Positions 1 through 53,921 of a DNA stretch of 53,921 nucleotides are shown one piece after another. Both the position numbers and the translations under genes were made by a program. Source of the DNA: Candidatus Onthovivens merdipullorum (GTDB lineage Bacteria > Bacillota_I > Bacilli_A > RFN20 > CAG-826); contig JADIMY010000013.1 of NCBI GenBank assembly GCA_017694345.1, positions 1 through 53,921 of the forward strand, given 5' to 3'. How positions within the stretch are numbered: position 1 is the first letter of the stretch; each line of letters opens with the position of its first letter. Below the pieces are notes generated by a model. The model saw only the letters and a list, made by a program, of their open reading frames with translations. It did no database searches and was not told the origin of the DNA.

Positions 1-94
1 ATACTAACATTAAATGAAGTTAATATTTGTTTGTGAATTAATATAAAAATTGGTATTTATGTTTAAGTTTTTATTTTAAACATTTAATAATTTA

Positions 95-165
95 AAATGA
101 AGCCAAAAAAGAAGCTAAAAACATTAAATGAAGCCAAAAAAGAAGCTAGAAATGGAGCCAAAAAA
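95..165. repeat. Direct repeats AAATGAAGCCAAAAAAGAAGCTA, two copies plus a partial third (AAATGGAGCCAAAAAA), period about 31 bp
   Basis: Copies read at 95-117, 126-148 and 150-165. Confidence 0.7.
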
Positions 166-211
166 TATTTTTACCACTCTAGAAGATAGCATTTATAAAT
201 GAAAATATCTT

Positions 212-325
212 AGAAAAAGTCAATTTTTTCAAAAAAATTTATTTGGAAAAGTCAATTATTTTGAAAAATCTCTTGGAAAAAGTTAATTATTTTAATATAA
301 TTTATAGGGAAAAGTTAATTTTTAT
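212..325. repeat. Four degenerate direct repeats GGAAAAGTYAATTWTTTT spaced 30-33 bp, upstream of the ATPase gene (iteron-like or operator-like)
   Basis: Copies read at 212-229, 245-262, 275-293 and 307-324. Confidence 0.7.
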
Positions 326-354
326 ATTAAATATAGTTATATTAATGGTGGTTT

Positions 355-1686
355 ATGCTTAAAAGAAAAATTGAAGAAAAACTAAATAGATATTATAAAG
401 ATGATAATGCTCGTATTTTAGTAATTGAAGGAGCTAGGCAAATTGGCAAAACTTTTATTATTAGAAATACTGCAAAATCAAGATACAAAAATTATATCGA
501 AATCAATTTAAAAGTTGATTTCGATGGATTCAGAATGTTTGATAAAATAAATATAAGAAGTACAGAAGAATTTTATAATACAGTGATAGCTTATTGTCGA
601 AAAGATTTAGGTAATTTACACGATACAATCATATTTTTAGATGAAATACAAGTTTATCCTCATTTAATATCCTTATTAAAACCATTAAGGGACGAAAATA
701 AATATAAATTTATTTGTAGTGGTTCTTTACTTGGAGTCACAATGAACACACCTTCAACATTTATTCCAATGGGCTATATTGAAGAAGTTAAAATGTTTCC
801 TTTAGATTTTGAAGAATTTTTATGGGCTAACAATGTTTCGCAAATAATAATTAATGAATCCTATAATTGTTTTATTAATGTAAAACAAATTCCTTTAAGT
901 TACCACAATCTTTTAATGAAATATTTTAGAATGTATTTAATGTGTGGGGGACTTCCTGCGGCAGTAAATGATTTTCTATTAGGTAAATATATTAAGGTTG
1001 AAGAAACTTTAGAAGGTATATTTAATTACTATAAAATAGACGCATCACAATATGATAAAGAGCACAAATTAAAGATCATGAATATCTACGATTTATTGCC
1101 ATCTTATATGGAAAATAAAGTTAAAAGAATGAAAGTAAGTGATATTGAAAATAAAAAAAGAGATTTTAATTATTACTTAGATGAATTTAATTATCTTCTT
1201 GATTCAGGAATCGCTTTAGGAGTTAAAGCTGTTTCAAATCCTATTTTTCCTTTATTAACTTCAAAATCGAAGAATTTAATAAAACTATATTTTAACGATG
1301 TTGGTATTTTATCTCATATTTTATTAGGTAATAGGACTGTTGAACTTTTAAATGGTAATCTAAATATAAACTTAGGATCGATTTATGAAACTTTTGTTGC
1401 ACAAGAATTAAATAGCCATGGTTTTGATTTATACTATTTTGATTCAAAAAAAGTAGGGGAAGTTGATTTTTTAATTAATTACAACAAAATACTTAATGTT
1501 TTACCTATTGAAGTTAAATCGAATAATGCTAATTATAACTATCGATCAATTCCTAAATTAGTCGATAAAAATGGTAACTATAAGTTATCTATGGGATATA
1601 TATTTTCTAATGATTTTAATATAACTACTAATAATGACATTACTAAATACCCTATCTATATGGTTATGTGGTTAAAAAATAAATAG
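355..1686 (+). CDS. AAA+ ATPase of the AAA_14 / DUF4143 type
   Basis: Walker A motif GARQIGKT and Walker B-like IIFLDEIQ. The overall layout (N-terminal ATPase, C-terminal DUF4143-like region ending in EVDFL...EVKS) is typical of this family. Confidence 0.8.
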   Translation: MLKRKIEEKLNRYYKDDNARILVIEGARQIGKTFIIRNTAKSRYKNYIEINLKVDFDGFRMFDKINIRSTEEFYNTVIAYCRKDLGNLHDTIIFLDEIQVYPHLISLLKPLRDENKYKFICSGSLLGVTMNTPSTFIPMGYIEEVKMFPLDFEEFLWANNVSQIIINESYNCFINVKQIPLSYHNLLMKYFRMYLMCGGLPAAVNDFLLGKYIKVEETLEGIFNYYKIDASQYDKEHKLKIMNIYDLLPSYMENKVKRMKVSDIENKKRDFNYYLDEFNYLLDSGIALGVKAVSNPIFPLLTSKSKNLIKLYFNDVGILSHILLGNRTVELLNGNLNINLGSIYETFVAQELNSHGFDLYYFDSKKVGEVDFLINYNKILNVLPIEVKSNNANYNYRSIPKLVDKNGNYKLSMGYIFSNDFNITTNNDITKYPIYMVMWLKNK

Positions 1687-1796
1687 TTAATGCTAGTATT
1701 AGGAAGATAAAGGTTTTTAAGAAGATAGATTTTTTTAGTATTTTATAAATCTAATTTAGTGAAAGTAATAAAGCTTAAGTAACTTCTAATCTATAC

Positions 1797-2060
1797 TTAA
1801 AGATTATTAAGATAGTTAGCGACAATTTCTTCTAAATCTTTTTTAATCTTCTTAATTATATTAACATTATTATCTCGACCAACTAATGAATCTAAAGAGA
1901 TATTATAGTAATCAGCAATTTTTATGGCTTGAGATAATTTCATTTCATAGAATCCGTTTTCCCAATTAAAAACAGTTTGTTTACTAACTCCACAAATTTT
2001 AGCAATATCTTCTTGAGTTTCATTATGTAATTCTCGATAATACTTTAATTTAGTTGTCAT
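1797..2060 (-). CDS. XRE-family (Cro/CI-type) helix-turn-helix transcriptional regulator
   Basis: The N-terminus LKYYRELHNETQEDIAKICGVSKQTVFNWENG is a canonical HTH_3 motif. The protein is small (87 aa). Confidence 0.85.
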   Translation of the reverse strand: MTTKLKYYRELHNETQEDIAKICGVSKQTVFNWENGFYEMKLSQAIKIADYYNISLDSLVGRDNNVNIIKKIKKDLEEIVANYLNNL

Positions 2061-2110
2061 ATTATTTTTACCTCAAAATAATATTTAAGTGAAACTTGAC
2101 TGGATAATAT

Positions 2111-2186
2111 AAAAATTAAGGTGAGCTTATACTAAATAAATGAAAAATTAAGCTAGGCTTATATTTAAGTCAAGGTGAGTTTATAT
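2111..2186. promoter_or_regulatory. Three direct repeats in the divergent XRE / small-ORF intergenic region, candidate operators
   Basis: AAAAATTAAGGTGAGCTTATAC (2111-2132), AAAAATTAAGCTAGGCTTATAT (2143-2164, 18/22 identical) and CAAGGTGAGTTTATAT (2171-2186). ATATTTAAGT is also repeated at 2081 and 2161. Confidence 0.5.
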
Positions 2187-2225
2187 TGAGTATCTAGATA
2201 AATTAAAGTAATATTAAGTATATTT

Positions 2226-2474
2226 ATGATTAATAAAACTTATTTTAAAAAGAAATATGCTGATAAATATGGAGGATATAATCTTAAAAGTATAGTAAGT
2301 AAAAATGGACTATATTCTTATAGTTTTATTATTAAAAATAAAACTGTCAGCTTAATAAATGGATATAAATTTACGATTAGTAAAATAGATTTACTTAAAG
2401 AGTTAAATCAAAACAATATTAAAGTAGTTAAAAATAAAGATAACTATAAAGTATATTTAAAAGTTAGAGATTAA
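2226..2474 (+). CDS. Hypothetical small protein (82 aa), divergent from the XRE regulator
   Basis: ORF only. It is Lys/Asn-rich and no motif was recognised. Confidence 0.4.
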   Translation: MINKTYFKKKYADKYGGYNLKSIVSKNGLYSYSFIIKNKTVSLINGYKFTISKIDLLKELNQNNIKVVKNKDNYKVYLKVRD

Positions 2475-2481
2475 ATAGTAA

Positions 2482-3588
2482 CTATAAATATTTTTTAGCA
2501 TCACTAAGAGCTTTTTCGATTGTATCATCCATATCAAAATATTTATAGTTACCAAGTCGACCCCCAAAAATAACTTTCTTTTCTTTTTTAGCTAGTTCTA
2601 AATATTTATTATATAGTTCGTTATTTTTAGTGTCGTTAACTGGATAATATCTTTCTTTACCTAAAGTGTATTTTTCAGGATATTCAGTTGTAATTATAGT
2701 AGTAGAAGAATTAACTCCTTCAAAATATTTATGCTCAATAATTCTAGTATAAGGAACATCAATATCGGTGTAATTAATTACTGCATTATTTTGATAGTGT
2801 TCTTTGTCGATTTTTTTAGTTTCAAATCTTAAAGAGCGATATTCTAGTTCACCTAAAGAGTAATTAAAATATTCATCGATTGCTCCAGTATAAACGATTT
2901 GTTTAGCAATTTTTTTATAGTAATCTTTATTCTTTAAAAAGTCTTCATTTAGTTTAACATCAATTCCTTCGAGTAATTTATTGATTAATAAAGTATAGCC
3001 ACCAAGTGGTATACCTTGATAAGTATCGTTAAAATAGTTGTTATTAAATTCAAATCTTAAAGGAAGTCTTTTAATGATAAATGAAGGAAGTTTATTACAT
3101 GGTTTACCCCATTGTTTTTCTGTATAACCTTTAACTAAAGTTTCATAGATTGTTCTACCGACTAAACTTAAAGCTTGTTCTTCTAAATTATTTATTTCCT
3201 TGATATTTTCTTTTTTAATTTCTTCTTCAATTTTCTTTTTGGCTTCATTAGGATCCATTATTCCCCATAAATCAAAATAGGTATACATGTTAAAAGGCAT
3301 ATGGTAGTATTTTCCTTTATAAAAAGCTAAAGGAGAATTAATAAAGTCATTAAATGTAACTAAATTATTAACATAATCCCAAATTTCTTTATTTGAAGTG
3401 TGAAAGATATGGGCACCATATTTATGAACATTTATTCCATCTATTTCTTCAGTATAAATATTTCCTCCAACATGATTTCTTTTTTCGATTACTAACACCT
3501 TTTTATTTTTCTTTTTAGCTTCATGGGCAAATGTAGCTCCATACAATCCACTACCCGCGATTACATAATCATATTTTTTAGTAAACAT
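2482..3588 (-). CDS. glf: UDP-galactopyranose mutase
   Basis: The N-terminus YDYVIAGSGLYGATFAHEAKKKNKKVLVIEKRNHVGGNIYTEE...HKYGAHIFHT...SPLAFYKGKYYHMPFNM aligns closely with my recollection of E. coli Glf. The length (368 aa) fits. Confidence 0.95.
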   Translation of the reverse strand: MFTKKYDYVIAGSGLYGATFAHEAKKKNKKVLVIEKRNHVGGNIYTEEIDGINVHKYGAHIFHTSNKEIWDYVNNLVTFNDFINSPLAFYKGKYYHMPFNMYTYFDLWGIMDPNEAKKKIEEEIKKENIKEINNLEEQALSLVGRTIYETLVKGYTEKQWGKPCNKLPSFIIKRLPLRFEFNNNYFNDTYQGIPLGGYTLLINKLLEGIDVKLNEDFLKNKDYYKKIAKQIVYTGAIDEYFNYSLGELEYRSLRFETKKIDKEHYQNNAVINYTDIDVPYTRIIEHKYFEGVNSSTTIITTEYPEKYTLGKERYYPVNDTKNNELYNKYLELAKKEKKVIFGGRLGNYKYFDMDDTIEKALSDAKKYL

Positions 3589-3789
3589 ACAAATACCTCT
3601 TTTTATAAAAATAATTGAGTTTTGCAGGGTTTTTTACTTAAATTACAAGTTAATTTAAAAGTAACCATAAACAGAAATTATTTTTTATAAATTTATTTTA
3701 TCAAAACAAAAAGACTAAATCATTGATGAAATAATTATTTATTCAATAAATTTTTATTACATTAAACCAAAGTGTTGATATTTTTAAAA

Positions 3790-4410
3790 TCAATATCATC
3801 ACTAATTTGCTTGGAGTAATGGCATAAAATCTTTCTCGTAAGCTTGTCGTAGGATAAGATTAAATGACGGATTAATCGTTTCACTTCAGGATATTTCTCT
3901 CTTCCTCGCCTTGCTTTATATAAAATTAGGTGAATCAATTGAGATAATTATCTATGTACCTAAACTACACGCCTATAAATCGAGTGAAAAATCTAGATAG
4001 TCAAGCGAATAAAAAGTTTACTCTTTTCATTTTTTCTCTAAAATTTTCGTCTTTAATATCACATTTAATTCCATCATTGACTAATTCTAATTGTTTAATA
4101 AGCAGATTATGATTTTTGCCTTTATGTGAATTAAAGGTGATTTTTGTTCAATTATATTTTTGAATGCTTTATAGATTTTCCTTGCTGATGAATGACCATT
4201 TCCAATTCGCTTTAAAAAAATTTGCATATATTGATCTACTGCCACTGCAATACAAATTTGGTCTTTACTTAATCCTCTTTTTCTTGTTTCACCATCTTTA
4301 TATGAAATGCGTGGATCCTTAATGTAAAATTCATCTATCCAAACCCTTCCACGAAGTTTAACATTATTCGATATTTTGTCGACAGTATCATATATTTTTC
4401 TTCTCAAAGA
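3790..4410 (-). pseudogene. Degenerate IS1595-family (ISXO2-like DDE) transposase remnant with several frameshifts and stops
   Basis: ORF 4087-4407 encodes VWIDEFYIK...RKRGLSKDQICIAVAVD, a DDE-core-like segment. Downstream on the minus strand, other frames read NHNLLIKQLELVNDG..., VNFLFA and YIDNYLN.F, which match C-terminal IS1595 motifs but are broken by stops. Confidence 0.65.
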
Positions 4411-4496
4411 AATGTTTTTTGTTGACTGAAATTACAAATTTCAGAAAGTAATTCTAACTGAACATTGTCTACAATAAAACTAACAATAAAATAAAT

Positions 4497-4667
4497 TTAA
4501 TAATCCACCTCAGAAACGGTCACAGAGCAAGTGGCACTCTTGTCGCCAGGCTTGGCGGTGATTGTTGCAGTTCATTCTGCAACTATAGTGATGACACTAT
4601 TGAAAACTGTGGCTATCTTATCATTGGAAGTAGACCAAGTGAAAGTTTTTCTACTCCTAATAGAATA
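4497..4667 (-). pseudogene. Orphan C-terminal fragment of a Big_2 (bacterial Ig-like) domain protein, GC-richer than its surroundings, with an in-frame TGA
   Basis: The minus-strand translation is FTWSTSNDKIATVFNSVITIVAE*TATITAKPGDKSATCSVTVSEVDY-stop. The internal TGA is at 4572-4574, where Gly (GGA) is usual in Big_2. No start codon or upstream body is present. Confidence 0.55.
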
Positions 4668-4840
4668 AAAACAAAATTAAAAGATTTGTTTTAAATTTTT
4701 TATATAGATTATTCTCCTCCGTTTTTAAAACAAAAAAGCCATCTATATGATGTCCAGTTATCGAACAAAATTTAGATGGCTTATTAAAGTTATTATAGAT
4801 TTAATTCAGGGTAGAATATACATGTGATTTATTATCTAAT

Positions 4841-4867
4841 AAAAAACCTGAATAATTAAATTCAGGT
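4841..4867 (-). terminator. Intrinsic terminator downstream of the tRNA
   Basis: The minus strand reads ACCTGAAT-TTAATT-ATTCAGGT followed by TTTTTT. Confidence 0.6.
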
Positions 4868-4880
4868 ATAAGTTACTTAG

Positions 4881-4954
4881 TGGTGCCTCAACGCAGAATC
4901 GAACTACGAATAGATCCTTACCATGGATCCGTTATACCACTTAACTATTGAGGC
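4881..4954 (-). tRNA. tRNA-Thr, anticodon GGU, with encoded CCA
   Basis: The reverse complement is GCCTCAATAGTTAAGTGGTATAACGGATCCATGGTAAGGATCTATTCGTAGTTCGATTCTGCGTTGAGGCACCA. It folds as a cloverleaf: acceptor GCCTCAA/TTGAGGC, D stem GTTA/TAAC, anticodon stem GATCC/GGATC with loop ATGGTAA, and T arm CGTAG-TTCGATT-CTGCG. Confidence 0.85.
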
Positions 4955-5426
4955 GTAGCGTTTACGCCTCAATATATTAACATAAACTAGATTAAATGTG
5001 CAAAAGAAATTGATAAATTTTTTGTTTGTGATATGGTAATTGTAATTTCAATGATATATGAATTTGTTTAACAAGATGTCCCTTATGTTATCACTAAAAG
5101 TAAGTAATTAGGAAATACATAATAAATGAAGTGATAACCTAAAAGTAGGCACAGAAATCATTTTTTGTAGATATAGTTGTTCTATTAAAAGAACATATAG
5201 AATTAAATAAAGAAACACAAATGTCGGCAAAAAGAAATTTAAAAAAGATGTATATTAGACATAGAAGGTTATAAAAATAAACATATGAGTTATTATTTGT
5301 ATGCTGAAAGATTTGATATAGGAAAAAGAGTATTTTCAAAAGAAATAGATTCTTAAAAAGCAGCTTCAATATACCAACATTACTTTTAATGTTAAAAAAG
5401 TAATTTGACTTTTTTTAAAATATAAA

Positions 5427-5440
5427 TGTAAGCGCTTACA
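5427..5440 (+). promoter_or_regulatory. Perfect cre / LacI-family operator palindrome TGTAAGCGCTTACA
   Basis: The site matches the cre consensus TGWNANCGNTNWCA at every constrained position. It lies 32 nt upstream of the 5472 ORF and is followed by GCGCGTTTAT. Confidence 0.7.
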
Positions 5441-5471
5441 TTGCGCGTTTATATAGCCAAAAGGAGAATCT

Positions 5472-5804
5472 ATGAGGGGCAAAATATCAGTATTATTCAT
5501 ATCTATATTATTTAGCTCTTTTTCTTTAAATAGTATAAAAAATAAAACTGATAGAACTTATGACACTCAACATAATATCATTAAAGAAATAAGAATAGAT
5601 GAAAATAGTGATACTACTTTAAAGATAGCTTTAGAAGGTACAGTTTTATTAAAAAACGATTATAATGTTTTACCTTTAAAACCAACTGATGATATTGCTA
5701 TTACTAATTATAATGATGCTATTTTTGGTGGTGGAGTTATCATAGATATTTTAATAAGTTTAGGTTTATATTTCTTGTTTAAAAAGAAGAAAAATGTGAA
5801 GTAA
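5472..5804 (+). CDS. Small chimeric ORF: signal peptide, GH3-like internal segment and C-terminal TM helix. Likely a remnant of a GH3 glycosidase gene.
   Basis: ALEGTVLLKNDYNVLPLK...IAITNYNDAIFGGG resembles the conserved linker region of GH3 beta-glucosidases. No catalytic regions are present and the ORF is only 110 aa. Confidence 0.4.
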   Translation: MRGKISVLFISILFSSFSLNSIKNKTDRTYDTQHNIIKEIRIDENSDTTLKIALEGTVLLKNDYNVLPLKPTDDIAITNYNDAIFGGGVIIDILISLGLYFLFKKKKNVK

Positions 5805-5854
5805 TTCACATATAAAATAACAATTTCATTTATTTAAAAGAAAGGAGGTTATAA

Positions 5855-8803
5855 ATGAAAAGAAAAGGTTTACCTGTAGCAATCCTCTGTGGTGGATTAC
5901 TATTCGGATTAGTAAGCGTATCTTTGATGTCTTGTGGTGATGAACAAGTTACTAGATATGCTGTTACATTTAATTATAGTGAAGATTTCACTATTAATGG
6001 GATTAATGAATCTGGGTATGCTGCAAATGAAACAGTATCATTTACTATTACTGTAAACGATAGCACTAAAAAAGTTGGAACTGTTACTAGAGATGGTGAA
6101 ACTTTAACACCTAATGGTACAACTTATTCGTTTGTTATGGGGGAGGCTAATACAAGTATTGTCGTGTCATTAGTACCTAATGTTATCGTTGAAAGTGTAG
6201 AAATTACAGGGAAAAATGGAGCTATTGTTGAGACTGATATTTTTGATAATACACAAATTCAACTTGAAGCAAATGTTGTAACTAATAATGTAATCGAAGG
6301 CGATGATGAAGTTGACTGGAGTTTAAGTGATACAAGCTACGCTAGTATTGAAGATGGTTATTTAATTATCGACAATATGAGAAGTGATGAAGCGAAAGAA
6401 CTCACTGTTACTGCAACTAGTATTTATGATGAAACTAAACATGACAGCATTACCTTTACAGTTAATCACAGTATTATTAATTTAACTACATCTTATGCCA
6501 GATGGAATAAAACTGATGAAGAAGGTGGCGGTGTAGAACAAGATGAACTTGATTTAGTTGACTATAAAACAGACGGTTTAATTATTCAAGATGGGGAAGA
6601 AAATGATTCAGCTTTAATTTTTAATGATATTCATAGTACAAAATTTTATATTGAAACTGAATTTAAAATTACAGGTCTTAGCGCAAATGATAAGTATCCT
6701 AAAATTGGCTTAATGATAGGAACAAACGATAATGGTACATGGAATCAAGCAGGAACAAGACATGGATTTTTCTATTTTGATTCTAACACACAAAATGGCA
6801 ATAAAAATTGGAATACATTTGCTTTTATTGATAGCAATGAAAGTGATGGTTGGAATTGGAATTCTAGTATTGAAAATAGCTCTAGATTCACAGCTGAATC
6901 TGTTACATACAATGAATGGGTCAAAATTGGTCTTATAAGGGATGGAACTGATTATTATTTACTGGCAGGAACTAGTAAAGATAATTATTCAAGCTATGGA
7001 ATTAAGCGAAAAATAAGTTGGAATGGAATTTCTGCTAACACAGAGACATATGCATGGTTTGGAGGTTGGAGAGGCGCTTATGAAGCTAGAAATTTAAAAG
7101 TTCTTTTAGGAACAGAAGTTGAAGAAGAGTTTGGACCTCAATCTTTACAAGTCAAAACAAATAGAACTTTAATTTACAAGGGAAATACTGCGCAAATTTC
7201 AGTTTCCAATAACGATTCATATTTTAATAAAAACTATTTAAAGTATTCATCAAATGATGAAAATATTGCTACTGTTGATGAAAACGGTTTAGTTACTGCT
7301 GCTAGTGATTTAACAGGGACAAAAGAAGTAACTATTAAAGTTACTTACGATAATGGTGTAGAAAATCCATTGACAAGTGAAGTTAATTTAACTATTACAG
7401 ATGATGCTGCAGCAGATATTAGGCTAGATGGATCCTTAGATGACGGGCTACGGAACAGCGTTAATGAACATACATTTAAGTTAAATATTGGTAAAGACAA
7501 TAGTGCTGATGAATATGCGATTTTTTATGGTAAAAAGAATGTAGATGGTCTTTATATTGCTGCCGACTACTATGTTAAAGAATTAAAACATAATAGTAAT
7601 GATTGGTGGCAAAATGATAACTTTGAATGTAGATTTCATAATGAATACGGATCAGAAGGTGGTATAGGTCAGCTTTGGATTAGTACAGCAAATGTAGGCA
7701 GTGCTAATTTTGATGAATTTGCTGTTTCACAACCTGTTTTAAATGAGGAAACAGGATTATATAATATTCATTTTGAAACTGTAACTTATTATAGTAGATT
7801 TGGTATTCAACATGTAACAGAAGATGATTATATTGGATTTAGTGCTGGCATTAATAATACTAAAGGGTGGCATGCTACCTATAACCATGATAATGATACT
7901 TACGGTCATATTCAAAATATGGGTATATATATTACGGAAAATGGTTTAGAAGAAAATATTCCATTTACTTGTAGAGAGCACGAACTTTATTCGATTTACG
8001 ATAAATTACCTACTTGTTTAGAAGCAGGTACCATGCATGAAGAATGTATGCATTGTGACTATTCAGGAGAATCAATAGAGATTCCTGCTAGTGAAGAATA
8101 TCATCAATGGGTAATTACTGAAACCACTACTGAATCAACTTGTTCATCACACGGAACTGGGAGTGCTGAATGTAGTGTTTGTGGTGAGACAACTGCATCA
8201 TTACCTTTAGATCCTAATAAACATACAAAATGGAATGAAGAAGCGGGGATATGTGATGATTGTCATAATTATTATAATGAACCAACTAATTTAGTTGCTG
8301 AAGCATGGACTTTAGGTGGATTTAATAAAAACTTTAATAGTGCTGAGGACTTCAATGTTACGATTAATCTCAACACAAAACTTTCAACTAATTTAGGAGC
8401 GACAATGTATCAAGCTTTTGTTGGAGATATTTGTAGTATTGGATGGGCTAATGGTGGAATCTCTATTAACTCAGGTGCTTCTTCATGGGGGGCTTGGGGT
8501 GATAAAACTGATTATTTAAGAGTTTTAAACAATAAATTTGGAAGTGGTAGTAATAGCGATTTAGTCGAAGCTTATAAAGATGCTGATGTTGAATTAAATG
8601 TTGATCGGAGTACTGAAAGTAATCGTATCACATTAAACGCAATAGTTACATCTAATGTTGAAGGATACGAAGATGGCTTTGCTCAAATTTTATTAATTAG
8701 TGGAAAAACAACCAATAGAAACGGTATCACTGTAACAATAGGTGCTGAAAAAGCAAATGTTACATTTTATAGTGCATATTTAAATGAAGGCAAATTGCTA
8801 TAA
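5855..8803 (+). CDS. Large surface lipoprotein, non-catalytic glycan-binding type (Big_2 + LamG-like + Big_2 + CBM9-like + Cys-rich repeats + C-terminal jelly-roll-like region)
   Basis: RBS AAAGGAGG and lipobox LMSC|G. Big_2 ending TVTATSIYDETKHDSITFTV. LamG-like DKYPKIGLMIGT...IGLIRDGTDYYLLAG. CBM9-like IRLDGSLDDG...GLYIAADYYV...WWQNDNFECRF. No hydrolase motif was recognised. Confidence 0.75.
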   Translation: MKRKGLPVAILCGGLLFGLVSVSLMSCGDEQVTRYAVTFNYSEDFTINGINESGYAANETVSFTITVNDSTKKVGTVTRDGETLTPNGTTYSFVMGEANTSIVVSLVPNVIVESVEITGKNGAIVETDIFDNTQIQLEANVVTNNVIEGDDEVDWSLSDTSYASIEDGYLIIDNMRSDEAKELTVTATSIYDETKHDSITFTVNHSIINLTTSYARWNKTDEEGGGVEQDELDLVDYKTDGLIIQDGEENDSALIFNDIHSTKFYIETEFKITGLSANDKYPKIGLMIGTNDNGTWNQAGTRHGFFYFDSNTQNGNKNWNTFAFIDSNESDGWNWNSSIENSSRFTAESVTYNEWVKIGLIRDGTDYYLLAGTSKDNYSSYGIKRKISWNGISANTETYAWFGGWRGAYEARNLKVLLGTEVEEEFGPQSLQVKTNRTLIYKGNTAQISVSNNDSYFNKNYLKYSSNDENIATVDENGLVTAASDLTGTKEVTIKVTYDNGVENPLTSEVNLTITDDAAADIRLDGSLDDGLRNSVNEHTFKLNIGKDNSADEYAIFYGKKNVDGLYIAADYYVKELKHNSNDWWQNDNFECRFHNEYGSEGGIGQLWISTANVGSANFDEFAVSQPVLNEETGLYNIHFETVTYYSRFGIQHVTEDDYIGFSAGINNTKGWHATYNHDNDTYGHIQNMGIYITENGLEENIPFTCREHELYSIYDKLPTCLEAGTMHEECMHCDYSGESIEIPASEEYHQWVITETTTESTCSSHGTGSAECSVCGETTASLPLDPNKHTKWNEEAGICDDCHNYYNEPTNLVAEAWTLGGFNKNFNSAEDFNVTINLNTKLSTNLGATMYQAFVGDICSIGWANGGISINSGASSWGAWGDKTDYLRVLNNKFGSGSNSDLVEAYKDADVELNVDRSTESNRITLNAIVTSNVEGYEDGFAQILLISGKTTNRNGITVTIGAEKANVTFYSAYLNEGKLL

Positions 8804-8824
8804 TATAAATAAAGACTTAGCAAT

Positions 8825-8852
8825 AAAAATCAGGGAGGAATCCCTGATTTTT
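8825..8852. terminator. Bidirectional intrinsic terminator between convergent genes
   Basis: AAAAATCAGGGA-GGAA-TCCCTGATTTTT: an 8-bp stem flanked by an A-run and a T-run. Confidence 0.75.
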
Positions 8853-8885
8853 AATCTTTTTGAGATAATTTAGGTATTTATTTTA

Positions 8886-9893
8886 TTAAGCAGTCGTCCC
8901 TTCAAAATATTGAACATTTACTTTAATATTTATCATTTTTTTATTTAAATTGCCCTTATTAATTAGATTTATCAATATTTCAAAACTTTTTTGAATAATT
9001 TCATCAGCATTAGGAGCTACACTACTAACCCTAATAGGATAGACATTACTTTCTTGAGTGTTGTCGTAGCCGATAATTTTTATTTTTTTGATTCTTTCTT
9101 CAAAATTTTCGTAAATAATTCGTAAAACTTCATAAGCAAGTAAATCGCTAAAACAAAAAATACCATCAATATTTGGGTTTTTATTTAAAGTTTCAATTAA
9201 TTGTGATGAAGCATTATTTGTTCTTGTTCCAATAATTATGTGATCTTGATCTAGATTATAATTTTTAAGATTTAATTCATCTTTAAATCCTTTTAATCTT
9301 TGCTTATCTATTTCTAATTCATTGTGTTCTGTAAAATATAAAAATTCATGAGAATTTTTATTAATTAATGTTTTAGCAGCGAGTTTGCCGCCTTCATAGT
9401 CATCAGAATATATTGAATTTATGTTAGTAGGTCTTCCATCTCGACCAATTAATAAGAGTGGTAGATTAAAACTGTCGATTAAGTTTTTAGCTTCTAATGT
9501 TGGCTCAATAAAAGTTAAAATAGCAGAAACTTGATAAGATATCGCTTTTTTAGCGATATCTATTGATAGATGTCCAATATGCCAACTATCAGCAAAAATC
9601 ATAGCATCATAATTTTTGCTATATAAGTAATTAGATATTTTTTCTAGCATCATCGAATAGTATGGATTAGTTAAATTATCGTAAACAATTGCGATAACAT
9701 CAAGCTTGCCACTTCGCAAAGTTTTAGCTCTTATATCTGGTATATAGCCAAGTTTATCAGCTATTTTTTTTACTTTATTTTTAGTTTTTTGCGAAATGCT
9801 TTTACTATCTTTCAAAGCTTTAGAAACTGAATTTATAGAAATGCCCGCCTTTTTAGCAATGTCTTTTAAAGTAATCTTCTTTTTAGCTACCAT
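8886..9893 (-). CDS. LacI/PurR-family transcriptional regulator
   Basis: N-terminal HTH ITLKDIAKKAGISINSVSKALKD...KVKKIADKLGYIPD, followed by a periplasmic-binding-protein-like sugar-binding core. It is divergent from the 10100 operon. Confidence 0.9.
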   Translation of the reverse strand: MVAKKKITLKDIAKKAGISINSVSKALKDSKSISQKTKNKVKKIADKLGYIPDIRAKTLRSGKLDVIAIVYDNLTNPYYSMMLEKISNYLYSKNYDAMIFADSWHIGHLSIDIAKKAISYQVSAILTFIEPTLEAKNLIDSFNLPLLLIGRDGRPTNINSIYSDDYEGGKLAAKTLINKNSHEFLYFTEHNELEIDKQRLKGFKDELNLKNYNLDQDHIIIGTRTNNASSQLIETLNKNPNIDGIFCFSDLLAYEVLRIIYENFEERIKKIKIIGYDNTQESNVYPIRVSSVAPNADEIIQKSFEILINLINKGNLNKKMINIKVNVQYFEGTTA

Positions 9894-9986
9894 ATTTTTA
9901 AATTATCATTAATAAAGTTTTAAAGCAACAAAAAAGTAATTTTATTTAATTTTAATAACATTAATTATAATGATATTATAAAATAT

Positions 9987-10001
9987 TACGACTATGTCGT
10001 A
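9987..10001. promoter_or_regulatory. Inverted repeat TACGAC-TAT-GTCGTA in the divergent LacI / operon promoter region (candidate operator)
   Basis: Read directly in the sequence. It is the only GC-containing palindrome in the 9894-10099 intergenic region apart from TTGCTT-A-AAGCAA at 10074-10086, next to the RBS. Confidence 0.35.
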
Positions 10002-10099
10002 TTAATTACATTTTTTAGATTATCGTTAACCTAAAGTATGTAGACAATTGAAAATAAATTTAATATTATAAAATTGCTTAAAGCAAAAGGAGCAATTAT

Positions 10100-12103
10100 A
10101 TGAAAAAATTTTTACTAGCTTTTAGTTTATTAACACTAAGTTCTTTTGGCGTTGTTTCTTGTAAAGATTCAGAAGAAGTGAAAGTATTTGTTGTTACTTT
10201 TGACGTTGATGGTATACAAACAACTGTTAATGTTAATCAAGGTGATTTACTTACTAAACCTGAAGATCCTAAAAAAGACGGATATAATTTTATTGGATGG
10301 TTTACTGACAAGCTTTTAACTGAAGATTCTAAATTCAATTTTGACAATCCTATTAACGAAAATATAACCTTATATGCAGGTTTTGAACCAATTCCGAAAA
10401 CTTATTATACAGTGACTTTTGAACTTAATGGTGGAAGCTTTGTTAATGGTGAAAAAGAAGTGCAAATAGAAGAAGGAATGCTTGTTACTAGACCAAGTGA
10501 TCCTATTAAAGAAGGGTACACCTTTACTAATTGGTATAAAGATAATAATGGTCAAGAACTTTTTGATTTTTTAACTCCAATTAATGAAGATATAACAATC
10601 TATGCAATCTATGAAGAAAATAAAGTTGAAACTAGATATGATGTAGTTGCTTCTAGTTTTAAAGAAGGACATAGAGCAGATTATGCAGTGGACGAGGACA
10701 CCAATTCTTATTGGGAAGCAAACAATAATGAGGAACAAACCTTAACATTTGACTTAGGTGAAGTTAAGTCCGTAAATAAGGTTTCTCAAGAATTCAATGA
10801 TTTATCTACTTGGACATTTACTATAAGTGGATCCATTGATAACCAAAATTATGCAACAGTAATGGAGACTAATAATTCCGTTGGCACAAAATTTGAAAAA
10901 GATATCGAAGGTTATTATCGATATATTAAACTTACGATTGCTCCTGGTGAAAAACTTGCAACTTCTAAAGATTTTATTATTTCTTTTAACGAGTTAAAAG
11001 AAGGTAGCAATTTATCATATGGTATGAAAGGTGTTGCTGATTGCTGGAGTGGTGGATTTGAAAGCGAATTGATGTTTGATGGAGATGAAAATACATATCA
11101 TTGTTGTTCTTCACCACACGAAAATCATTATATGGGTTTTGAAAATGTTGACGGCTTAAATTACTATGTAAAATATATTGAAATAGTTTTTCCGGATGCA
11201 GTAGATCATAAATTTTATTTAGATTATAGAGATGGTCTAACTGGTTCATGGATAACTCCAGAAGGCGGAGATTATACTAATAATATTGAAAATATTAAAA
11301 CAGTTAGAATAGACATAAATAATTATATTAGTGCAGCTTTGCTTCATTATAATTCTAATAGTGCATCAAAATGGCCTGCTATTAGTGAATTTAGAGTAGT
11401 TGGTTTTAAGGAACTTAATAAAGATACAACTCCTAATTTAGTAGATAACAAAAATATTTATGATTTAGGTTCCTTATGCTATATAGATAGAATTAAAGTT
11501 TCCAATATAAGCGAAAATACTAAAGTAGAAATATCAATTGATGGAACGACTTATGAAGAAGTTAATCTAGAAAATACTGAGAACGGCTATATTCTAATAG
11601 ATAAGGAAGCCAGATATTTAAGAGTAAATAGTGATACAACTTTATCAATTTTCGGGACAAAATATGAAAGAAATTTAGCAGTAAATCTTTTACCAATTGC
11701 AACAACTCATTCTAGTGATTCAGGTTTTTGGGAAAACATGATGACAATGAATAAAGATTGTAAAGAAGCTAATACTAGATATTGGTGTACATCAAATTTT
11801 GAAAATACCGATACGATTGAATTAGATTTAAATAATGAGTGTCTTGTTGACAAAATTGTTTATAAGTATCAAGACCCTCTTAGCGAAGGTCAAAATTCAT
11901 ATAAACTAAAGATTGAAGTTAGTAGTGATAAAGAAAATTATGTTACTTTACTTGATACAACAGAAAATGGCGCTTCAGGTCAAGAGTTTATTGCTAATAA
12001 CAATAATAACTTAACTAGGTATATCAAAATAACTACCCAATATGTTGGTGGATGGACAAACTGCAATACTTTAGCAGTTTATGGTTATGGCTCAACTAAA
12101 TAA
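10100..12103 (+). CDS. Lipoprotein with two Listeria-Bacteroides (InlB B-repeat / Flg_new) repeats followed by an array of F5/8 type C (discoidin, CBM32-like) domains
   Basis: Lipobox VVSC|K. Flg_new-like DGYNFIGWFTD...ITLYAGF and EGYTFTNWYKD...ITIYAIY. Discoidin-like A.DEDTNSYWEA...QTLTFDLGEVKSVNKVSQEF is repeated in diverged form. Confidence 0.75.
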   Translation: MKKFLLAFSLLTLSSFGVVSCKDSEEVKVFVVTFDVDGIQTTVNVNQGDLLTKPEDPKKDGYNFIGWFTDKLLTEDSKFNFDNPINENITLYAGFEPIPKTYYTVTFELNGGSFVNGEKEVQIEEGMLVTRPSDPIKEGYTFTNWYKDNNGQELFDFLTPINEDITIYAIYEENKVETRYDVVASSFKEGHRADYAVDEDTNSYWEANNNEEQTLTFDLGEVKSVNKVSQEFNDLSTWTFTISGSIDNQNYATVMETNNSVGTKFEKDIEGYYRYIKLTIAPGEKLATSKDFIISFNELKEGSNLSYGMKGVADCWSGGFESELMFDGDENTYHCCSSPHENHYMGFENVDGLNYYVKYIEIVFPDAVDHKFYLDYRDGLTGSWITPEGGDYTNNIENIKTVRIDINNYISAALLHYNSNSASKWPAISEFRVVGFKELNKDTTPNLVDNKNIYDLGSLCYIDRIKVSNISENTKVEISIDGTTYEEVNLENTENGYILIDKEARYLRVNSDTTLSIFGTKYERNLAVNLLPIATTHSSDSGFWENMMTMNKDCKEANTRYWCTSNFENTDTIELDLNNECLVDKIVYKYQDPLSEGQNSYKLKIEVSSDKENYVTLLDTTENGASGQEFIANNNNNLTRYIKITTQYVGGWTNCNTLAVYGYGSTK

Positions 12104-12110
12104 GTAATTT

Positions 12111-14471
12111 ATGAGATTAAATAGATCTATATTTACTTCTATTTTACTTTTATCAATATACGGACTAAGTTCTTGTAATGATAAAAGTAATAATGAAGAT
12201 TATGAAGTTAAGTTAGAAACTTACGGCGGACAATTATCTAATTTCACAATAACTTTTAAAGAAGGAGAGACTCTTTCTAATTTGCCTATCCCTACTAAAG
12301 AAGGTAATAAATTTATTGGGTGGTATTATGAAGATACATTTGTAACACAAGCTATAGAAGGAGATCCTATTAATAGTGATATAACTTTATATGCAAATTA
12401 TGTTGAAGTTGAATATATAAATTCAATAGATGATTTGAAAAATATAGACCCAAATAAAAACTATGTTTTAAATAATGATTTAGATTTTAATGGTAATGTT
12501 ATTAATCCTATCGGGGATTATAAAACTCCATTTAGTGGATATTTCTTTGGAGAGAATCACAATATTAAAAATTATCAATTACAATATAACAAGTATAATG
12601 GTTTATTTGGTTATGTAACTGGAAAAATTTATGATTTAAGTGTTATAACAGATATTAGTTATGTTGCTGATAATTCAAATTTTGTTGGACTTTTAGCAGG
12701 TTATTTATATAAAGGAGAGGTTTTTAATTCAAGGTGTGAAGGACAAATTATTATTAATTCATCAAGTGAAAATGGTCAAAGTTATATTGGTGGATTAATT
12801 GGCGAAAATGAATCTGGTAATATCAATAGGTGTTATAGTAATGTTTCTATTTCTAACACAAATGATAATAGTAGTTATGTAGGAGGATTAGTTGGATATA
12901 ACGGTGGAGGAAAAGTTTTTGAATCAATTATTAAAAATAGTTATGCTTATAACTCTACAATTAATGTTACTTCAAACAAAGAAACCTCCTCGAGCTATGT
13001 AGGCGGCATTAGTGGATATAACTTTGGAACAATAGAAAAATGTTTTACTTTTGATATGAATTTAATTAGTAAAACAAGCGAATATTATGCTTTTTGTGGC
13101 GGAATATGTGGCGATAATAATGGCGGTCTTATTAAAGATTCATTTAGTAGTTCTAATGTTAAGGTAATTAGTGATAGTGGAACCACTTTTAGAGGTTTGA
13201 TAATGGGTCGAAATTTTGTTTCAACAAAAACACCATTAAGCGGGACATATTCTAATTGTTATGGCTATGAAGGAAGTAAGATAAGCTATAGTTTAAGCAA
13301 TAAAGAATCTTTATTAACAAGCAGGCATTATCAAACAGTTGTACCTTTAGCTAGTTATGAAGAAATAAGTAAAAAAGACTTTTTTATAAATACTTTATCT
13401 TTGAATGAATTTTTAGTTAAGGACGATTATTATCCATCACTAGGTAGTTCATTTTTTAAGATTAAAGATGTTGATGATTTAGGTTTACCTTCTAATCCAA
13501 TTGAAATAAAATCAATTACTGATTTAATGAATATTGATACAAATAAATCATATATATTAAAGAATGATTTAGATTTAAGAGGTAAAGATTTTATTTCAAT
13601 AGGAACTTATGATTTACCTTATTATGGAGTATTTGATGGTAATAACCACACAATTAAATTTGATGTTACTAAAGATAATTCATTAGGATATTCTTCTTTA
13701 TTTGGCTATTTAAATGGAACAATAAAAAATTTAAATACTATCGCAAATATCGATTTAATATCAAATAATAATTTACAGCATTATGCTAGTGGAATGGTTA
13801 GTTATGCTACTAATAGTTACATAAATAATTGTAATAGCGAAGTAAATATAGACATAAGTTCAAATGGAGTTATTGCTAGTGGTATAGTTTCTTATAGTGA
13901 GGATAGTGAAATTTATGGTTGTTCTTCAAGTGGAATTATTAATACAAACTCAACCAATTATTCAAATTATGCTTCAGGAATTGTAGGAATAAATGATGAA
14001 GGGTTGATTAAAGAATGTTTTAGTATCATTGATTTAAGCTTAAAAAGTGAAGAGATTGCTATTAGTGGAGGAGCTGTTGCAAAGAATTTAGGCAAAGTTT
14101 ACGATTCTTATTCGATTAGCAATATTAAAACACTAGGAGCTATAAACGAAACTAATATTGGTGGTTTTGTAGGGTTAAACAAAAATGGTTATATTTATAA
14201 TTCTTATTCGATTAGTAATTTTGAGAAAAATAACGAGGCAAATCATGATTTAATTGGTGGATTTGGTGGAGTTAACATTGATGGCAATGTATCAAATAGT
14301 TATTTTCAAGTAAACGAAGGAATAAAATACAGTTTTGGGAGTAGCGAAATTGATGTAGAAATTACTAAAGTGAATGATGAAGAGCTTAAAACTTTATCAA
14401 CCTTATTAGGTGATAAATTTGTTGATAAAACTGATGGTAGACCACATTTAAAGATTGAGGATAATTTATGA
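12111..14471 (+). CDS. Lipoprotein with one InlB B-repeat and two tandem GLUG-motif beta-helix-like modules
   Basis: Lipobox LSSC|N and GNKFIGWYYED...ITLYANY. Each of the two modules opens with I.SI.DL.NID.NK.Y.L.NDLD...G.F.G..H.I, followed by repeated (I/V)GG(L/I)(I/V)G..N.G segments. Confidence 0.7.
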   Translation: MRLNRSIFTSILLLSIYGLSSCNDKSNNEDYEVKLETYGGQLSNFTITFKEGETLSNLPIPTKEGNKFIGWYYEDTFVTQAIEGDPINSDITLYANYVEVEYINSIDDLKNIDPNKNYVLNNDLDFNGNVINPIGDYKTPFSGYFFGENHNIKNYQLQYNKYNGLFGYVTGKIYDLSVITDISYVADNSNFVGLLAGYLYKGEVFNSRCEGQIIINSSSENGQSYIGGLIGENESGNINRCYSNVSISNTNDNSSYVGGLVGYNGGGKVFESIIKNSYAYNSTINVTSNKETSSSYVGGISGYNFGTIEKCFTFDMNLISKTSEYYAFCGGICGDNNGGLIKDSFSSSNVKVISDSGTTFRGLIMGRNFVSTKTPLSGTYSNCYGYEGSKISYSLSNKESLLTSRHYQTVVPLASYEEISKKDFFINTLSLNEFLVKDDYYPSLGSSFFKIKDVDDLGLPSNPIEIKSITDLMNIDTNKSYILKNDLDLRGKDFISIGTYDLPYYGVFDGNNHTIKFDVTKDNSLGYSSLFGYLNGTIKNLNTIANIDLISNNNLQHYASGMVSYATNSYINNCNSEVNIDISSNGVIASGIVSYSEDSEIYGCSSSGIINTNSTNYSNYASGIVGINDEGLIKECFSIIDLSLKSEEIAISGGAVAKNLGKVYDSYSISNIKTLGAINETNIGGFVGLNKNGYIYNSYSISNFEKNNEANHDLIGGFGGVNIDGNVSNSYFQVNEGIKYSFGSSEIDVEITKVNDEELKTLSTLLGDKFVDKTDGRPHLKIEDNL

Positions 14472-17302
14472 AAAACAAGTTATTACTTTGTAGCACTTTT
14501 TTATTACTAATTCCTTTTGGCTTTGTAAGTGAAGTTAAAAACGAATCTAACCTTAATAATATATACTTTGAGAATAATATGATATATAAAAATATAGAAA
14601 CAAACGGAGAAAACATCGAACATAAAATTAATGATGCTTTCGACAACAACTTTAATACTTATTGGTTAAGCGACAAATTAACTGATGCCACTTTACTTAT
14701 TGATTTAGGTGAGCAAAGATCTTTAAAAGGTGTGTCCCAAGTTTTTCTTGATGAAGATACTTGGTATTTTAAGATATTAGGGTCTATTGATAATATCAAT
14801 TTTTTTGAAATAGTTAATAATAGCCATGGCGAATTTGGTAGAGTTTTTGAATATAGCGCTAAAGGAATTGCTAGATATATCAAATTGGAAATTTATAAAT
14901 CTCAAAATGGATTTTTTCCTTCTAGTAAAGAATTTTTAGTTAATTATGTTTCATTAAGCGAAGGAACTAATTTAGTTTTAGATTTTAAAGGTTATTCATC
15001 TTCTCATTTAGAAAATTATGAAAGTCATAAAGCTTTTGATGGAGATACTGGTACTTATTTTTGTGCTTCTAATGAAACTTTCCCTCAAAATATTGGAGTA
15101 GATTTACAAAATAATTCTTATGTAAACAAAATAAAACTAGCTTTTAAGGATTATGGTACTTATGGATTTTATTTAGAAGTTAAAGAAAATGGTATATTTA
15201 AAAAAATTTATGAAACGAGTAACTTTAATGGAAGTTACATCGAAATAGAATTAAATAAAGTTATTAGTGAAGCTAGATTAACTTTAACAAAAGGTCCAGG
15301 ATGGGCTTCGGTTGTTGAATTTGAAATTTTTGGTTTTAAACAAGTTAATACTTCAAAAGAAAGTGAAGTATTAGATTTAAATCAAGAAATGATTATTGGG
15401 AAAATCATTTCTAAAAATTCCAATTTTGAAGGGTCAATTGATGGCATAAATTTTACTACATTAAATACAAATAAAACTAACATTGTTAGATATTTAAGAA
15501 ATATTAACGAAGATGATTTACTTTTTGCTAATCCATTAAATCAGAATCTAACGCTTAATTTATCTACTAAAACAAGTGATTATATTGATGAAGAACATTC
15601 AGCTAATTTGATATTTAAAAATGATTCGAATTTAGATGAAAGTTATTATCAAAGTGAAACTAAAGGTGGTACTCATTATATAAATGTTGATTTAGGAAGA
15701 ATAGTTAATTTTGATCATCTGGAAATTGGATTTTTAGAAGAAAAAATTCATCATTTTAAAATTGAATATTCTTTAGATGGCGAAAATTATTTTGTTCTTA
15801 AAGATTTTTTAACTATCGACTCTAGTTTTAAAGACTTGATAATTGGAGATGATGATGTAAAAAATGTTCGTTATTTTAAAATAACTTTAGAAGTTAATGA
15901 TGATGAATATGCGACTTTAAAGAAATTTAATGTTTATGGAAATGGTTCACCTATTAGAGAAAATTGGTGGCAAAATCATAGTGGTGTAATTCGATATTAT
16001 CCAAAACTTCAAGGAATTACGCTTAGAGAAATTACTGAAGACTTAGATAAAATTAGAAATAGTGGTTTTAAAGTTATTGAATTACATCAGCCTTATGAAG
16101 GAATTGCCGATATTTGGGCAGGATTAGGAAACACCAATAACTATCAGGTGGATCCCTTAATCGGCAATTTAGAAGATTTAAAACTTTTACTTTTAGAAGC
16201 TCATAATAGAGGAATTAAGGTTTTCATGTTTGGCAATGTTGGATATGGTAAATATAACGCCGAATACTTTAAAAAAGCATGTAAAGATTACGCTTTAGGA
16301 ATTGATTCAAAGGAGAGAAACTGGTTTGTATTTTCAGATAGTTGTCCTGATCCAACGAAGTGGTTTTGGAGTGATTTAGCCAACGCCTATTACTATTGTT
16401 ATTGGGATGATAAAGGGACTATACCTACATTTAATTTTAATAATCCAGAATGGCAAAAAGAAACCAAAAAATATATCTCCTATTGGAGTGATTTTGGAAT
16501 GGATGGAATAGGGCTTGATGCACCTGATGTATATTATTGGGGTAATTCAAATCGAACTGAAATTACCTATCTTGCTATTACTAACACTTTAAAAAGTCAT
16601 AATATGTTTTGCTTACCAGAAGGAACAGGAGATACGATAAATATTTCTCTTTATAAATATAATTGTGTACAAAATTATACCATGAGTAGCTGGGGAGGAG
16701 GAGCAACTTCTTTAGGACTAGAAGCAGCAATGAATCATAGTGTTAAAGGAGTAGATGATGGAGTAAAAGGAGTTAGAGATACAGCTGTTGCCTTGGGAGG
16801 TGTTTCCATGGACTGTATGAATTTTGAAGATTGTTACGACTTTGCTTCTAGTAGCGAAAGAATATTAGAATGCGCACTTGTAACATCTACTGGTCATATT
16901 TCGTTTTTGCATTCAGGCACTGATAGCAAAATTGGTCAAGATATAATGGAAACTTGGGATGAAGATACTCAAGATAAAATTCATACTTTGTTTGGATTAC
17001 AAAATTCTTATCAAGCTTTAAACCCAAGTGGAGCTCGATATAAATTAATTACATCAAACGAAGATAGATGTTATGCTTTTTATAAATCGAGCCTAGATGG
17101 GAATAGTAAAGTTTTACCTGTATTTAATTATTCAAATAGCGATATTGAATTACAAATATTTATAGACAATACACAATTTGATAAAGATAATTTATTAATT
17201 TATTATGGCTTTAGAGATGAACAAATTGAGGCTAAGATCTCTAATGGTGTTTTAAAAGTACCTATGAAAGCAAATTCTTATAGGATGCTTATATTGAGGT
17301 AA
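14468..17302 (+). CDS. Secreted or anchored protein: F5/8 type C (CBM32-like) domain array fused to a divergent alpha-amylase-family (GH13-like) TIM-barrel domain
   Basis: The start overlaps the upstream stop (ATGA). The N-terminal array is paralogous to 10100 (FDNNFNTYWLSD...LLIDLGEQRSLKGVSQVF). The C-terminal half has IRNSGFKVIELHQPYEG, LLEAHNRGIKVFMFGNVGY, FGMDGIGLDAPD and CLPEGTGD. Confidence 0.6.
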   Translation: MKNKLLLCSTFLLLIPFGFVSEVKNESNLNNIYFENNMIYKNIETNGENIEHKINDAFDNNFNTYWLSDKLTDATLLIDLGEQRSLKGVSQVFLDEDTWYFKILGSIDNINFFEIVNNSHGEFGRVFEYSAKGIARYIKLEIYKSQNGFFPSSKEFLVNYVSLSEGTNLVLDFKGYSSSHLENYESHKAFDGDTGTYFCASNETFPQNIGVDLQNNSYVNKIKLAFKDYGTYGFYLEVKENGIFKKIYETSNFNGSYIEIELNKVISEARLTLTKGPGWASVVEFEIFGFKQVNTSKESEVLDLNQEMIIGKIISKNSNFEGSIDGINFTTLNTNKTNIVRYLRNINEDDLLFANPLNQNLTLNLSTKTSDYIDEEHSANLIFKNDSNLDESYYQSETKGGTHYINVDLGRIVNFDHLEIGFLEEKIHHFKIEYSLDGENYFVLKDFLTIDSSFKDLIIGDDDVKNVRYFKITLEVNDDEYATLKKFNVYGNGSPIRENWWQNHSGVIRYYPKLQGITLREITEDLDKIRNSGFKVIELHQPYEGIADIWAGLGNTNNYQVDPLIGNLEDLKLLLLEAHNRGIKVFMFGNVGYGKYNAEYFKKACKDYALGIDSKERNWFVFSDSCPDPTKWFWSDLANAYYYCYWDDKGTIPTFNFNNPEWQKETKKYISYWSDFGMDGIGLDAPDVYYWGNSNRTEITYLAITNTLKSHNMFCLPEGTGDTINISLYKYNCVQNYTMSSWGGGATSLGLEAAMNHSVKGVDDGVKGVRDTAVALGGVSMDCMNFEDCYDFASSSERILECALVTSTGHISFLHSGTDSKIGQDIMETWDEDTQDKIHTLFGLQNSYQALNPSGARYKLITSNEDRCYAFYKSSLDGNSKVLPVFNYSNSDIELQIFIDNTQFDKDNLLIYYGFRDEQIEAKISNGVLKVPMKANSYRMLILR

Positions 17303-17306
17303 TGAT

Positions 17307-18032
17307 ATGAAAAAAATAATATTATATTCAAGTTTTGCATTGTTATTTAGTGGAATATTAAGTTTTTCTAATAAAAGCCATGAGTTTAATCTAATGGAAA
17401 ATAATTCTTTGAATTCTTTTAATGATGATTATTTTGAAAAAAGTGAAAGTGATACTAGGCTTGTTCTAACTTCTCAAAATAAAAATTCTATCGCTTATTC
17501 AGGATGGGAAGCTAGTTATAGTAATGAGGGAATAACCTTATTTATCGAATTCATGGATGAAGACTTGTATTATGGAAATATTTATGATATTGGATATGAT
17601 GATAATGTAGAGTTTATTATTAATGAAGTAACTACTGAATCTAATTGGTCAATAAGTAAGACATTTCATTTTTTAATTAATCCTGAAGGTAAAGTTTACT
17701 TTCAAAAAGCCAATAGCACAAATTCATTTGGAGCTTCGTTTGATCCTTATTTAAGAGCAGTTAATGGTGAAAATATAATTTACACTTGTAGAGTTAATGA
17801 TAGAGAAATTGACGGTTATAATGGTTTTAAAGTTTCAATTTTTCTTAGTTATGATGTTTTAAATACAACTTATGAAGATGGTTTCGGAAATTTAGCATTT
17901 TGTCCTGGAATGAGAAACACTCATATTTATGGTAAAGATACAATTTGGACGAGTTATTCAAAAAGAGGATGTAAGCGGAGTAATAGTAGTAGTTTTGTAA
18001 AAATAAATAGCGACAACACTTTTTCTGCTTAA
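17307..18032 (+). CDS. Small secreted protein with a CBM9-like / DOMON-like carbohydrate-binding fold
   Basis: Signal peptide without a lipobox. GITLFIEFMDEDLYYG...YDDNVEFIINE resembles the CBM9-like segments in 5855 and 26037. Confidence 0.45.
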   Translation: MKKIILYSSFALLFSGILSFSNKSHEFNLMENNSLNSFNDDYFEKSESDTRLVLTSQNKNSIAYSGWEASYSNEGITLFIEFMDEDLYYGNIYDIGYDDNVEFIINEVTTESNWSISKTFHFLINPEGKVYFQKANSTNSFGASFDPYLRAVNGENIIYTCRVNDREIDGYNGFKVSIFLSYDVLNTTYEDGFGNLAFCPGMRNTHIYGKDTIWTSYSKRGCKRSNSSSFVKINSDNTFSA

Positions 18033-18095
18033 TACTTAGTTTCAAACATTATTTATAATGTTCGATTAATGTATGTTTAATATTCATAATAATAA

Positions 18096-18109
18096 TGTAA
18101 GCGCTTTCA
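18096..18109 (+). promoter_or_regulatory. cre / LacI-type operator TGTAAGCGCTTTCA
   Basis: The site fits TGWNANCGNTNWCA. It lies 38 nt upstream of the ATG at 18147 and just downstream of a candidate -10 (CATAAT, 18085-18090). GCGCGTTTAT follows it, as at site 5427. Confidence 0.65.
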
Positions 18110-18146
18110 ATTTATTAAGCGCGTTTATTTAGGAGGAAAATTGAAA

Positions 18147-20654
18147 ATGAAAAAAGGCAAGTTTTCATTATACATTCTCTCAGCCACACTTTTAGTGGGA
18201 TTAGGAGGAAGCGTCCTTGTAGGTTGTAATAATAAAGAGGAAGAACAAGCCATTGTAGTTTCTGCAGTTGAAATAACTGATGCAGATGGTTATGAACCTG
18301 ATACAACCGTAATGGATAATAGTGAAATTACTTTAAAAGCAAATGTCACAAGTAATTCTACCGATGCTCAAGCCAGAAGAGTAACTTGGACTTCATCAAA
18401 TAATGATGTTGCTAGTGTCGCTAGTGGTTTGGTGACATTTTATACCGTTACTGAAAATACTGAAGTAACAATTACTGCAACAAGTAGAAGTGATACAACT
18501 AAATCAGACTCAATTACTTTCACAGTAAAACATGGTGTTATAAATACTTATAATTCTCGACCAGTCGGTGGGCTTGATATTACCGATTATGTAACTGATA
18601 ATACAATCTCTCAAGAAGATAATGTCCAAGATACGGCTATGGTTTATAGTGATGTCTATAATAGTGATTTTTATGTTGAAACAGAAATTAGAATTGAAAA
18701 TACTAATGATGAAGATTTATATCCAAAATTTGGTATTATGGTTGGCACTAGTGAATATGGTGCTTGGCAAGATGGCGATAATAAATTTGCAATGTACTAT
18801 GTAGACTTAAATAAAGCAAGTTATGGCAACTGGAATACATTAGCTTTTGTTACCAATAACGAAGCTCTTAATGACTGGTCATGGGGTAGTCAAACAGAAA
18901 ATGCTTCAAGATTCAGTGTCACAACAAGTGTTAAAGAAAAAAGATATTTCAAACTTGGTTTATTAAGAGAAGGTAGTGATTATTACTTATTCTATGGAAC
19001 TAGTGAAGATAATTATGAAAGTTATAGATGCTATAAAAAAGTTACTTGGACTGGTGAAGGTAGCTTGGCCCCAGATGAAGTTTCTTATGCTTGGGTTGGT
19101 GGATTTAAAGCTGGTGTTACTGCAAGAAACTTTAAATCAGTGACAGATCCTGAAGAACTAGAGGCATTATTTGAAGAACCAACATCTCTAACTCTGGAAC
19201 AGACCGGAACACAATTTCTTGAGCAAGGACAATCTATGAAACTTAATGTTAACACTTCACCTATCAATGTTCATAACTTAACATTTACTTCAAGTAATCC
19301 TGAATTATTTAGTGTTACAGAAGATGGAGTCGTTACTTGTAATTCTTCTGAAATAGGTGAAAAAGCTACAATTACTGTTAGTTATGGATCCGGAGAAGAT
19401 GCTTTAAGCGCAAGTGTTCAATTTGCAGTCGAATACGCTGATCCTGTTTTTAAAGCTTCAACTATGAATGGTAATTTTGATAGATCTCACGAAAAAGACG
19501 AAGAAAATCCTTATGTTACAATGTATGACACTAATAATGTTGATCATATTTTACAATTTGCTGGAGAAGGATCAACTAAATGGTTTGCTGAAATGACTAT
19601 AGAACCACAACTCGTGTCAAGCGATGTAGACCCAGATGGGGTTATTAGTGCGTGGCCAAAAATAGGTCTTGCGGCTATGACAAATGGAAGTTCTGATGTT
19701 AGTTCAAGATTAATTTTCTATACTCCTGACGATGGTGAGTTTGGTACTACCCCAACTCAAGCGTTGAGACTTGGAGTGGAAAGAAGTGCCACTGGAGATA
19801 ATTGGAATTTACCAAATCCAGAAGGCTATGAAGACATTGATTATCGTGAACCAAGTGGTGAAATGCATCTAGGATTAGCAAGAGATGGTGCTGATTATTA
19901 TTTCTTCTATAATGATCAATTAATTAGAAAGAGAACATTAACTAGTGCATTTGATGCTTCTACACCAAGTTTACCTGGATTCTTAAGTTGGGGATATTAT
20001 GGTGCTAAGATTAGTAATTATCAATATCTTGAAGGTGATGAAGCTGATAGCGTTTTAAATAATATAAAAGATCGTGAAACTGATTCTTGGAAATTGCAAG
20101 GTCAACAAACATTGACTGATGATAAGAATTTCGTCTTTGGACATTTAGACACTTGTAATAATATTTTAGGTCTTAACAAAATGACTTATAAAAATACAAT
20201 TGATGCAACTAACTTTGATATTTCATTTACAATTTCTAACTATCGTGGTAGTAAAACAGCATGGTATTTTCCAAAATTAGGTGTTGTTTTAACTGGGACT
20301 GCGGATAATGCTCCATACTCTGAAGGAATTTATTTAGCCAGTGACAATGAATATGATAGAATAGAGACTAATATGTATGGAATTTGGGTCAATGGTGCTC
20401 AATTAGGTAGTGAAAATAATAGTTTCGATTACGATGCTTCGTTATATGATGAAACCATTGAACATAATGTGGTGATTTCTGTTAGAGGTGGGCAAGTATC
20501 TGTTACAATTGATGGGGTAGCAATTGCTTTAGAAAATAACGGCGGAACTCCTGTATTGACTAGAGGATTAAAAGGTACTGGTCCTTACACCTTGTCAATT
20601 GAAGGCGAAAAAGCTTCTGCTCAAATTAGTAATTTTACTGTTACAGAACTTTAA
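18147..20654 (+). CDS. Surface lipoprotein, paralog of 5855 and 29173 (Big_2 + LamG-like A + Big_2 + LamG-like B + LamG-like C), non-catalytic
   Basis: Lipobox LVGC|N. KSDSITFTVKHGVIN matches KHDSITFTVNHSIIN in 5855. Other motifs: DLYPKFGIMVGT...LGLLREGSDYYLFYG and WPKIGLAAMT...LGLARDGADYYFFYND. The ORF track starts at TTG 18141, but ATG 18147 has better spacing from AGGAGG (18131-18136). Confidence 0.75.
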   Translation: MKKGKFSLYILSATLLVGLGGSVLVGCNNKEEEQAIVVSAVEITDADGYEPDTTVMDNSEITLKANVTSNSTDAQARRVTWTSSNNDVASVASGLVTFYTVTENTEVTITATSRSDTTKSDSITFTVKHGVINTYNSRPVGGLDITDYVTDNTISQEDNVQDTAMVYSDVYNSDFYVETEIRIENTNDEDLYPKFGIMVGTSEYGAWQDGDNKFAMYYVDLNKASYGNWNTLAFVTNNEALNDWSWGSQTENASRFSVTTSVKEKRYFKLGLLREGSDYYLFYGTSEDNYESYRCYKKVTWTGEGSLAPDEVSYAWVGGFKAGVTARNFKSVTDPEELEALFEEPTSLTLEQTGTQFLEQGQSMKLNVNTSPINVHNLTFTSSNPELFSVTEDGVVTCNSSEIGEKATITVSYGSGEDALSASVQFAVEYADPVFKASTMNGNFDRSHEKDEENPYVTMYDTNNVDHILQFAGEGSTKWFAEMTIEPQLVSSDVDPDGVISAWPKIGLAAMTNGSSDVSSRLIFYTPDDGEFGTTPTQALRLGVERSATGDNWNLPNPEGYEDIDYREPSGEMHLGLARDGADYYFFYNDQLIRKRTLTSAFDASTPSLPGFLSWGYYGAKISNYQYLEGDEADSVLNNIKDRETDSWKLQGQQTLTDDKNFVFGHLDTCNNILGLNKMTYKNTIDATNFDISFTISNYRGSKTAWYFPKLGVVLTGTADNAPYSEGIYLASDNEYDRIETNMYGIWVNGAQLGSENNSFDYDASLYDETIEHNVVISVRGGQVSVTIDGVAIALENNGGTPVLTRGLKGTGPYTLSIEGEKASAQISNFTVTEL

Positions 20655-20690
20655 TAATTTAATAGATTATTAGATACCTTCTTTAAAATG

Positions 20691-20725
20691 AAAACGAGCT
20701 ACGTTAAAAGTAGCTCGTTTTATTA
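20691..20725 (+). terminator. Intrinsic terminator
   Basis: AAAACGAGCTAC-GTTAAAA-GTAGCTCGTTTT followed by ATTAT. Confidence 0.75.
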
Positions 20726-20767
20726 TATTTATTGAAAAATTTAATTTTTTAAATTAATATCATTAAT

Positions 20768-21761
20768 ATGAGTTTATTAAAGCAAGTTGGTTTAAAAGAA
20801 ATAGCTTATGAATTAAAGGTAAGCGTAAATACTGTAAGTAGGGCCTTAAGAGATTGCGATGATATTAGCGAAGAAATGAAAAGGAAAGTTTGTGCTAAAG
20901 CAATTGAAATGGGCTATAGTCCTAATAATGTTGAAGAATACATAAAGAAAGACTTAAAAAGAAATATTGCTTTCTTAGGACCTGATTTTACAAATTCTTA
21001 TTTTATGTTAATGTGTAATGAACTTTATCATTATTTAAATAAAGATAAGTTTAATTTTAATGTAATTATATCTAATAGTAATTTTTTAACACTTAATGAC
21101 TTAAAAAGATGTATCCTTCAAAGAATTGATGGAATCATAACTTTTATTGAACCAAGTGATGAAGCAATAGAGACTGCCAAATTATATAGAATACCAATAG
21201 AAGTAGTTGGTAGAGAGATTAATAATTCTTCGATAGATCAATTATATACCAACGATTTCGTGGGGGGGGGTTTTAGCTGGAGAATACCTGATAAAAACCA
21301 AGTTATGTAAGAAAGTGTGCTTTCTTACATACGAAAATGTCGAATGTTCCTTGCGTCGATTCGAGGGATTCAAGAAAGTTTGTGATGAAAATGGCGTAAA
21401 CGCCGAAACATTTATTGTTAAAGATAAGAAAACACTCGACATTAATTATTTTTTAGAAAATAAGTTTGATGGTATTTTTTGTTTTAATGATGAAATAGCT
21501 TATAACCTTCTTTATAAATTTGATGTAGTCGAAGATACTTATTTAGAAGAACAATTAAAGAATATAAAAATTATTGGATATGATGCATTAGCTCATAGAA
21601 TAAGAGGATTAAAAAGAATTACTAGTATTAACTTTAATTATCACGAAATAGCTAAAAAGGCTATTGAGATAATACAAAGAAGAGTCTTAAATAGTGAAGA
21701 TAATTCTCCTTTTGAAAAGATATGTTTTGATGTCTCTTTATATTTAAAAAAGAAGGATTAG
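20768..21761 (+). pseudogene. LacI-family regulator split by a frameshift inside a G9 homopolymer (ORFs 20768-21310 and 21315-21761)
   Basis: The HTH is LKEIAYELKVSVNTVSRALRD...AIEMGYSPN. ORF1 runs ...YTNDFVGGG and then goes out of frame. The +1 frame reads ..VLAGEYLIKTKLCKKVCFLTYENVECSLRRFEGFKKVCDENG, which aligns with DDYEGGKLAAKTLINKN...RLKGFKDEL of the 8886 paralog. Removing one G restores a single ORF of about 330 aa. Confidence 0.8.
21262..21270 (+). repeat. Poly-G tract (G9) at the frameshift point of the LacI-family gene
   Basis: Sequence tcgtGGGGGGGGGtttt. No comparable G/C homopolymer was noticed elsewhere in the window. Confidence 0.9.
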
Positions 21762-21764
21762 TAA

Positions 21765-22430
21765 TCACTTAATACTAAAAGAATTATCATCTAAAAAACT
21801 AAATATAATTTTGTTATTTTCAATTTTATAATTGAGTTCTGCAGTAAAAACTTGATTTTCAATGACTTTTTGATTATTTTCATATTGATAAAAAGAAGTA
21901 GTTATATCAATTTGAAAATTGTTGTGTTTAAAAGTTTTAATATCAATTGGATAATATACACTTATTCCACTATTAAAAGAAAAGCTACATAAATCAAAAT
22001 CACCTTCTTGATATTTATATTTCTCTAAAGAAAAATCGTCAACACTATAAGTCACATTGTTATCAAGTGGATCATCTTCACAATAAATATCAAGTTTAAT
22101 AGCAAAAGGATTAGTAATTGAATAATCATCTATTAAGTTAGTACTTTCATTTTCAAACTTCGTTGCTATAAATAAAACATCTAAATTGTATTGATTTGGA
22201 TTAATTAAAATATCTTCTTTTTTGATTTTAAAGCCACTTGCAAAATAGTAAAACAAAGTTGGTTCTTCTAATACGCCTTCTTCAATGGGTGGAGTATACA
22301 AAGGCGACCATAAAGGATATAAACGCTGTAAGTATTCCTCACCATCACATAATTTTATTTCTTTTTCTTTACAAGCAGTTAAAGAAGCAATTGAAAGAAG
22401 AAAACTTATTATAACAAAAAAATTTTTCAT
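21765..22430 (-). CDS. Hypothetical lipoprotein (221 aa)
   Basis: Lipobox LTAC|K. Its start overlaps the stop of the upstream HExxH gene (ATGA). No other motif was recognised. Confidence 0.6.
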   Translation of the reverse strand: MKNFFVIISFLLSIASLTACKEKEIKLCDGEEYLQRLYPLWSPLYTPPIEEGVLEEPTLFYYFASGFKIKKEDILINPNQYNLDVLFIATKFENESTNLIDDYSITNPFAIKLDIYCEDDPLDNNVTYSVDDFSLEKYKYQEGDFDLCSFSFNSGISVYYPIDIKTFKHNNFQIDITTSFYQYENNQKVIENQVFTAELNYKIENNKIIFSFLDDNSFSIK

Positions 22431-24322
22431 AATTCAATTTCCTCTATATTACTGTAATAGTATCCAGTTTCATAATAATTGGAATTTTTAAATCTAGCAC
22501 ATAAAAGTATTTTATCGTGATGTAATTTGTAATTTTGAATATCCGCTGATGAGATAGTATATTTTTCTTGAACAATATTAGGATAAACTTTATTAAAAAT
22601 TTTATTTTCTTCATCAGTTAGTATGATAATGTCACAAGAAGTATATGGAAAATGAACACTTCCCGAATAATAATCTAAATTTATTATTATCTCATTATTA
22701 TTTGTGTATTTTGCTGTTATTGGATTAATGAAATCTAATTTATCTAATATTTCATATAAATCAAACTGGTAATCTCTATTGAATTTATAAATTTCGTTTA
22801 ATAAATCAGAAATAGTAAATATACTTTGATTAAAGAAGAGGCTTAAAAAGTCATCTTTATTAATATTTTGTATATCATTTGTAAACAAAAGTTTATATAA
22901 GAGATCTACAATTGCACTCTCATCACCTTCCCCATAAAAATTGTATCCTGCATCGTTAACAAAATCAAAATGTACCCCTAACGACGATGTGTAACATCCA
23001 TCATTTCCAGTATCAAAATTATCAAAAAAATCACTATATGAATTTTGAACTATAAAACTTAAAATTGTTGCAGTTCCTTCAGAATATGCAATTTTTAAGC
23101 CTTTTTCTCTAGATTTATTAATTGCATAGGCATTATTATTGTAATAATAATCTTGCATATTTGTCGAAAATGAATGTGTTCCGCCTGGGTTATCTCCTAA
23201 ATTCATAACTTCTTGTATTAAATGTGCGTATTCATGCAAAATTACATCAACATCCAAATAAGATGGTACTTGTTTATTCTTATGTTCTGCCAAGCGAATT
23301 ATGCCACCGCTATATGATGAATTGTCTTCTGATGAAGGAAAAATTGCTTTTACAAATGATTTTGGAACATTTTTATTAATAAAATACTGTCCACCATAAT
23401 AAAGTATTTGGTTTATAATTAAACTTTTATATTTGTAGCTACTATTATCATTGATATAAAAAGTAGTAGAGTAATTTTTATAAAAATTATTTCCAATATT
23501 TTTATCAACAGTACTATCAAAAACATAGTAATCCCCAGCATCATTAGTTACTCCTGCATAATTTCCACCAGCATAAAATCTTGTATAAACATCATAGCCA
23601 CCACCAAATATGTCTTCTGTAGTTTTTTCAAAATCGTATCTAAAATACCCGTTTTCATCTGTTATGACAGTTGCTATGAGATCGTCATTTAATGCATCGT
23701 CGTCCATTATGTCTACCCTTAATCCGACTAAAGGAAATGATTTATTTTTAAAATTGAATTTAAGGTATCCTTCTACAAATGGTGTTGAACTTATAGTTCT
23801 TGTCGAACTATAGTAATTCTTAACACTGTTTCCAATATTTAATTCGGTTGTATCAGCTAAAATTTGATATGTGCTTTCAGTAATGATATTAAGCATTTTT
23901 AATTTAGAGTAGAGAATATTGTTTGCATCTTCTAAAGAATATTTACTAGTAGCAACATAATTGTTATAAGCAGAAAAATATAAAGTTAAATTTAGCGCTG
24001 GGATAAAAAAATAACTATCTTTGTATATGCAAAAGCTGATTTTTGCAATATTTTGTTCTATTACTTTTACTTCATATTGGCAATCTGCATCGATTGTTAA
24101 AGTCTGAGAATCTTTAAATTTTTTAATAGTAAGAGAGAATTGATTATTCTTATAAAAATTAGAGTAATCTAAAAATTGAAATTTTGTTGCTGGATAGTCT
24201 TGGTTTTCAAATAAATTAGTTTCATTGTAATTTTCTGCATTGTTATCACAAATTTTAATATTACGATTATTAGAAAATAATGCAAGAATAGTTAAAACTG
24301 CTACTATAAAAGTCTGTTTCAT
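22427..24322 (-). CDS. Secreted putative zinc metallopeptidase (HExxH) with a transthyretin-like / carboxypeptidase-regulatory-like domain
   Basis: RBS AGGAGG and an N-terminal signal peptide. PLVGLRVDIMDDD...TDENGYFRYDF looks like a CarbopepD_reg-like segment. HEYAH is encoded at 23222-23236, with a candidate third ligand in AYSEGTA about 38 aa downstream. Confidence 0.55.
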   Translation of the reverse strand: MKQTFIVAVLTILALFSNNRNIKICDNNAENYNETNLFENQDYPATKFQFLDYSNFYKNNQFSLTIKKFKDSQTLTIDADCQYEVKVIEQNIAKISFCIYKDSYFFIPALNLTLYFSAYNNYVATSKYSLEDANNILYSKLKMLNIITESTYQILADTTELNIGNSVKNYYSSTRTISSTPFVEGYLKFNFKNKSFPLVGLRVDIMDDDALNDDLIATVITDENGYFRYDFEKTTEDIFGGGYDVYTRFYAGGNYAGVTNDAGDYYVFDSTVDKNIGNNFYKNYSTTFYINDNSSYKYKSLIINQILYYGGQYFINKNVPKSFVKAIFPSSEDNSSYSGGIIRLAEHKNKQVPSYLDVDVILHEYAHLIQEVMNLGDNPGGTHSFSTNMQDYYYNNNAYAINKSREKGLKIAYSEGTATILSFIVQNSYSDFFDNFDTGNDGCYTSSLGVHFDFVNDAGYNFYGEGDESAIVDLLYKLLFTNDIQNINKDDFLSLFFNQSIFTISDLLNEIYKFNRDYQFDLYEILDKLDFINPITAKYTNNNEIIINLDYYSGSVHFPYTSCDIIILTDEENKIFNKVYPNIVQEKYTISSADIQNYKLHHDKILLCARFKNSNYYETGYYYSNIEEIEL

Positions 24323-24449
24323 TTTTCTCCTCCTAGAAATAATATCAATATAAATAAAATGTAATATATTCTAATTATTTTTAATATTAAAAAAATATCA
24401 ATATTTTATTAACATTAAAATTAAAGTCAAGTCTATTAAAAGAACGTTT

Positions 24450-25880
24450 TTATTTTGATTTTTTGAAAATTGATTTTTTAGAATAAACAAAATAAATTAC
24501 TGATCCACCCATTATAATTACACTTATAAGCCAAGCTAAAGGAGTACTAAAACATAATCCTAAATAAGATTCATTACTTAAAGGATTTGTTTTATTAATC
24601 ATAATAGGAAGTAAAAAACAAACAAAAGCTCTAGCACATAATTCTCCTATACCACTAAGAAATGGAATAAGTGGTTTTTTAATGCCTTGAAGTGTAGATC
24701 TAGATAACTGCAAAGTACCTTGTAAAATTAAAGAAGGAATAACTGCATATAAATACATTGAACAATAATAAATTATACTTTCATTAACTTCATTTTCTGG
24801 TAAAAAGATATAAGGAACATATTTAATTAAAGGTAAACCAATTATTAAACAAATAATTGCTATAACTACATCAATAAGAAATGTATCTTTAATGCCTTTT
24901 TTAATTCTATCGTATTCTTTAGCGCCATAGTTTTGTCCAACAAAACTAAGTAAAGCATTAGACATCGTTGATAAAGGCATTGTTAAATAGCCTTCGATAT
25001 TGCTATAACAAGTAGCAGCTTTACTAGCCATAGATGTTTCAATATTATTACTATCTAAAACAACACCAAACTTATTAACTTGACTAGATTGAATAAAAGA
25101 TCCAATAAACAAAATTGACCATTGTAAGCCTAAAGGAATACCCATTTTAAGTAAATCAATAGTTTCATCTTTTTCTAATTTAAAATCATTAAATTTAAGA
25201 TTTAAATAAGAATGTTTTTTATGTAAATAAATTAAGGTAATTATTACATTAATTAAATTAGAAGAAATAGTAGCAATTGCTACTCCTCTAGTAGATAGTT
25301 TAATAACTCCACTAAATAAAAAAGCTAATCCTATATTAAGTAAAGTAGTGATTAAACTAACACATAAAGGAAAAAAAGAATCACCTAAAGCTCTTAATAA
25401 ATTGCCCAATAAATTAGACAATACCATAAAAATAAAACCAATTAAGATTATTAAAAAGTAGTTATAAGCATCGCTATAAAATTTATCAGCCACATTTAAT
25501 ATATCTAGTAAGACATTTAGTAAAGATATACCTAAAATTGAGATAAATACCCCAATAATTAAAGAAATAACTAGAGAATGAGCGTAAATTTTTTTAATTC
25601 CTAACTTATCATTAGCACCAAATTTATTAGAAATTAATACAGCAAATCCACTTGTACAACCATAAGCAAAATTAAAGAGTAAACTAGAAATTGAACCTGT
25701 AACATTAATAGCAGTAACTGCATCGCCTCCAACAGTGGTTTTTAAAACAAGTGAATTTACTAAACTAAAAGCATTACCTAATAGCGAAGAAATAAAAATA
25801 GGAATAGCAAAAATAATTAATTTCTTCCAAATTGTTCCTGTTGTGAGATTCTGAGTTTGGAATATTTGTTTAAATTTCAT
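24450..25880 (-). CDS. MATE-family efflux transporter
   Basis: About 12 predicted TM helices. The N-terminus TGTIWKKLIIFAIPIFISSLLGNAF and the 476-aa length are typical of MatE proteins. Confidence 0.85.
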   Translation of the reverse strand: MKFKQIFQTQNLTTGTIWKKLIIFAIPIFISSLLGNAFSLVNSLVLKTTVGGDAVTAINVTGSISSLLFNFAYGCTSGFAVLISNKFGANDKLGIKKIYAHSLVISLIIGVFISILGISLLNVLLDILNVADKFYSDAYNYFLIILIGFIFMVLSNLLGNLLRALGDSFFPLCVSLITTLLNIGLAFLFSGVIKLSTRGVAIATISSNLINVIITLIYLHKKHSYLNLKFNDFKLEKDETIDLLKMGIPLGLQWSILFIGSFIQSSQVNKFGVVLDSNNIETSMASKAATCYSNIEGYLTMPLSTMSNALLSFVGQNYGAKEYDRIKKGIKDTFLIDVVIAIICLIIGLPLIKYVPYIFLPENEVNESIIYYCSMYLYAVIPSLILQGTLQLSRSTLQGIKKPLIPFLSGIGELCARAFVCFLLPIMINKTNPLSNESYLGLCFSTPLAWLISVIIMGGSVIYFVYSKKSIFKKSK

Positions 25881-26036
25881 GAACTAACCTCATTTTCTAG
25901 AAAACATTTTAAAACTTTATATTTATTAATCATCTAGATAATAACATTATTAATAAAGTTAAGATTTTAAATTAGAAAGTAGAAGGAAACACTCTTTTTT
26001 GTTAACATTTAATTAAATTTTGGAGGCAGTTTCTCT

Positions 26037-27842
26037 ATGAAAAAAAGGATTAAAAACGCGGCTATTTTAAGTGTATTGGCTTTATTAACTTCATGTGGCG
26101 AAAAACCAAGCGATGTTTGTACACCAGTTTCAGATGATGATAAGGTTCATTTAATTTTACTTGCTGGACAAAGTGGAGCTAGAGGTAAAGCTTTAGTAAG
26201 TGATTTATCCCCACAAGATAGTCGAGAAATAAATGATATTCCTATTTTGGCTGATGGATATAGAATGGAACAACTCGATAATATCAGTGAAACAATTTCT
26301 GATTCTTTACATTTTGTTAATAGCGGACCAGGATTTGGCGATAGCAGTAATGAATTTGGTCCAGAAATTGGTTTAGCTCAAGTTCTTAAAGAAAGATATC
26401 CAAAAAGTTCAAATGGTGGAGATACTAAGGCAGCAATCGTTAAATATAGCGCATGTGGATCTACTTTTTATGATGATTGGATGAGTGAATCTACAGTAAG
26501 CGATTCATCTTTAACTATTAATAGAGAAAAACTAGTTGTAAATAAAGTTACTAATAAAGAAACAGGTCCTTTAACTAATAATTTCTATCAAATGATTGAT
26601 AAAGCAAAAGATTATTACTACGGCTTGGGCTATGATACAGTAGTGGATGGTGTAATCTTTGTTCATGGTGAACAAGATGCAAAATACGATGTTAATATGG
26701 CAATTTATGAAAAAGCTTTAACAAATTTTATTAGCGATGTAAGAAGTTATGTTGGAGATAGCAAATTACCTTTTATAATTACAGAAGCTTTAACAAATAG
26801 TGCCAAATACTCAAATGAATTAAAAGAGATTCAACAAAGAGTGTGTGAAACTGTTCCTAATACTTATCTTGTTGAAACAAGCGATTTGCAAACAAATACT
26901 TTTGAACCATGGCATTTTGGAGCTAGCTCAAATATTGAACTTGGTAAAAGAGTCGGAAGTACATTGGTTGCTTTAAAAGACAATCGTGTATTTTTAGAGT
27001 TAAATGAATCGACTATTGATGTTTATAAAGATGATGAAAATAGTTTACCTAAATATTTAGAAGCAAGTTTTGATGATGGAAGCAGTGCATATGTTCCTGT
27101 CACTTTTAAAAATTATGATTTAAGTAAAACTGGTAATCAAACCGCTAAAGTAGAAATTAATTATAACTGTCATCATTATGAAAGCGATATTACTCTAAAT
27201 GTAATTGATGCTCCTTATGTTGATGGTGATGTTACCATAGGTTATAGCGGAGCTAAGTCTAATAATATTGGTGATAAAGTTGATTTAAAAATTTTAAATA
27301 AAGCAGATGGGTTATATATCAGTGCTAAAGTTAATGACGATGACATCTGGACTGATGGAGAAAATTGGTCAGTCGGTGATATGGGTCAAATGGACCGCAA
27401 TGATGATTTAGAAATATACTTAGAAGGAAGTAGTGCGACAACAGGCGAAGCAACTTCAAGATATTCAATATTTTTAAGTAGTGCTAATTTATTAAGAGTT
27501 TATGATAAAGGTGTTAATACTACCGAAGATGTAAGTTCCTTATCAGCTAGTAATTTAATTTTTAATAAAGAGGTAGATGGATTTTTACACCATGTTAGAA
27601 CTTTTGGAGAAGTTAATGGTGGAACGAATACTGGTATGGAAATGGAATTATTTATTCCTTATAGCGCTTTAGATATCGATAAAGAAAATATAAAACTCAT
27701 GTTCCAATATCGCGATGTTTCAAGTAATGATAAGACAACCGAAAATAAGGAAACTACACATTTATATTTATCTAAAGGTGTGGATGAAGTTGCTCAAGAA
27801 ACAAAATTAGAAAATTATTTTACTTTAGAGGAATTACTTTAA
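26037..27842 (+). CDS. Lipoprotein carbohydrate O-acetylesterase (SASA / DUF303-type) with Ig-like and CBM9-like C-terminal modules
   Basis: Lipobox LTSC|G. Esterase motifs: HLILLAGQSGARGKA (GQS nucleophile motif), VIFVHGEQDA and EPWHFG. CBM9-like segment: YVDGDV...GLYISAKVNDDDIWTDGENW...NDDLEIYLEG. Confidence 0.7.
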   Translation: MKKRIKNAAILSVLALLTSCGEKPSDVCTPVSDDDKVHLILLAGQSGARGKALVSDLSPQDSREINDIPILADGYRMEQLDNISETISDSLHFVNSGPGFGDSSNEFGPEIGLAQVLKERYPKSSNGGDTKAAIVKYSACGSTFYDDWMSESTVSDSSLTINREKLVVNKVTNKETGPLTNNFYQMIDKAKDYYYGLGYDTVVDGVIFVHGEQDAKYDVNMAIYEKALTNFISDVRSYVGDSKLPFIITEALTNSAKYSNELKEIQQRVCETVPNTYLVETSDLQTNTFEPWHFGASSNIELGKRVGSTLVALKDNRVFLELNESTIDVYKDDENSLPKYLEASFDDGSSAYVPVTFKNYDLSKTGNQTAKVEINYNCHHYESDITLNVIDAPYVDGDVTIGYSGAKSNNIGDKVDLKILNKADGLYISAKVNDDDIWTDGENWSVGDMGQMDRNDDLEIYLEGSSATTGEATSRYSIFLSSANLLRVYDKGVNTTEDVSSLSASNLIFNKEVDGFLHHVRTFGEVNGGTNTGMEMELFIPYSALDIDKENIKLMFQYRDVSSNDKTTENKETTHLYLSKGVDEVAQETKLENYFTLEELL

Positions 27843-27848
27843 TTATTT

Positions 27849-29030
27849 ATGGATGTTAGATGTGCGGATCCATACATTCTTTTTGATAAGGAATCAAATA
27901 CCTTTTATTGCTATGGAACATCAAATATTAGTAAGAACAAAAAAACTTTTTATATTTATAAATCTAAAGATTTAATCAATTGGGAATTTATTGATTACGC
28001 TTTAGATTTATCTATAAATAATTGGGGAAAGGATTGGTATTGGGCACCCGAAGTTTATTATAATGAAAAAACTAAGCGTTATTTTATGTTTTATAGCGCA
28101 AGGATGAAAGACGAATATTTGAAAAAATATTTTGCTGATTCTAATTACGAAGAAGGCTGTAAAATTGGTGTAGCTACATCTTTATCTCCATGTGGACCTT
28201 TTATTAATGTTTCTAATTTACCACTTGACTATTATCCGTTTGATGAAAGTATTGTGGACATAGTTCCTAAACTTAAAAATAAAATGGATGGACATATTGA
28301 TAAATTAAGTTATAAATCTTGTAAGAAAGGCTATTATTTATCGATGATTGACCCAAATGTTTTTTTTGATGATGATGGAAGAATATATTTATATTTTTCT
28401 AGATGCTGTTATCGCAATCGGACTTTTGATTCAAAATTAAATAAATTTATTGAAGAAAGTAATATTTTAATGGTTGAATTAGACGATGAGCGGTTTAACG
28501 ATTTGAACGGTAAAATGATGCCTAAAATCAAAGAAAACTATCTAAAACTTGAGAATAATGTAAGAAAAGATAGATTTAATTTAATAATTTCTTATCATAA
28601 AGATCCACAAGATTGGGAAAATGGACATATTAATGATTTTACTATTTATAAAGGTAAGAAAAAGGACCGTCGTCGGTCTGAAGGAAGTACTACTTTTTAT
28701 AAATATACGAATTATAAAAAAGAATATTTTATTACTTATTCTTGCAACAATTTTGAAAATGAGTTGTATGGCGTAGGCATTGCTAAAAGTAATTCTCCGT
28801 TTGGGTTATTTAAAAAAGACATCAATAATCCAATTATCCACGAAAATATTAATGAAAACCTTTATTCGACTGGACACGGTTCTATTTTGGAATTAAATGG
28901 TAAATATTACTATTTATTTCATGGTAGATGCTCATTAAATTCTGAAAGAATTTTATATTGTGGAGAACTTGAATTTGTAGATGATTCTTTTAGATTAAAA
29001 AAATACACTAAATGTAATTTAATTGATTGA
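27849..29030 (+). CDS. Cytoplasmic GH43-family glycoside hydrolase
   Basis: No signal peptide. GH43 motifs: CADPYILFDKESNTFYCYGTS, WAPEVYYNEKTKRYFMFYSA, IDPNVFFDDDGRIYLYFS and SEGSTTF. Confidence 0.8.
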   Translation: MDVRCADPYILFDKESNTFYCYGTSNISKNKKTFYIYKSKDLINWEFIDYALDLSINNWGKDWYWAPEVYYNEKTKRYFMFYSARMKDEYLKKYFADSNYEEGCKIGVATSLSPCGPFINVSNLPLDYYPFDESIVDIVPKLKNKMDGHIDKLSYKSCKKGYYLSMIDPNVFFDDDGRIYLYFSRCCYRNRTFDSKLNKFIEESNILMVELDDERFNDLNGKMMPKIKENYLKLENNVRKDRFNLIISYHKDPQDWENGHINDFTIYKGKKKDRRRSEGSTTFYKYTNYKKEYFITYSCNNFENELYGVGIAKSNSPFGLFKKDINNPIIHENINENLYSTGHGSILELNGKYYYLFHGRCSLNSERILYCGELEFVDDSFRLKKYTKCNLID

Positions 29031-29054
29031 GTTCATTATTTTTAAAGTAATCAG

Positions 29055-29084
29055 AAAAGTATCGATTTTATCGATACTTTTATA
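29055..29084 (+). terminator. Intrinsic terminator
   Basis: AAAAGTATCGAT-TTT-ATCGATACTTTT: a perfect 12-bp stem with the T-run inside the descending arm. Confidence 0.7.
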
Positions 29085-29122
29085 ATAGTTATTAGACGAT
29101 ATTTTAAAAGTGATTTGTAAAA

Positions 29123-29136
29123 TGTAAGCGGTTTCA
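29123..29136 (+). promoter_or_regulatory. cre / LacI-type operator TGTAAGCGGTTTCA
   Basis: The site fits TGWNANCGNTNWCA. It lies 37 nt upstream of the ATG at 29173 and abuts a TAAAAT -10-like hexamer. Confidence 0.6.
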
Positions 29137-29172
29137 TTAAGATAGTTTTGTAAATAAAATAGAGGTAATTTT

Positions 29173-30264
29173 ATGAAGAAAAATAAAATATTATTAACAT
29201 CTTTAGCTGCTACCTTCTTAATTTTAGGTGGTAGTTTAGTTAGCTGTGGTGATAACAATAATGGTGGAGAAGTTCCTGGTGGAGGTAATCCGCAAGATCC
29301 TGTTAAAGAAATTACATCTTTAACAATTAGACCAGAATATAAACATGTCGATATGGCGGTCGGCGATTACATTTTTGTTGACCAAGAGCTTTATGAAATT
29401 CTTCCTAGTGGATTACCAGCAAAACAAAGAAGAGTCGAAGTTACTATTCTCGAAGGAGAAGATGTCGTATCTTATGAAGATCAATTGTTAACTGCTATCG
29501 GGGCAGGTGAAGCTACAATTGAAGTTTCTAGTGAAGTTAAACCTGAATTAAAAGATACTTTTACAGTTTCTGCAGTTAACCCTGTATTTGATAGAAATAT
29601 GTCTACAACATCATTCTTTGATATGACATACGAAACAGATCCAGAGAACCCTCGTGTTACAAGTCCTGATGAATCTACTGGTGATTTAATATTTGCAAAT
29701 GTATCTGGTACCAAATGGTATGCTGAAAGTACAATAAAACCTATTAGTGTGGCTTCTACAGAATACTATCCTAAATTTGGTATAACTTCTAATTCATTAG
29801 GAACTGATGCTGACACTGCTAATAGTTCATTCTACTATTTCTTGAACGCTTATATAGGAGAAGGAGACACTCCAAATTACAATTGGACAGATGTTGGTTT
29901 TTGTGAAGTTAGAGGAGCTGAAGGTTGGGCATGGAATCCAGGTATAACTAATGGTGATGCTAGACATAATGATGGCTTTTATCAAAATCCTGAACCTTTA
30001 ACTTTAAATGATTCGTTTAAAATGGGAATGGCTAGAGATGGCATTAGATATTATTTCTGGTTTAATGACACTTATATTGGTTGCTTTGATATTATGCAAG
30101 ATTTAATACCTGCAGATGTTCCAAGTGCTCCAGGTTTATTCGAATTTAATAGTAATGTCGAATTTTCTAAATATAGTGCTACAGCTGATGAAGCAGTTGT
30201 TGATGAAAAAATTGCTAGTATCGGAGAAGATATTAAATTAATCACAACAGTTGCTGATGATTAA
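29173..30264 (+). CDS. Surface lipoprotein, short member of the mosaic family (Big_2 + LamG-like B module)
   Basis: Lipobox LVSC|G. GTKWYAES, YYPKFGITSN, MGMARDGIRYYFWFND and PSAPGL are paralogous to 18147 residues GSTKWFAE...LGLARDGADYYFFYND...PSLPGF. Confidence 0.75.
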   Translation: MKKNKILLTSLAATFLILGGSLVSCGDNNNGGEVPGGGNPQDPVKEITSLTIRPEYKHVDMAVGDYIFVDQELYEILPSGLPAKQRRVEVTILEGEDVVSYEDQLLTAIGAGEATIEVSSEVKPELKDTFTVSAVNPVFDRNMSTTSFFDMTYETDPENPRVTSPDESTGDLIFANVSGTKWYAESTIKPISVASTEYYPKFGITSNSLGTDADTANSSFYYFLNAYIGEGDTPNYNWTDVGFCEVRGAEGWAWNPGITNGDARHNDGFYQNPEPLTLNDSFKMGMARDGIRYYFWFNDTYIGCFDIMQDLIPADVPSAPGLFEFNSNVEFSKYSATADEAVVDEKIASIGEDIKLITTVADD

Positions 30265-30291
30265 TTCATTTTAAGATTAATTTTAAAATTT

Positions 30292-30324
30292 ATAAAGTTA
30301 CGCTTTTTGCGTAACTTTATTTAT
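30292..30324 (+). terminator. Intrinsic terminator
   Basis: AAAGTTACGC-TTTTT-GCGTAACTTT followed by ATTTAT. Confidence 0.6.
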
Positions 30325-30328
30325 ACTT

Positions 30329-31516
30329 ATGAAAAATATATTTAAAAACAAAATAGTTGATTACACTTCACATTTAGCTTGTTCACCCTCAAAAAGGTTT
30401 ATTGCTTTATTTATTGACTTTATTTCAATGTGCGTTGTTACATTATTTTTATACTTAGGAAGTTATGAAATTTTAATAAACAATTCAAGTTATATAAATA
30501 AAGATAATACCATTAATGAAGAAGTAGAATATTACAATAACTTAATTAATGAAACTCATTTAGTTGAATTTGAGGATGATACTTTAAAAGAAAGAAAAAG
30601 CATAGATGAAACTGTTTTAACATTGGTGTTAAAACAAATAAATTTGAGTTATACGCTAGATGATAGTGGTAACTTTAATAATCACGAACCAGTCCAAATA
30701 GAAAAATATGGTATAGCTAATAAAGAGACAGATAATATTGCTTATTTTTACTTAAATTACTTACCAAGTCATAATGAAAATAATGATATAGTTGATATTA
30801 ATAATTTAACATATGAAGAATTTTATAAAGTTCATTTTGAAGAATTAGGTGGTTCTTTATATAGCGAATTATTTACAACAAAAGATGATGAAATAATTTA
30901 TATTACACCTTATGTTGCTAGTAGAATATACCGTTACATTTATGAAGATTATTCAGGTGGTGAAGATTATTACTATAATGTTATTAACATTTATCGTTAT
31001 ATCTTTGAAGAAAGTGAAAAACTAGTTATAAATAGTCAAAATTATTATTCTAATCATTATGTAATTTATGAAGATGCCATTATCAAACAAGCTAATATGG
31101 TAAATTTATCTTTTGTTTTAACTATTTTAGTTAGTTTTACTTTAATCATTGCTATCCCTCAAATTTTCTTAAAAGATGGGAAAACTATTGGTAAATCTTG
31201 GCAAGGAATAGCATTAATTTCTAAAAAAGGAAAAGCCTTACCAATAGGTTTATTAATCTTAAGAAATGTATTTTCATTTTTGGGATATTTATTGGTGTCA
31301 ATAATGATTCCAATGCTCCCAATGTTTAACTTTTCTTATAACTCTTTTCAAGTGCCTTTATTTTATCTTGGAAGTTTAAATATTTCATACGGTTTCATAT
31401 TAATTTTAATAGGGATAATTGCGATAATTTCTTCGATACCATCGCTATTTACTAAAAATAAAAATTCTTTAATTGATTACATTAGTCGAACTAATGTAAT
31501 CGAGTTAAAAAGTTAA
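30329..31516 (+). CDS. RDD-family-like integral membrane protein with a large extracytoplasmic loop
   Basis: N-terminal KRFIALFIDFISMCVVTLFLY (RDD-like), a hydrophilic loop of about 200 aa, then several TM helices. Confidence 0.5.
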   Translation: MKNIFKNKIVDYTSHLACSPSKRFIALFIDFISMCVVTLFLYLGSYEILINNSSYINKDNTINEEVEYYNNLINETHLVEFEDDTLKERKSIDETVLTLVLKQINLSYTLDDSGNFNNHEPVQIEKYGIANKETDNIAYFYLNYLPSHNENNDIVDINNLTYEEFYKVHFEELGGSLYSELFTTKDDEIIYITPYVASRIYRYIYEDYSGGEDYYYNVINIYRYIFEESEKLVINSQNYYSNHYVIYEDAIIKQANMVNLSFVLTILVSFTLIIAIPQIFLKDGKTIGKSWQGIALISKKGKALPIGLLILRNVFSFLGYLLVSIMIPMLPMFNFSYNSFQVPLFYLGSLNISYGFILILIGIIAIISSIPSLFTKNKNSLIDYISRTNVIELKS

Positions 31517-31596
31517 TTAAAATTACTTAAAATTATTCATTAATTTTAATGTGAAAATAATGTAGAAGCGATATTTTCTAGAATATAAAATTATGT

Positions 31597-31610
31597 TGTA
31601 AGCGCTTACA
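31597..31610 (+). promoter_or_regulatory. Perfect cre / LacI-type operator TGTAAGCGCTTACA (extends to TTGTAAGCGCTTACAA)
   Basis: The 14-mer is identical to site 5427. It lies 27 nt upstream of the ATG at 31637. Confidence 0.7.
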
Positions 31611-31636
31611 ATTTTTGGCGCATGGAGGAAAGAAAA

Positions 31637-33226
31637 ATGAAATTAAATAAACATTTTACAGTTGCATTAGCCTCATCTTTTTTAACTATAAGTGCATTAA
31701 GTTTAGCAAATTGTGGTGGAAATACTGGAAATAATGGTACTGATGATATTCTTAGTATTGATACACTTACTAACGACATCGAATACGATGAAAATAATGA
31801 AGTTATTTTTCCAGGTGTATCTTTGGATGTTTGGACAATCATTGGTGATCCAGATTTAAGTACATTTAAAGGACTGATTGATGATTTTAATATGGAATAT
31901 CGTGGGCAAATCCATATTAATTTAAGAAACATTGGTCACTATGATTTCTATGGTAGCTTAGAAAACACCTGGGCATACGAACCAGAAAATGCTCCAGATG
32001 TTTTAATTATGCATAATGAAAAAACAGCCGAATATGCAGCTAGAGGTTATATGTATCCTCTTGATACATTAATGGAAGAATTTGATTGGAACAAAATTGA
32101 TTTTTCTAATGTTTATGAAAACATTGATAGATCTCAATTTTATAGTAATCATCGTTTTGGGATTCCAATTGATGGACATGGTTTTATAATGAATATTAGA
32201 CAAGATATTATTAAGAAAAACGGATTAGGCTTTGATAATAATACCCGTTTTGTTCCAAAAACTAGAGAAGAATTCCAATCTTTACTTGAAGCTTTAAGAG
32301 AAAAAGCTGATGCTGGAACACTACTTGTTAGAAATATTACTCGTGGTCAAGATCACTCTTGGAAAGTTGTTAATGGAGCAGAATTTTATCCTGAATTTCT
32401 TCAATCAACTGACCCTGATGGTTTAGGAGCACTTTATGCTAATGGTGGAAGTATGGCTGATGAAACCGGTAAAACTATCACTTTTGGTAAAAACAAAGGA
32501 TTTCAAACTTATCTTACTGATCAAGTTGAAAGATTTAATGAAAAATTAATGGGTGAAGCCGGAGTTAATACAGAAGCTTTTTCATCAGGTAAAACTATCT
32601 TCTTTAGTGAAGGACCTTGGTGGACCAGCTTAAACTACGATCCTAATATGAATAACTCTGAGCTTAGAACTGTTGGTAATGGTGTAACTCAAGAGGAAGT
32701 AAATGATCCGGTTTACGCATATCCTTTAACAGCTTCAAATACTGCAGGTTGGTGGACGCTTGAAGAAAATGAAGAAACTGAAAATGGTTCAAAATGGTAT
32801 GGAAATGGTCACGCTATATCTATTACTAGACATGTCACAAGTGCTACAACTGCTTTAGCTGCATTAGAATTTGCTAATTGGTTAACTCAAGGGACAAACG
32901 ATAAAGATGAATATTATTTAGCAGAATGGTCAGAAGCAGGACATGTTCCAGCTTGGAAAAATGTCTATGAAAGCGAACAGTATCAAGCTTTACTTGAGAA
33001 AGATTTAACATTAAGAGCATTAGGTGATCCTGCAAATATTATTTCAATGGAACCTTTACAATATGAAACAACTATTTTCAATGCTTTAGCAAATGCTGTT
33101 AGTAGTGTTCAATCTGGTTTAAAAGGTGGAAGTATTAAAACCACTGAACAAGCTTTAACTGCTTTAAAGGATGTTGTAAATAGTGCACAAGGTTCACTTG
33201 ATTTGCTTTCATCAGGAATTTTATAA
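31637..33226 (+). CDS. ABC transporter sugar-binding lipoprotein (extracellular solute-binding protein family 1)
   Basis: Lipobox LANC|G. The length and Trp/Gly-rich pattern fit oligosaccharide-binding proteins, and the gene sits directly upstream of two MalF/MalG-type permeases. The ORF track starts at 31622, but ATG 31637 is 8 nt after GGAGG. Confidence 0.8.
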   Translation: MKLNKHFTVALASSFLTISALSLANCGGNTGNNGTDDILSIDTLTNDIEYDENNEVIFPGVSLDVWTIIGDPDLSTFKGLIDDFNMEYRGQIHINLRNIGHYDFYGSLENTWAYEPENAPDVLIMHNEKTAEYAARGYMYPLDTLMEEFDWNKIDFSNVYENIDRSQFYSNHRFGIPIDGHGFIMNIRQDIIKKNGLGFDNNTRFVPKTREEFQSLLEALREKADAGTLLVRNITRGQDHSWKVVNGAEFYPEFLQSTDPDGLGALYANGGSMADETGKTITFGKNKGFQTYLTDQVERFNEKLMGEAGVNTEAFSSGKTIFFSEGPWWTSLNYDPNMNNSELRTVGNGVTQEEVNDPVYAYPLTASNTAGWWTLEENEETENGSKWYGNGHAISITRHVTSATTALAALEFANWLTQGTNDKDEYYLAEWSEAGHVPAWKNVYESEQYQALLEKDLTLRALGDPANIISMEPLQYETTIFNALANAVSSVQSGLKGGSIKTTEQALTALKDVVNSAQGSLDLLSSGIL

Positions 33227-33263
33227 TTTGTAATTTCTAATATAAAAAATAAAAATTTAATTT

Positions 33264-34337
33264 ATGGAAAAAGAAGTAATATTAGAAGAATACTCTAGGA
33301 AAAGATCTAAGGCTATAAGCTTATTTAAAAAATATGGCATTGTAGTTTTATTTCTTGCTCCTTTTATGATATGTTTCATCTTATTCTTTCTTTATCCATT
33401 CTTCTATGGAATTTGGATTTCTCTTACAAACTTTAAATTAGAGGCTCCTGGTGTCGAAACATGGAATGATTTTAGATGGTATAAATTTCTATTTGACAAA
33501 ACCTCACAACCACTATTATTTGAAAGTTTTTGGAGAGCTGTAGGTCACACGATTATTTTCTCGATCATAATGATACCATTAGCGGTATTGGTACCATTAT
33601 TTTTGGCAATTTTAATAAATTCTAAGCCTGTTGGTTATAAAGTATTTAGATGCTTAATTTACATGCCTAGCATTATACCTTTAACTGCTGCAGGATCTAT
33701 TTTCACTTTATTATTTTTACCAGAGCAAACTAGTGGTTTACTCGCTACTTTATTTCCAAATTTTGGGCCAAAGGAATGGTTTTTAGAAAGTATGTTTACT
33801 TTTAATATTGGTGATTTCACGGTCGATGTTGCTTGGGCGTGGATTCCTATTTTCTTAATGTGTTTCTGGGGTGGTTGGGGTAGTAATTTTATTATACTTA
33901 GTGCTGGATTACAAAATGTCCCAAAGTCACTTTATGAAGCCGCCGATATTGATGGTTGTTCTAAACTTAAAAAGACATTGAAAGTTACTATTCCTGGTAT
34001 TAAAGGCCAATTAGTACTTTGCTTATTTACGACAATTATTGGTTATTTAGGCTTATATGGACAAAACTATGTTTTAGTTACAGGTGGACCTATTAATCCT
34101 GCTTTAAGTAGTATGCCTGGTGGTGGTAAAACATCTACGATTATTTACTTTATTCAAGATATTGTTGCTAATAATACCAACTTTAAAGCAACGCTTTATG
34201 GTCTTGGTGCAGCAGCAAGTATTGTCTTTGCTATTATTGTTGGGATTATTTCAGGAATTCAAATGTATTGTACAAGAGATAGAAAGACTGGTAATAAGAT
34301 TTCGGAGGAATTTAAGTCATGGAAAGCGCTCAATTAG
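33264..34337 (+). CDS. Sugar ABC transporter permease (MalF/UgpA type)
   Basis: Multiple TM helices and the EAA loop SLYEAADIDGCSKLKKTLKVTIPGIK. Confidence 0.9.
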   Translation: MEKEVILEEYSRKRSKAISLFKKYGIVVLFLAPFMICFILFFLYPFFYGIWISLTNFKLEAPGVETWNDFRWYKFLFDKTSQPLLFESFWRAVGHTIIFSIIMIPLAVLVPLFLAILINSKPVGYKVFRCLIYMPSIIPLTAAGSIFTLLFLPEQTSGLLATLFPNFGPKEWFLESMFTFNIGDFTVDVAWAWIPIFLMCFWGGWGSNFIILSAGLQNVPKSLYEAADIDGCSKLKKTLKVTIPGIKGQLVLCLFTTIIGYLGLYGQNYVLVTGGPINPALSSMPGGGKTSTIIYFIQDIVANNTNFKATLYGLGAAASIVFAIIVGIISGIQMYCTRDRKTGNKISEEFKSWKALN

Positions 34338-35257
34338 TCGTCAATTTTGCTTTGCCTGAAAAGGAAAAAACTCGTAAAAAGTTTAAATTCCCTGTATTCA
34401 AAACAATTTCTTTTATTTTCTTATTAATCTTTTGTATACTTTGGATTTCACCATTTTTCATAATGTTTTTTGGTTCATTAAGAGGACATTATGATGCGCA
34501 ATATTTCCCTTCTGAATTATTTCCACCTCATAGTGGATTAACTCTTGAAAACTTTAAGATGTTACTATTAGGGGAATATCCAGATGATATTGTTCATAAT
34601 ACAACGACTTATCCTATATGGAATTGGTTTATAAATTCTTGTTTTAGTGCAATTGGTGGAACATTACTTTATTTAATTATTGCTTCCTTTACAGCTTATA
34701 CTTTTGTATTTGTCGATTTTAAATTTAGAAAATACATTTTTGCTTTTTTAATTGCCACGTTAGTTATTCCAGGAACGGCAACTAGTGTTGGTAATCAGTC
34801 TTTTGTTTACTCGATAGGACTGAATAACTCGATATTAGCACTGATTATCCCTGGGTTAGGTGGTGTTTATGGAATGTATTTAATTAAAACTTTTTTCGAA
34901 AGCATTCCAAAGGATTTAGTAGAATCAGCTAAAATGGATGGTTGCTCAAATATTTCTATTTTTGCAAAAATTGTATTTCCATTAGGAAAAACTGCGATTT
35001 ATGTTCAAGGCTTATTTGGCTTTATGGGTGGCTGGAATGATCTTGTTTGGCCACAAATGTTATTTGGAGCAAAGGACAACCATTTATGGACATTACAAGT
35101 TGGTATGGCATATATCATTAATAACTCTAAAACAGCTGATTTAATTGGTACGGCTTTAGCTAGTGGTGTTATTTGTTTTCTTCCTGTTCTAGTTGTTTAT
35201 TTAATTGCTCAAAATAAGATTATTGAAGGAATGGCTACTGCTGGAATTAAGAGGTAA
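34319..35257 (+). CDS. Sugar ABC transporter permease (MalG/UgpE type)
   Basis: TM helices and the EAA loop LVESAKMDGCSNISIFAKIVFPLGK. The gene overlaps the upstream permease by 19 nt. Confidence 0.9.
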   Translation: MESAQLVVNFALPEKEKTRKKFKFPVFKTISFIFLLIFCILWISPFFIMFFGSLRGHYDAQYFPSELFPPHSGLTLENFKMLLLGEYPDDIVHNTTTYPIWNWFINSCFSAIGGTLLYLIIASFTAYTFVFVDFKFRKYIFAFLIATLVIPGTATSVGNQSFVYSIGLNNSILALIIPGLGGVYGMYLIKTFFESIPKDLVESAKMDGCSNISIFAKIVFPLGKTAIYVQGLFGFMGGWNDLVWPQMLFGAKDNHLWTLQVGMAYIINNSKTADLIGTALASGVICFLPVLVVYLIAQNKIIEGMATAGIKR

Positions 35258-35263
35258 TTAATT

Positions 35264-37012
35264 ATGCGTAATGAATATCCTAGACCAGATTTTGTTAGAG
35301 ATAGCTTTGTTAGTTTAGATAAAGAATGGGATTTTGATTTTGATGATAAAAATCTTGGTCATAAAGAGAAATGGTTTATTAATCATAAATTTACTAAAGC
35401 AATAAATGTTCCTTTCTGCTTTCAAAGTAAACTAAGTGGAATTAATGATAAATCATTTCACGACCATATTTGGTATCAAACAGAAATAAAGGTTAGAACT
35501 TTAAAAGAAGACGAAAGAGTAATCCTATATTTTTTAGGTGTTGACTATTATTCTGAAACTTATATCAATGGTTTTAGAGTAAAAGATAACTATGGAGCTA
35601 ATGTTGGTTTTGAAATAGATATAACTGACTATTTAATTGATGATAAAGCTAAAATTACAATTTATGTTAATGATCCTAGTGAAGATAGATTAATTCCTAG
35701 GGGAAAACAAGATTGGGAAAAAGAATCTCATACTATTTTTTATACAAGAACTAGTGGAATATATAAACCAGTTTATTATCAGATTGTTAATAAAAGGCAT
35801 ATTAAAAATTTCTTTTATACAACTAGTTTAAAAGATAATTCTATTAACTTAACTTTATTAAATACTAATAATGATGGTTATTTAAAGTTTAAAATTACAG
35901 ATAAAAATGATTGTTCTTATGAATATATTTACAATATTCATAAGTATATTGAAAGATTTACTATTAATTTACCAAATGATTTTGTAAATGACCGTATTTG
36001 GAGAGTTGAATATCCTTATTTGTTCAATATTGAACTAAGTTTATTTGATGAAAATATGAATCTTAAAGATATAGTTAAAAGCTATTTAGGGTTTAGAGAT
36101 ATATCTATAAGTAATGGAAAAGTTTATTTAAATGAACACGAAATTTATCAAAAACTAGTTTTATTTCAAGGTTATTATGAAGATGGAATATTAACCCCTA
36201 AATCTATTGATGTTATGGAAAACGATATCAAGATGATGAAAGAACTTGGTTTTAATGGGTGTCGAATTCATCAAAAAACAGCTGATCCATATTTTCTTTA
36301 TTTATGTGATAAATTAGGTTTCTATGTTTGGCAAGAGTGTGCTGCAAATTATGGTTATTCTTTACTTAGTCCTGAAAGACAAATAAATGAATGGATTAAG
36401 ATTATTAAATTTAATTATAATCATCCTTCAATTATTGCCTATACTCCGTTAAATGAATCGTGGGGAGTAGAAGGCATACCACAAGATGAAAAAATTAAAG
36501 CCCATGCAATGTCTTTATATTATTTAATTAAATCGTTGGATGATAGTAGACTTGTAATTTCTAATGACGGATGGGAACATTGTAAAACTGATTTATTGAC
36601 TATTCATAATTATTCTCACGGTAATAAAGATGAAATAGAAAAATACAAAAAGTTTGAAAAAACCCTTTCAAACCGCGATGAAATTTTAAAATTTGAGGGG
36701 ATTGGAAGATTTATTATTAATCCAGGATTTATAGATGAAGGTCAACCGATTCTTTTAACAGAGTTTGGTGGAGTTGCTTTAAATAATAAGGAAAACGAAA
36801 AAGATTGGGGATATACAACTTCAAAAAACGAAAAAGAATTTATTGAAGATTTAAAAAGAATCTATAAAGCAATTAAAGAATCTAATTGCATAGTCGGTTA
36901 CTGTTATACTCAATTTAATGATGTTGAACAAGAGGTTAATGGATTAGTTACTTACGATAGAAAATATAAGGTTAATCCAAAATTAATTAAAGAAATTAAT
37001 GATTCGATTTAA
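35264..37012 (+). CDS. Cytoplasmic GH2-family glycoside hydrolase (beta-galactosidase / beta-glucuronidase type)
   Basis: The N-terminus NEYPRPDFVRDSFVSLDKEWDFDFDD is typical of Firmicute GH2 proteins. NGCRIHQKTADPYFLYLCDKLGFYVWQE, and the acid/base region YTPLNESWG. No signal peptide. Confidence 0.75.
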   Translation: MRNEYPRPDFVRDSFVSLDKEWDFDFDDKNLGHKEKWFINHKFTKAINVPFCFQSKLSGINDKSFHDHIWYQTEIKVRTLKEDERVILYFLGVDYYSETYINGFRVKDNYGANVGFEIDITDYLIDDKAKITIYVNDPSEDRLIPRGKQDWEKESHTIFYTRTSGIYKPVYYQIVNKRHIKNFFYTTSLKDNSINLTLLNTNNDGYLKFKITDKNDCSYEYIYNIHKYIERFTINLPNDFVNDRIWRVEYPYLFNIELSLFDENMNLKDIVKSYLGFRDISISNGKVYLNEHEIYQKLVLFQGYYEDGILTPKSIDVMENDIKMMKELGFNGCRIHQKTADPYFLYLCDKLGFYVWQECAANYGYSLLSPERQINEWIKIIKFNYNHPSIIAYTPLNESWGVEGIPQDEKIKAHAMSLYYLIKSLDDSRLVISNDGWEHCKTDLLTIHNYSHGNKDEIEKYKKFEKTLSNRDEILKFEGIGRFIINPGFIDEGQPILLTEFGGVALNNKENEKDWGYTTSKNEKEFIEDLKRIYKAIKESNCIVGYCYTQFNDVEQEVNGLVTYDRKYKVNPKLIKEINDSI

Positions 37013-37022
37013 GGAGTTAACT

Positions 37023-39137
37023 ATGGAAAATGAAAATAAAGAAGTCCTTGATGGCAAAATGTTAGTCACTAAAAAAGAAGCTAAAAAACTACTAAAAGAA
37101 CACGAATATAAAATTGCTAATAACGATATTGATGCTTTTGTTAGTTTACAAGGAATTAATAAAATTTATCCAAATGGCGTTCAAGCTGTTTACGATTTTA
37201 ATTTAGATATTCAAAAACATGATTTTATTGTTCTTGTTGGACCTAGTGGTTGTGGTAAATCGACAACTTTAAGAATGGTTGCTGGTCTAGAAGACATAAG
37301 TAGTGGATATCTATATATAGATAAGATTTTATCCAACTATTTAGAACCTAAAAATCGTGATATTTCGATGGTCTTCCAAAGTTATGCTCTTTATCCTCAA
37401 ATGACAGTTTACGATAATATTGCTTTTCCTTTAAAAGTTAGAAAATATACAAAAAGAAAAGTAGATTATAAATTATTGAATAATAATGCTGTTATTGATA
37501 TTTTAAATAGTGATAGATTAAAGGATTTAGAAGAAGCTTTTATTGAAGCTAAAAATAAGGAAAAAAATAAAGGCACAGTTTATGCTTATGTAGCAACTAA
37601 AATGAAAATTTTGGAAGCTGTTCCTAAATTTTTCTTAAAAAAGCATTTATTAAAAGCAGAAGAAATTTTAAATTCAAAAGAAGCACTAATTAATGAATTA
37701 AATGAATCAAACAAAAAAGAAGAAGAAATTTTAGCTAACAAAAATCTTAAACATAATGATAAATTTGAATTATTTAACGAAAAAGATGAACCACTTTTTG
37801 AAAAAGTTAAATTAACAAAAGAAGAGATTAAAAACAAGGTCTTCCACGCAGCAGATATTCTAGATCTTGGACCTTATTTAGATAGAAGGCCAAAAGAACT
37901 TAGTGGTGGGCAAATGCAAAGAGTTGCTTTAGGTAGAGCTATTGTTAGAAATGCTAAGTTATTCTTAATGGATGAACCTTTAAGCAACCTTGATGCCAAA
38001 CTTCGTGTTCAAATGCGTAGCGAAATTGTTCGACTTCACGAGCGTATTGGAGCAACGACTATTTATGTTACTCACGATCAGACTGAAGCTATGACAATGG
38101 CTACTAAGATTGTTGTTATGTCAAAAGGATGGGTACAACAAGTTGGTATTCCTCAAGATGTATATGACCATCCTAAAAACTTATTCGTTGCAACATTTAT
38201 TGGTTCTCCAGCGATGAATATTATCGATGCTGAATTACATAAAAACGTTCTTCGTTTTAAAAATGGATATGAAGTAAAATTAGCCGATGATTTTGATGAA
38301 ATTCGAACAAAATTTTACGAAAGAAAAATTCATGAATGTGAAAGACTTTTAAAAGGCATCGATCATACTTTAGAAGACGAAGCATTACCTATTTTAAATG
38401 AAGTTATTGAACTTAATAATTCCGAAAATAAAGATGTTCAAGAAATGCTAAATAAACTTACTAAAGTAAAAGAAATCGCTTTAAATATCCATAAAGAAAA
38501 AACTGAGAATATGCTTAAAGCAATTGATCAAGCTATAAATATAGTTAGTGATACTAATTATAATAAAGAAAATGTAACTAAAGCTTTAGAAATTGTTATG
38601 AAATTCTTAGAATTCCGTGAACAAATTAAAGCAAGTGATATAGCTAGATTACATAGTGCTCAAATTTACAACAAGGCTAATGATAAAAAAGAAGTGTTGT
38701 CTTATGCAAAAAGAAAGCACGAGTTTTTCTGGAACAAAATGATTAATAAATATAAAGCTAAACATAATCCTATAAAGGTGATGAATGAATATGTTGCTGG
38801 CGCTGAAGATTATATTAAGGATTTACTTAACAAATTTAAAGAATCTTTAATCAACACACACCAGGTAAAAGTAGGTATTCGTCCTGAGAATATTCATTTA
38901 GATAGCGAGTATAATAAGCCAAATAAAGCATTACCTTTAAAAGTGAATGTAGATGTTATTGAAAGAATGGGTAGTGAAATCTTATTGCATTGTGATTGGA
39001 ATGATTTAGATTTAGTTGCTAAAATTGAAAGTTCGTCTAATGTTAATGCCCACGAAACAATATACTTAACTTTCAATATTGAAAGATTACATATTTTTGA
39101 TGTTTTAAGTGGAGAAACAATTTCTAATAAAATATGA
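37023..39137 (+). CDS. Sugar ABC transporter ATP-binding protein (MsmK/MalK/UgpC type) with two large lineage-specific insertions
   Basis: Walker A GPSGCGKST, signature LSGGQMQRVALGRA, Walker B LFLMDEPLSNLD, H-loop YVTHDQ and C-terminal VGIRPENIHL. ATG 37023 lies 6 nt after AAGGAG; the ORF-track start at 36999 overlaps the GH2 stop. Confidence 0.85.
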   Translation: MENENKEVLDGKMLVTKKEAKKLLKEHEYKIANNDIDAFVSLQGINKIYPNGVQAVYDFNLDIQKHDFIVLVGPSGCGKSTTLRMVAGLEDISSGYLYIDKILSNYLEPKNRDISMVFQSYALYPQMTVYDNIAFPLKVRKYTKRKVDYKLLNNNAVIDILNSDRLKDLEEAFIEAKNKEKNKGTVYAYVATKMKILEAVPKFFLKKHLLKAEEILNSKEALINELNESNKKEEEILANKNLKHNDKFELFNEKDEPLFEKVKLTKEEIKNKVFHAADILDLGPYLDRRPKELSGGQMQRVALGRAIVRNAKLFLMDEPLSNLDAKLRVQMRSEIVRLHERIGATTIYVTHDQTEAMTMATKIVVMSKGWVQQVGIPQDVYDHPKNLFVATFIGSPAMNIIDAELHKNVLRFKNGYEVKLADDFDEIRTKFYERKIHECERLLKGIDHTLEDEALPILNEVIELNNSENKDVQEMLNKLTKVKEIALNIHKEKTENMLKAIDQAINIVSDTNYNKENVTKALEIVMKFLEFREQIKASDIARLHSAQIYNKANDKKEVLSYAKRKHEFFWNKMINKYKAKHNPIKVMNEYVAGAEDYIKDLLNKFKESLINTHQVKVGIRPENIHLDSEYNKPNKALPLKVNVDVIERMGSEILLHCDWNDLDLVAKIESSSNVNAHETIYLTFNIERLHIFDVLSGETISNKI

Positions 39138-41338
39138 GGGATTTGCAAGGTTTTTATCAAAATAAGATATATAACGAAAATGTAGAATCATTAGGTGGTT
39201 TTGCAGACCCTTTTATTTTGCGCTATGAAGGAAGTTATTATTTATATGTAACTGCTAGTCATGGAGTTAAATGTTTTTGTAGTAAAGATTTATATACTTT
39301 TTTACCTATTGAGAATAAAAAAAATAAAGAAAATTATTGTTTATACGATGAAAGTTTTAATTCTTTTTATGCTCCTGAAGTAATTTATTATGACGGTTAT
39401 TTTTATTTAATTTCTTCGCCAGACGGTAATGGACATTATGTGTTTAAAGCGAGTAGTCCAGTTGGACCTTTCAATAGAATAACCGAAAATATACATGAGT
39501 CTATTGATGGATCTTTTTTTATAGACACCAATGAAGAAATTTACCTTAGTAGAGCTAGCGAAACTGGTATTTGTTCAGCAAAATTTAAAAATGATTTTAA
39601 AGGTATTAAAGGAGATAATATTCTTGATAATAAAATTTATTTTAAAGACGCGCGAACTAGTAATTGGACTGAAGGACCTTATATATTAAAACGATACAAT
39701 AAATACTATTTAACATATTGCGGAACTCATTTTCTTAGCGACGCTTATAGAATTAGGTATTCAATTGGCAATGATTTAAATAAAGAAGATTCTTTTAAGG
39801 ACCAAGGAATTTTAGCCATTTCGACAAATGATGAATTCTACGGAATTGGTCATTCAATGAATTTTCTTGCACCGAATTTGGATAGCTATTTGATTTGCTA
39901 TCATAATATGATTAATAAAAACACTGGTTTAAGAGGACTAAATATATCTCGACTTTTGTTTTCTAATTCTTTAATGACTATTAATGATTTTTCTAAAGAC
40001 TTACATCCAAAGTTCGAACATCCTTTACTAGAAAAAGATAATATTTTTGTAAATTATCCTTTTAAGCTAATAGATAATTTTGATTTTAATAGCTTTACAG
40101 TTGAATATTATTTTATTGGTAATAACAAAGTTTATATAAATTATATTGATGACAAAAATTATTTATTGGTAGAGGTAGATAATGAATTAAATATTTATCT
40201 TAAAGAAATTAAAGAGAGCAAAGAATTAGTTATAAACACTATCAAGTTAAATAAAAGATATAATAATAAAGTAAAGCATTCTATTAGACTTCAATACTTT
40301 CAAAATCGATTTGCAGTTTATTTTGACAATATTGAAAAAGATATATTTAGCTATGACATAAAAATGAATAGATCTTCTTTGTATGTTGAAGGTACGTTTA
40401 CTTATTTTGCTTTATCTAAATACGCTTTTGGCAATAGCGATAATGAAGAAATTAAATTAAATAAAGTATTTTCATTAAATTATGACTTAAGCAATAGTAA
40501 ATATAATAGGAAAAGCGATAATTCAAATGAACTATTTTTAAAGAAAAATGATTATATTTCTTATTTTATATATAAAGAAGAAGAGGGTGAATATTATTTT
40601 GATATTTATTTAAATAGAATTTATGGAGAAAATCAATTAAATATAATAGTAAATGATAAAATCTACAGCTTTGAGTTAAATAAAAATGATTGTAGGTCGT
40701 TAGTTAATTTAGGATTGATTAAATTAAAAGAAGGTATTAATAAAATAGAAATAATAAATAGTTATGGATTTAGTTTCACTTACTTTGAAACACCAAGGGC
40801 AAAAGTAGTTAAGCGAAAAGAGCTTAATTTAGACTTAAATAAGTTATATCAAGATGAATTCGAATATTTTAAAGAACCAATTATTACTAAAGATGGTTAT
40901 TATTATGAAAACGATCGAAATATTATTTTAAGTAAAGACGAATATGAAAATTTTAAAGTATCGATTGATATTGAAACTATAGGTCAAGCTATTGATATCA
41001 ACAATAATGCAGGATTGAATGTATTAGTTTCGAATTATTCAAAAAGCAACGAATTTGAAAAAATATTTAGTTTCTGCGGGATTTTCTTTGGATTTAATAA
41101 GAATTTTATTTATATCATAGAAGCAAATTTTGATAAAAATAAGATTTTATACAGAATTAAAAATAATGTAAATAAGCATAAACTCTCTATATTAAAATAT
41201 AAAAATAAGATTGAATTTTTTGTTGATAATCAAAGCATTTATCAAAAACATTTAAAGAAAATGCTAAGAGGAAAAGTTGGTCTATATATGAATCACGAAT
41301 CGTGTTTGTTTAAGAAAATTAGTTTATCGGAGGAGTAG
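39134..41338 (+). CDS. Cytoplasmic GH43-type glycoside hydrolase with C-terminal beta-sandwich / LamG-like modules
   Basis: No signal peptide. Motifs: FADPFILRYEGSYYLYVTAS, YAPEVIYYDGYFYLISSP, IDGSFFIDTNEEIYL and WTEGPYILKRYNKYYLTYCG. It is paralogous to 44136. Confidence 0.75.
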   Translation: MRDLQGFYQNKIYNENVESLGGFADPFILRYEGSYYLYVTASHGVKCFCSKDLYTFLPIENKKNKENYCLYDESFNSFYAPEVIYYDGYFYLISSPDGNGHYVFKASSPVGPFNRITENIHESIDGSFFIDTNEEIYLSRASETGICSAKFKNDFKGIKGDNILDNKIYFKDARTSNWTEGPYILKRYNKYYLTYCGTHFLSDAYRIRYSIGNDLNKEDSFKDQGILAISTNDEFYGIGHSMNFLAPNLDSYLICYHNMINKNTGLRGLNISRLLFSNSLMTINDFSKDLHPKFEHPLLEKDNIFVNYPFKLIDNFDFNSFTVEYYFIGNNKVYINYIDDKNYLLVEVDNELNIYLKEIKESKELVINTIKLNKRYNNKVKHSIRLQYFQNRFAVYFDNIEKDIFSYDIKMNRSSLYVEGTFTYFALSKYAFGNSDNEEIKLNKVFSLNYDLSNSKYNRKSDNSNELFLKKNDYISYFIYKEEEGEYYFDIYLNRIYGENQLNIIVNDKIYSFELNKNDCRSLVNLGLIKLKEGINKIEIINSYGFSFTYFETPRAKVVKRKELNLDLNKLYQDEFEYFKEPIITKDGYYYENDRNIILSKDEYENFKVSIDIETIGQAIDINNNAGLNVLVSNYSKSNEFEKIFSFCGIFFGFNKNFIYIIEANFDKNKILYRIKNNVNKHKLSILKYKNKIEFFVDNQSIYQKHLKKMLRGKVGLYMNHESCLFKKISLSEE

Positions 41339-41346
41339 TTAATAGT

Positions 41347-42477
41347 ATGAATAGATTAGTTTCAATTTTAGGAATTACTTTATTATCGAGCGGTTTAATT
41401 TGTTCTTGTTCAAAAACACCAGGCGAAATAACTGATAATAAAACATATACAAACGAATATTACACTAATATGTTAATTCCAAAAACAGAATCAGGTGGAC
41501 AATATATGGAAGAAACACCTGATCCATCAATTGTTAAAGGAGATGATGGTTATTACTATATCTTTACGACAGGGAATGGTGGTGGAAAGTGTTTTAGGAG
41601 TACAGACTGTGTTAATTGGAAACTTTATTTAAACAGTGTGATTGCTAGACCAACTTGGGGAGATAATGGAGGCGCACAACCTTCAGTTTGGGCACCAGAT
41701 GCTTATAAAGTTGGCGATACTTGGATTTATTATTATTCATTAAGCGGATGGGGAAATGCCATTGGTGTAGGTTATGCAACTTCATCTTCAATAGCTGGTC
41801 CTTGGGAGGATCAAGGGAAATTGTTTACTTGCCAAGAAATAGGTGTTGATAATGCAATCGATCCATGTATTATCGAAGATAATGGGCACCTTTATATGGT
41901 TTTTGGAAGTTTCCAAGGATGTGCATTAGTTGAACTTAGTGAAGATGGAATGTCTTTAAAAGGCGGGGCAGCTATTCAGAATAAAGAAAAAGTTTTATTA
42001 GCCGGTGTATATGGACCTTGGAATGGTTCAGCATACGAAGGTAGCTATATAGTAAAAAAAGATGATTACTTTTATTGTTTTGGTTCACAAGGAACTTGCT
42101 GTGAAGGAAAAAATTCAACTTATAAAGTAGTAGTTGGTAGAAGTAAAGATGTTAAGGGTCCTTATGTTGATGATAAAAATAGACCTTTAGGTGGGACATT
42201 AGGAAATGGGAAACTTGTCGTTTGGGCTTCTATGAATAATGAAAATATTGCTGGTCCTGGACATAATTCTGTCTTAATCGATGACAAAGGCGATTATTGG
42301 TTAATTTATCATGCTTATTGTAAAAGAGATAACTTCCAAGTAAGACATTTATTTATGGATAAAATACTTTGGGATGAACAAGGATGGCCTTATATTGAAG
42401 GATATCAACCAAGTTATGGAGAGGAATTACTTGGACCTTCTTTTGAAGTGAAGGAGAATACTAATGAAACTAAATAG
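41347..42477 (+). CDS. Lipoprotein GH43 glycoside hydrolase, endo-arabinanase-like
   Basis: Lipobox LICSC|S. Motifs: PDPSIVKGDDGYYYIFTTG, VWAPDAYKVGDTWIYYYS, AIDPCIIEDNGHLYMVFGSF, YEGSYIVKKDDYFYCFGSQGTCCEG and VGRSKDVKGPYVD. Confidence 0.8.
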   Translation: MNRLVSILGITLLSSGLICSCSKTPGEITDNKTYTNEYYTNMLIPKTESGGQYMEETPDPSIVKGDDGYYYIFTTGNGGGKCFRSTDCVNWKLYLNSVIARPTWGDNGGAQPSVWAPDAYKVGDTWIYYYSLSGWGNAIGVGYATSSSIAGPWEDQGKLFTCQEIGVDNAIDPCIIEDNGHLYMVFGSFQGCALVELSEDGMSLKGGAAIQNKEKVLLAGVYGPWNGSAYEGSYIVKKDDYFYCFGSQGTCCEGKNSTYKVVVGRSKDVKGPYVDDKNRPLGGTLGNGKLVVWASMNNENIAGPGHNSVLIDDKGDYWLIYHAYCKRDNFQVRHLFMDKILWDEQGWPYIEGYQPSYGEELLGPSFEVKENTNETK

Positions 42478-44134
42478 ATTTATATTTTTGTTTTCAATAA
42501 TTGGTGCTTTTTTATTAGGTAGTTGTAATAAAGCTCCTACTATTCCAAGCGAAGACAAAATTGCCCCTACTGAAACATCTTTGGAATATACAGATTATGG
42601 AGCTAGCAATGAATTAAAATTTGAACTTAATAGTTCAAAGTGGTATCGAAACGATCTCGAATTAGGTTTGCCTGATCCTTGTATTGTTTATGAAGATGGA
42701 ACATATTATATCTTTGGTACAACAGATAGAACCGGGGCAAAATCTTTTGATTGTTATTCAACAACAGATTTTTCATCTTATAAGTATTATAAAGATATTT
42801 ATGCACCAACTGATACGACATGGGGCAATGGATCATTATTCGCACCAGAAATAGTTAAAATTGATAACTTGTATTATATGTATTACAACGCATCTCACTA
42901 TGAAGATGGCGTAGATACTGAAAAAAGCGGTATTATGATTGCTGTTAGTGAAAATATTACTGGTCCATATAGAGATTATGTTGGAAAAGATGCTAATGGC
43001 AACCCTTTAGATAACTCTAAAGGTCCTATCATTCGTGATATTAACGCTAGCAATTATGGAATTTTAGATGTCACGACATTATTTGATGGTGATGACATGT
43101 ATTTATACTGGTCGATATACGAAACTAATATAATGCAATATATTGTTGGAGTAAAAATGATTGATCCAGTAACTCCTGATTGGTCGACTTATCAAGTTTT
43201 AATTAGACCAGGTGCTATAAATGCTAACGATCGTTTTGATACTACTTTATCTTGGGAAGCTTATAAAGGCTTTAGAGTTGCAGAAGGACCACAAGTTACA
43301 AAGATTAAAGATGGGCGTTATATGATTTCTTATAGTGTTAATCACTACCTTGATAAATATTACACAGTTTGCTATGCAATCGGTGATAATCCATTAGGAC
43401 CTTTTGAAAAACCTTATGTCAAAGGCGAAAACTGGTCCAATATTTTATTTGGTTATGCCGGTTTACAAAACGGAACAGTTTTTGATCAATGGGCTGGTTT
43501 TACTGGGGGATGCGGTCACCATTATATTTTCAAAGTTGGTGATCAATACATGATTGCCTATCACGCTTTTAAAAATAGAAATGATATAAGTAGTGGTCGT
43601 TGTGTTGCTATTGATTACTTGTTTTTTGATGAAGAAGGAAATCCATATGTTCATGGTCCTAGTTATAGCGCGATGCCTCTACCAGAAGCAACCAGTGGTT
43701 ATAAAAATATTGCTTTAAATGCGAAAGTTATCGCTGAAGGAACAGAAACACCTGATAGACTTAATGATAATTATATTGTTGAACACTATAATCTAGCCCA
43801 AGAAGCGAATAAAGAAGCTGATTTTAAAGGTGGTCAATATTGCTATATTCAAATCCAATTTGATAAAGAGTATACAATAGGTGGCTTAGCTATTTTTAAT
43901 AGCGCTTATTATGAAAAAGTTTTATATAGTATTGATTTTATTAATTTTGGTAACAGCAATGCTATATTAAATAGTAGTTATAACCGTCAATATGTTGAAG
44001 ATGCTAAAGAATTTGCATTCCCTTGTGGCAATTTTGCTTATGACTTTGATGACATTAAGACTAACAAAATTACAATTGGCATTAATAGTGCTTACGACTT
44101 TAGCTTAAATGAAATTATTGTTTTAGGTAAATAA
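42464..44134 (+). CDS. Lipoprotein GH43 glycoside hydrolase with a C-terminal F5/8-type-C-like binding module
   Basis: Lipobox LLGSC|N. Motifs: LPDPCIVYEDGTYYIFGTT, FAPEIVKIDNLYYMYYNA and AEGPQVTKIKDGRYMISYS. The C-terminus has RLNDNYIVEHYN...GGQYCYIQIQFDKEYTIGGLAIFN. Confidence 0.8.
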   Translation: MKLNRFIFLFSIIGAFLLGSCNKAPTIPSEDKIAPTETSLEYTDYGASNELKFELNSSKWYRNDLELGLPDPCIVYEDGTYYIFGTTDRTGAKSFDCYSTTDFSSYKYYKDIYAPTDTTWGNGSLFAPEIVKIDNLYYMYYNASHYEDGVDTEKSGIMIAVSENITGPYRDYVGKDANGNPLDNSKGPIIRDINASNYGILDVTTLFDGDDMYLYWSIYETNIMQYIVGVKMIDPVTPDWSTYQVLIRPGAINANDRFDTTLSWEAYKGFRVAEGPQVTKIKDGRYMISYSVNHYLDKYYTVCYAIGDNPLGPFEKPYVKGENWSNILFGYAGLQNGTVFDQWAGFTGGCGHHYIFKVGDQYMIAYHAFKNRNDISSGRCVAIDYLFFDEEGNPYVHGPSYSAMPLPEATSGYKNIALNAKVIAEGTETPDRLNDNYIVEHYNLAQEANKEADFKGGQYCYIQIQFDKEYTIGGLAIFNSAYYEKVLYSIDFINFGNSNAILNSSYNRQYVEDAKEFAFPCGNFAYDFDDIKTNKITIGINSAYDFSLNEIIVLGK

Positions 44135-44135
44135 T

Positions 44136-46601
44136 ATGAAAAGAATTTTAAATATATTTGTTTTGGTACCCTTTATTGGACTAGTTTCCTGCAAAAATAA
44201 TAATAATTATAAAGATGATGGTGACGTGTATGTTGAGCCAAATCCTGTTTTAGTTGACGATTCATATTTATTAAATCATGATGATTTGAATGAAGATACT
44301 TATAATAACTCGATAGTTTTACCTTCAACTGGAACAGGAGAATCTAATCAAGCCGCTGACCCTTTCATCTTGAGATATAATGGAATGTATTATTTATACG
44401 CTACAACCTCAAATCGTTTTGTTAGGGGCTATAAATCAAAAGATTTGATTAATTGGGAAAGAGTTAGAGGTAGAGGTATTGATCAAGGATTTGTCTATGA
44501 TTATTCATTAGATCCTAACGCTCCAAAAGATGCAAATCCATTTGCTCCAGAAGTTTATTATTATAATGGTTATTTTTATATGGTTTGTTCTCCTAGTGGG
44601 AAAGGACATTATATTTTAAGAAGTAATTCACCAGAAGGACCTTTTAAATCTATTGCTGGTAATATTGGTGAAGGAATTGATGGCTCATTATTTTTTGAAA
44701 GTGATGGAGAGATTTTATTTTTTAATGCTGGTGCCGGATCGATTAATGCATTAAAAATGAATGATGATTTAAAATCATTTACAGGCTATAAAATTTCTTT
44801 AAATGATAATAAAGTTGGCGGGTGGAATGAAGGACCATTTTTATTAAAATATGATGGTAATTACTACATGACTTATTGTGGTTCGCATTATCTCAGTCCA
44901 AGTTATCGAGTTGACTATTCTTTTGCTTTAGGTAGTAGTGACCCAGCTAAATCTAGTTCTTATATTAATAAAGGTCATGTTTTACTCGAAACAGATGATC
45001 CTAATTTTAATGGTTTAGGACATTCAATGACTGTTTTAGGTCCAGATTTAGATAGTTATTATATTGTATATCATAATTTAACACCAAATAATGCCCGTTA
45101 TTTAGATTTTACTAGACTTAGTTTTAATGGTTCAAGGATGGTGGCAAATAATGTTTCTAAAAATAATAATTTAGTGCCTTCTTATCCAACTTTTGAAAGT
45201 GAATCATATGGCGAAAATCTAGAAACAGTCGGTGATTTTTATTTATCAAGCGAAAGTAGCGAAGATACATTTACTTGTGAATTTAATGTTACTGGTTTTG
45301 GAAAAGCTATATTTGCCTACCATGATGAGAATAACTATAGTTATTTAACTTATAGTGATAATTTAGATTTGGGTATATATAAAGTTAAAGATGGGAAGAC
45401 CACCTTAGTTTATGAAGCAAGTTTACCTGAAAATACAAATTACGATGTAAATCATGCTTTTAGGATTTCTTATAGTAAAGGAGAGACCGATTTATTTTTT
45501 GACACCATGGAAGTTGCTAACGATATACCAAGTTACTTTACAGGTGGGAAAGTTGGTTATGATGATTATTTTGATAATGTTGGGTATGTTGCTTTTAGTA
45601 ATGTTGGTCAAGGAAGTAGTGATAAAAAAGCTTATAATTCAGACTATATTTTAGCTAATGCCTATGATGATACTTTATCCTATTTGAGGGACGGGAGTGA
45701 TTTAGTAGTAGTTGATGAAGGCGATACTTTAGATTCATATAGTTATAATTTGATTTTAAATAACGAAGGTGATAGGGCTACTTATCGAATTTATTCTTTT
45801 AATGATAGTCCTTTAGATTTGTATATTCGTATGCCTACTCTATATCAAGGAAAGAAGATTGGTCTAAGAATAGATGATGGAGAAATTAAAGAATACACAA
45901 TCAATAGCGATACATTAATTTATAAAAATGGTGATGTTTACTTTAATTTAGCGACTTTAGATTTACCTTATGGTCCTCACTATTTATCTATTTATAATGT
46001 CGGTGATAAAGTTGGATTTAGTGAATTCCAGCTAATCGAAAAAGGTGATAATGATGAATTAAATTTAACTTTAAATAGAAATCTTGACGATAGAAAATTA
46101 TCAATTATTGGTAATATTACTAAAGAAAGTGATTTTATATCTACAAGTAACGAAACAAGTAGTGGTTTTGTTTACGATGATGTAATTTATTCAGGAAATT
46201 ATGAGGCAAGTGTTACATTTAGTGTCGATAATTTAGATGATGACGGCTATGTTGGATTACTTTTTGATGCTCAACATTTTAAGAAAAATTATTCTGGTGA
46301 TGGCTCTGGAGAAAATGATCCAAATGGATTTACAGGTTATAGACTTGAGTTAGATGGTAGCAATGCTAATTTATATCATATCGATTACTTAAATAGAGAG
46401 CTAATAGATCGTACTGAATTTGAATTAAATGCTAATACTAATTACACTTTAAGAATAGTACAAAACGGCAAGAAAATAAGTTGTTATGTGAATGAAGAGT
46501 TATTATTTGAAGATGCTTATAATATTAGCTTAGATTATGGTAAAGTTGGTCTAATTAGTTCAAATATAAATGCAAAATTTTATTCTTTAGAGGCTAAATA
46601 A
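44136..46601 (+). CDS. Lipoprotein GH43-type glycoside hydrolase with beta-sandwich and LamG-like C-terminal modules, an extracellular paralog of 39134
   Basis: Lipobox LVSC|K. Motifs: AADPFILRYNGMYYLYATTS, FAPEVYYYNGYFYMVCSP, IDGSLFFESDGEILFF and WNEGPFLLKYDGNYYMTYCG. The C-terminus has GYVGLLFDAQ...YTLRIVQNGKKISCYVNEELLF. Confidence 0.8.
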   Translation: MKRILNIFVLVPFIGLVSCKNNNNYKDDGDVYVEPNPVLVDDSYLLNHDDLNEDTYNNSIVLPSTGTGESNQAADPFILRYNGMYYLYATTSNRFVRGYKSKDLINWERVRGRGIDQGFVYDYSLDPNAPKDANPFAPEVYYYNGYFYMVCSPSGKGHYILRSNSPEGPFKSIAGNIGEGIDGSLFFESDGEILFFNAGAGSINALKMNDDLKSFTGYKISLNDNKVGGWNEGPFLLKYDGNYYMTYCGSHYLSPSYRVDYSFALGSSDPAKSSSYINKGHVLLETDDPNFNGLGHSMTVLGPDLDSYYIVYHNLTPNNARYLDFTRLSFNGSRMVANNVSKNNNLVPSYPTFESESYGENLETVGDFYLSSESSEDTFTCEFNVTGFGKAIFAYHDENNYSYLTYSDNLDLGIYKVKDGKTTLVYEASLPENTNYDVNHAFRISYSKGETDLFFDTMEVANDIPSYFTGGKVGYDDYFDNVGYVAFSNVGQGSSDKKAYNSDYILANAYDDTLSYLRDGSDLVVVDEGDTLDSYSYNLILNNEGDRATYRIYSFNDSPLDLYIRMPTLYQGKKIGLRIDDGEIKEYTINSDTLIYKNGDVYFNLATLDLPYGPHYLSIYNVGDKVGFSEFQLIEKGDNDELNLTLNRNLDDRKLSIIGNITKESDFISTSNETSSGFVYDDVIYSGNYEASVTFSVDNLDDDGYVGLLFDAQHFKKNYSGDGSGENDPNGFTGYRLELDGSNANLYHIDYLNRELIDRTEFELNANTNYTLRIVQNGKKISCYVNEELLFEDAYNISLDYGKVGLISSNINAKFYSLEAK

Positions 46602-47006
46602 ATGAAATTGAAATGGATTATTTTATTATTACCTATATTAATGCTTTTTTCTTGCAATGGCGAGACGACTAATTCTAATACCACAAACGATGTTGAATTT
46701 AAATTTCAGGTAATAGCTAATGTCGATTACTATAACGGAAATAAAAATTATGTTATGTATGATGAAGAGAACGGATACTACGCTGATGTTAATTTAGGTA
46801 CTAATTTTTATATTCCTTTTAGATATAGTCCATTAAATTATCCTAATAGAGATATTGAGTTTTATATTGAAGATGAAACTATTTGTAGAATGGATACTTC
46901 TAATATTGGTAGAGTTAATACCTTAAAAAGAGGCGTTACAACTGTTTCTATCGAACCAACTTATTTTCCAGATTATAGAGTTGATATTAGAGTAAGAGTT
47001 TTATGA
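46602..47006 (+). CDS. Small lipoprotein with a Big_2-like module
   Basis: Lipobox LFSC|N. YIEDETICRMD...GVTTVSIEP parallels YEIEDETVCEID...GLTTVNARY in the next gene. Confidence 0.55.
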   Translation: MKLKWIILLLPILMLFSCNGETTNSNTTNDVEFKFQVIANVDYYNGNKNYVMYDEENGYYADVNLGTNFYIPFRYSPLNYPNRDIEFYIEDETICRMDTSNIGRVNTLKRGVTTVSIEPTYFPDYRVDIRVRVL

Positions 47007-47944
47007 GAAAAATTAAAAGCTTAATTTTCACCTTTTTAATCTTTTCAATACTTCCGATCATAGGGAGTTGTAAAGATGATAAATCTATTGATTTAGATAA
47101 ACTGAATCTATATTTTGGCGATATTAAATTATTTAAAAATCAATATGAAGAATTACCACTAAGACCAACTAGCAATAATCCTTTATTTAATGATTATGAA
47201 GATATAATTTACGAAATAGAAGATGAAACAGTTTGTGAAATCGATGAAAATGGTATCGTCCATTATTTAAATTCTGGCTTAACTACAGTAAATGCGCGAT
47301 ATGCAAATAAAGATTATTCATTTTTAGTGTATTGCCAAGATACTTATGGTTATGAAAGCGGTGTTAAATACATCGTTAATCAAATTGAAAAGAATTTAGT
47401 TAATGATGAGTGTACATTATTTATTGGTGATTCTTTTTTTGAATTTTGGAGAAACGGAAATGCCGGTGTTTTATTTAAAAATGATTTTAAAGGTTATAAC
47501 GCTTTTAATTTTGGAATTAGTGGAAGTGAAACTCACCATTGGCGCCCTATAATTTATAATGTAATCTCTGAACTTAATCCAAAAAATGTTGTTATCAATA
47601 TTGGAATAAACAATATTAATAATAGCCATGAATCATTTAGCAAAGTTAGTAAAAATTTATTAATGCTTTTTGAAGATATACATTATGTTTTTCCTAACGC
47701 AGATATTTATTATTATTCGTTAATTAAAGGGACAGGTGGTTTTGCTAGTAGTTATCAAGTTTCCAGTGAAACAAATAAATTTATTCAAAACTATATGTTA
47801 AATCGAAATTATTTACATTATTTAGATTTAAATAGTTTAATGATAGACGATTTAGACACCTATTTATTAGGTGATGGACTTCATCCTAGTGAGAAGTGTT
47901 ATCGTTTATTTAAACAACTCGCTATTGAGAATATCGAGTTTTAA
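47003..47944 (+). CDS. Lipoprotein SGNH/GDSL-family hydrolase (probable carbohydrate acetylesterase) with an N-terminal Big_2-like module
   Basis: Lipobox IIGSC|K. SGNH blocks: LFIGDSFFEFW (block I), GISGSET (II), INIGINNI (III) and GDGLHPS (V). Confidence 0.75.
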   Translation: MRKIKSLIFTFLIFSILPIIGSCKDDKSIDLDKLNLYFGDIKLFKNQYEELPLRPTSNNPLFNDYEDIIYEIEDETVCEIDENGIVHYLNSGLTTVNARYANKDYSFLVYCQDTYGYESGVKYIVNQIEKNLVNDECTLFIGDSFFEFWRNGNAGVLFKNDFKGYNAFNFGISGSETHHWRPIIYNVISELNPKNVVINIGINNINNSHESFSKVSKNLLMLFEDIHYVFPNADIYYYSLIKGTGGFASSYQVSSETNKFIQNYMLNRNYLHYLDLNSLMIDDLDTYLLGDGLHPSEKCYRLFKQLAIENIEF

Positions 47945-47946
47945 TT

Positions 47947-48414
47947 ATGAAAAAAATAATTTTAATTATTTGTTCTATATTTAGTTTAGTCAGCTGTAAC
48001 AATGAAGAAACCAACAATTTTGAAGAACCTTTTATTGATGATAGTTTTTTAAATGGAACAAGAAATATATTAGCTAGCGATTTTTATCAATATGAAGGCA
48101 ATTATTATATTTATTATTATTCTTTAATGTGTGAACCTTGTAAAGATTTAAAAGAATATATTTCTCCCTTTATAGGTGATAATGAAAATGTCTATACACT
48201 TTGCGTCCAAAGTATAAGTGATGATTTATTTTATACATTTAAACAAAAAGAAGGGAATAAAGAATACGAAGTGTATGTAAATGAAATGCTTGGTAAAAGT
48301 TCGATTGAAGATACTTATTTAATAGGAACGCCAACTTTATATGAAATAAATGAACATAAATTAATTAATGTTTATTTAGGATATCAAAGTATTTACAAAT
48401 TCTTAGGAGAATAG
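47947..48414 (+). CDS. Thioredoxin-fold lipoprotein with a CxxC motif
   Basis: Lipobox LVSC|N. The CEPC motif is encoded at 48130-48141, within YYYSLMCEPCKDLK. A candidate cis-Pro loop, LIGTPTLYE, lies at the expected distance. Confidence 0.55.
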   Translation: MKKIILIICSIFSLVSCNNEETNNFEEPFIDDSFLNGTRNILASDFYQYEGNYYIYYYSLMCEPCKDLKEYISPFIGDNENVYTLCVQSISDDLFYTFKQKEGNKEYEVYVNEMLGKSSIEDTYLIGTPTLYEINEHKLINVYLGYQSIYKFLGE

Positions 48415-48416
48415 CA

Positions 48417-50594
48417 ATGAGTATTAAGTTCGATAAAGATAAAAAATTGTTTCACCTATTTAATAAAAACTTTAGTTATTATTTTTATATTAATGATGCA
48501 AACATTTTGGAACATTTATATTTTGGAGCTTTTTTAAAAAATATTGATATTAATGAAATTACTAATTTAGGAGATTCTTGGGGTAGACACTATTTAACTA
48601 AAGATAATAAAGAAGAAGTTTATAAATCTCACTTCACTAAAGATATGAGCTATTTAGAACTTGGTTCTTTTGGAACTGTAGATAAAAGACCAGCGCCAAT
48701 TATAATTAAAAATAAAAATAATTCATATTATACCGATTTTAAATTTTTAAAATTTAAGATCTATCATAATTTAGAAGAAAAAGAAGATTTTCCATTAGTA
48801 TTTTCTAAATCAAAAGTCGATCGTTTAGAACTAACACTTAAAGAGGTTACTCGTGATATTTATTTGAAACTAAATTATGTGGTTTTAGATGATGTTAATA
48901 CAATAATTAGATATGTAAAAATAATCTCTAAAGAAGAAGGGAATTTTCTAACTAAAGTGATGTCGTTCGAACTAGATTTAGCTAAACAAAATTATAATTT
49001 AATTCATTTTTATGGTGATTGGTCGTTTGAAAGGAACCCAGAACTAATAAAAATTAATCATGGGTATACTCGCTTTTCATCATTCTTTGGTAGATCTGGT
49101 CATGAAGAAAATCCTAGCATAATTTATTTAAGAGATGATACAACTGAAGATTATGGTGAGTGTTTCTTAGTTAATTTAATTTACAGTGGGAATTTTTTAA
49201 TTGAAAATTATGTCGATCGTTACGACAATTTAAGAATTTTATGTGGAATTAACGATGAAGCCTTAGAAATACCATTAAAGAAAAATGAAGAAATTTTATT
49301 GCCACAAGTAGCATTAACTTATTCTAATAATGGCTTAACTGCTTTATCTCAATCTTCTCATAATTTTATTAGAGAACATGTTATTAGAAGTAAATTTGTT
49401 CATAAAGAAAGACCAATTTTATTAAATTCATGGGAAGGTTGTTATTTAGATTTTAATACGCAAAAAATTAAAAGATACATCGAAGGAGCTTATAAAGTAG
49501 GGGCAAATTTATTTGTTTTAGATGATGGTTGGTTTACGAATAGAAATACTGATTTTAATGGTTTAGGAGACCGGGAAATTGAAAAGGAAAAAATTAATTT
49601 AAAAGAATTGATTGATTATGCTCATTCTTTAAATATTAAATTTGGTCTATGGTTTGAACCAGAAATGATAAATCTTGGGACCGAATTATATAAGGTTCAC
49701 CCAGAATATGCTTTAAGAAAGGCTGGAGTAGACATTGGCTTATATCGACATCAATTAGTTCTTGATACATCAAACGATGAAGTTATCGATTATTTGATTA
49801 ATAAGATAAGTTATTTCCTTGATAATTTTAATATTGATTATATAAAGTGGGATCACAATAGATATTTGGCGGATGTTTATTCAAAAATTCATCCTAATGC
49901 AAGCGAAGGTTACTTATACCATTTAATTACTTTAGGTGTATATAAATTATTTAATCGTTTAACAAAAAAATATCCTGATGTTTTATTTGAGGGGTGTGCT
50001 AGTGGCGGAGGTAGATTCGATTTAGGCATGCTTTACTATACTCCACAAATTTGGTGCAGTGATGAAACTGATCCTATTCAAAGAACATACATTCAATACG
50101 GAACTAGTTTTGTTTATCCACTTTCAACAATGGGTGCCCATATTTCTAAAAACCAAATCACTTCTTATAAAACAAAAGGAGAAATTGCTCTACTAGGAAC
50201 ATATGGACTTGAACTTGATCCATATACTTTAAAAGATGACGAAATTCAAGAAATTAAAGAAATCAATGGAATTTTTAAAGAATTTCATCTTGATACAGTG
50301 GTAAATGGAGATTTATATAGATTATATAATCCATTTACTTCAAATTTATTCGGTGTAAATGTTGTTAGTAAAGATAAAAGAAAAGCAATTTTACTATTAA
50401 TAAATTATCGAAAAGATAATAACAAACATCGTTATATTAAGTTCAAAGGACTTGATGAAGGTAAAGTCTACAAAACAAATTTAGAAAATAAGTGCTATTC
50501 TGGAGACTTTTTAATGAAAAACGGTCTAAATTTGTCAAAGTGGCTCAATGAATTTGAAAGTTTCTTTGTAACTTTAAAAGAAATAGACAAATAA
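48417..50594 (+). CDS. Cytoplasmic alpha-galactosidase, GH36
   Basis: The N-terminus FDKDKKLFHLFNKNFSYYFYI...LEHLYFG is typical of the family. LNSWEGCYLDFN, FVLDDGWF, DYIKWDHNR and CASGGGRFD are canonical GH36 blocks. Confidence 0.9.
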   Translation: MSIKFDKDKKLFHLFNKNFSYYFYINDANILEHLYFGAFLKNIDINEITNLGDSWGRHYLTKDNKEEVYKSHFTKDMSYLELGSFGTVDKRPAPIIIKNKNNSYYTDFKFLKFKIYHNLEEKEDFPLVFSKSKVDRLELTLKEVTRDIYLKLNYVVLDDVNTIIRYVKIISKEEGNFLTKVMSFELDLAKQNYNLIHFYGDWSFERNPELIKINHGYTRFSSFFGRSGHEENPSIIYLRDDTTEDYGECFLVNLIYSGNFLIENYVDRYDNLRILCGINDEALEIPLKKNEEILLPQVALTYSNNGLTALSQSSHNFIREHVIRSKFVHKERPILLNSWEGCYLDFNTQKIKRYIEGAYKVGANLFVLDDGWFTNRNTDFNGLGDREIEKEKINLKELIDYAHSLNIKFGLWFEPEMINLGTELYKVHPEYALRKAGVDIGLYRHQLVLDTSNDEVIDYLINKISYFLDNFNIDYIKWDHNRYLADVYSKIHPNASEGYLYHLITLGVYKLFNRLTKKYPDVLFEGCASGGGRFDLGMLYYTPQIWCSDETDPIQRTYIQYGTSFVYPLSTMGAHISKNQITSYKTKGEIALLGTYGLELDPYTLKDDEIQEIKEINGIFKEFHLDTVVNGDLYRLYNPFTSNLFGVNVVSKDKRKAILLLINYRKDNNKHRYIKFKGLDEGKVYKTNLENKCYSGDFLMKNGLNLSKWLNEFESFFVTLKEIDK

Positions 50595-50611
50595 TAAAGG
50601 AGTTATAACAT

Positions 50612-52948
50612 ATGAAAAAATCTATTTTAGTTTGTTCTCTTGTTCTAACTGGTTTAAGTCTTAGCCTTGTAAGTTGTAAAGATGAACCTACGACAGAAGC
50701 AGAAGTTTTTACAGTTAAAGATGTAACTGTTAATCAAAATCAAACTGTTGATATTCAATTTGATACTTCAGATCCATCTTTAACTGAAAATGTTGAATAT
50801 TATTTTGAAGGAAGTAATATTCGTATTAGCGGAAATCAAGTTACTGGTTTAGTAGATGACACAGTTACAGAAGTAACCGCATTTTCAGGAGATTATGAAG
50901 ATACCTTCACTGTTACTGTTTTACCAAATTATGGCACTTTAACAGTTGATGATATTACTTTATATGCTGAAGGACCTGGAGTTGCAGCAAATCCTAGATT
51001 CTCAAATCCAAAATATGAAGAAGATGTAATTTATACATTCACTAGTGATGCTATTAAAGAAGAAGATGGAGTTTTTTACGCTTTAAAAGCAAATGAAACT
51101 GTTGAAGTTAGTGCGAAAACAAGTCACTTAGAAACTTCATTTACAGTTACAACTAAGGAATTTACAGATTATGCTGATGCTGTTAGAAGTAGAGTAACTT
51201 CATGGGAAGAAGCTGGTTCTCCTACAGGTGAAACTTTATTTATTGGCGATTCATTCTTTGATACACAATTCTGGAGCAACTTTTATACTACTTTTGGGAA
51301 ATATAGCGCTAGAACATTTGGTATAAGTGCTACAACTTCTACTGATTGGGAATATTGGCTTGACGATTTAGTTTATCCTCAAAACCCAAAAAATTTAGTA
51401 ATGCATATTGGTACAAATAATATTTATGATGATCATAAAAATGCTGAGCAAACAATTACTGAAGTTACTAGATTAATTGAAACAATTCATAACAAATTAC
51501 CTGATACTAAAATTTATTATTTTGGTATTGAACCAAGAACTTATGGCGCTAACGGTAGAAGTGTTGCTGATACAATTACTTTATTAAACGAAATAAATAC
51601 TGGTATCAAATCTTATATAAAAGATACTGAAAATGTTACATATCTTGATTCACCAGCATTATGCTATAACACTGATGGAACTGTTAAATCTGACTTCTTT
51701 AGAGATGGAACTCATCCAAAACTTGAAAACTATGATTACTACCTTGATTTATTGAATGAAGCAGGATGTGTAATTGATTTAAACGAAAATTTATCCCGTG
51801 ATATTCCTGATTTTACTAGAACTCAAGCTGATACAGTAGGTCAAAGTCAACAAATGATGTATTTAGGTGCTCCATTAAGTCGTGGTTTTATTTTAGAAGG
51901 GAAATTTGATTTAAATGGAAAAGGAAACAATGCTCACATCGAATTTAGATTTGGGACAGATTCTAATAATCGTTTCTTATTATGGGACAATGATAATAAC
52001 AATCAATTTGGATTAGGCTGGTGTGATAAAGGTGTCTATCAAAATCCAACAAATCAAGATTATACATTTGTTAATGGAGAGACACTAACAATATCATATA
52101 AGATTGTTGCATCTAGCAAAAATGTATATTTTTATATTAATGATGTTTTACTTGCTATATATGTTAATATTCCTGATGGCGCTAAAGATTTTTATTTAGG
52201 ATCTGAAAGCTGCGATATCAAATTTTACGATTTAAAAGCCATGACTTTAGTAGACGATAAAGATGAGTATTATAATGCTTTTGATACATTAAATTTAGAT
52301 AAATACGAAAATATGACTGGTAAGGAAGGGGTTGTTATTGGGCATAAATCTTCATCAATGATTGCAAGGCCAAGTGATATTGACACTGAATCATATATAG
52401 ACCCTAGCTCTACTTTTAATATCAGTGGTGCTGATAATGGCGCAGGTGGCATTTATACAGGAATTAGAGACAATGTTGTCGTTTATAATGGATTAACCTT
52501 ATTAACTGGTGATTGGAAGGTTAGTTATGATGTTCAAATATTAAATTCAGATTTTGAGCCTATAGAAGCTCCTAGTGATGCAGCGTTAGGAAGCGGCAAT
52601 TATTTTTTCTATTATGGTGTTAGTACCGCTGAAAATGAACCAAAGATGCGGGAACGCTTACAACTTTGGTGGAGGAAAACTGAGAGCGCAGTAAAAATTG
52701 GCACTCAATTGGGTGGAACCGATTTTGGTTTAGGTTTAACTGGTTACGAAAATGATTCATTTACTGATACATCATTTCATATTGAGCTCGAAAGAGAAGG
52801 TGGAGAAGTTTTCTATACAATTAATATTGGTGATGCTAGTGCCAAAGCTACTTTAACGATTGATGCAAACACTCCATTATCTATTCGGTTTGGAGCTGAA
52901 AATTTAAACGCCCAAATTTCTAATTTTCACTTCACATTAGTAGAATAA
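50612..52948 (+). CDS. Lipoprotein SGNH-family esterase with N-terminal Ig-like modules and two C-terminal LamG-like modules
   Basis: RBS AAAGGAG and lipobox LVSC|K. SGNH blocks: LFIGDSFFDTQFW, GISATTSTDW, HIGTNNIYDD and RDGTHP. LamG-like segment: FRFGTDSNNRFLLWD...VYFYINDVLLAIY. Confidence 0.75.
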   Translation: MKKSILVCSLVLTGLSLSLVSCKDEPTTEAEVFTVKDVTVNQNQTVDIQFDTSDPSLTENVEYYFEGSNIRISGNQVTGLVDDTVTEVTAFSGDYEDTFTVTVLPNYGTLTVDDITLYAEGPGVAANPRFSNPKYEEDVIYTFTSDAIKEEDGVFYALKANETVEVSAKTSHLETSFTVTTKEFTDYADAVRSRVTSWEEAGSPTGETLFIGDSFFDTQFWSNFYTTFGKYSARTFGISATTSTDWEYWLDDLVYPQNPKNLVMHIGTNNIYDDHKNAEQTITEVTRLIETIHNKLPDTKIYYFGIEPRTYGANGRSVADTITLLNEINTGIKSYIKDTENVTYLDSPALCYNTDGTVKSDFFRDGTHPKLENYDYYLDLLNEAGCVIDLNENLSRDIPDFTRTQADTVGQSQQMMYLGAPLSRGFILEGKFDLNGKGNNAHIEFRFGTDSNNRFLLWDNDNNNQFGLGWCDKGVYQNPTNQDYTFVNGETLTISYKIVASSKNVYFYINDVLLAIYVNIPDGAKDFYLGSESCDIKFYDLKAMTLVDDKDEYYNAFDTLNLDKYENMTGKEGVVIGHKSSSMIARPSDIDTESYIDPSSTFNISGADNGAGGIYTGIRDNVVVYNGLTLLTGDWKVSYDVQILNSDFEPIEAPSDAALGSGNYFFYYGVSTAENEPKMRERLQLWWRKTESAVKIGTQLGGTDFGLGLTGYENDSFTDTSFHIELEREGGEVFYTINIGDASAKATLTIDANTPLSIRFGAENLNAQISNFHFTLVE

Positions 52949-52965
52949 TTATTTGAAAAATTTAT

Positions 52966-52996
52966 ATAGGTGACCAAAAAGGTCACCTATATTTTT
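52966..52996 (+). terminator. Intrinsic terminator
   Basis: ATAGGTGACC-AAAAA-GGTCACCTAT followed by ATTTTTG. Confidence 0.8.
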
Positions 52997-53000
52997 GATT

Positions 53001-53921
53001 ATGAAAGTAATTTATTTTAAAGAAAAAGAAACTAAATCTCCTGGAATTTGGGAATTTGCACTTAATGAAGATGATTATTCTAATTATTTGAAGAAAGAGC
53101 CAGTTTATGGAAAAGGAATAATAAAATATTCTGAAGGCAGTATATATAAAGGAGATTTATTTTTTGATGGAAAAACATTTAATAAAATAGGATTTGGTGA
53201 GCAAGACTTTTTAGAAAGTTCATTAAATAACTTAGACGCTGGTGGGAAAGATAATACTATTTTATATAAATATGTTGGTCAATATGACTATCGACATGGT
53301 GATTGGATATACGGCTTAGGCACTTTATATTTCTTAAATAAAGATAAAGAACCAGATAGTTTTATTAATGGAAAGTTTTTAGGATTAGAGTGTACAAAAA
53401 ACATCAAAATAAATAAAAATGTTAGACTTCTGCAAGGTTTTAGTAAAAAAATGCAGATAAAACAATTAATGCATAAAAATTTAGTTAATAAAATTTTATG
53501 CATTAATAACAAGATAACAAAAACTTTATTTATTGGGGATAGTTACTTTGAGTTTATAGGAAATCGATTTAATATTTTTAAAGATTCCATTAATTTAGGT
53601 ATTGGAGGGGCTAAATTTTATAACTTTATTAATTTAGAAAATAGTTTATTAATTAAATTTAGTGCTAGTCGAGTATTAATTAATTTAGGTTTTAATGATA
53701 TTCATAGTGGGTTTTCTAATAGACAAATAGAATATCAATTAAATAAATTATTAAGTTTTTTATTTAAAAAAATGAAAGTTAAAGAAATTTATATTTTAAC
53801 TATTATTAATGCACCAAGTTTTAATCATCTAATAAATCAAGAAATTGACTTTAATAAATATTTGTTTAAAAAATATAGAGAAAATAAATATATACATATT
53901 ATAGACACAGCAGATTTATTT
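53001..53921 (+). CDS. Partial CDS (3' end outside the window): cytoplasmic SGNH-family hydrolase with an N-terminal MORN-like repeat region
   Basis: The frame is open from ATG 53001 to the window edge (307 codons) and is absent from the ORF track because it has no stop. Motifs: YGKGIIKYSEGSIYKGDLFFDGK and YVGQYDYRHGDWIYGLGTLYF (MORN-like), then LFIGDSYFEF, GIGGAKF and LGFNDI (SGNH blocks). No clear RBS, so the start is uncertain. Confidence 0.6.
   Translation, partial: MKVIYFKEKETKSPGIWEFALNEDDYSNYLKKEPVYGKGIIKYSEGSIYKGDLFFDGKTFNKIGFGEQDFLESSLNNLDAGGKDNTILYKYVGQYDYRHGDWIYGLGTLYFLNKDKEPDSFINGKFLGLECTKNIKINKNVRLLQGFSKKMQIKQLMHKNLVNKILCINNKITKTLFIGDSYFEFIGNRFNIFKDSINLGIGGAKFYNFINLENSLLIKFSASRVLINLGFNDIHSGFSNRQIEYQLNKLLSFLFKKMKVKEIYILTIINAPSFNHLINQEIDFNKYLFKKYRENKYIHIIDTADLF

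Follow-up and report, generated by a model that had tools for sequence, protein, structure and literature searches.

The window analysed here is a 53,921-nt stretch of DNA, and the features that lie between its position 5427 and its right-hand end are listed in Table 1 (genes are named below by their first listed coordinate). Every gene between 26037 and 53921 is read in the same direction, and the intergenic gaps are −18 to +142 nt.

Table 1. Features of the 5427–53921 span; lipoprotein, export and enzyme designations are predictions.
Position	Strand	Feature	Remark
5427–5440	.	LacI/cre-type operator palindrome TGTAAGCGCTTACA	Upstream of 5472/5855
5472–5804	+	GH3 remnant (GH3 C-terminal domain fragment, C-terminal hydrophobic tail)	PF01915 below threshold
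5855–8803	+	Large surface lipoprotein: Big_2, ConA-like lectin domain, Cys-rich segment	Paralogue of 18141
8886–9893	-	LacI-family regulator	Intact
10100–12103	+	Lipoprotein, two Flg_new repeats, F5/8 type C (CBM32-like) domains	In counterpart-less block
12111–14471	+	Lipoprotein, Flg_new and GLUG repeats	Adhesin-like
14468–17302	+	Exported, three F5/8 type C domains, divergent GH13-like half-barrel	Signal peptide without lipobox
17307–18032	+	Small exported protein	No family match
18096–18109	.	Operator-type palindrome TGTAAGCGCTTTCA	Upstream of 18141
18141–20654	+	Surface lipoprotein, Big_2, two to three ConA-like lectin domains	Syntenic in Bacilli-type loci
20768–21761	+	Locus LacI regulator	Split by +1 frameshift in G9 run (21262–21270)
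21765–22430	-	Lipoprotein without assigned function	
22427–24322	-	631-aa exported protein, HExxH motif	Strain-variable, missing in two close relatives
24450–25880	-	MatE-family transporter	Syntenic in Bacilli-type loci
26037–27842	+	SASA (CE6-like) acetylesterase, lipoprotein, C-terminal beta-sandwich region	Universal cassette member
27849–29030	+	GH43, cytoplasmic, 4QQS/3KST-like	Pfam and PDB search
29123–29136	.	Operator-type palindrome TGTAAGCGGTTTCA	Upstream of 29173
29173–30264	+	Lipoprotein: disordered linker, Ig-like domain, ConA-like jelly roll (CBM66-/lectin-like)	Universal
30292–30320	+	Hairpin, 12-bp stem, then T-rich tail	Directly after 29173 gene
30329–31516	+	RDD-family membrane protein, 4 predicted TM segments, ~215-aa loop domain	Universal cassette partner
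31597–31610	.	Operator palindrome TGTAAGCGCTTACA	Upstream of binding-protein gene
31637–33226	+	ABC solute-binding lipoprotein (SBP_bac_1)	Lipobox L-A-N-C
33264–34337	+	ABC permease 1	
34319–35257	+	ABC permease 2	
35264–37012	+	GH2, cytoplasmic	Closest 7XYR (GH2_19, furanosidase group)
36999–39137	+	MalK/UgpC-type ABC ATPase, 712 aa	N-terminal extension, two large helical insertions
39134–41338	+	GH43, cytoplasmic, 4QQS-like	~450-aa C-terminal extension
41347–42477	+	GH43 lipoprotein	Alpha-1,5-L-arabinanase type
42464–44134	+	GH43 lipoprotein with C-terminal domain	GH43 type of universal cassette
44136–46601	+	GH43 lipoprotein, 4QQS-like, C-terminal beta-sandwich modules	Paralogue of 39134
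46602–47006	+	Small lipoprotein	Domain in common with N-terminus of 47003
47003–47944	+	SGNH/GDSL esterase, lipoprotein	
47947–48414	+	Small lipoprotein, CEPC motif	CxxC, thioredoxin-like
48417–50594	+	GH36 alpha-galactosidase-type, cytoplasmic	
50612–52948	+	SGNH esterase, lipoprotein	Large C-terminal beta-sandwich modules
53001–53921	+	SGNH-like protein, cytoplasmic	Weak family match; truncated by window edge

Families, export signals and operators

The enzyme families assigned in the first-pass annotation are supported by Pfam, which finds five GH43, a GH2, a GH36, SASA and SGNH domains (53001 weakly). The five GH43 proteins (five-bladed beta-propeller domain PF04616; 27849, 39134, 41347, 42464 and 44136) score 92.8–187.2 bits against a gathering cut-off of 32.2, and catalytic-type motifs D-P, [IL]-D-x and E-G-[PS] are at plausible positions in all five, as judged from sequence position alone. 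The ABC importer previously placed at 31637–39137 was also found by Pfam: 31622–39137 encodes a solute-binding protein (SBP) whose only match is SBP_bac_1, two BPD_transp_1 permeases and a MalK/UgpC-type ATPase with a C-terminal regulatory domain, which is the composition of a CUT1 importer. The SBP start is likely 31637 (rather than 31622), because a 96% identical homologue is 529 aa long. The ATPase is atypical in having ~340 extra residues (orthologues are 678–799 aa); OB_MalK and TOBE_2 are present, and its NCBIfam scores (UgpC 430.8 bits, MalK 345.8 bits) are both under the equivalog cut-offs. No protein tested received an equivalog-level NCBIfam name.

Lipoproteins were predicted with a PROSITE PS51257-style lipobox rule (K/R within the first 7 residues, six non-charged residues, [LIVMFWSTAG]2-[LIVMFYSTAGCQ]-[AGS]-C, and the Cys at 15–35). 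About 15 lipobox CDS had been reported earlier; this prediction stands, strictly as 14 plus one. The rule is satisfied by 5855, 10100, 12111, 18141, 21765 (minus strand), 26037, 29173, 41347, 42464, 44136, 46602, 47003, 47947 and 50612, and the fifteenth is the binding protein (31622/31637), whose L-A-N-C has an atypical Asn at −1 and satisfies the rule only if Asn is accepted there; all of 31 homologues keep its Cys. The three esterases earlier called lipoproteins (26037, 47003 and 50612) are thus among them and carry SASA or SGNH domains. In a six-frame control the rule matched nothing else among 236 Met-initiated ORF suffixes, and the lipobox is kept in orthologues from other genomes (29173-type 46/46 scorable, SBP 49/49, SASA 23/23, and, among the surface GH43s, 41347-type 19/23 and 42464-type 23/28). 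That the lipoboxes are a by-product of AT-rich composition is ruled out by this control together with their conservation in loci of 37–49% GC. Lipidation of the 14 + 1 proteins is predicted from their sequences, and lgt and lsp lie outside the window. Four more proteins (5472, 14468, 17307 and 22427) lack a lipobox Cys but begin with a signal-like segment and would be exported, while the five enzymes that had been called cytoplasmic (27849, 39134, 35264, 48417 and 53001) have no N-terminal signal, nor do their orthologues.

The LacI/cre-type palindrome is present at just four sites in the window, all intergenic and each upstream of a lipoprotein gene (zero are expected from shuffles). The 18096 site is at the same position in related loci L002, L003, L006, L020, L031 and L051, and the 31597 site in L001, L005, L006, L013, L020, L022, L049, L051 and L053; operator positions are thus conserved in related low-GC loci. 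As putative operators of identical type, the four sites tie the DNA from 5427 onward into one regulon; the motif is also an optimal CcpA cre, so the sites may report catabolite repression and not locus-specific control. The locus LacI, frameshifted here, is whole (331 aa) in relatives that are ~98% identical over the core. The hairpin at 30292–30320 is a possible terminator or attenuator, and a promoter/terminator consensus scan of the sequence gave no enrichment over shuffles.

Lipoprotein 29173 matches no Pfam or NCBIfam family, and a word-based homologue search returned nine matches for it and one for the RDD protein 30329. The AF2 model of 29173 (pLDDT 83.5) has an Ig-like domain and a ConA-like jelly roll, and the fold resembles CBM66, legume lectins and chains of the G. 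stearothermophilus arabinanase AbnA, this being a very common fold matched at 10–15% identity; the ConA-like Domain4 of AbnA binds arabinan (PMC9110388). We regard 29173 as a candidate surface glycan-binding protein, and its lectin domain is found again in 18141 and 5855. The GH13-like domain of 14468 aligns only to the first half of GH13 barrels (1e-11). CBM32-like F5/8 type C domains typically bind galactose.

Related loci and source lineage

Relatives were collected by an alignment-based scan of genome contigs; exact SBP peptides in a genome-contig scan gave no confirmed relative. The core of the locus, 18141–46601, is syntenic in 46 species-level genomes, which are gut and rumen MAGs of Bacilli and Clostridia, and core-bearing relatives include Coprobacillus sp. 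CAG:826, Firmicutes CAG:449 and Anaeroplasmataceae; no cultured organism is among the carriers. The universal cassette consists of a 29173-type lipoprotein, the RDD protein, the SBP, two permeases, a double-length MalK-type ATPase, a GH43 and a SASA esterase, and in minimal form it is also present in Clostridia MAGs with its lipoboxes retained. The arabinanase-type GH43 (41347) is nearly universal in Bacilli-type loci; Clostridia-type loci have the cassette with a 42464-type GH43, SASA and GH3 and without the arabinanase. Intact GH3 genes flank related loci, including L002 and L003.

The same lipoboxes are found in orthologues from mid-GC MAGs labelled Clostridia, Oscillospiraceae or Faecousia, so anchoring is a property of the cassette, and lipid anchoring looks ancestral to it and not an adaptation to wall loss. 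The earlier view of lipid anchors replacing cell-wall scaffolds is therefore not supported if taken as an adaptation. No LPXTG signal was found in the window, and Pfam found no wall-binding, SLH or dockerin domain there; the locus has no anchoring device but the lipid anchor, which is passed on as part of the cassette.

Is the whole span one unit? It had been described as a 48-kb super-locus, and the operators do link it from 5427 onward, but it is a mosaic and not a single conserved unit: neither the block 10100–18032 nor genes 46602, 47947 and 53001 have a counterpart in any related locus fetched, and GH36 is linked in only two related loci. It is possible, although we think it rather doubtful, that independent modules (an adhesin/CBM32/GH13-like island at 10100–18032, the ABC-GH43 core and an esterase/GH36 tail) are merely juxtaposed here and that their adjacency reflects insertion history only. 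Besides the missing counterparts, the transposase-like fragment, GH3 remnant and tRNA at the left edge, the strain-variable insertion at 22558–24463 and the lack of an operator upstream of 10100 or 26037 are in accord with such a history; it does not readily explain why one operator motif stands before 5472/5855, 18141, 29173 and the SBP operon but nowhere else, why 5855, 18141 and 29173 have the same lectin domain, or why the tail lies on the same strand as the core, its genes overlapping or adjoining those of the core at gaps of 0–52 nt.

RFN20-like Bacilli and their relatives are widespread, and uncultured, in the human and livestock gut. No long ORF of the window is interrupted under table 11, in which UGA is a stop and not, as in Mycoplasmatales-type genomes, a Trp codon; this agrees with RFN20 (PMC7301438), and the source organism resembles GTDB order RFN20 most and is unlike classical Mollicutes. 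Given this and the synteny of the core in so many genomes, the earlier view that such a locus would be unusual for a Mollicute-like genome is not supported; the locus is common in the RFN20-like lineage. The nearest named relatives include both CAG:826 (predicted wall-less) and CAG:449 (predicted walled), and the RFN20 families considered wall-less are CAG-826 and CAG-288. If the source organism has a wall, membrane-tethered enzymes would mainly meet oligosaccharides. A Bacteroidota origin, raised by the Bacteroides structures 7XYR and 3KST (below) and by a MAG labelled Alistipes, was rejected on the lack of SusC/D, the GC content of 28% and the Firmicute-like operon structure; the Alistipes label (on L011) evidently stems from faulty binning or naming.

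Proposed layout and substrate

The top 14 PDB matches of 41347 are all arabinanases (1e-41 to 1e-28, including Cellvibrio Arb43A), with xylosidases at 1e-12, and the remaining four GH43s find their matches in 4QQS, an H. orenii alpha-L-arabinofuranosidase, and in 3KST. The best PDB match of GH2 35264 is 7XYR (4.6e-88), followed by 7SF2 and the Streptomyces beta-D-galactofuranosidase 9J6N/9J6M, with glucuronidases at just 1e-18; it keeps the NE acid/base (PLNESWG) and TEFG nucleophile (LLTEFGG) motifs. This putative enzyme belongs with GH2 group III (GH2_18/GH2_19), closest to GH2_19, and that group has furanosidase activities only (PMC12243196). GH2_19 also takes in beta-D-galactofuranosidases. 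7XYR is from B. thetaiotaomicron and 3KST from Bacteroides. SASA esterase 26037 has no sequence relative among solved structures, and an exact look-up of the GH36 48417 protein gave no record.

We conclude that 5427–53921 is probably a Gram-positive-type polysaccharide utilisation locus (gpPUL) of uncultured low-GC gut Bacilli, with arabinan, arabino-oligosaccharides or another alpha-L-Araf-decorated acetylated plant glycan as its likeliest substrate. Its working can be pictured as follows, each step being inferred from sequence: lipid-anchored non-catalytic proteins would hold the glycan at the membrane surface, one set (29173, 18141 and 5855) through Ig-like and ConA-like lectin modules and another (10100, 12111 and 14468) through CBM32-like domains and repeat modules. 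Lipid-anchored arabinanase-type GH43 41347 and GH43s 42464 and 44136 would cut or trim it there, and CE6-like SASA 26037 and SGNH 47003 and 50612 would act as the surface esterases. The oligosaccharides would be bound by lipoprotein SBP 31637, carried by the two permeases under power from the unusually long ATPase 36999, and finished to monosaccharides in the cytoplasm by GH2 35264, GH43s 27849 and 39134, GH36 48417 and SGNH-like 53001; the four LacI/cre-type operators would regulate the genes they precede. These four stages (capture, surface depolymerisation, import and cytoplasmic finishing) had been proposed in the first-pass annotation, and they fit the predicted localisation of every component, a pattern kept in orthologous loci.

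Arabinan or Araf-decorated side chains had also been suggested as the substrate, which fits the arabinanase-like 41347 and the furanosidase-group GH2. GH51, GH127, GH146 and GH27, which are typical of characterised arabinan systems, are absent from the window by Pfam domain search and count against arabinan. No arabinose catabolic genes are in the window. For the three to four acetyl-type esterases, arabinan is a poorer fit than acetylated xylan, RG-I or mannan, and the universal cassette, with its 42464-type GH43 and SASA (plus GH3 in Clostridia-type loci), looks more hemicellulose-like. The same mechanism might thus serve acetylated (arabino)xylan or xylo-oligosaccharides, in which case the GH43s, a polyspecific family, would work as beta-xylosidases or arabinoxylan arabinofuranohydrolases, with acetyl-xylan esterase activity coming from the CE6-like and SGNH proteins; the GH3 remnant at 5472 and the GH3 genes flanking L002 and L003 would agree. 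We think this unlikely, since by Pfam the window has no endo-xylanase (GH10, GH11, GH30, GH8 or GH5) and no GH67 or GH115, 41347 fits arabinanases ~30 orders of magnitude better than xylosidases, and the GH2 falls within the furanosidase group.

Very unlikely, in our estimate, is a target of galactofuranose-containing microbial or fungal glycans or type II arabinogalactan in place of plant arabinan. The beta-D-galactofuranosidases among the GH2 relatives, the occurrence of Galf-ases within GH43 as well (PMC11627007), the GH36 and the CBM32-like domains of 10100 and 14468 would suit it, but the block that houses these F5/8C proteins is missing from every related locus fetched, nearly all Bacilli-type loci have the arabinanase-type GH43, and neither GH30_5, GH35, GH42 or GH53 nor a recognisable exo-beta-1,3-galactanase is present.

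Relation to known systems

The published gpPUL definition (PMC5320581) covers this locus, which has predicted polysaccharide-degrading enzymes (five GH43, one of arabinanase type, with GH2, GH36 and esterases, from Pfam and PDB sequence searches), a carbohydrate transporter, and regulators (the intact LacI 8886, the locus LacI 20768 and the operators). The earlier claim of a large lipoprotein-rich glycan locus is thus borne out by the lipobox rule, the Pfam families and the CUT1-type importer alike. Its description as PUL-like logic without SusC/D is correct as to content, in that Pfam matched no SusC/SusD, TonB-dependent receptor or Plug in any ORF of at least 100 aa in the window (and hence not the adjacent SusC and SusD of a Bacteroidota Sus-like PUL), but the concept had already been published as the Gram-positive PUL. 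The cluster is a fresh variation on that known design and no new type of system. A literature search found no paper characterising this locus or the CAZymes of RFN20.

With the gpPULs of Roseburia and Eubacterium rectale (Sheridan et al. 2016, PMC5320581) it shares clustered GHs and CEs, an ABC importer whose SBP is a lipoprotein, LacI-type regulators, the order of extracellular cleavage, import and cytoplasmic exo-hydrolysis, and the lack of SusC/SusD. It differs in having a lipobox on every exported enzyme and binding protein (apart from 14468, which is exported without one) and no sortase (LPXTG) signals, which several Roseburia enzymes do have, in its conserved lectin-like lipoprotein, RDD membrane protein and roughly double-length MalK-type ATPase, and in the GH2 gene inside the transporter operon. 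The Blautia producta mixed-linkage glucan locus (PMC10318527) is likewise from a Firmicute and combines an endo-enzyme anchored to the cell, an ABC importer whose SBP is predicted to be lipid-anchored, and finishing enzymes in the cytoplasm, but its substrate and enzyme families are other ones and only its SBP is reported as lipid-anchored, against ~15 proteins here.

The arabinan systems of Geobacillus stearothermophilus T-6 (AbnA, AbnEFJ, AbnB, AbfA/B, Abp) and Bacillus subtilis (AbnA/Abn2, AraNPQ-MsmX, AbfA/Abf2) (both PMC4194401) follow the same path from endo-arabinanase through CUT1 import to intracellular finishing, with an extracellular GH43 endo-arabinanase and intracellular GH43 and other arabinofuranosidases. 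Their arabinanase is secreted and multimodular, whereas that of the present locus is a small lipoprotein accompanied by several acetyl-type esterases, and the ConA-like arabinan-binding modules carried by Geobacillus AbnA (PMC9110388) have their counterparts here in separate lipoproteins. With no GH51 (AbfA-type), GH27 or GH127, cytoplasmic debranching would fall to the furanosidase-group GH2 and the 4QQS-like GH43s. Bacteroidota Sus-like PULs (e.g. the B. thetaiotaomicron arabinan PUL) also have surface lipoprotein enzymes and glycan-binding lipoproteins beside a transporter, and internal exo-glycosidases, but here there is a single membrane with an ATP-driven ABC importer and no SusC/SusD, outer membrane or periplasm, and regulation is LacI-type in place of HTCS or ECF-sigma.

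RFN20-like Bacilli have been modelled as reduced acetate and hydrogen producers (PMC7301438), and sortases and, for some families, also peptidoglycan are reported missing from the lineage (PMC10868615), which agrees with membrane-lipid tethering as the only surface-display device, as suggested here. A conserved, operator-controlled locus of 28–48 kb is ~2–3% of a 1.5–1.7 Mb genome and suggests heavy investment in plant-glycan foraging. A more speculative reading, to which we give little weight, is that the seven-to-eight-gene universal cassette is an unrecognised type of glycan importer, with the 29173-type lectin lipoprotein and RDD protein as obligate accessory subunits that do the work of SusD/SGBP at a single membrane, and that the cassette passes by horizontal exchange between gut Clostridia and Bacilli with reduced genomes and possibly no wall; if true, it would let such Bacilli be primary plant-arabinan degraders despite RFN20 genomes of ~1.5–1.7 Mb. 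The unannotated ConA-like domain family, the transporter-accompanying RDD protein and the insertion-bearing MalK-type ATPase are targets for biochemistry, and the inferred substrate could act as a selective carbon source when culturing these bacteria.

Conserved core and local additions

The window has a GC content of 28%, and because its long open reading frames are uninterrupted under table 11, UGA is taken to be a stop codon. This fits the GTDB order RFN20, within which CAG-826 and CAG-449 are families and whose members use UGA as a stop, have about 30% GC and have genomes of 1.5-1.7 Mb (PMC7301438). Pfam searches with the window proteins (genes and their products are named here by window coordinate) bore out the enzyme and transporter assignments of the first-pass annotation as follows: five GH43 proteins (27849, 39134, 41347, 42464 and 44136), a GH2 (35264), a GH36 (48417), a SASA esterase (26037), SGNH esterases (47003, 50612 and, weakly, 53001), and an importer made of a solute-binding lipoprotein (SBP), two permeases and a MalK/UgpC-type ATPase. 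SusC and SusD are absent from these proteins, as had also been claimed, and no SLH or dockerin modules or sortase signal were found among them. The 20 genes from 26037 to the window end are all on the + strand, with intergenic gaps of -18 to +142 nt.

Is the span from 5427 to 53921 a single 48-kb glycan-utilization super-locus, as that annotation proposed? When one genome per GTDB species was scanned by alignment, 46 related loci emerged, every one from a gut, rumen or faecal metagenome-assembled genome (MAG). The carriers include Coprobacillus sp. CAG:826, Firmicutes bacterium CAG:449, Bacillales UBA6380, Anaeroplasmataceae and "uncultured Bacilli", as well as MAGs labelled Clostridia, Eubacteriales, Oscillospiraceae and Faecousia (SBP identity 43-47%), and the GC content of the loci ranges from 26% to 54%. 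Relatives in public assemblies, some on contigs as long as 475 kb, are ~98% identical over the shared core and 90-95% identical over the upstream part. The NCBI labels of two Bacilli-type loci, "Alistipes onderdonkii" (L011) and "Oscillospiraceae bacterium" (L009), clash with their gene content, and such labels look like binning or naming errors.

Comparison of all window proteins with the related loci by tblastn separated three layers. A universal cassette, present in nearly all 46 loci, consists of a 29173-type lipoprotein, an RDD membrane protein, the SBP, two permeases, a long ATPase and a 42464-type GH43, often with a SASA esterase. Clostridia-type loci have an extra GH3 and an AraC regulator; low-GC Bacilli loci have the GH2, a 39134-type GH43, the arabinanase-type GH43 (41347), LacI, MatE and an 18141/5855-type lipoprotein (these two are large surface lipoproteins with Big_2 and ConA-like domains). 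Genes 10100-18032, 46602, 47947 and 53001 have no counterpart among the related loci, and linkage of GH36 is seen in only two of them. Because of this layering, the conserved core of the proposed super-locus stands, but the 48 kb is not one unit; it is that core plus strain- or species-specific additions.

The left boundary (4087-5804) shows scars in the form of a transposase-like fragment, a tRNA gene and a GH3 remnant; GH3 genes are intact in the same flank of related loci. A UDP-galactopyranose mutase gene (Glf, 267 bits) lies just beyond the locus, so the organism probably produces galactofuranose-containing glycoconjugates. An ATPase gene lies upstream.

Coordinates of features in the window
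Feature	Position	Strand	Remarks
AAA_14/DUF4143 ATPase	355-1686	+	
Glf	2482-3588	-	
Transposase-like fragment	4087-4407	-	106 aa
tRNA-Thr	4881-4954	-	
Operator-type site	5427-5440		exact palindrome; heads 5472/5855
GH3 C-terminal-domain remnant	5472-5804		110 aa, C-terminal hydrophobic tail
Cys-rich segment of 5855	7964-8275		residues 704-807
10100	block 10100-18032		Flg_new + F5/8C lipoprotein
12111	block 10100-18032		Flg_new + GLUG lipoprotein
14468	block 10100-18032		three F5/8C domains + very divergent GH13-like half-barrel
17307	block 10100-18032		241-aa exported protein
Operator-type site	18096-18109		heads 18141
Split LacI	20768-21761		180-aa + 148-aa ORFs
G9 run	21262-21270		+1 frameshift
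221-aa lipoprotein	21765-22430	-	
631-aa exported protein	22427-24322	-	HEYAH at 23222-23236
Operator-type site	29123-29136		heads 29173
Hairpin	30292-30320		12-bp stem, T-rich tail
RDD membrane protein	30329-31516		
Operator-type site	31597-31610		exact palindrome; heads SBP
SBP	31637-33226		
ATPase	36999-39137		712 aa
CxxC lipoprotein	47947-48414		155 aa; CEPC at 48130-48141

Predicted lipid anchoring and its conservation

A PROSITE PS51257-style rule finds lipoboxes in 14 CDS (5855, 10100, 12111, 18141, 21765(-), 26037, 29173, 41347, 42464, 44136, 46602, 47003, 47947 and 50612). The SBP is an additional case with an atypical Asn at -1 (L-A-N-C), whose Cys is unchanged across 31 homologues, so the earlier count of about 15 holds. 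A six-frame control with 236 Met-initiated ORF suffixes gave no matches beyond these true N-termini, which rules out AT-rich composition as the cause of the signal. The five enzymes previously called cytoplasmic (27849, 39134, 35264, 48417 and 53001) indeed carry no signal.

Orthologues in the related loci, Clostridia-labelled ones included, keep these lipoboxes (46/46 for 29173, 49/49 for the SBP, 23/23 for the SASA esterase, 19/23 for 41347 and 23/28 for 42464), and signals occur in 0/7, 0/20 and 2/18 orthologues of the cytoplasmic 27849, GH2 and 39134, respectively. Because of this retention, lipid anchoring appears to belong to the cassette and not to be a substitute evolved after wall loss, contrary to the first-pass view that lipid anchors stand in for wall scaffolds. 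Families CAG-826 and CAG-288 are predicted to have no peptidoglycan, and a wall is predicted for CAG-449 and CAG-631 (PMC10868615). RFN20 reportedly lacks sortases (PMC10868615), and in a sortase-free lineage lipid anchoring would be the sole display route open.

Surface binding, import and regulation

Lipoprotein 29173 belongs to no Pfam or NCBIfam family. In its AF2 model (10 sequences, pLDDT 83.5) a disordered linker leads into an Ig-like domain, which is followed by a ConA-like jelly roll. Foldseek matches the model to CBM66 (TM 0.66, rmsd 3.8), Big_2-CBM56, legume lectins and chains of the G. stearothermophilus arabinanase AbnA, an enzyme whose ConA-like Domain4 binds arabinan (PMC9110388). 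The 29173 domain profile matches 18141 twice and 5855 once. Among 1.84 billion representative proteins it has 59 matches at E<=1e-30; about 45 of these are full-length lipoproteins (360-395 aa), and giant multi-domain proteins also contain the domain. Lipoprotein 29173 is best read as a candidate surface glycan-binding protein. The hairpin directly 3' of its gene could be a terminator or attenuator, in which case the binding lipoprotein would be expressed above the downstream genes.

In essentially every related locus the RDD gene lies between the lectin-like lipoprotein and SBP genes; its product has 4 predicted TM segments and a ~215-aa loop following TM1. We know of no role of RDD proteins in sugar ABC import. 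The ATPase is about twice the normal length, with an N-terminal extension of ~48 aa and a ~95-aa insert ahead of the LSGGQ signature; a second, helical insert (~190 aa) separates the OB_MalK and TOBE_2 regions. Its orthologues, those of Clostridia-type loci included, share the extra length (678-799 aa).

The palindrome TGTAAGCGCTTACA, a predicted LacI-family/cre-type operator, occurs twice exactly and twice with one or two mismatches; no further sites are present in the window at <=3 mismatches, and shuffles expect 0. All four are intergenic, 12-45 nt 5' of + strand genes. Low-GC related loci have corresponding sites in the same positions, and no matching sites were found in AraC-bearing Clostridia-type loci. 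Because four like sites head its genes, the stretch from 5427 onward would constitute one regulon, for which a local LacI and CcpA both fit as regulator. One LacI gene is split at a G9 run; the close relatives L001 and L051 have GGGAGGGG at this position and an unbroken 331-aa LacI. The split may be a sequencing error in the homopolymer, may stem from phase variation or may mark a pseudogene, with derepression as the result.

Likely substrate and strain-variable genes

All five GH43s carry D-P, [IL]-D and E-G-[PS] motifs. The 41347 protein matches alpha-1,5-L-arabinanases (Cellvibrio Arb43A and others) at 1e-41 to 1e-28 and xylosidases at 1e-12 at best, and the other four match 3KST and 4QQS, an H. 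orenii GH43 active as an alpha-L-arabinofuranosidase (PMC4356313). Arabinan or arabino-oligosaccharides are the most likely substrate, or else other acetylated plant glycans that carry Araf. A simple arabinan assignment is weakened by the absence of GH51, GH127 and GH146 from the window and by the many acetyl-type esterases, and acetylated arabinoxylan and Galf-containing glycans remain rivals. The GH2, which keeps NE and TEFG motifs, has as its top match the GH2_19 member 7XYR (4.6e-88), followed by 7SF2 and a Streptomyces beta-D-galactofuranosidase, and matches classical glucuronidases at only 1e-18. The SASA esterase has no relative among solved structures.

From sequence, synteny, motif and model results we infer a mechanism in which lectin-type lipoproteins would capture the glycan, lipoprotein enzymes would de-esterify and depolymerize it at the surface, and the ABC importer would deliver products for hydrolysis to monosaccharides in the cytoplasm, with the whole pathway controlled via the four operators. 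The locus agrees with each of the three points of the gpPUL (Gram-positive polysaccharide utilization locus) definition (PMC5320581) and shares its working scheme with Geobacillus and Bacillus arabinan systems (PMC4194401), but Bacillus-type systems typically have the GH51 that is missing here. Bacteroides PULs likewise use surface lipoproteins, but the locus is not a Sus-like PUL because it lacks SusC/D. In the library searched, no publication characterizes this locus or RFN20 CAZymes; the locus is a real, coherent and uncharacterized form of the known gpPUL design. It is set apart by predicted lipid anchoring as its only anchoring device (~15 proteins), by the pairing of a lectin lipoprotein with an RDD protein, by an ATPase of double length and by a GH2 gene within the transporter operon.

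The 631-aa protein, which has an HExxH motif and no family match, is a strain-variable insertion in the LacI to MatE interval: it is missing from relatives ~98% identical elsewhere, in which remnants of 60-74 aa persist. The neighbouring 221-aa lipoprotein shares 67% identity with its L001 counterpart. The Cys-rich segment of 5855 has nine Cys in CxxC, CxxxxxC and CxxxxxxxxCxxC spacings and no family match; these spacings are reminiscent of zinc ribbons, which would be odd for an extracellular lipoprotein. Within the glycan operon, 47947 matches nothing in Pfam and, from its CxxC motif, looks like a surface thioredoxin-like protein. In the four-gene block 10100-18032, the 10100 and 14468 proteins have a ~500-aa homologous region in common (28.6% identity).

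Follow-up and report, generated by a model that had tools for sequence, protein, structure and literature searches.

Three lipoproteins encoded in a 53,921-nucleotide stretch of Candidatus Onthovivens merdipullorum DNA (hereafter the window) are probably glycan-binding proteins that a lipid anchors at the cell surface and that have no catalytic activity of their own; they belong to a conserved polysaccharide utilisation locus of the Gram-positive type, a gene cluster for digesting plant fibre in a gut Firmicute. The proteins, A (ORF at 5855-8803), B (18147-20654) and C (29173-30264), combine Ig-like domains with a lectin-like concanavalin A (ConA)-like module that had so far gone unannotated. 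The module most likely captures polysaccharide for nearby enzymes and a sugar importer; its family is new but of a known kind, and the mechanism is not new. We infer that A, B and C are exposed at the surface and bind carbohydrate, and their ligand is likewise a prediction; a role in glycan capture fits the context, since the genes lie in a utilisation locus and other proteins join the module to GH43, GDSL and CBM9 domains.

All three ORFs begin with a signal peptide followed by a lipobox Cys, although that of A, LMSC, is atypical as read from the sequence. The layout of each protein and the neighbouring features are collected in Table 1.

Table 1. Features of the three lipoprotein genes, their operators, the importer block and esterase D (positions in the window).
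Feature	Position	Strand	Basis or remark
cre-like operator, perfect palindrome TGTAAGCGCTTACA	5427..5440	+	31 nt upstream of small ORF 5472, then gene A
A signal peptide and lipobox SLMSC, Cys27	5855..5935	+	read from sequence
A aa 29-110, InlB B-repeat-like (Flg_new_2-like) domain	5939..6184	+	jackhmmer
A aa 111-209, first Big_2-type Ig-like domain	6185..6481	+	aligns with B 36-130
A aa 216-425, ConA-like jelly-roll module (module A of the earlier note)	6500..7129	+	HMM A1, E 1.2e-70
A aa 430-515, second Big_2	7142..7399	+	Pfam Big_2, 25.7 bits, cut-off 22.8
A aa 517-700, CBM9-like domain, WWQNDNFE motif	7403..7954	+	hhalign
A aa 706-806, Cys/His-rich beta-hairpin region, two C...CxxC...H units	7970..8272	+	
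A aa 811-978, C-terminal beta-sandwich	8285..8788	+	model pLDDT 85.6
cre-like operator, 1 mismatch	18096..18109	+	38 nt upstream of gene B
B signal peptide and lipobox LVGC, Cys27	18147..18227	+	
B aa 36-130, Big_2-type Ig-like domain	18252..18536	+	homologous to A 111-209
B aa 131-340, ConA-like module copy 1, A-type subgroup	18537..19166	+	HMM A1, E 1.2e-71
B aa 347-428, Big_2	19185..19430	+	Pfam Big_2, E 4.1e-10
B aa 434-636, ConA-like module copy 2 (module B of the earlier note)	19446..20054	+	HMM A1, E 1.2e-45
B aa 641-835, divergent third copy from the same superfamily	20067..20651	+	hhalign
cre-like operator, 2 mismatches	29123..29136	+	37 nt upstream of gene C
C signal peptide and lipobox LVSC, Cys25	29173..29247	+	
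C aa 49-135, Ig-like beta domain	29317..29577	+	AlphaFold strands, pLDDT above 90
C aa 138-345, ConA-like module	29584..30207	+	HMM A1, AlphaFold model, Foldseek
RDD-family membrane protein, usual downstream neighbour of C-type genes	30329..31516	+	Pfam RDD, synteny
Fourth cre-like operator, perfect	31597..31610	+	upstream of the importer's solute-binding-protein gene
ABC sugar importer (lipoprotein SBP, two permeases), GH2, long MalK-like ATPase	31622..39137	+	
Esterase D aa 386-570, "type-2" module, remotely related to the family	51767..52321	+	phmmer, hhalign
Esterase D aa 571-778, C-terminal module	52322..52945	+	hhalign against mod3 alignment

Among the Ig-like domains, Pfam Big_2 matches A 430-501 and B 347-422, B 62-128 gives a weak aBig_2 match (17.8 bits, under the cut-off of 27), and the domain of C, which has no Pfam match, resembles Big_2-CBM56 tandems in Foldseek. 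The N-terminal domain of A was recognised through jackhmmer matches to regions that Pfam assigns to Flg_new_2 in P0035, P0029 and P0104; it is an insertion, missing from most A-type orthologues (alignment A3). That A 517-700 is CBM9-like, a module type proposed from the sequence in an earlier note on this DNA, is supported by profile comparison with the CBM9_1-matched region of P0089 (alignment A4; hhalign 95%, E 3.5e-8, 166 columns); there was no direct Pfam match among 22 members and no sequence match in PDB. In the Cys/His-rich region, the Cys and His columns are conserved in alignments A3 and A6 and the model has short strands at a pLDDT of about 75-95. The C-terminal beta-sandwich of A finds only weak legume-lectin matches (Foldseek, TM 0.2-0.3) and gives no significant hhalign match to the other modules. 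The third module of B, negative in single-sequence hhalign, aligns as a profile with the 256 A1-type copies of the ConA-like module (93.8%, E 1.8e-7) and groups with P0026, P0025, P0027, P0089 and P0144. This third copy had escaped the earlier reading, as had the InlB B-repeat-like domain, the Cys-rich region and the C-terminal beta-sandwich of A.

The locus encodes five GH43 enzymes, GH2, GH36, SASA and GDSL esterases, an ABC importer and LacI regulators, and most of its extracellular enzymes carry lipoboxes, as A, B and C do; one of its lipoprotein GH43s is endo-arabinanase-like (NCBIfam, below cut-off). The locus thus brings together CAZymes, an ABC transporter and a regulator of the LacI type, the defining set of a gpPUL (Sheridan et al. 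2016, PMC5320581). The host appears to be a low-GC member of the Bacilli without a cell wall, its closest named relatives being Anaeroplasmataceae MAGs. The importer block is syntenic with the C-type and RDD genes: in 11 of 12 related loci, down to 31% identity, a C-type gene comes directly before genes for an RDD-type protein, an SBP and two permeases (L001, L004-L009 and L010-L012 for the RDD synteny). The other neighbours (GH43, SASA, GDSL, GH36) vary among these loci. This constancy amid varying neighbours lends support to the idea that C-type proteins are dedicated transporter subunits and not independent proteins for capturing polymer, forming with the RDD protein a receptor or gate that passes oligosaccharide to the SBP and permease, or that senses it. 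In one related locus, L013, however, a C-type-sized ORF lies on the opposite strand, and we consider such a specialised role unlikely. It overlaps with our favoured explanation, since binding would still be the activity proposed.

A shared cre-like operator links the three lipoproteins with the importer. The palindrome, allowing up to two mismatches, occurs at four sites where 0.11 are expected, and none of 100 shuffles reached four. Cre-like operators had been noted earlier for A, B and C, and both this excess and conservation in relatives uphold them; the fourth site, at 31597, was absent from that list. The same box is found upstream of A-type genes in L001, L004 and L005, and is kept before SBP genes in L001, L004, L005, L006 and L009. 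The protein that binds it may be CcpA or one of the adjacent LacI regulators.

That the operator is common to A, B, C and the importer also bears on whether these proteins are adhesins or surface-coat proteins for host mucus, other cells or plant particles, with no specificity for the glycan of the locus. Adhesins commonly combine Ig-like with lectin-like domains, the Foldseek matches also include YwfG, a cell-surface protein, and the A domain of Staphylococcus epidermidis Aap, and giant multi-copy relatives of 3,000-4,800 aa look adhesin-like. However, besides the shared operator, the position of the C-type gene immediately upstream of the importer operon in those 11 of 12 loci, the A- or B-type gene that several related loci carry upstream, close to LacI and/or MatE, and the association of the module with GH43, GDSL and CBM9 domains argue against such a function, which we regard as quite unlikely.

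The ConA-like module has no sequence match in Pfam, NCBIfam or PDB, and the named members of its family are annotated "hypothetical protein". No Pfam model, LamG included, matches it even at E<=10, and 3keto-disac_hyd/DUF1080-type models matched none of 16 members at that threshold. Among 1.84 billion representative proteins, it occurs in about 320 clusters (E<=1e-3). The AlphaFold model of C (pLDDT 90.3, pTM 0.81) consists of an Ig-like domain followed by a ConA-like jelly roll, and by extension from this model A 216-425 is predicted to share the fold. The earlier description of the modules as LamG-like therefore holds at the level of fold, but no LamG model recognises them. Among solved structures, CBM66, lectins and alginate lyases come closest, with identities of 14% or less throughout; the best compact match is CBM66 (E 1.3e-6, TM 0.66 normalised to target, 12% identity), and further Foldseek matches include thrombospondin/COMP lectin-like domains, galectins, a levan-utilisome surface glycan-binding protein and a Big_2-CBM56 tandem. 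Elsewhere, the module is fused to GH43, GDSL esterase and CBM9_1 domains and repeated, in up to at least nine copies per protein on local rescan and with up to 11 matched stretches in the deep search. Appended in this way and so often repeated, it behaves like a carbohydrate-binding module.

The ConA-like fold also houses the catalytic families GH16, PL7, PL18 and PL36. The module could on this basis represent a new family of glycoside hydrolases or polysaccharide lyases built on a GH16/PL7/PL36 scaffold, making A, B and C surface endo-enzymes, and indeed PL36, PL7 and PL18 alginate lyases, a GH16 carrageenase and a xyloglucan hydrolase are matched at E 1e-5 to 1e-6, as is CBM66. In further support of catalysis, several charged and aromatic residues show 70-92% conservation across the 256 copies. 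Conserved family-wide are E185, P200-K201-x-G203, D225, W252, W254, R288 and G290 (C numbering; position 225 is Asn in C itself and Asp in 79% of copies), and E185, K201, D225, W252, W254 and R288 could serve in binding, in catalysis or as a structural core. Nevertheless, TM scores to the catalytic families reach only 0.31-0.47, compared with 0.66 to CBM66, with identity again no higher than 14%; tandem repetition in up to at least nine copies and fusion to GH43 and GDSL enzymes are typical of binding modules; and the locus already encodes lipoprotein GH43s, including the endo-arabinanase-like one. Pfam recognises no catalytic domain in any of the three proteins, and no GH16 or PL7 motif was detected, in agreement with the earlier remark that none of the three has a recognisable hydrolase motif. 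A catalytic module is accordingly distinctly improbable.

A, B and C form a true paralogous family in which modules are combined differently, as had been claimed. By BLASTP, A110-514 and B36-428 are 36% identical over 413 aa (E 2.5e-69), B409-615 matches C105-325 (E 4.7e-15) and A244-369 matches C162-295 (E 1.4e-13). Low-complexity or chance similarity as the source of this paralogy, for which nothing speaks, is refuted, and its likelihood practically nil, by E-values of 1e-13 to 1e-69 computed with composition-based statistics, together with the phmmer result below, motifs kept across a family of 256 copies and an AlphaFold model of a well-folded domain. The motifs described earlier were all located: the Big_2 end (KHDSITFTVNHSIIN in A, KSDSITFTVKHGVIN in B), module A (DKYPKIGLMIGT and GLIRDGTDYYL in A, DLYPKFGIMVGT and GLLREGSDYYL in B) and module B (GSTKWFAE, LGLARDGADYYFFYND and PSLPGF in B; GTKWYAE, MGMARDGIRYYFWFND and PSAPGL in C). 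Modules A and B had been described as separate, yet module A of protein A matches module B of protein B (phmmer E 3.5e-5; alignment A1) and, by sequence comparison, the two are therefore a single domain family. The depiction of the family as "expanding, recombining" also needs revision. A-type, B-type and C-type architectures each have same-architecture orthologues in other genomes, and the genes resemble each other at the DNA level in patches of 32-80 nt only; the shuffling is thus ancient, and nothing points to recombination still going on between these genes. The first module of B is 52% identical to the A-type of other genomes (P0011) compared with 40% to A, and its second module is nearest to the second modules of B-type P0025 and P0026, then to C-type.

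LamG-like modules of the same type had also been reported at the C-terminus of the esterase at 50612, here esterase D. Esterase D gives no BLAST or single-sequence profile signal to the family, and the reported kinship persists only as remote homology. D 386-570 matches P0046 by phmmer (iE 1e-5, 198-sequence set) and, although negative with the small A1 profile, its type-2 profile aligns with the 256 A1-type copies (hhalign 87.9%, E 3.2e-6). For D 571-778 the signal is weaker (hhalign 63%, E 7e-5, against the mod3 alignment of the third B module; BLAST E 0.21 for B738-833 and D695-775), and these sequences are possibly related.

CBM66, the levan-binding module of Bacillus subtilis SacC (PDB 4AZZ/4B1M), matches our module in its ConA-like beta-jelly-roll fold, in its length of about 160-200 residues and in being appended to glycan-active proteins as a non-catalytic part, a role predicted for our module, yet at 12% identity the two have no sequence or profile match. 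Laminin-G/LamG_3 domains share the same superfold; since no LamG-type Pfam model matches, membership of the module in that family is not established. The CBM9-like region of A and its orthologues align by profile-profile comparison with CBM9 (Thermotoga maritima Xyn10A CBM9-2; CBM9_1, PF06452). The surface glycan-binding proteins (SGBPs) of Bacteroidota (SusE/SusF-type) resemble A, B and C in being non-catalytic lipoproteins, with Ig-like spacers and beta-sandwich domains whose binding is in our case a prediction, and in being encoded beside, and co-regulated with, a transporter in a PUL. One of them, from the levan utilisome (PDB 8A9Y chain E), is a Foldseek match (E 4e-5), although there is no sequence homology to A, B or C. 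Bacteroidota SGBPs act at an outer membrane with a SusC/D TonB-dependent transporter, whereas here a Firmicute has an ABC importer, a lipoprotein SBP and an RDD protein. Compared with the gpPULs of Roseburia/Eubacterium rectale (PMC5320581), the present locus has lipoboxes, and not cell-wall anchors, on most extracellular components in the window and adds putative dedicated CBM-only lipoproteins built from an unannotated module.

Altogether, our model of surface glycan-binding proteins predicts that an acylated N-terminal Cys would tether A, B and C to the membrane, with the Big_2-type domains as spacers displaying one to three ConA-like modules per protein, to which A would add its CBM9-like domain, Cys-rich region and further beta-sandwich. 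C-type would be the member most tightly coupled to the importer, since its gene almost always directly precedes the RDD and transporter genes, and through the shared LacI/CcpA-type operator the three lipoproteins and the importer would be expressed in concert. The modules may bind an arabinose- and galactose-rich plant glycan, a substrate suggested by NCBIfam matches below cut-offs; judging from context, arabinan, arabinogalactan or xylan is a more likely ligand than levan. The bound polymer would be held beside the lipoprotein GH43s, the esterases and the lipoprotein SBP of the importer.

The earlier note had described three surface lipoproteins that share modules in different combinations, and all three open reading frames (ORFs; A, B and C in the table) lie where it placed them in this 28% G+C DNA and contain every motif that it quoted. 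At the N-terminus of each, a basic, hydrophobic signal peptide leads to a lipobox cysteine, which by reading of the sequence lies at VSLMSC27 in A (with an atypical Met at -2), VLVGC27 in B and SLVSC25 in C; the corresponding site of the esterase at 50612 (D) is SLVSC22. By the criterion of an N-terminal signal peptide ending in the lipobox [LVI][ASTVI][GAS]C, all four are predicted bacterial lipoproteins. The paralogy of A, B and C is real, since BLASTP under composition correction aligned A110-514 with B36-428 (36% identity, E 2.5e-69), B409-615 with C105-325 (E 4.7e-15), A244-369 with C162-295 (E 1.4e-13) and A251-423 with B466-634 (E 3.5e-5). The two module types that the note told apart are indeed present and shared, but phmmer and a small alignment of the main module type (A1) place them as two subgroups of one family, here called the module, rather than as two separate modules. 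A Pfam scan found Big_2 (PF02368) only in A (430-501; 25.7 bits against a gathering threshold of 22.8) and B (347-422; 39.9 bits, above the gathering threshold), a GDSL esterase domain in D, and no domain in C, whose Ig-like domain is seen in the predicted model alone, with no Pfam match.

Features of the window discussed in the text, with positions in nucleotides
Feature	Position	Size	Remark
AT-rich non-coding stretch	about 4400-5470		
tRNA-Thr (GGT) gene	4881-4954		minus strand
Small ORF upstream of gene A	5472-5804	110 aa	
Lipoprotein A	5855-8803	982 aa	
Cys/His-rich region of A	7970-8272		A aa 706-806
LacI regulator gene adjoining A	8886-9893		
Cluster with GH13 protein	10100-17302		
Lipoprotein B	18147-20654	835 aa	ATG start six bases inside TTG ORF
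LacI, N-terminal DNA-binding ORF	20768-21310		
LacI, C-terminal sugar-binding ORF	21315-21761		different frame from preceding ORF
Putative lipoprotein and second ORF	21765-24322	221 aa and 631 aa	minus strand
Lipoprotein C	29173-30264	363 aa	
RDD-family protein gene	30329-31516	395-441 aa across loci	related loci: L001 12948-14183; L004 8651-9844; L007 8879-10111; L009 945-2207
MalK-like ABC ATPase gene	36999-39137	712 aa	

The module represents an unannotated sequence family, although its fold and its niche, that of CBM-type (carbohydrate-binding) modules on surface proteins encoded in polysaccharide utilisation loci (PULs), are already known. Sixteen module sequences compared with Pfam at E<=10 gave only noise and no family relevant to the fold; PDB sequence searches returned no relative for the module profile and nothing useful for whole A or whole B; C had no match in NCBIfam; and all named members in public databases are called "hypothetical protein". 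An HMM search of 1.84 billion representative proteins recovered 320 clusters at E<=1e-3 (204 at E<=1e-10). These form three groups, one of about 900 aa built like A, one of about 370 aa built like C, and one of large proteins (up to 4,795 aa) with many copies, in which the deep search matched up to 11 stretches per protein and a local rescan nine at most. Members share the motifs TKWYxE, YPK(F/I)G, FYYxD, WxW and (L/M)GxxRDGxxYY, and nine positions are conserved in 70-98% of 256 copies (E185, P200, K201, G203, D225, W252, W254, R288 and G290 in C numbering; position 225 in C itself is Asn). The giant proteins P0022 (3679 aa), P0023 (4795 aa), P0046 (3296 aa), P0032 and P0029 carry many ConA-like modules, with the main type alternating with a second subtype (type-2) found in esterase D; some also have GDSL esterase or GH43 domains embedded in them, and Flg_new_2 at the N-terminus.

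An AlphaFold2 model of C, built on a 40-sequence alignment of C-type proteins (homologues with the architecture of C), has a pLDDT of 90.3 and a pTM of 0.81, with an Ig-like domain at 49-135 followed by a beta-sandwich at about 161-337. Foldseek against the PDB returned 165 matches at E<=1e-3, nearly all of the best 50 being ConA-like, and the modelled sandwich is thus predicted to adopt the two-sheet beta-jelly-roll of the concanavalin A-like lectin/glucanase superfold. Matches included thrombospondin/COMP C-terminal lectin-like domains (E 2.7e-7), CBM66 of B. subtilis (E 1.3e-6, TM 0.66 normalised to target, 12% identity), PL36, PL7 and PL18 lyases, GH16, galectins, a Big_2-CBM56 tandem, the GH43 arabinanase AbnA and a levan-utilisome surface glycan-binding protein, all at no more than 14% identity. 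"LamG-like", the term of the earlier note, is therefore correct for the fold and wrong for the family, given the ConA-like placement and the lack of any LamG match in Pfam. Membership of CBM66 requires a CAZy or Pfam sequence match together with levan or fructan binding. We rejected it for the module at 12% identity and with no HMM link.

A full alignment of 31 A-type proteins gives a conserved order of lipobox, Big_2, module, Big_2, CBM9-like, Cys/His-rich region and C-terminal beta-sandwich, and A has an extra N-terminal domain (29-110) related to Flg_new_2/InlB B-repeats. A direct Pfam scan was negative for the CBM9-like segment of A (517-700), and one at E<=1 gave only noise for 22 orthologous segments; the CBM9-like profile had no match in a PDB sequence search, yet hhalign linked the A 517-700 profile to a segment of P0089 that Pfam does call CBM9_1 (95%, E 3.5e-8, 166 columns). 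The predicted model of A 697-982 (pLDDT 85.6) shows beta-hairpins with two C...CxxC...H units and then a beta-sandwich, which had only weak legume-lectin Foldseek matches (TM 0.2-0.3), no convincing PDB neighbour and no significant relation to any other module in hhalign. The Cys/His-rich region is conserved in the A-type homologues P0011-P0015 and P0028-P0066 and has no Pfam match. Given that the protein is an extracellular lipoprotein and the organism an anaerobe, the region is notable; it may be zinc-ribbon-like or a disulfide-stabilised linker.

The note had also placed LamG-like modules at the C-terminus of esterase D, and here we find remote homology. The first C-terminal module of D, 386-570, belongs to the type-2 subfamily, which alternates with the main type in giant proteins, and its profile matched the 256-copy main-type alignment in hhalign (87.9%, E 3.2e-6). 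The third module of B (641-835), which groups in a small family with the C-terminal ends of P0025, P0026, P0027, P0089 and P0144, matched the same alignment (93.8%, E 1.8e-7), and D 571-778, the second C-terminal module, was weakly linked to this third module (63%, E 7e-5). Against the small profile A1, hhalign was negative for the single sequences B 641-835, D 387-778 and A 516-982, and also for the type-2 profile. Because the links disappear with small profiles, we consider with moderate confidence that D 386-570 is a remote relative of the main module family and the third module of B a divergent, likewise remote one. Jackhmmer also merged these modules in round 3, a result that we did not trust alone since tandem repeats can cause profile drift.

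The overall reading of the earlier note was largely right, except that it described the family as "expanding, recombining". At the DNA level A, B and C have only patches in common, 32-80 nt long and 71-81% identical, and each module has its nearest relatives in other genomes: the first module of B is 52% identical to the A-type module of P0011 and 40% to that of A, and its second is closest to the second modules of the B-type proteins P0025 and P0026, with C-type modules next. We therefore rejected recent recombination or gene conversion among the three genes, and nothing in the sequences points to recombination that is still going on or to a recent expansion. This kinship across genomes, together with the shortness of the patches, indicates that the architectures were made by domain shuffling long ago; each now has orthologues.

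A Gram-positive PUL (gpPUL) is defined by the co-localisation of one or more polysaccharide-degrading CAZymes, a carbohydrate transporter and a transcriptional regulator (PMC5320581). The window is a locus of this type, encoding five GH43 proteins, GH2, GH36, GH13, a SASA esterase and two further GDSL esterases along with LacI regulators and an ABC importer, and most of its extracellular proteins carry lipoboxes. We compared 12 related loci, found through C-type proteins (L001, L004-L011) or B- and A-type proteins (L012-L014). In 11 of the 12, down to 31% identity, a C-type gene is directly followed by genes for an RDD-type membrane protein, a solute-binding protein (SBP) and two permeases, usually with GH2 and ATPase genes next; in several of the 11 an A- or B-type gene lies upstream, near a LacI gene and/or MatE. 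L013 has a C-type-sized ORF on the opposite strand. The slot of A-type proteins in relatives is filled by B in the window, where A is an extra paralogue adjoining a second LacI gene. Wherever the C-type gene is on the same strand, the RDD gene stands between it and the importer genes. In the RDD protein, a single TM helix at the N-terminus is followed by an extracytoplasmic loop of about 200 aa, rich in Asn, Tyr and Glu, and then by TM helices at the C-terminus. The MalK-like ATPase is unusually long (up to 895 aa by gene calls in L001-L003), and extra sequence separates its nucleotide-binding domain from the OB/TOBE regulatory domains.

The LacI gene downstream of B is split by a frameshift, making it either a pseudogene or a sequencing error; its orthologues in L001, L004-L006, L011 and L013 are intact (326-328 aa). 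Between it and MatE, the 221-aa and 631-aa ORFs have no Pfam match and may be an insertion, since the LacI gene and MatE are adjacent in L001 and L006. The cluster between A and B combines Listeria-Bacteroides repeats (Flg_new), F5/8 type C (discoidin) domains, a GLUG motif and a GH13 alpha-amylase domain; its first two proteins have lipoboxes and the GH13 protein has none. It is probably a separate glycan-utilisation unit under the LacI regulator adjoining A.

The cre-like operators reported in the earlier note are also borne out. Four sites in the window match TGTAAGCGCTTACA with at most two mismatches, against 0.11 expected, and none of 100 shuffles reached four. B, C and the small ORF at 5472, which precedes A as the note had observed, each have a site 31-38 nt upstream of the start codon; the fourth is just upstream of the start of the SBP gene, and related loci have equivalent boxes ahead of their A-type and SBP genes. 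A cre operator is a consensus match near a promoter, bound by CcpA-HPr(Ser-P), and the Firmicute consensus is WTGNAANCGNWNNCW. All four sites fit it, and either CcpA or the LacI regulators encoded nearby (at 8886 and 20768) may bind them. In a promoter scan, sites were no more frequent than chance. Both ends of the small ORF are hydrophobic, and it weakly matches the start of Glyco_hydro_3_C (E 0.0019, below cut-off; motif LEGTVLLKNDYNVLPLK), so that it may be left over from a GH3 gene. A tRNA-Thr gene lies within a long AT-rich non-coding stretch, about 470 bp upstream of the gene A operator.

We consider it probable that A, B and C bind glycans, as non-catalytic proteins anchored by lipid. 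Their role would be to concentrate plant polysaccharide rich in arabinose and galactose, a substrate hinted at only by NCBIfam matches below their cut-offs, at the membrane surface, and to hold it there for the lipoprotein GH43 enzymes, the esterases and the ABC importer. In the CAZy sense, a CBM is a discretely folded module within a carbohydrate-active protein for which carbohydrate binding has been demonstrated; for the module, a CBM-type role is suggested by context, namely its fusion to GH43, GDSL esterases and CBM9_1 in other proteins. Another explanation, which overlaps with this one and which we think unlikely, is that the C-type protein is a transporter subunit together with the RDD protein. 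That they are general adhesins seems somewhat less likely still. Least probable of the three is that the module is catalytic, since it occurs in tandem, is fused to true catalytic domains and fits CBM66 better than lyases or hydrolases, since a regex scan found no GH16 (ExDxxE) or PL7 (RxExR, QIH, YFKAG) motif in A, B, C or D, and since the locus already has extracellular endo-acting GH43 candidates; A, B and C also have no catalytic Pfam domain, in keeping with the earlier note's finding of no recognisable hydrolase motif.

Going beyond glycan capture, we tentatively propose, as a possibility that we hold to be doubtful, that the module is a new CBM family largely confined to understudied, probably wall-less gut and rumen Bacilli, and that the C-type lipoprotein and RDD protein are an obligate, previously unrecognised glycan-receptor component of the ABC importer. 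If true, the pair would correspond, in a Firmicute, to the SusD/E/F layer that binds glycans at the surface of Bacteroidota.

Although gut and rumen metagenomes commonly contain Anaeroplasmataceae-like Bacilli, the biochemistry of this group has hardly been studied, and a literature search on lipoproteins, GH or GH43 in Anaeroplasma(taceae) found nothing relevant. Two leads are the most interesting: a CBM family that may be new, and the conserved arrangement of lipoprotein, RDD and ABC genes. Given its absence from Pfam, NCBIfam and the PDB, its confident model and its fusions to GH43, esterase and CBM9 domains, the module is a concrete, testable candidate for such a family, and with its recognition the CAZymes and PULs of these genomes would be better annotated. 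The run from C-type lipoprotein through RDD protein to ABC importer, conserved across loci, could be a first functional lead for an RDD-family protein. Altogether, the locus shows how fibre degradation may be organised in these bacteria, with most extracellular components, enzymes and binding proteins alike, anchored by lipid.

Follow-up and report, generated by a model that had tools for sequence, protein, structure and literature searches.

A LacI-family regulator gene that is split at a run of nine guanines raises the question of whether the gene is dead, misassembled, or switched on and off by changes in the length of the run. The gene lies in a stretch of 53,921 nt from Candidatus Onthovivens merdipullorum (28% GC), which we refer to as the window. 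The original prediction placed the break in the reading frame exactly at this homopolymer and proposed a slipped-strand phase switch. The parts of the gene relevant to this proposal are as follows.

20691 to 20721, plus strand: intrinsic-terminator-like hairpin at the end of the upstream Big_2 lipoprotein gene (hairpin prediction)
20732 to 20760, plus strand: promoter-like site TTGAAA-17-TAATAT, 8 nt before the ATG (sequence)
20768 to 21310, plus strand: N-terminal LacI-family fragment with G9, 180 aa, helix-turn-helix (HTH) at residues 9 to 53 (ORF call, Pfam)
21262 to 21270, plus strand: G9 homopolymer, candidate slippage site (sequence, codon usage, frame test)
21271 to 21761, plus strand: C-terminal coding part in the G8 frame, with the effector-binding and dimerisation subdomain (ORF call, dN/dS)

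With nine guanines, the first reading frame terminates at an out-of-frame TAA (21308-21310), and a second one of 148 aa is called mechanically at 21315-21761. Removal of a single G fuses the two into a reading frame of 330 aa that crosses the junction as ...NDFVGGVLAGEYLIKTK..., just as had been claimed. Tract lengths of G8 and G11 preserve the frame, and G7, G9, and G10 disrupt it. A slippage-prone repeat whose length toggles the reading frame is one of the defining properties of an SSR-mediated phase-variable locus, and the tract has this property. In its G8 form it encodes Val-Gly-Gly-Val (GTG GGG GGG GTT), which corresponds to the conserved Gly-Gly of the LacI family. UGA is read as a stop codon in the window, because the sequence is tiled by long table-11 ORFs. 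An analogy with Mollicutes that accompanied the initial proposal is therefore loose, given also that an uncultured low-GC Firmicute is the nearest relative with a name. A scan of genome contigs for relatives gave a best match of 44% identity, to an uncultured Firmicute MAG.

The G8-form protein has both hallmarks of a LacI/GalR family member, an HTH and an effector domain. The Pfam LacI HTH model (PF00356) matches residues 9-53 with 39.5 bits against a cut-off of 27, and a periplasmic-binding-protein-like effector domain contiguous with the HTH is found solely in the G8-repaired reading. Solved LacI-family structures (7ff4, CcpA 1zvv/1rzr, and PurR) align to repaired residues 11-324 with E values from 6e-12 to 1e-9. 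Matches of the repaired protein to Peripla_BP_3 and Peripla_BP_4 score under the curated Pfam cut-offs, and the intact orthologs of 330/331 aa carry these domains. Alignment with an intact paralog on the minus strand (8886-9893), also part of the original prediction, was reproduced at 29% identity over 312 aa (E 1e-39) and spans the junction.

The regulator gene appears to be its own transcription unit, as judged from the terminator-like and promoter-like sites that precede it. It has no Shine-Dalgarno sequence, and the -10 box of the promoter-like site ends 8 nt ahead of the ATG (20732-20767); its mRNA may be leaderless or weakly translated. Within the coding sequence, 34 nt downstream from the G tract, lies a perfect 12-bp hairpin (TATGTAAGAAAG-TGTG-CTTTCTTACATA, 21304-21331; z = -4.4 relative to shuffled sequences) that includes the stop codon of the G9 frame. 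The hairpin is kept in all three lineages described below, with a SNP in the loop, and its minus strand scores as terminator-like. An ortholog of 58% identity (L035) has a 9-bp hairpin at the equivalent place, and another (L034) has none.

A G9 run is indeed exceptional in sequence this AT-rich. It is the only run of G or C longer than six in the 53,921 nt, and base composition leads to an expectation of 0.004 runs of nine or more in the window. Its codons are also rare there: 7.9% of glycines are encoded by GGG and 5% of valines by GTG, and GGG-GGG is not used for any of the 85 further Gly-Gly pairs. When the synonymous codons of all window genes were shuffled, a G/C run of at least eight turned up in 6% of 300 shuffles, and therefore one or two such runs per genome are possible by chance. 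Coding A/T runs fall far below the corresponding shuffle expectation, with 26 observed versus 56 expected at lengths of at least seven, 3 versus 18.6 at lengths of at least eight, and 0 versus 5.8 at lengths of at least nine. This strong depletion indicates selection against slippage-prone runs. The genome generally purges such runs, and the G tract is conspicuous against that background.

Whether the tract varies in nature was addressed with material consisting entirely of assembled contigs from chicken-gut metagenomes of several studies. Contigs from 18 runs were compared with the window, and the organism was present in 16 of these runs; it was not found in X17 and X18, which come from the same study as X7. 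Another 18 loci that encode the protein or fragments of it were included. Distances among the sequences reveal three lineages of one species in these public assemblies.

Lineage A, identical strain to the window: G9 in the window and L012 (ERZ27234726); G8 in X2; the X1 contig begins inside the tract
Lineage B, about 5% from the window and 0.4-0.6% internally: G8 in L002, L003, and X8; G9 in L011 (ERZ16268115) and X7; interrupted tract GGGAGGGG (G3AG4) in L001, L004-L006, L040-L043, X9, X10, and X14
Lineage C, 2.3% from the window: ATG and G8, with an intact gene, in L007-L010, X3, and X4

Over 20 kb, the window is separated from X1 by 1 SNP and from X2 by 3, and the sole indel in this span is the change from G9 in the window to G8 in X2, a contig with a depth of only 3.4x. 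The X1 contig breaks within the tract, at 21267, and L012 may derive from the same assembly as the window. In lineage B, X7 is a 28.6-kb contig with 21.9x depth that carries G9 and has no gap relative to the window. In both L011 and X7 the G9 lies between two lineage-B SNPs (21217 and 21287), which shows that it originated independently and did not come from lineage A. This lineage-B G9 was called by two assemblers, once in an ENA scaffold and once in a Logan contig, and the exact 180-aa G9 product of lineage A is recorded in NCBI, ENA, and Logan sources. Judged from these sequences, G9 arose at least twice independently. Length polymorphism among near-identical strains, with more than one origin, is a second property of phase-variable loci, and it is seen here through two or three events among ~25 consensus sequences from metagenomes.

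The interrupted tract differs by a synonymous substitution (GGG to GGA), which breaks up the run and leaves the reading frame as it was. It was found in nine fetched loci (the eight listed above and L039) and in three runs, although these samples may overlap, and it is present in about half of the lineage-B samples. Comparison of tract length among related strains had been set beforehand as a test that could overturn the original prediction. It revealed that the length is not fixed and that the gene carries no further decay. This result also illustrates that contig comparison across public metagenomes is able, with no reads at hand, to tell a variable tract from a dead gene or an assembly error.

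The same alignments reveal that the gene is maintained. Values of dN/dS between lineages are 0.02-0.07 upstream of and downstream from the tract when the G8 frame is used, and the C-terminal part by itself gives 0.02. The tract is the single indel of the LacI gene among the first 13 sequences, and 4.67 kb aligned across 10 sequences contains only two indel sites, both of them homopolymers. A search of the OFF (frameshifted) alleles for a second lesion yielded none. Because dN/dS is low on both sides of the tract and the OFF alleles are otherwise undamaged, we conclude that the species retains a functional gene and that G9 is a young, recurrent allele. A plain, fixed pseudogene, which had been raised as an alternative at the outset, is therefore rejected, a view reinforced by the existence of intact G8 alleles. 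The “pseudogene” of the assembly would be better annotated as a frameshift-variable functional gene. Purifying selection and the lack of secondary lesions in OFF alleles are also compatible with reversion from OFF to ON.

Evidence on whether the repeat itself is maintained points in the opposite direction. No conserved repeat was found in orthologs of 42-60% identity. These encode the Gly-Gly with other codons (GGT GGA or GGA GGG at 58-60% identity and GGC GGT at 42%), and the tract is therefore specific to this species. Evolutionary maintenance of the repeat, a third property of phase-variable loci, is thus lacking, both among orthologs without the run and among strains in which it is interrupted. 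Its absence from sister species and its interruption in lineage B argue against selection to keep a switch. The proposed phase switch consequently holds up with regard to frame toggling, the polymorphism of G8, G9, and G3AG4, and recurrence, but not with regard to any evident selection on the tract.

Two additional observations concern the sequence just past the Gly-Gly codons. A block of about 250 bp (21287-21530), beginning 17 nt past the tract, is ~10% diverged from lineages B and C through differences that are almost all synonymous (dS 0.36-0.52, versus 0.06-0.08 in the N-terminal half), which suggests a recombination boundary next to the tract. In Coprobacillus sp. CAG:826, the only named relative, the LacI ortholog P0113 (50% identity) is truncated to 194 aa. 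It ends ~20 residues past the Gly-Gly motif and may be another copy broken at a nearby position in a different species.

The explanation that we consider probable is a recurrent, SSR-type ON/OFF polymorphism that resembles phase variation, in which slippage at the G8 run toggles a functional repressor gene. The gene would encode a LacI/GalR-family repressor of a low-GC chicken-gut Firmicute whose Gly-Gly happens to be written as a G8 run. We infer that slipped-strand mispairing during replication adds or drops one G at this run, such that G8 would be the ON state with an intact gene and G9 the OFF state, with the window having caught an OFF allele. In the OFF state, translation would stop at 21308-21310 and leave a 180-aa fragment without the C-terminal effector-binding and dimerisation subdomain. 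As suggested by synteny, loss of the repressor would derepress the adjacent genes for surface lipoproteins, an ABC importer, and GH43, GH2, GH36, and esterase enzymes of hemicellulose utilisation. In natural populations the locus would behave in a phase-variation-like manner because its OFF alleles are recurrent, young, and otherwise undamaged.

A more ambitious version of this explanation, which we regard as possible but doubtful, is that the tract forms a genuine contingency locus that stochastically toggles a carbohydrate-utilisation repressor. The population would then hedge between inducible and constitutive expression of glycan-capture lipoproteins, the ABC importer, and GH43-rich machinery, and the GGGAGGGG alleles would be locked ON. 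If this were true, SSR phase variation would reach from the surface antigens of pathogens to metabolic regulation in commensal Firmicutes. A real switch would also be a natural case of a gut commensal flipping a nutrient-utilisation regulator by means of a homopolymer, and the G8, G9, and locked alleles could serve as a marker for switching in metagenome time series from chickens fed different fibre diets.

A less elaborate account, to which we assign a modest chance, is that the run is a mutational hotspot present by coincidence. The G9 alleles would then be sporadic knockouts, neutral or mildly deleterious, that are lost again without meaningful reversion and have no adaptive role. Such dead-end loss is in keeping with the sister species that have no tract, the many strains in which it has eroded to GGGAGGGG, the one or two runs per genome predicted by codon shuffles, and the further homopolymer frameshifts in the LacI gene and its neighbor described below. 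It fits poorly with the low dN/dS of the gene (0.02-0.07) combined with OFF alleles that became the consensus in at least two different gut populations among the ~20-25 sampled. Those alleles carry no second lesion, and with L039 the LacI gene has been frameshifted independently a third time, a degree of convergence that drift does not readily explain.

The remaining two accounts deny that G9 is an OFF allele at all. There is a small chance that G9 reflects a homopolymer sequencing or assembly error and that the source organism is really G8 with an intact gene. Homopolymers are prone to error, the identical strain X2 reads G8, the X1 contig breaks inside the tract, and L012 is possibly not independent of the window; but the contig names (k141, k87, and NODE/scaffold) indicate short-read assemblers, with which a consensus error in a 9-mer would be unusual. 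The independent recurrence of G9 in lineage B, reproduced by two assemblers and at ~22x depth, speaks against the one-off error that had initially been listed as an alternative, as does the record of the window-lineage 180-aa product in three sources, and pure assembly error is an unlikely cause of G9. Most improbable of all is recoding, whereby the G9 form would be leaky and yield some full-length repressor via transcriptional slippage or +1 ribosomal frameshifting on GGG GGG GGT. Runs of nine identical bases are known substrates for slippage by RNA polymerase, tRNA re-pairing on a G run would be perfect, and the 12-bp hairpin lies downstream. Yet the hairpin is too distant for classical frameshift stimulation, and G9 is not the designed state, given that the tract of most strains is either interrupted or a G8 that preserves the frame.

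If slippage toggles the gene as we favor, several bacterial systems offer precedents. Campylobacter jejuni, in which mismatch repair is not known, has dozens of poly-G contingency tracts, mostly in surface-structure genes. The likeness extends to frame toggling by G runs of at least eight in a chicken-gut bacterium with a genome of ~30% GC, whereas the locus described here is one tract in 54 kb and lies in a regulator. In Escherichia coli, tandem CTGG repeats form the frameshift hotspot of lacI, which is seen as a mutational hotspot rather than as phase variation. Both cases involve a repeat in the gene for a LacI-family repressor, with recurrent slippage frameshifts and constitutive operon expression, but the repeat of lacI is a tetranucleotide and not a homopolymer.

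Regulator genes with homopolymer switches provide closer comparisons. The regulator gene rmpA of hypervirulent Klebsiella pneumoniae undergoes poly-G phase variation (bioRxiv 10.1101/2025.09.12.675794). There too a G run lies in the coding sequence of a regulator, one-G changes toggle the frame and with it a downstream gene set, and variants are found across genomes. However, the product of rmpA activates capsule mucoidy in a Gram-negative pathogen, and both the switching and its reversal have been measured there; the present gene, from an uncultured gut commensal, is of the LacI type, presumably encodes a repressor of carbohydrate use, and is known solely from genome comparison. In group A Streptococcus, a C8-to-C7 frameshift in mga causes loss of function (summarised in PMC11868660). 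That case, too, involves a mononucleotide 8-mer in a Firmicute regulator gene where a one-base change abolishes function, as is proposed here, with the differences that reversion was seen only under selection in animals and that the targets form a virulence regulon rather than a glycan-utilisation locus. The same paper defines phase variation as switching that is both frequent and reversible (PMC11868660).

Homopolymer indels that recur independently have likewise been recognized by comparing many genomes, as frameshift homoplasy in Mycobacterium tuberculosis (PMC10334774) and as SSR-driven reversible loss of function in Staphylococcus aureus (bioRxiv 10.1101/2025.07.08.663602). The resemblance lies in one-base changes that strike a conserved gene repeatedly; those studies involved thousands of isolates and rate measurements, compared with about 25 consensus sequences here. 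By analogy with these systems, the case belongs to an already known class, that of homopolymer frameshift variation in regulators. A literature search for a phase-variable poly-G tract in a LacI-family gene found no report.

What the regulator might control is suggested by its surroundings. The window is a glycan-utilisation region with Big_2 lipoproteins, SASA and GDSL esterases, an ABC sugar importer, six GH43 enzymes, GH2, and GH36, along with large surface proteins that contain F5/8-type-C, GLUG, and amylase domains. Hydrolase genes of the SASA, GH43, GH36, and GDSL types always adjoin the LacI orthologs of 42-60% identity. Those of 58-60% identity are in addition accompanied by an RDD gene and, upstream, by a gene for a large surface protein, which in L035 is a Big_2 lipoprotein, and the neighborhoods in L035-L037 include SBP and ABC-permease genes. 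This conserved synteny supports local control by the LacI regulator. Candidate sites for such control are listed here.

5427 to 5440: further cre-like copy
18096 to 18109, plus strand: cre-like palindrome TGTAAGCGCTTTCA, candidate site 32 nt upstream of the adjacent Big_2 lipoprotein gene
29123 to 29136: further cre-like copy
31597 to 31610, plus strand: perfect TGTAAGCGCTTACA upstream of the gene for an ABC solute-binding protein

The cre-like palindrome TGTAAGCGCTTACA is present in four copies versus 0.11 expected in the window, each 12-45 nt before a start codon, and it is kept at orthologous promoters. Assignment of TGTAAGCGCTTACA to the split regulator is unproven, because the palindrome is identical to the generic cre/CcpA consensus and the window encodes a second LacI paralog. 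A search for a distinct operator of the split regulator found only cre-like and AT-rich palindromes, neither of which is assignable. Most members of the LacI family are repressors, and G9 would lead to constitutive expression provided that this protein is one as well.

The AT-rich palindrome, ACATTAnnnnTAATGT, occurs in the window at 5377-5392, 9958-9973, 18046-18061, and 25944-25959, and in other species at 4959 and 10449 of L034 and at 5261 and 13309 of L035. At several promoters in the window and in the other species it precedes the cre-like site by 50 nt (by 51 nt at one promoter of L035), and it occurs alone upstream of the SASA esterase gene. It may be a second conserved regulatory element or a promoter core.

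Frameshifts and larger differences were also encountered at other positions in and near the LacI gene, including the following run.

21082 to 21087, plus strand: T6 run inside the LacI gene, which is T7 (frameshift) in L039 (locus comparison)

The L039 locus (ERZ16268120) combines an interrupted G tract with this T6-to-T7 frameshift, which would be the third independent homopolymer frameshift in the LacI gene, with error possible on a scaffold of 840 nt. The same change accounts for P0126 (167 aa), which had been considered as a contig break at the G tract and was set aside because the frameshift lies upstream in the same gene. Similarly, the 331-aa cluster representative P0001 was considered as a G11 allele and discarded, its extra residue being a C-terminal Q and its tract G8 or G3AG4. 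In the adjacent gene for a 221-aa lipoprotein (21765-22430, minus strand), the run at 22218-22224 is T6G in both lineage A and lineage C, and most lineage-B sequences have T7 there. L001 and L002 have T6 instead, with a lipoprotein gene cut down to 74 aa. These T6/T7 changes in the LacI and lipoprotein genes suggest that homopolymers are unstable in general, or that assembly introduced noise, and speak less for a dedicated switch.

Beyond the lipoprotein gene, a 631-aa gene with no Pfam match (22427-24322, minus strand) occurs in the window lineage only. In its place, lineage B has a gap of ~630 nt with remnant ORFs of 36-60 aa and lineage C a gap of 73 nt, which identifies this segment as a strain-specific insertion or deletion. 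On the other side of the regulator, the 835-aa Big_2 lipoprotein gene (18141-20654 in the window) is split in L009 (380-2887) into parts of 552 and 263 aa with no indel, presumably by a nonsense substitution.
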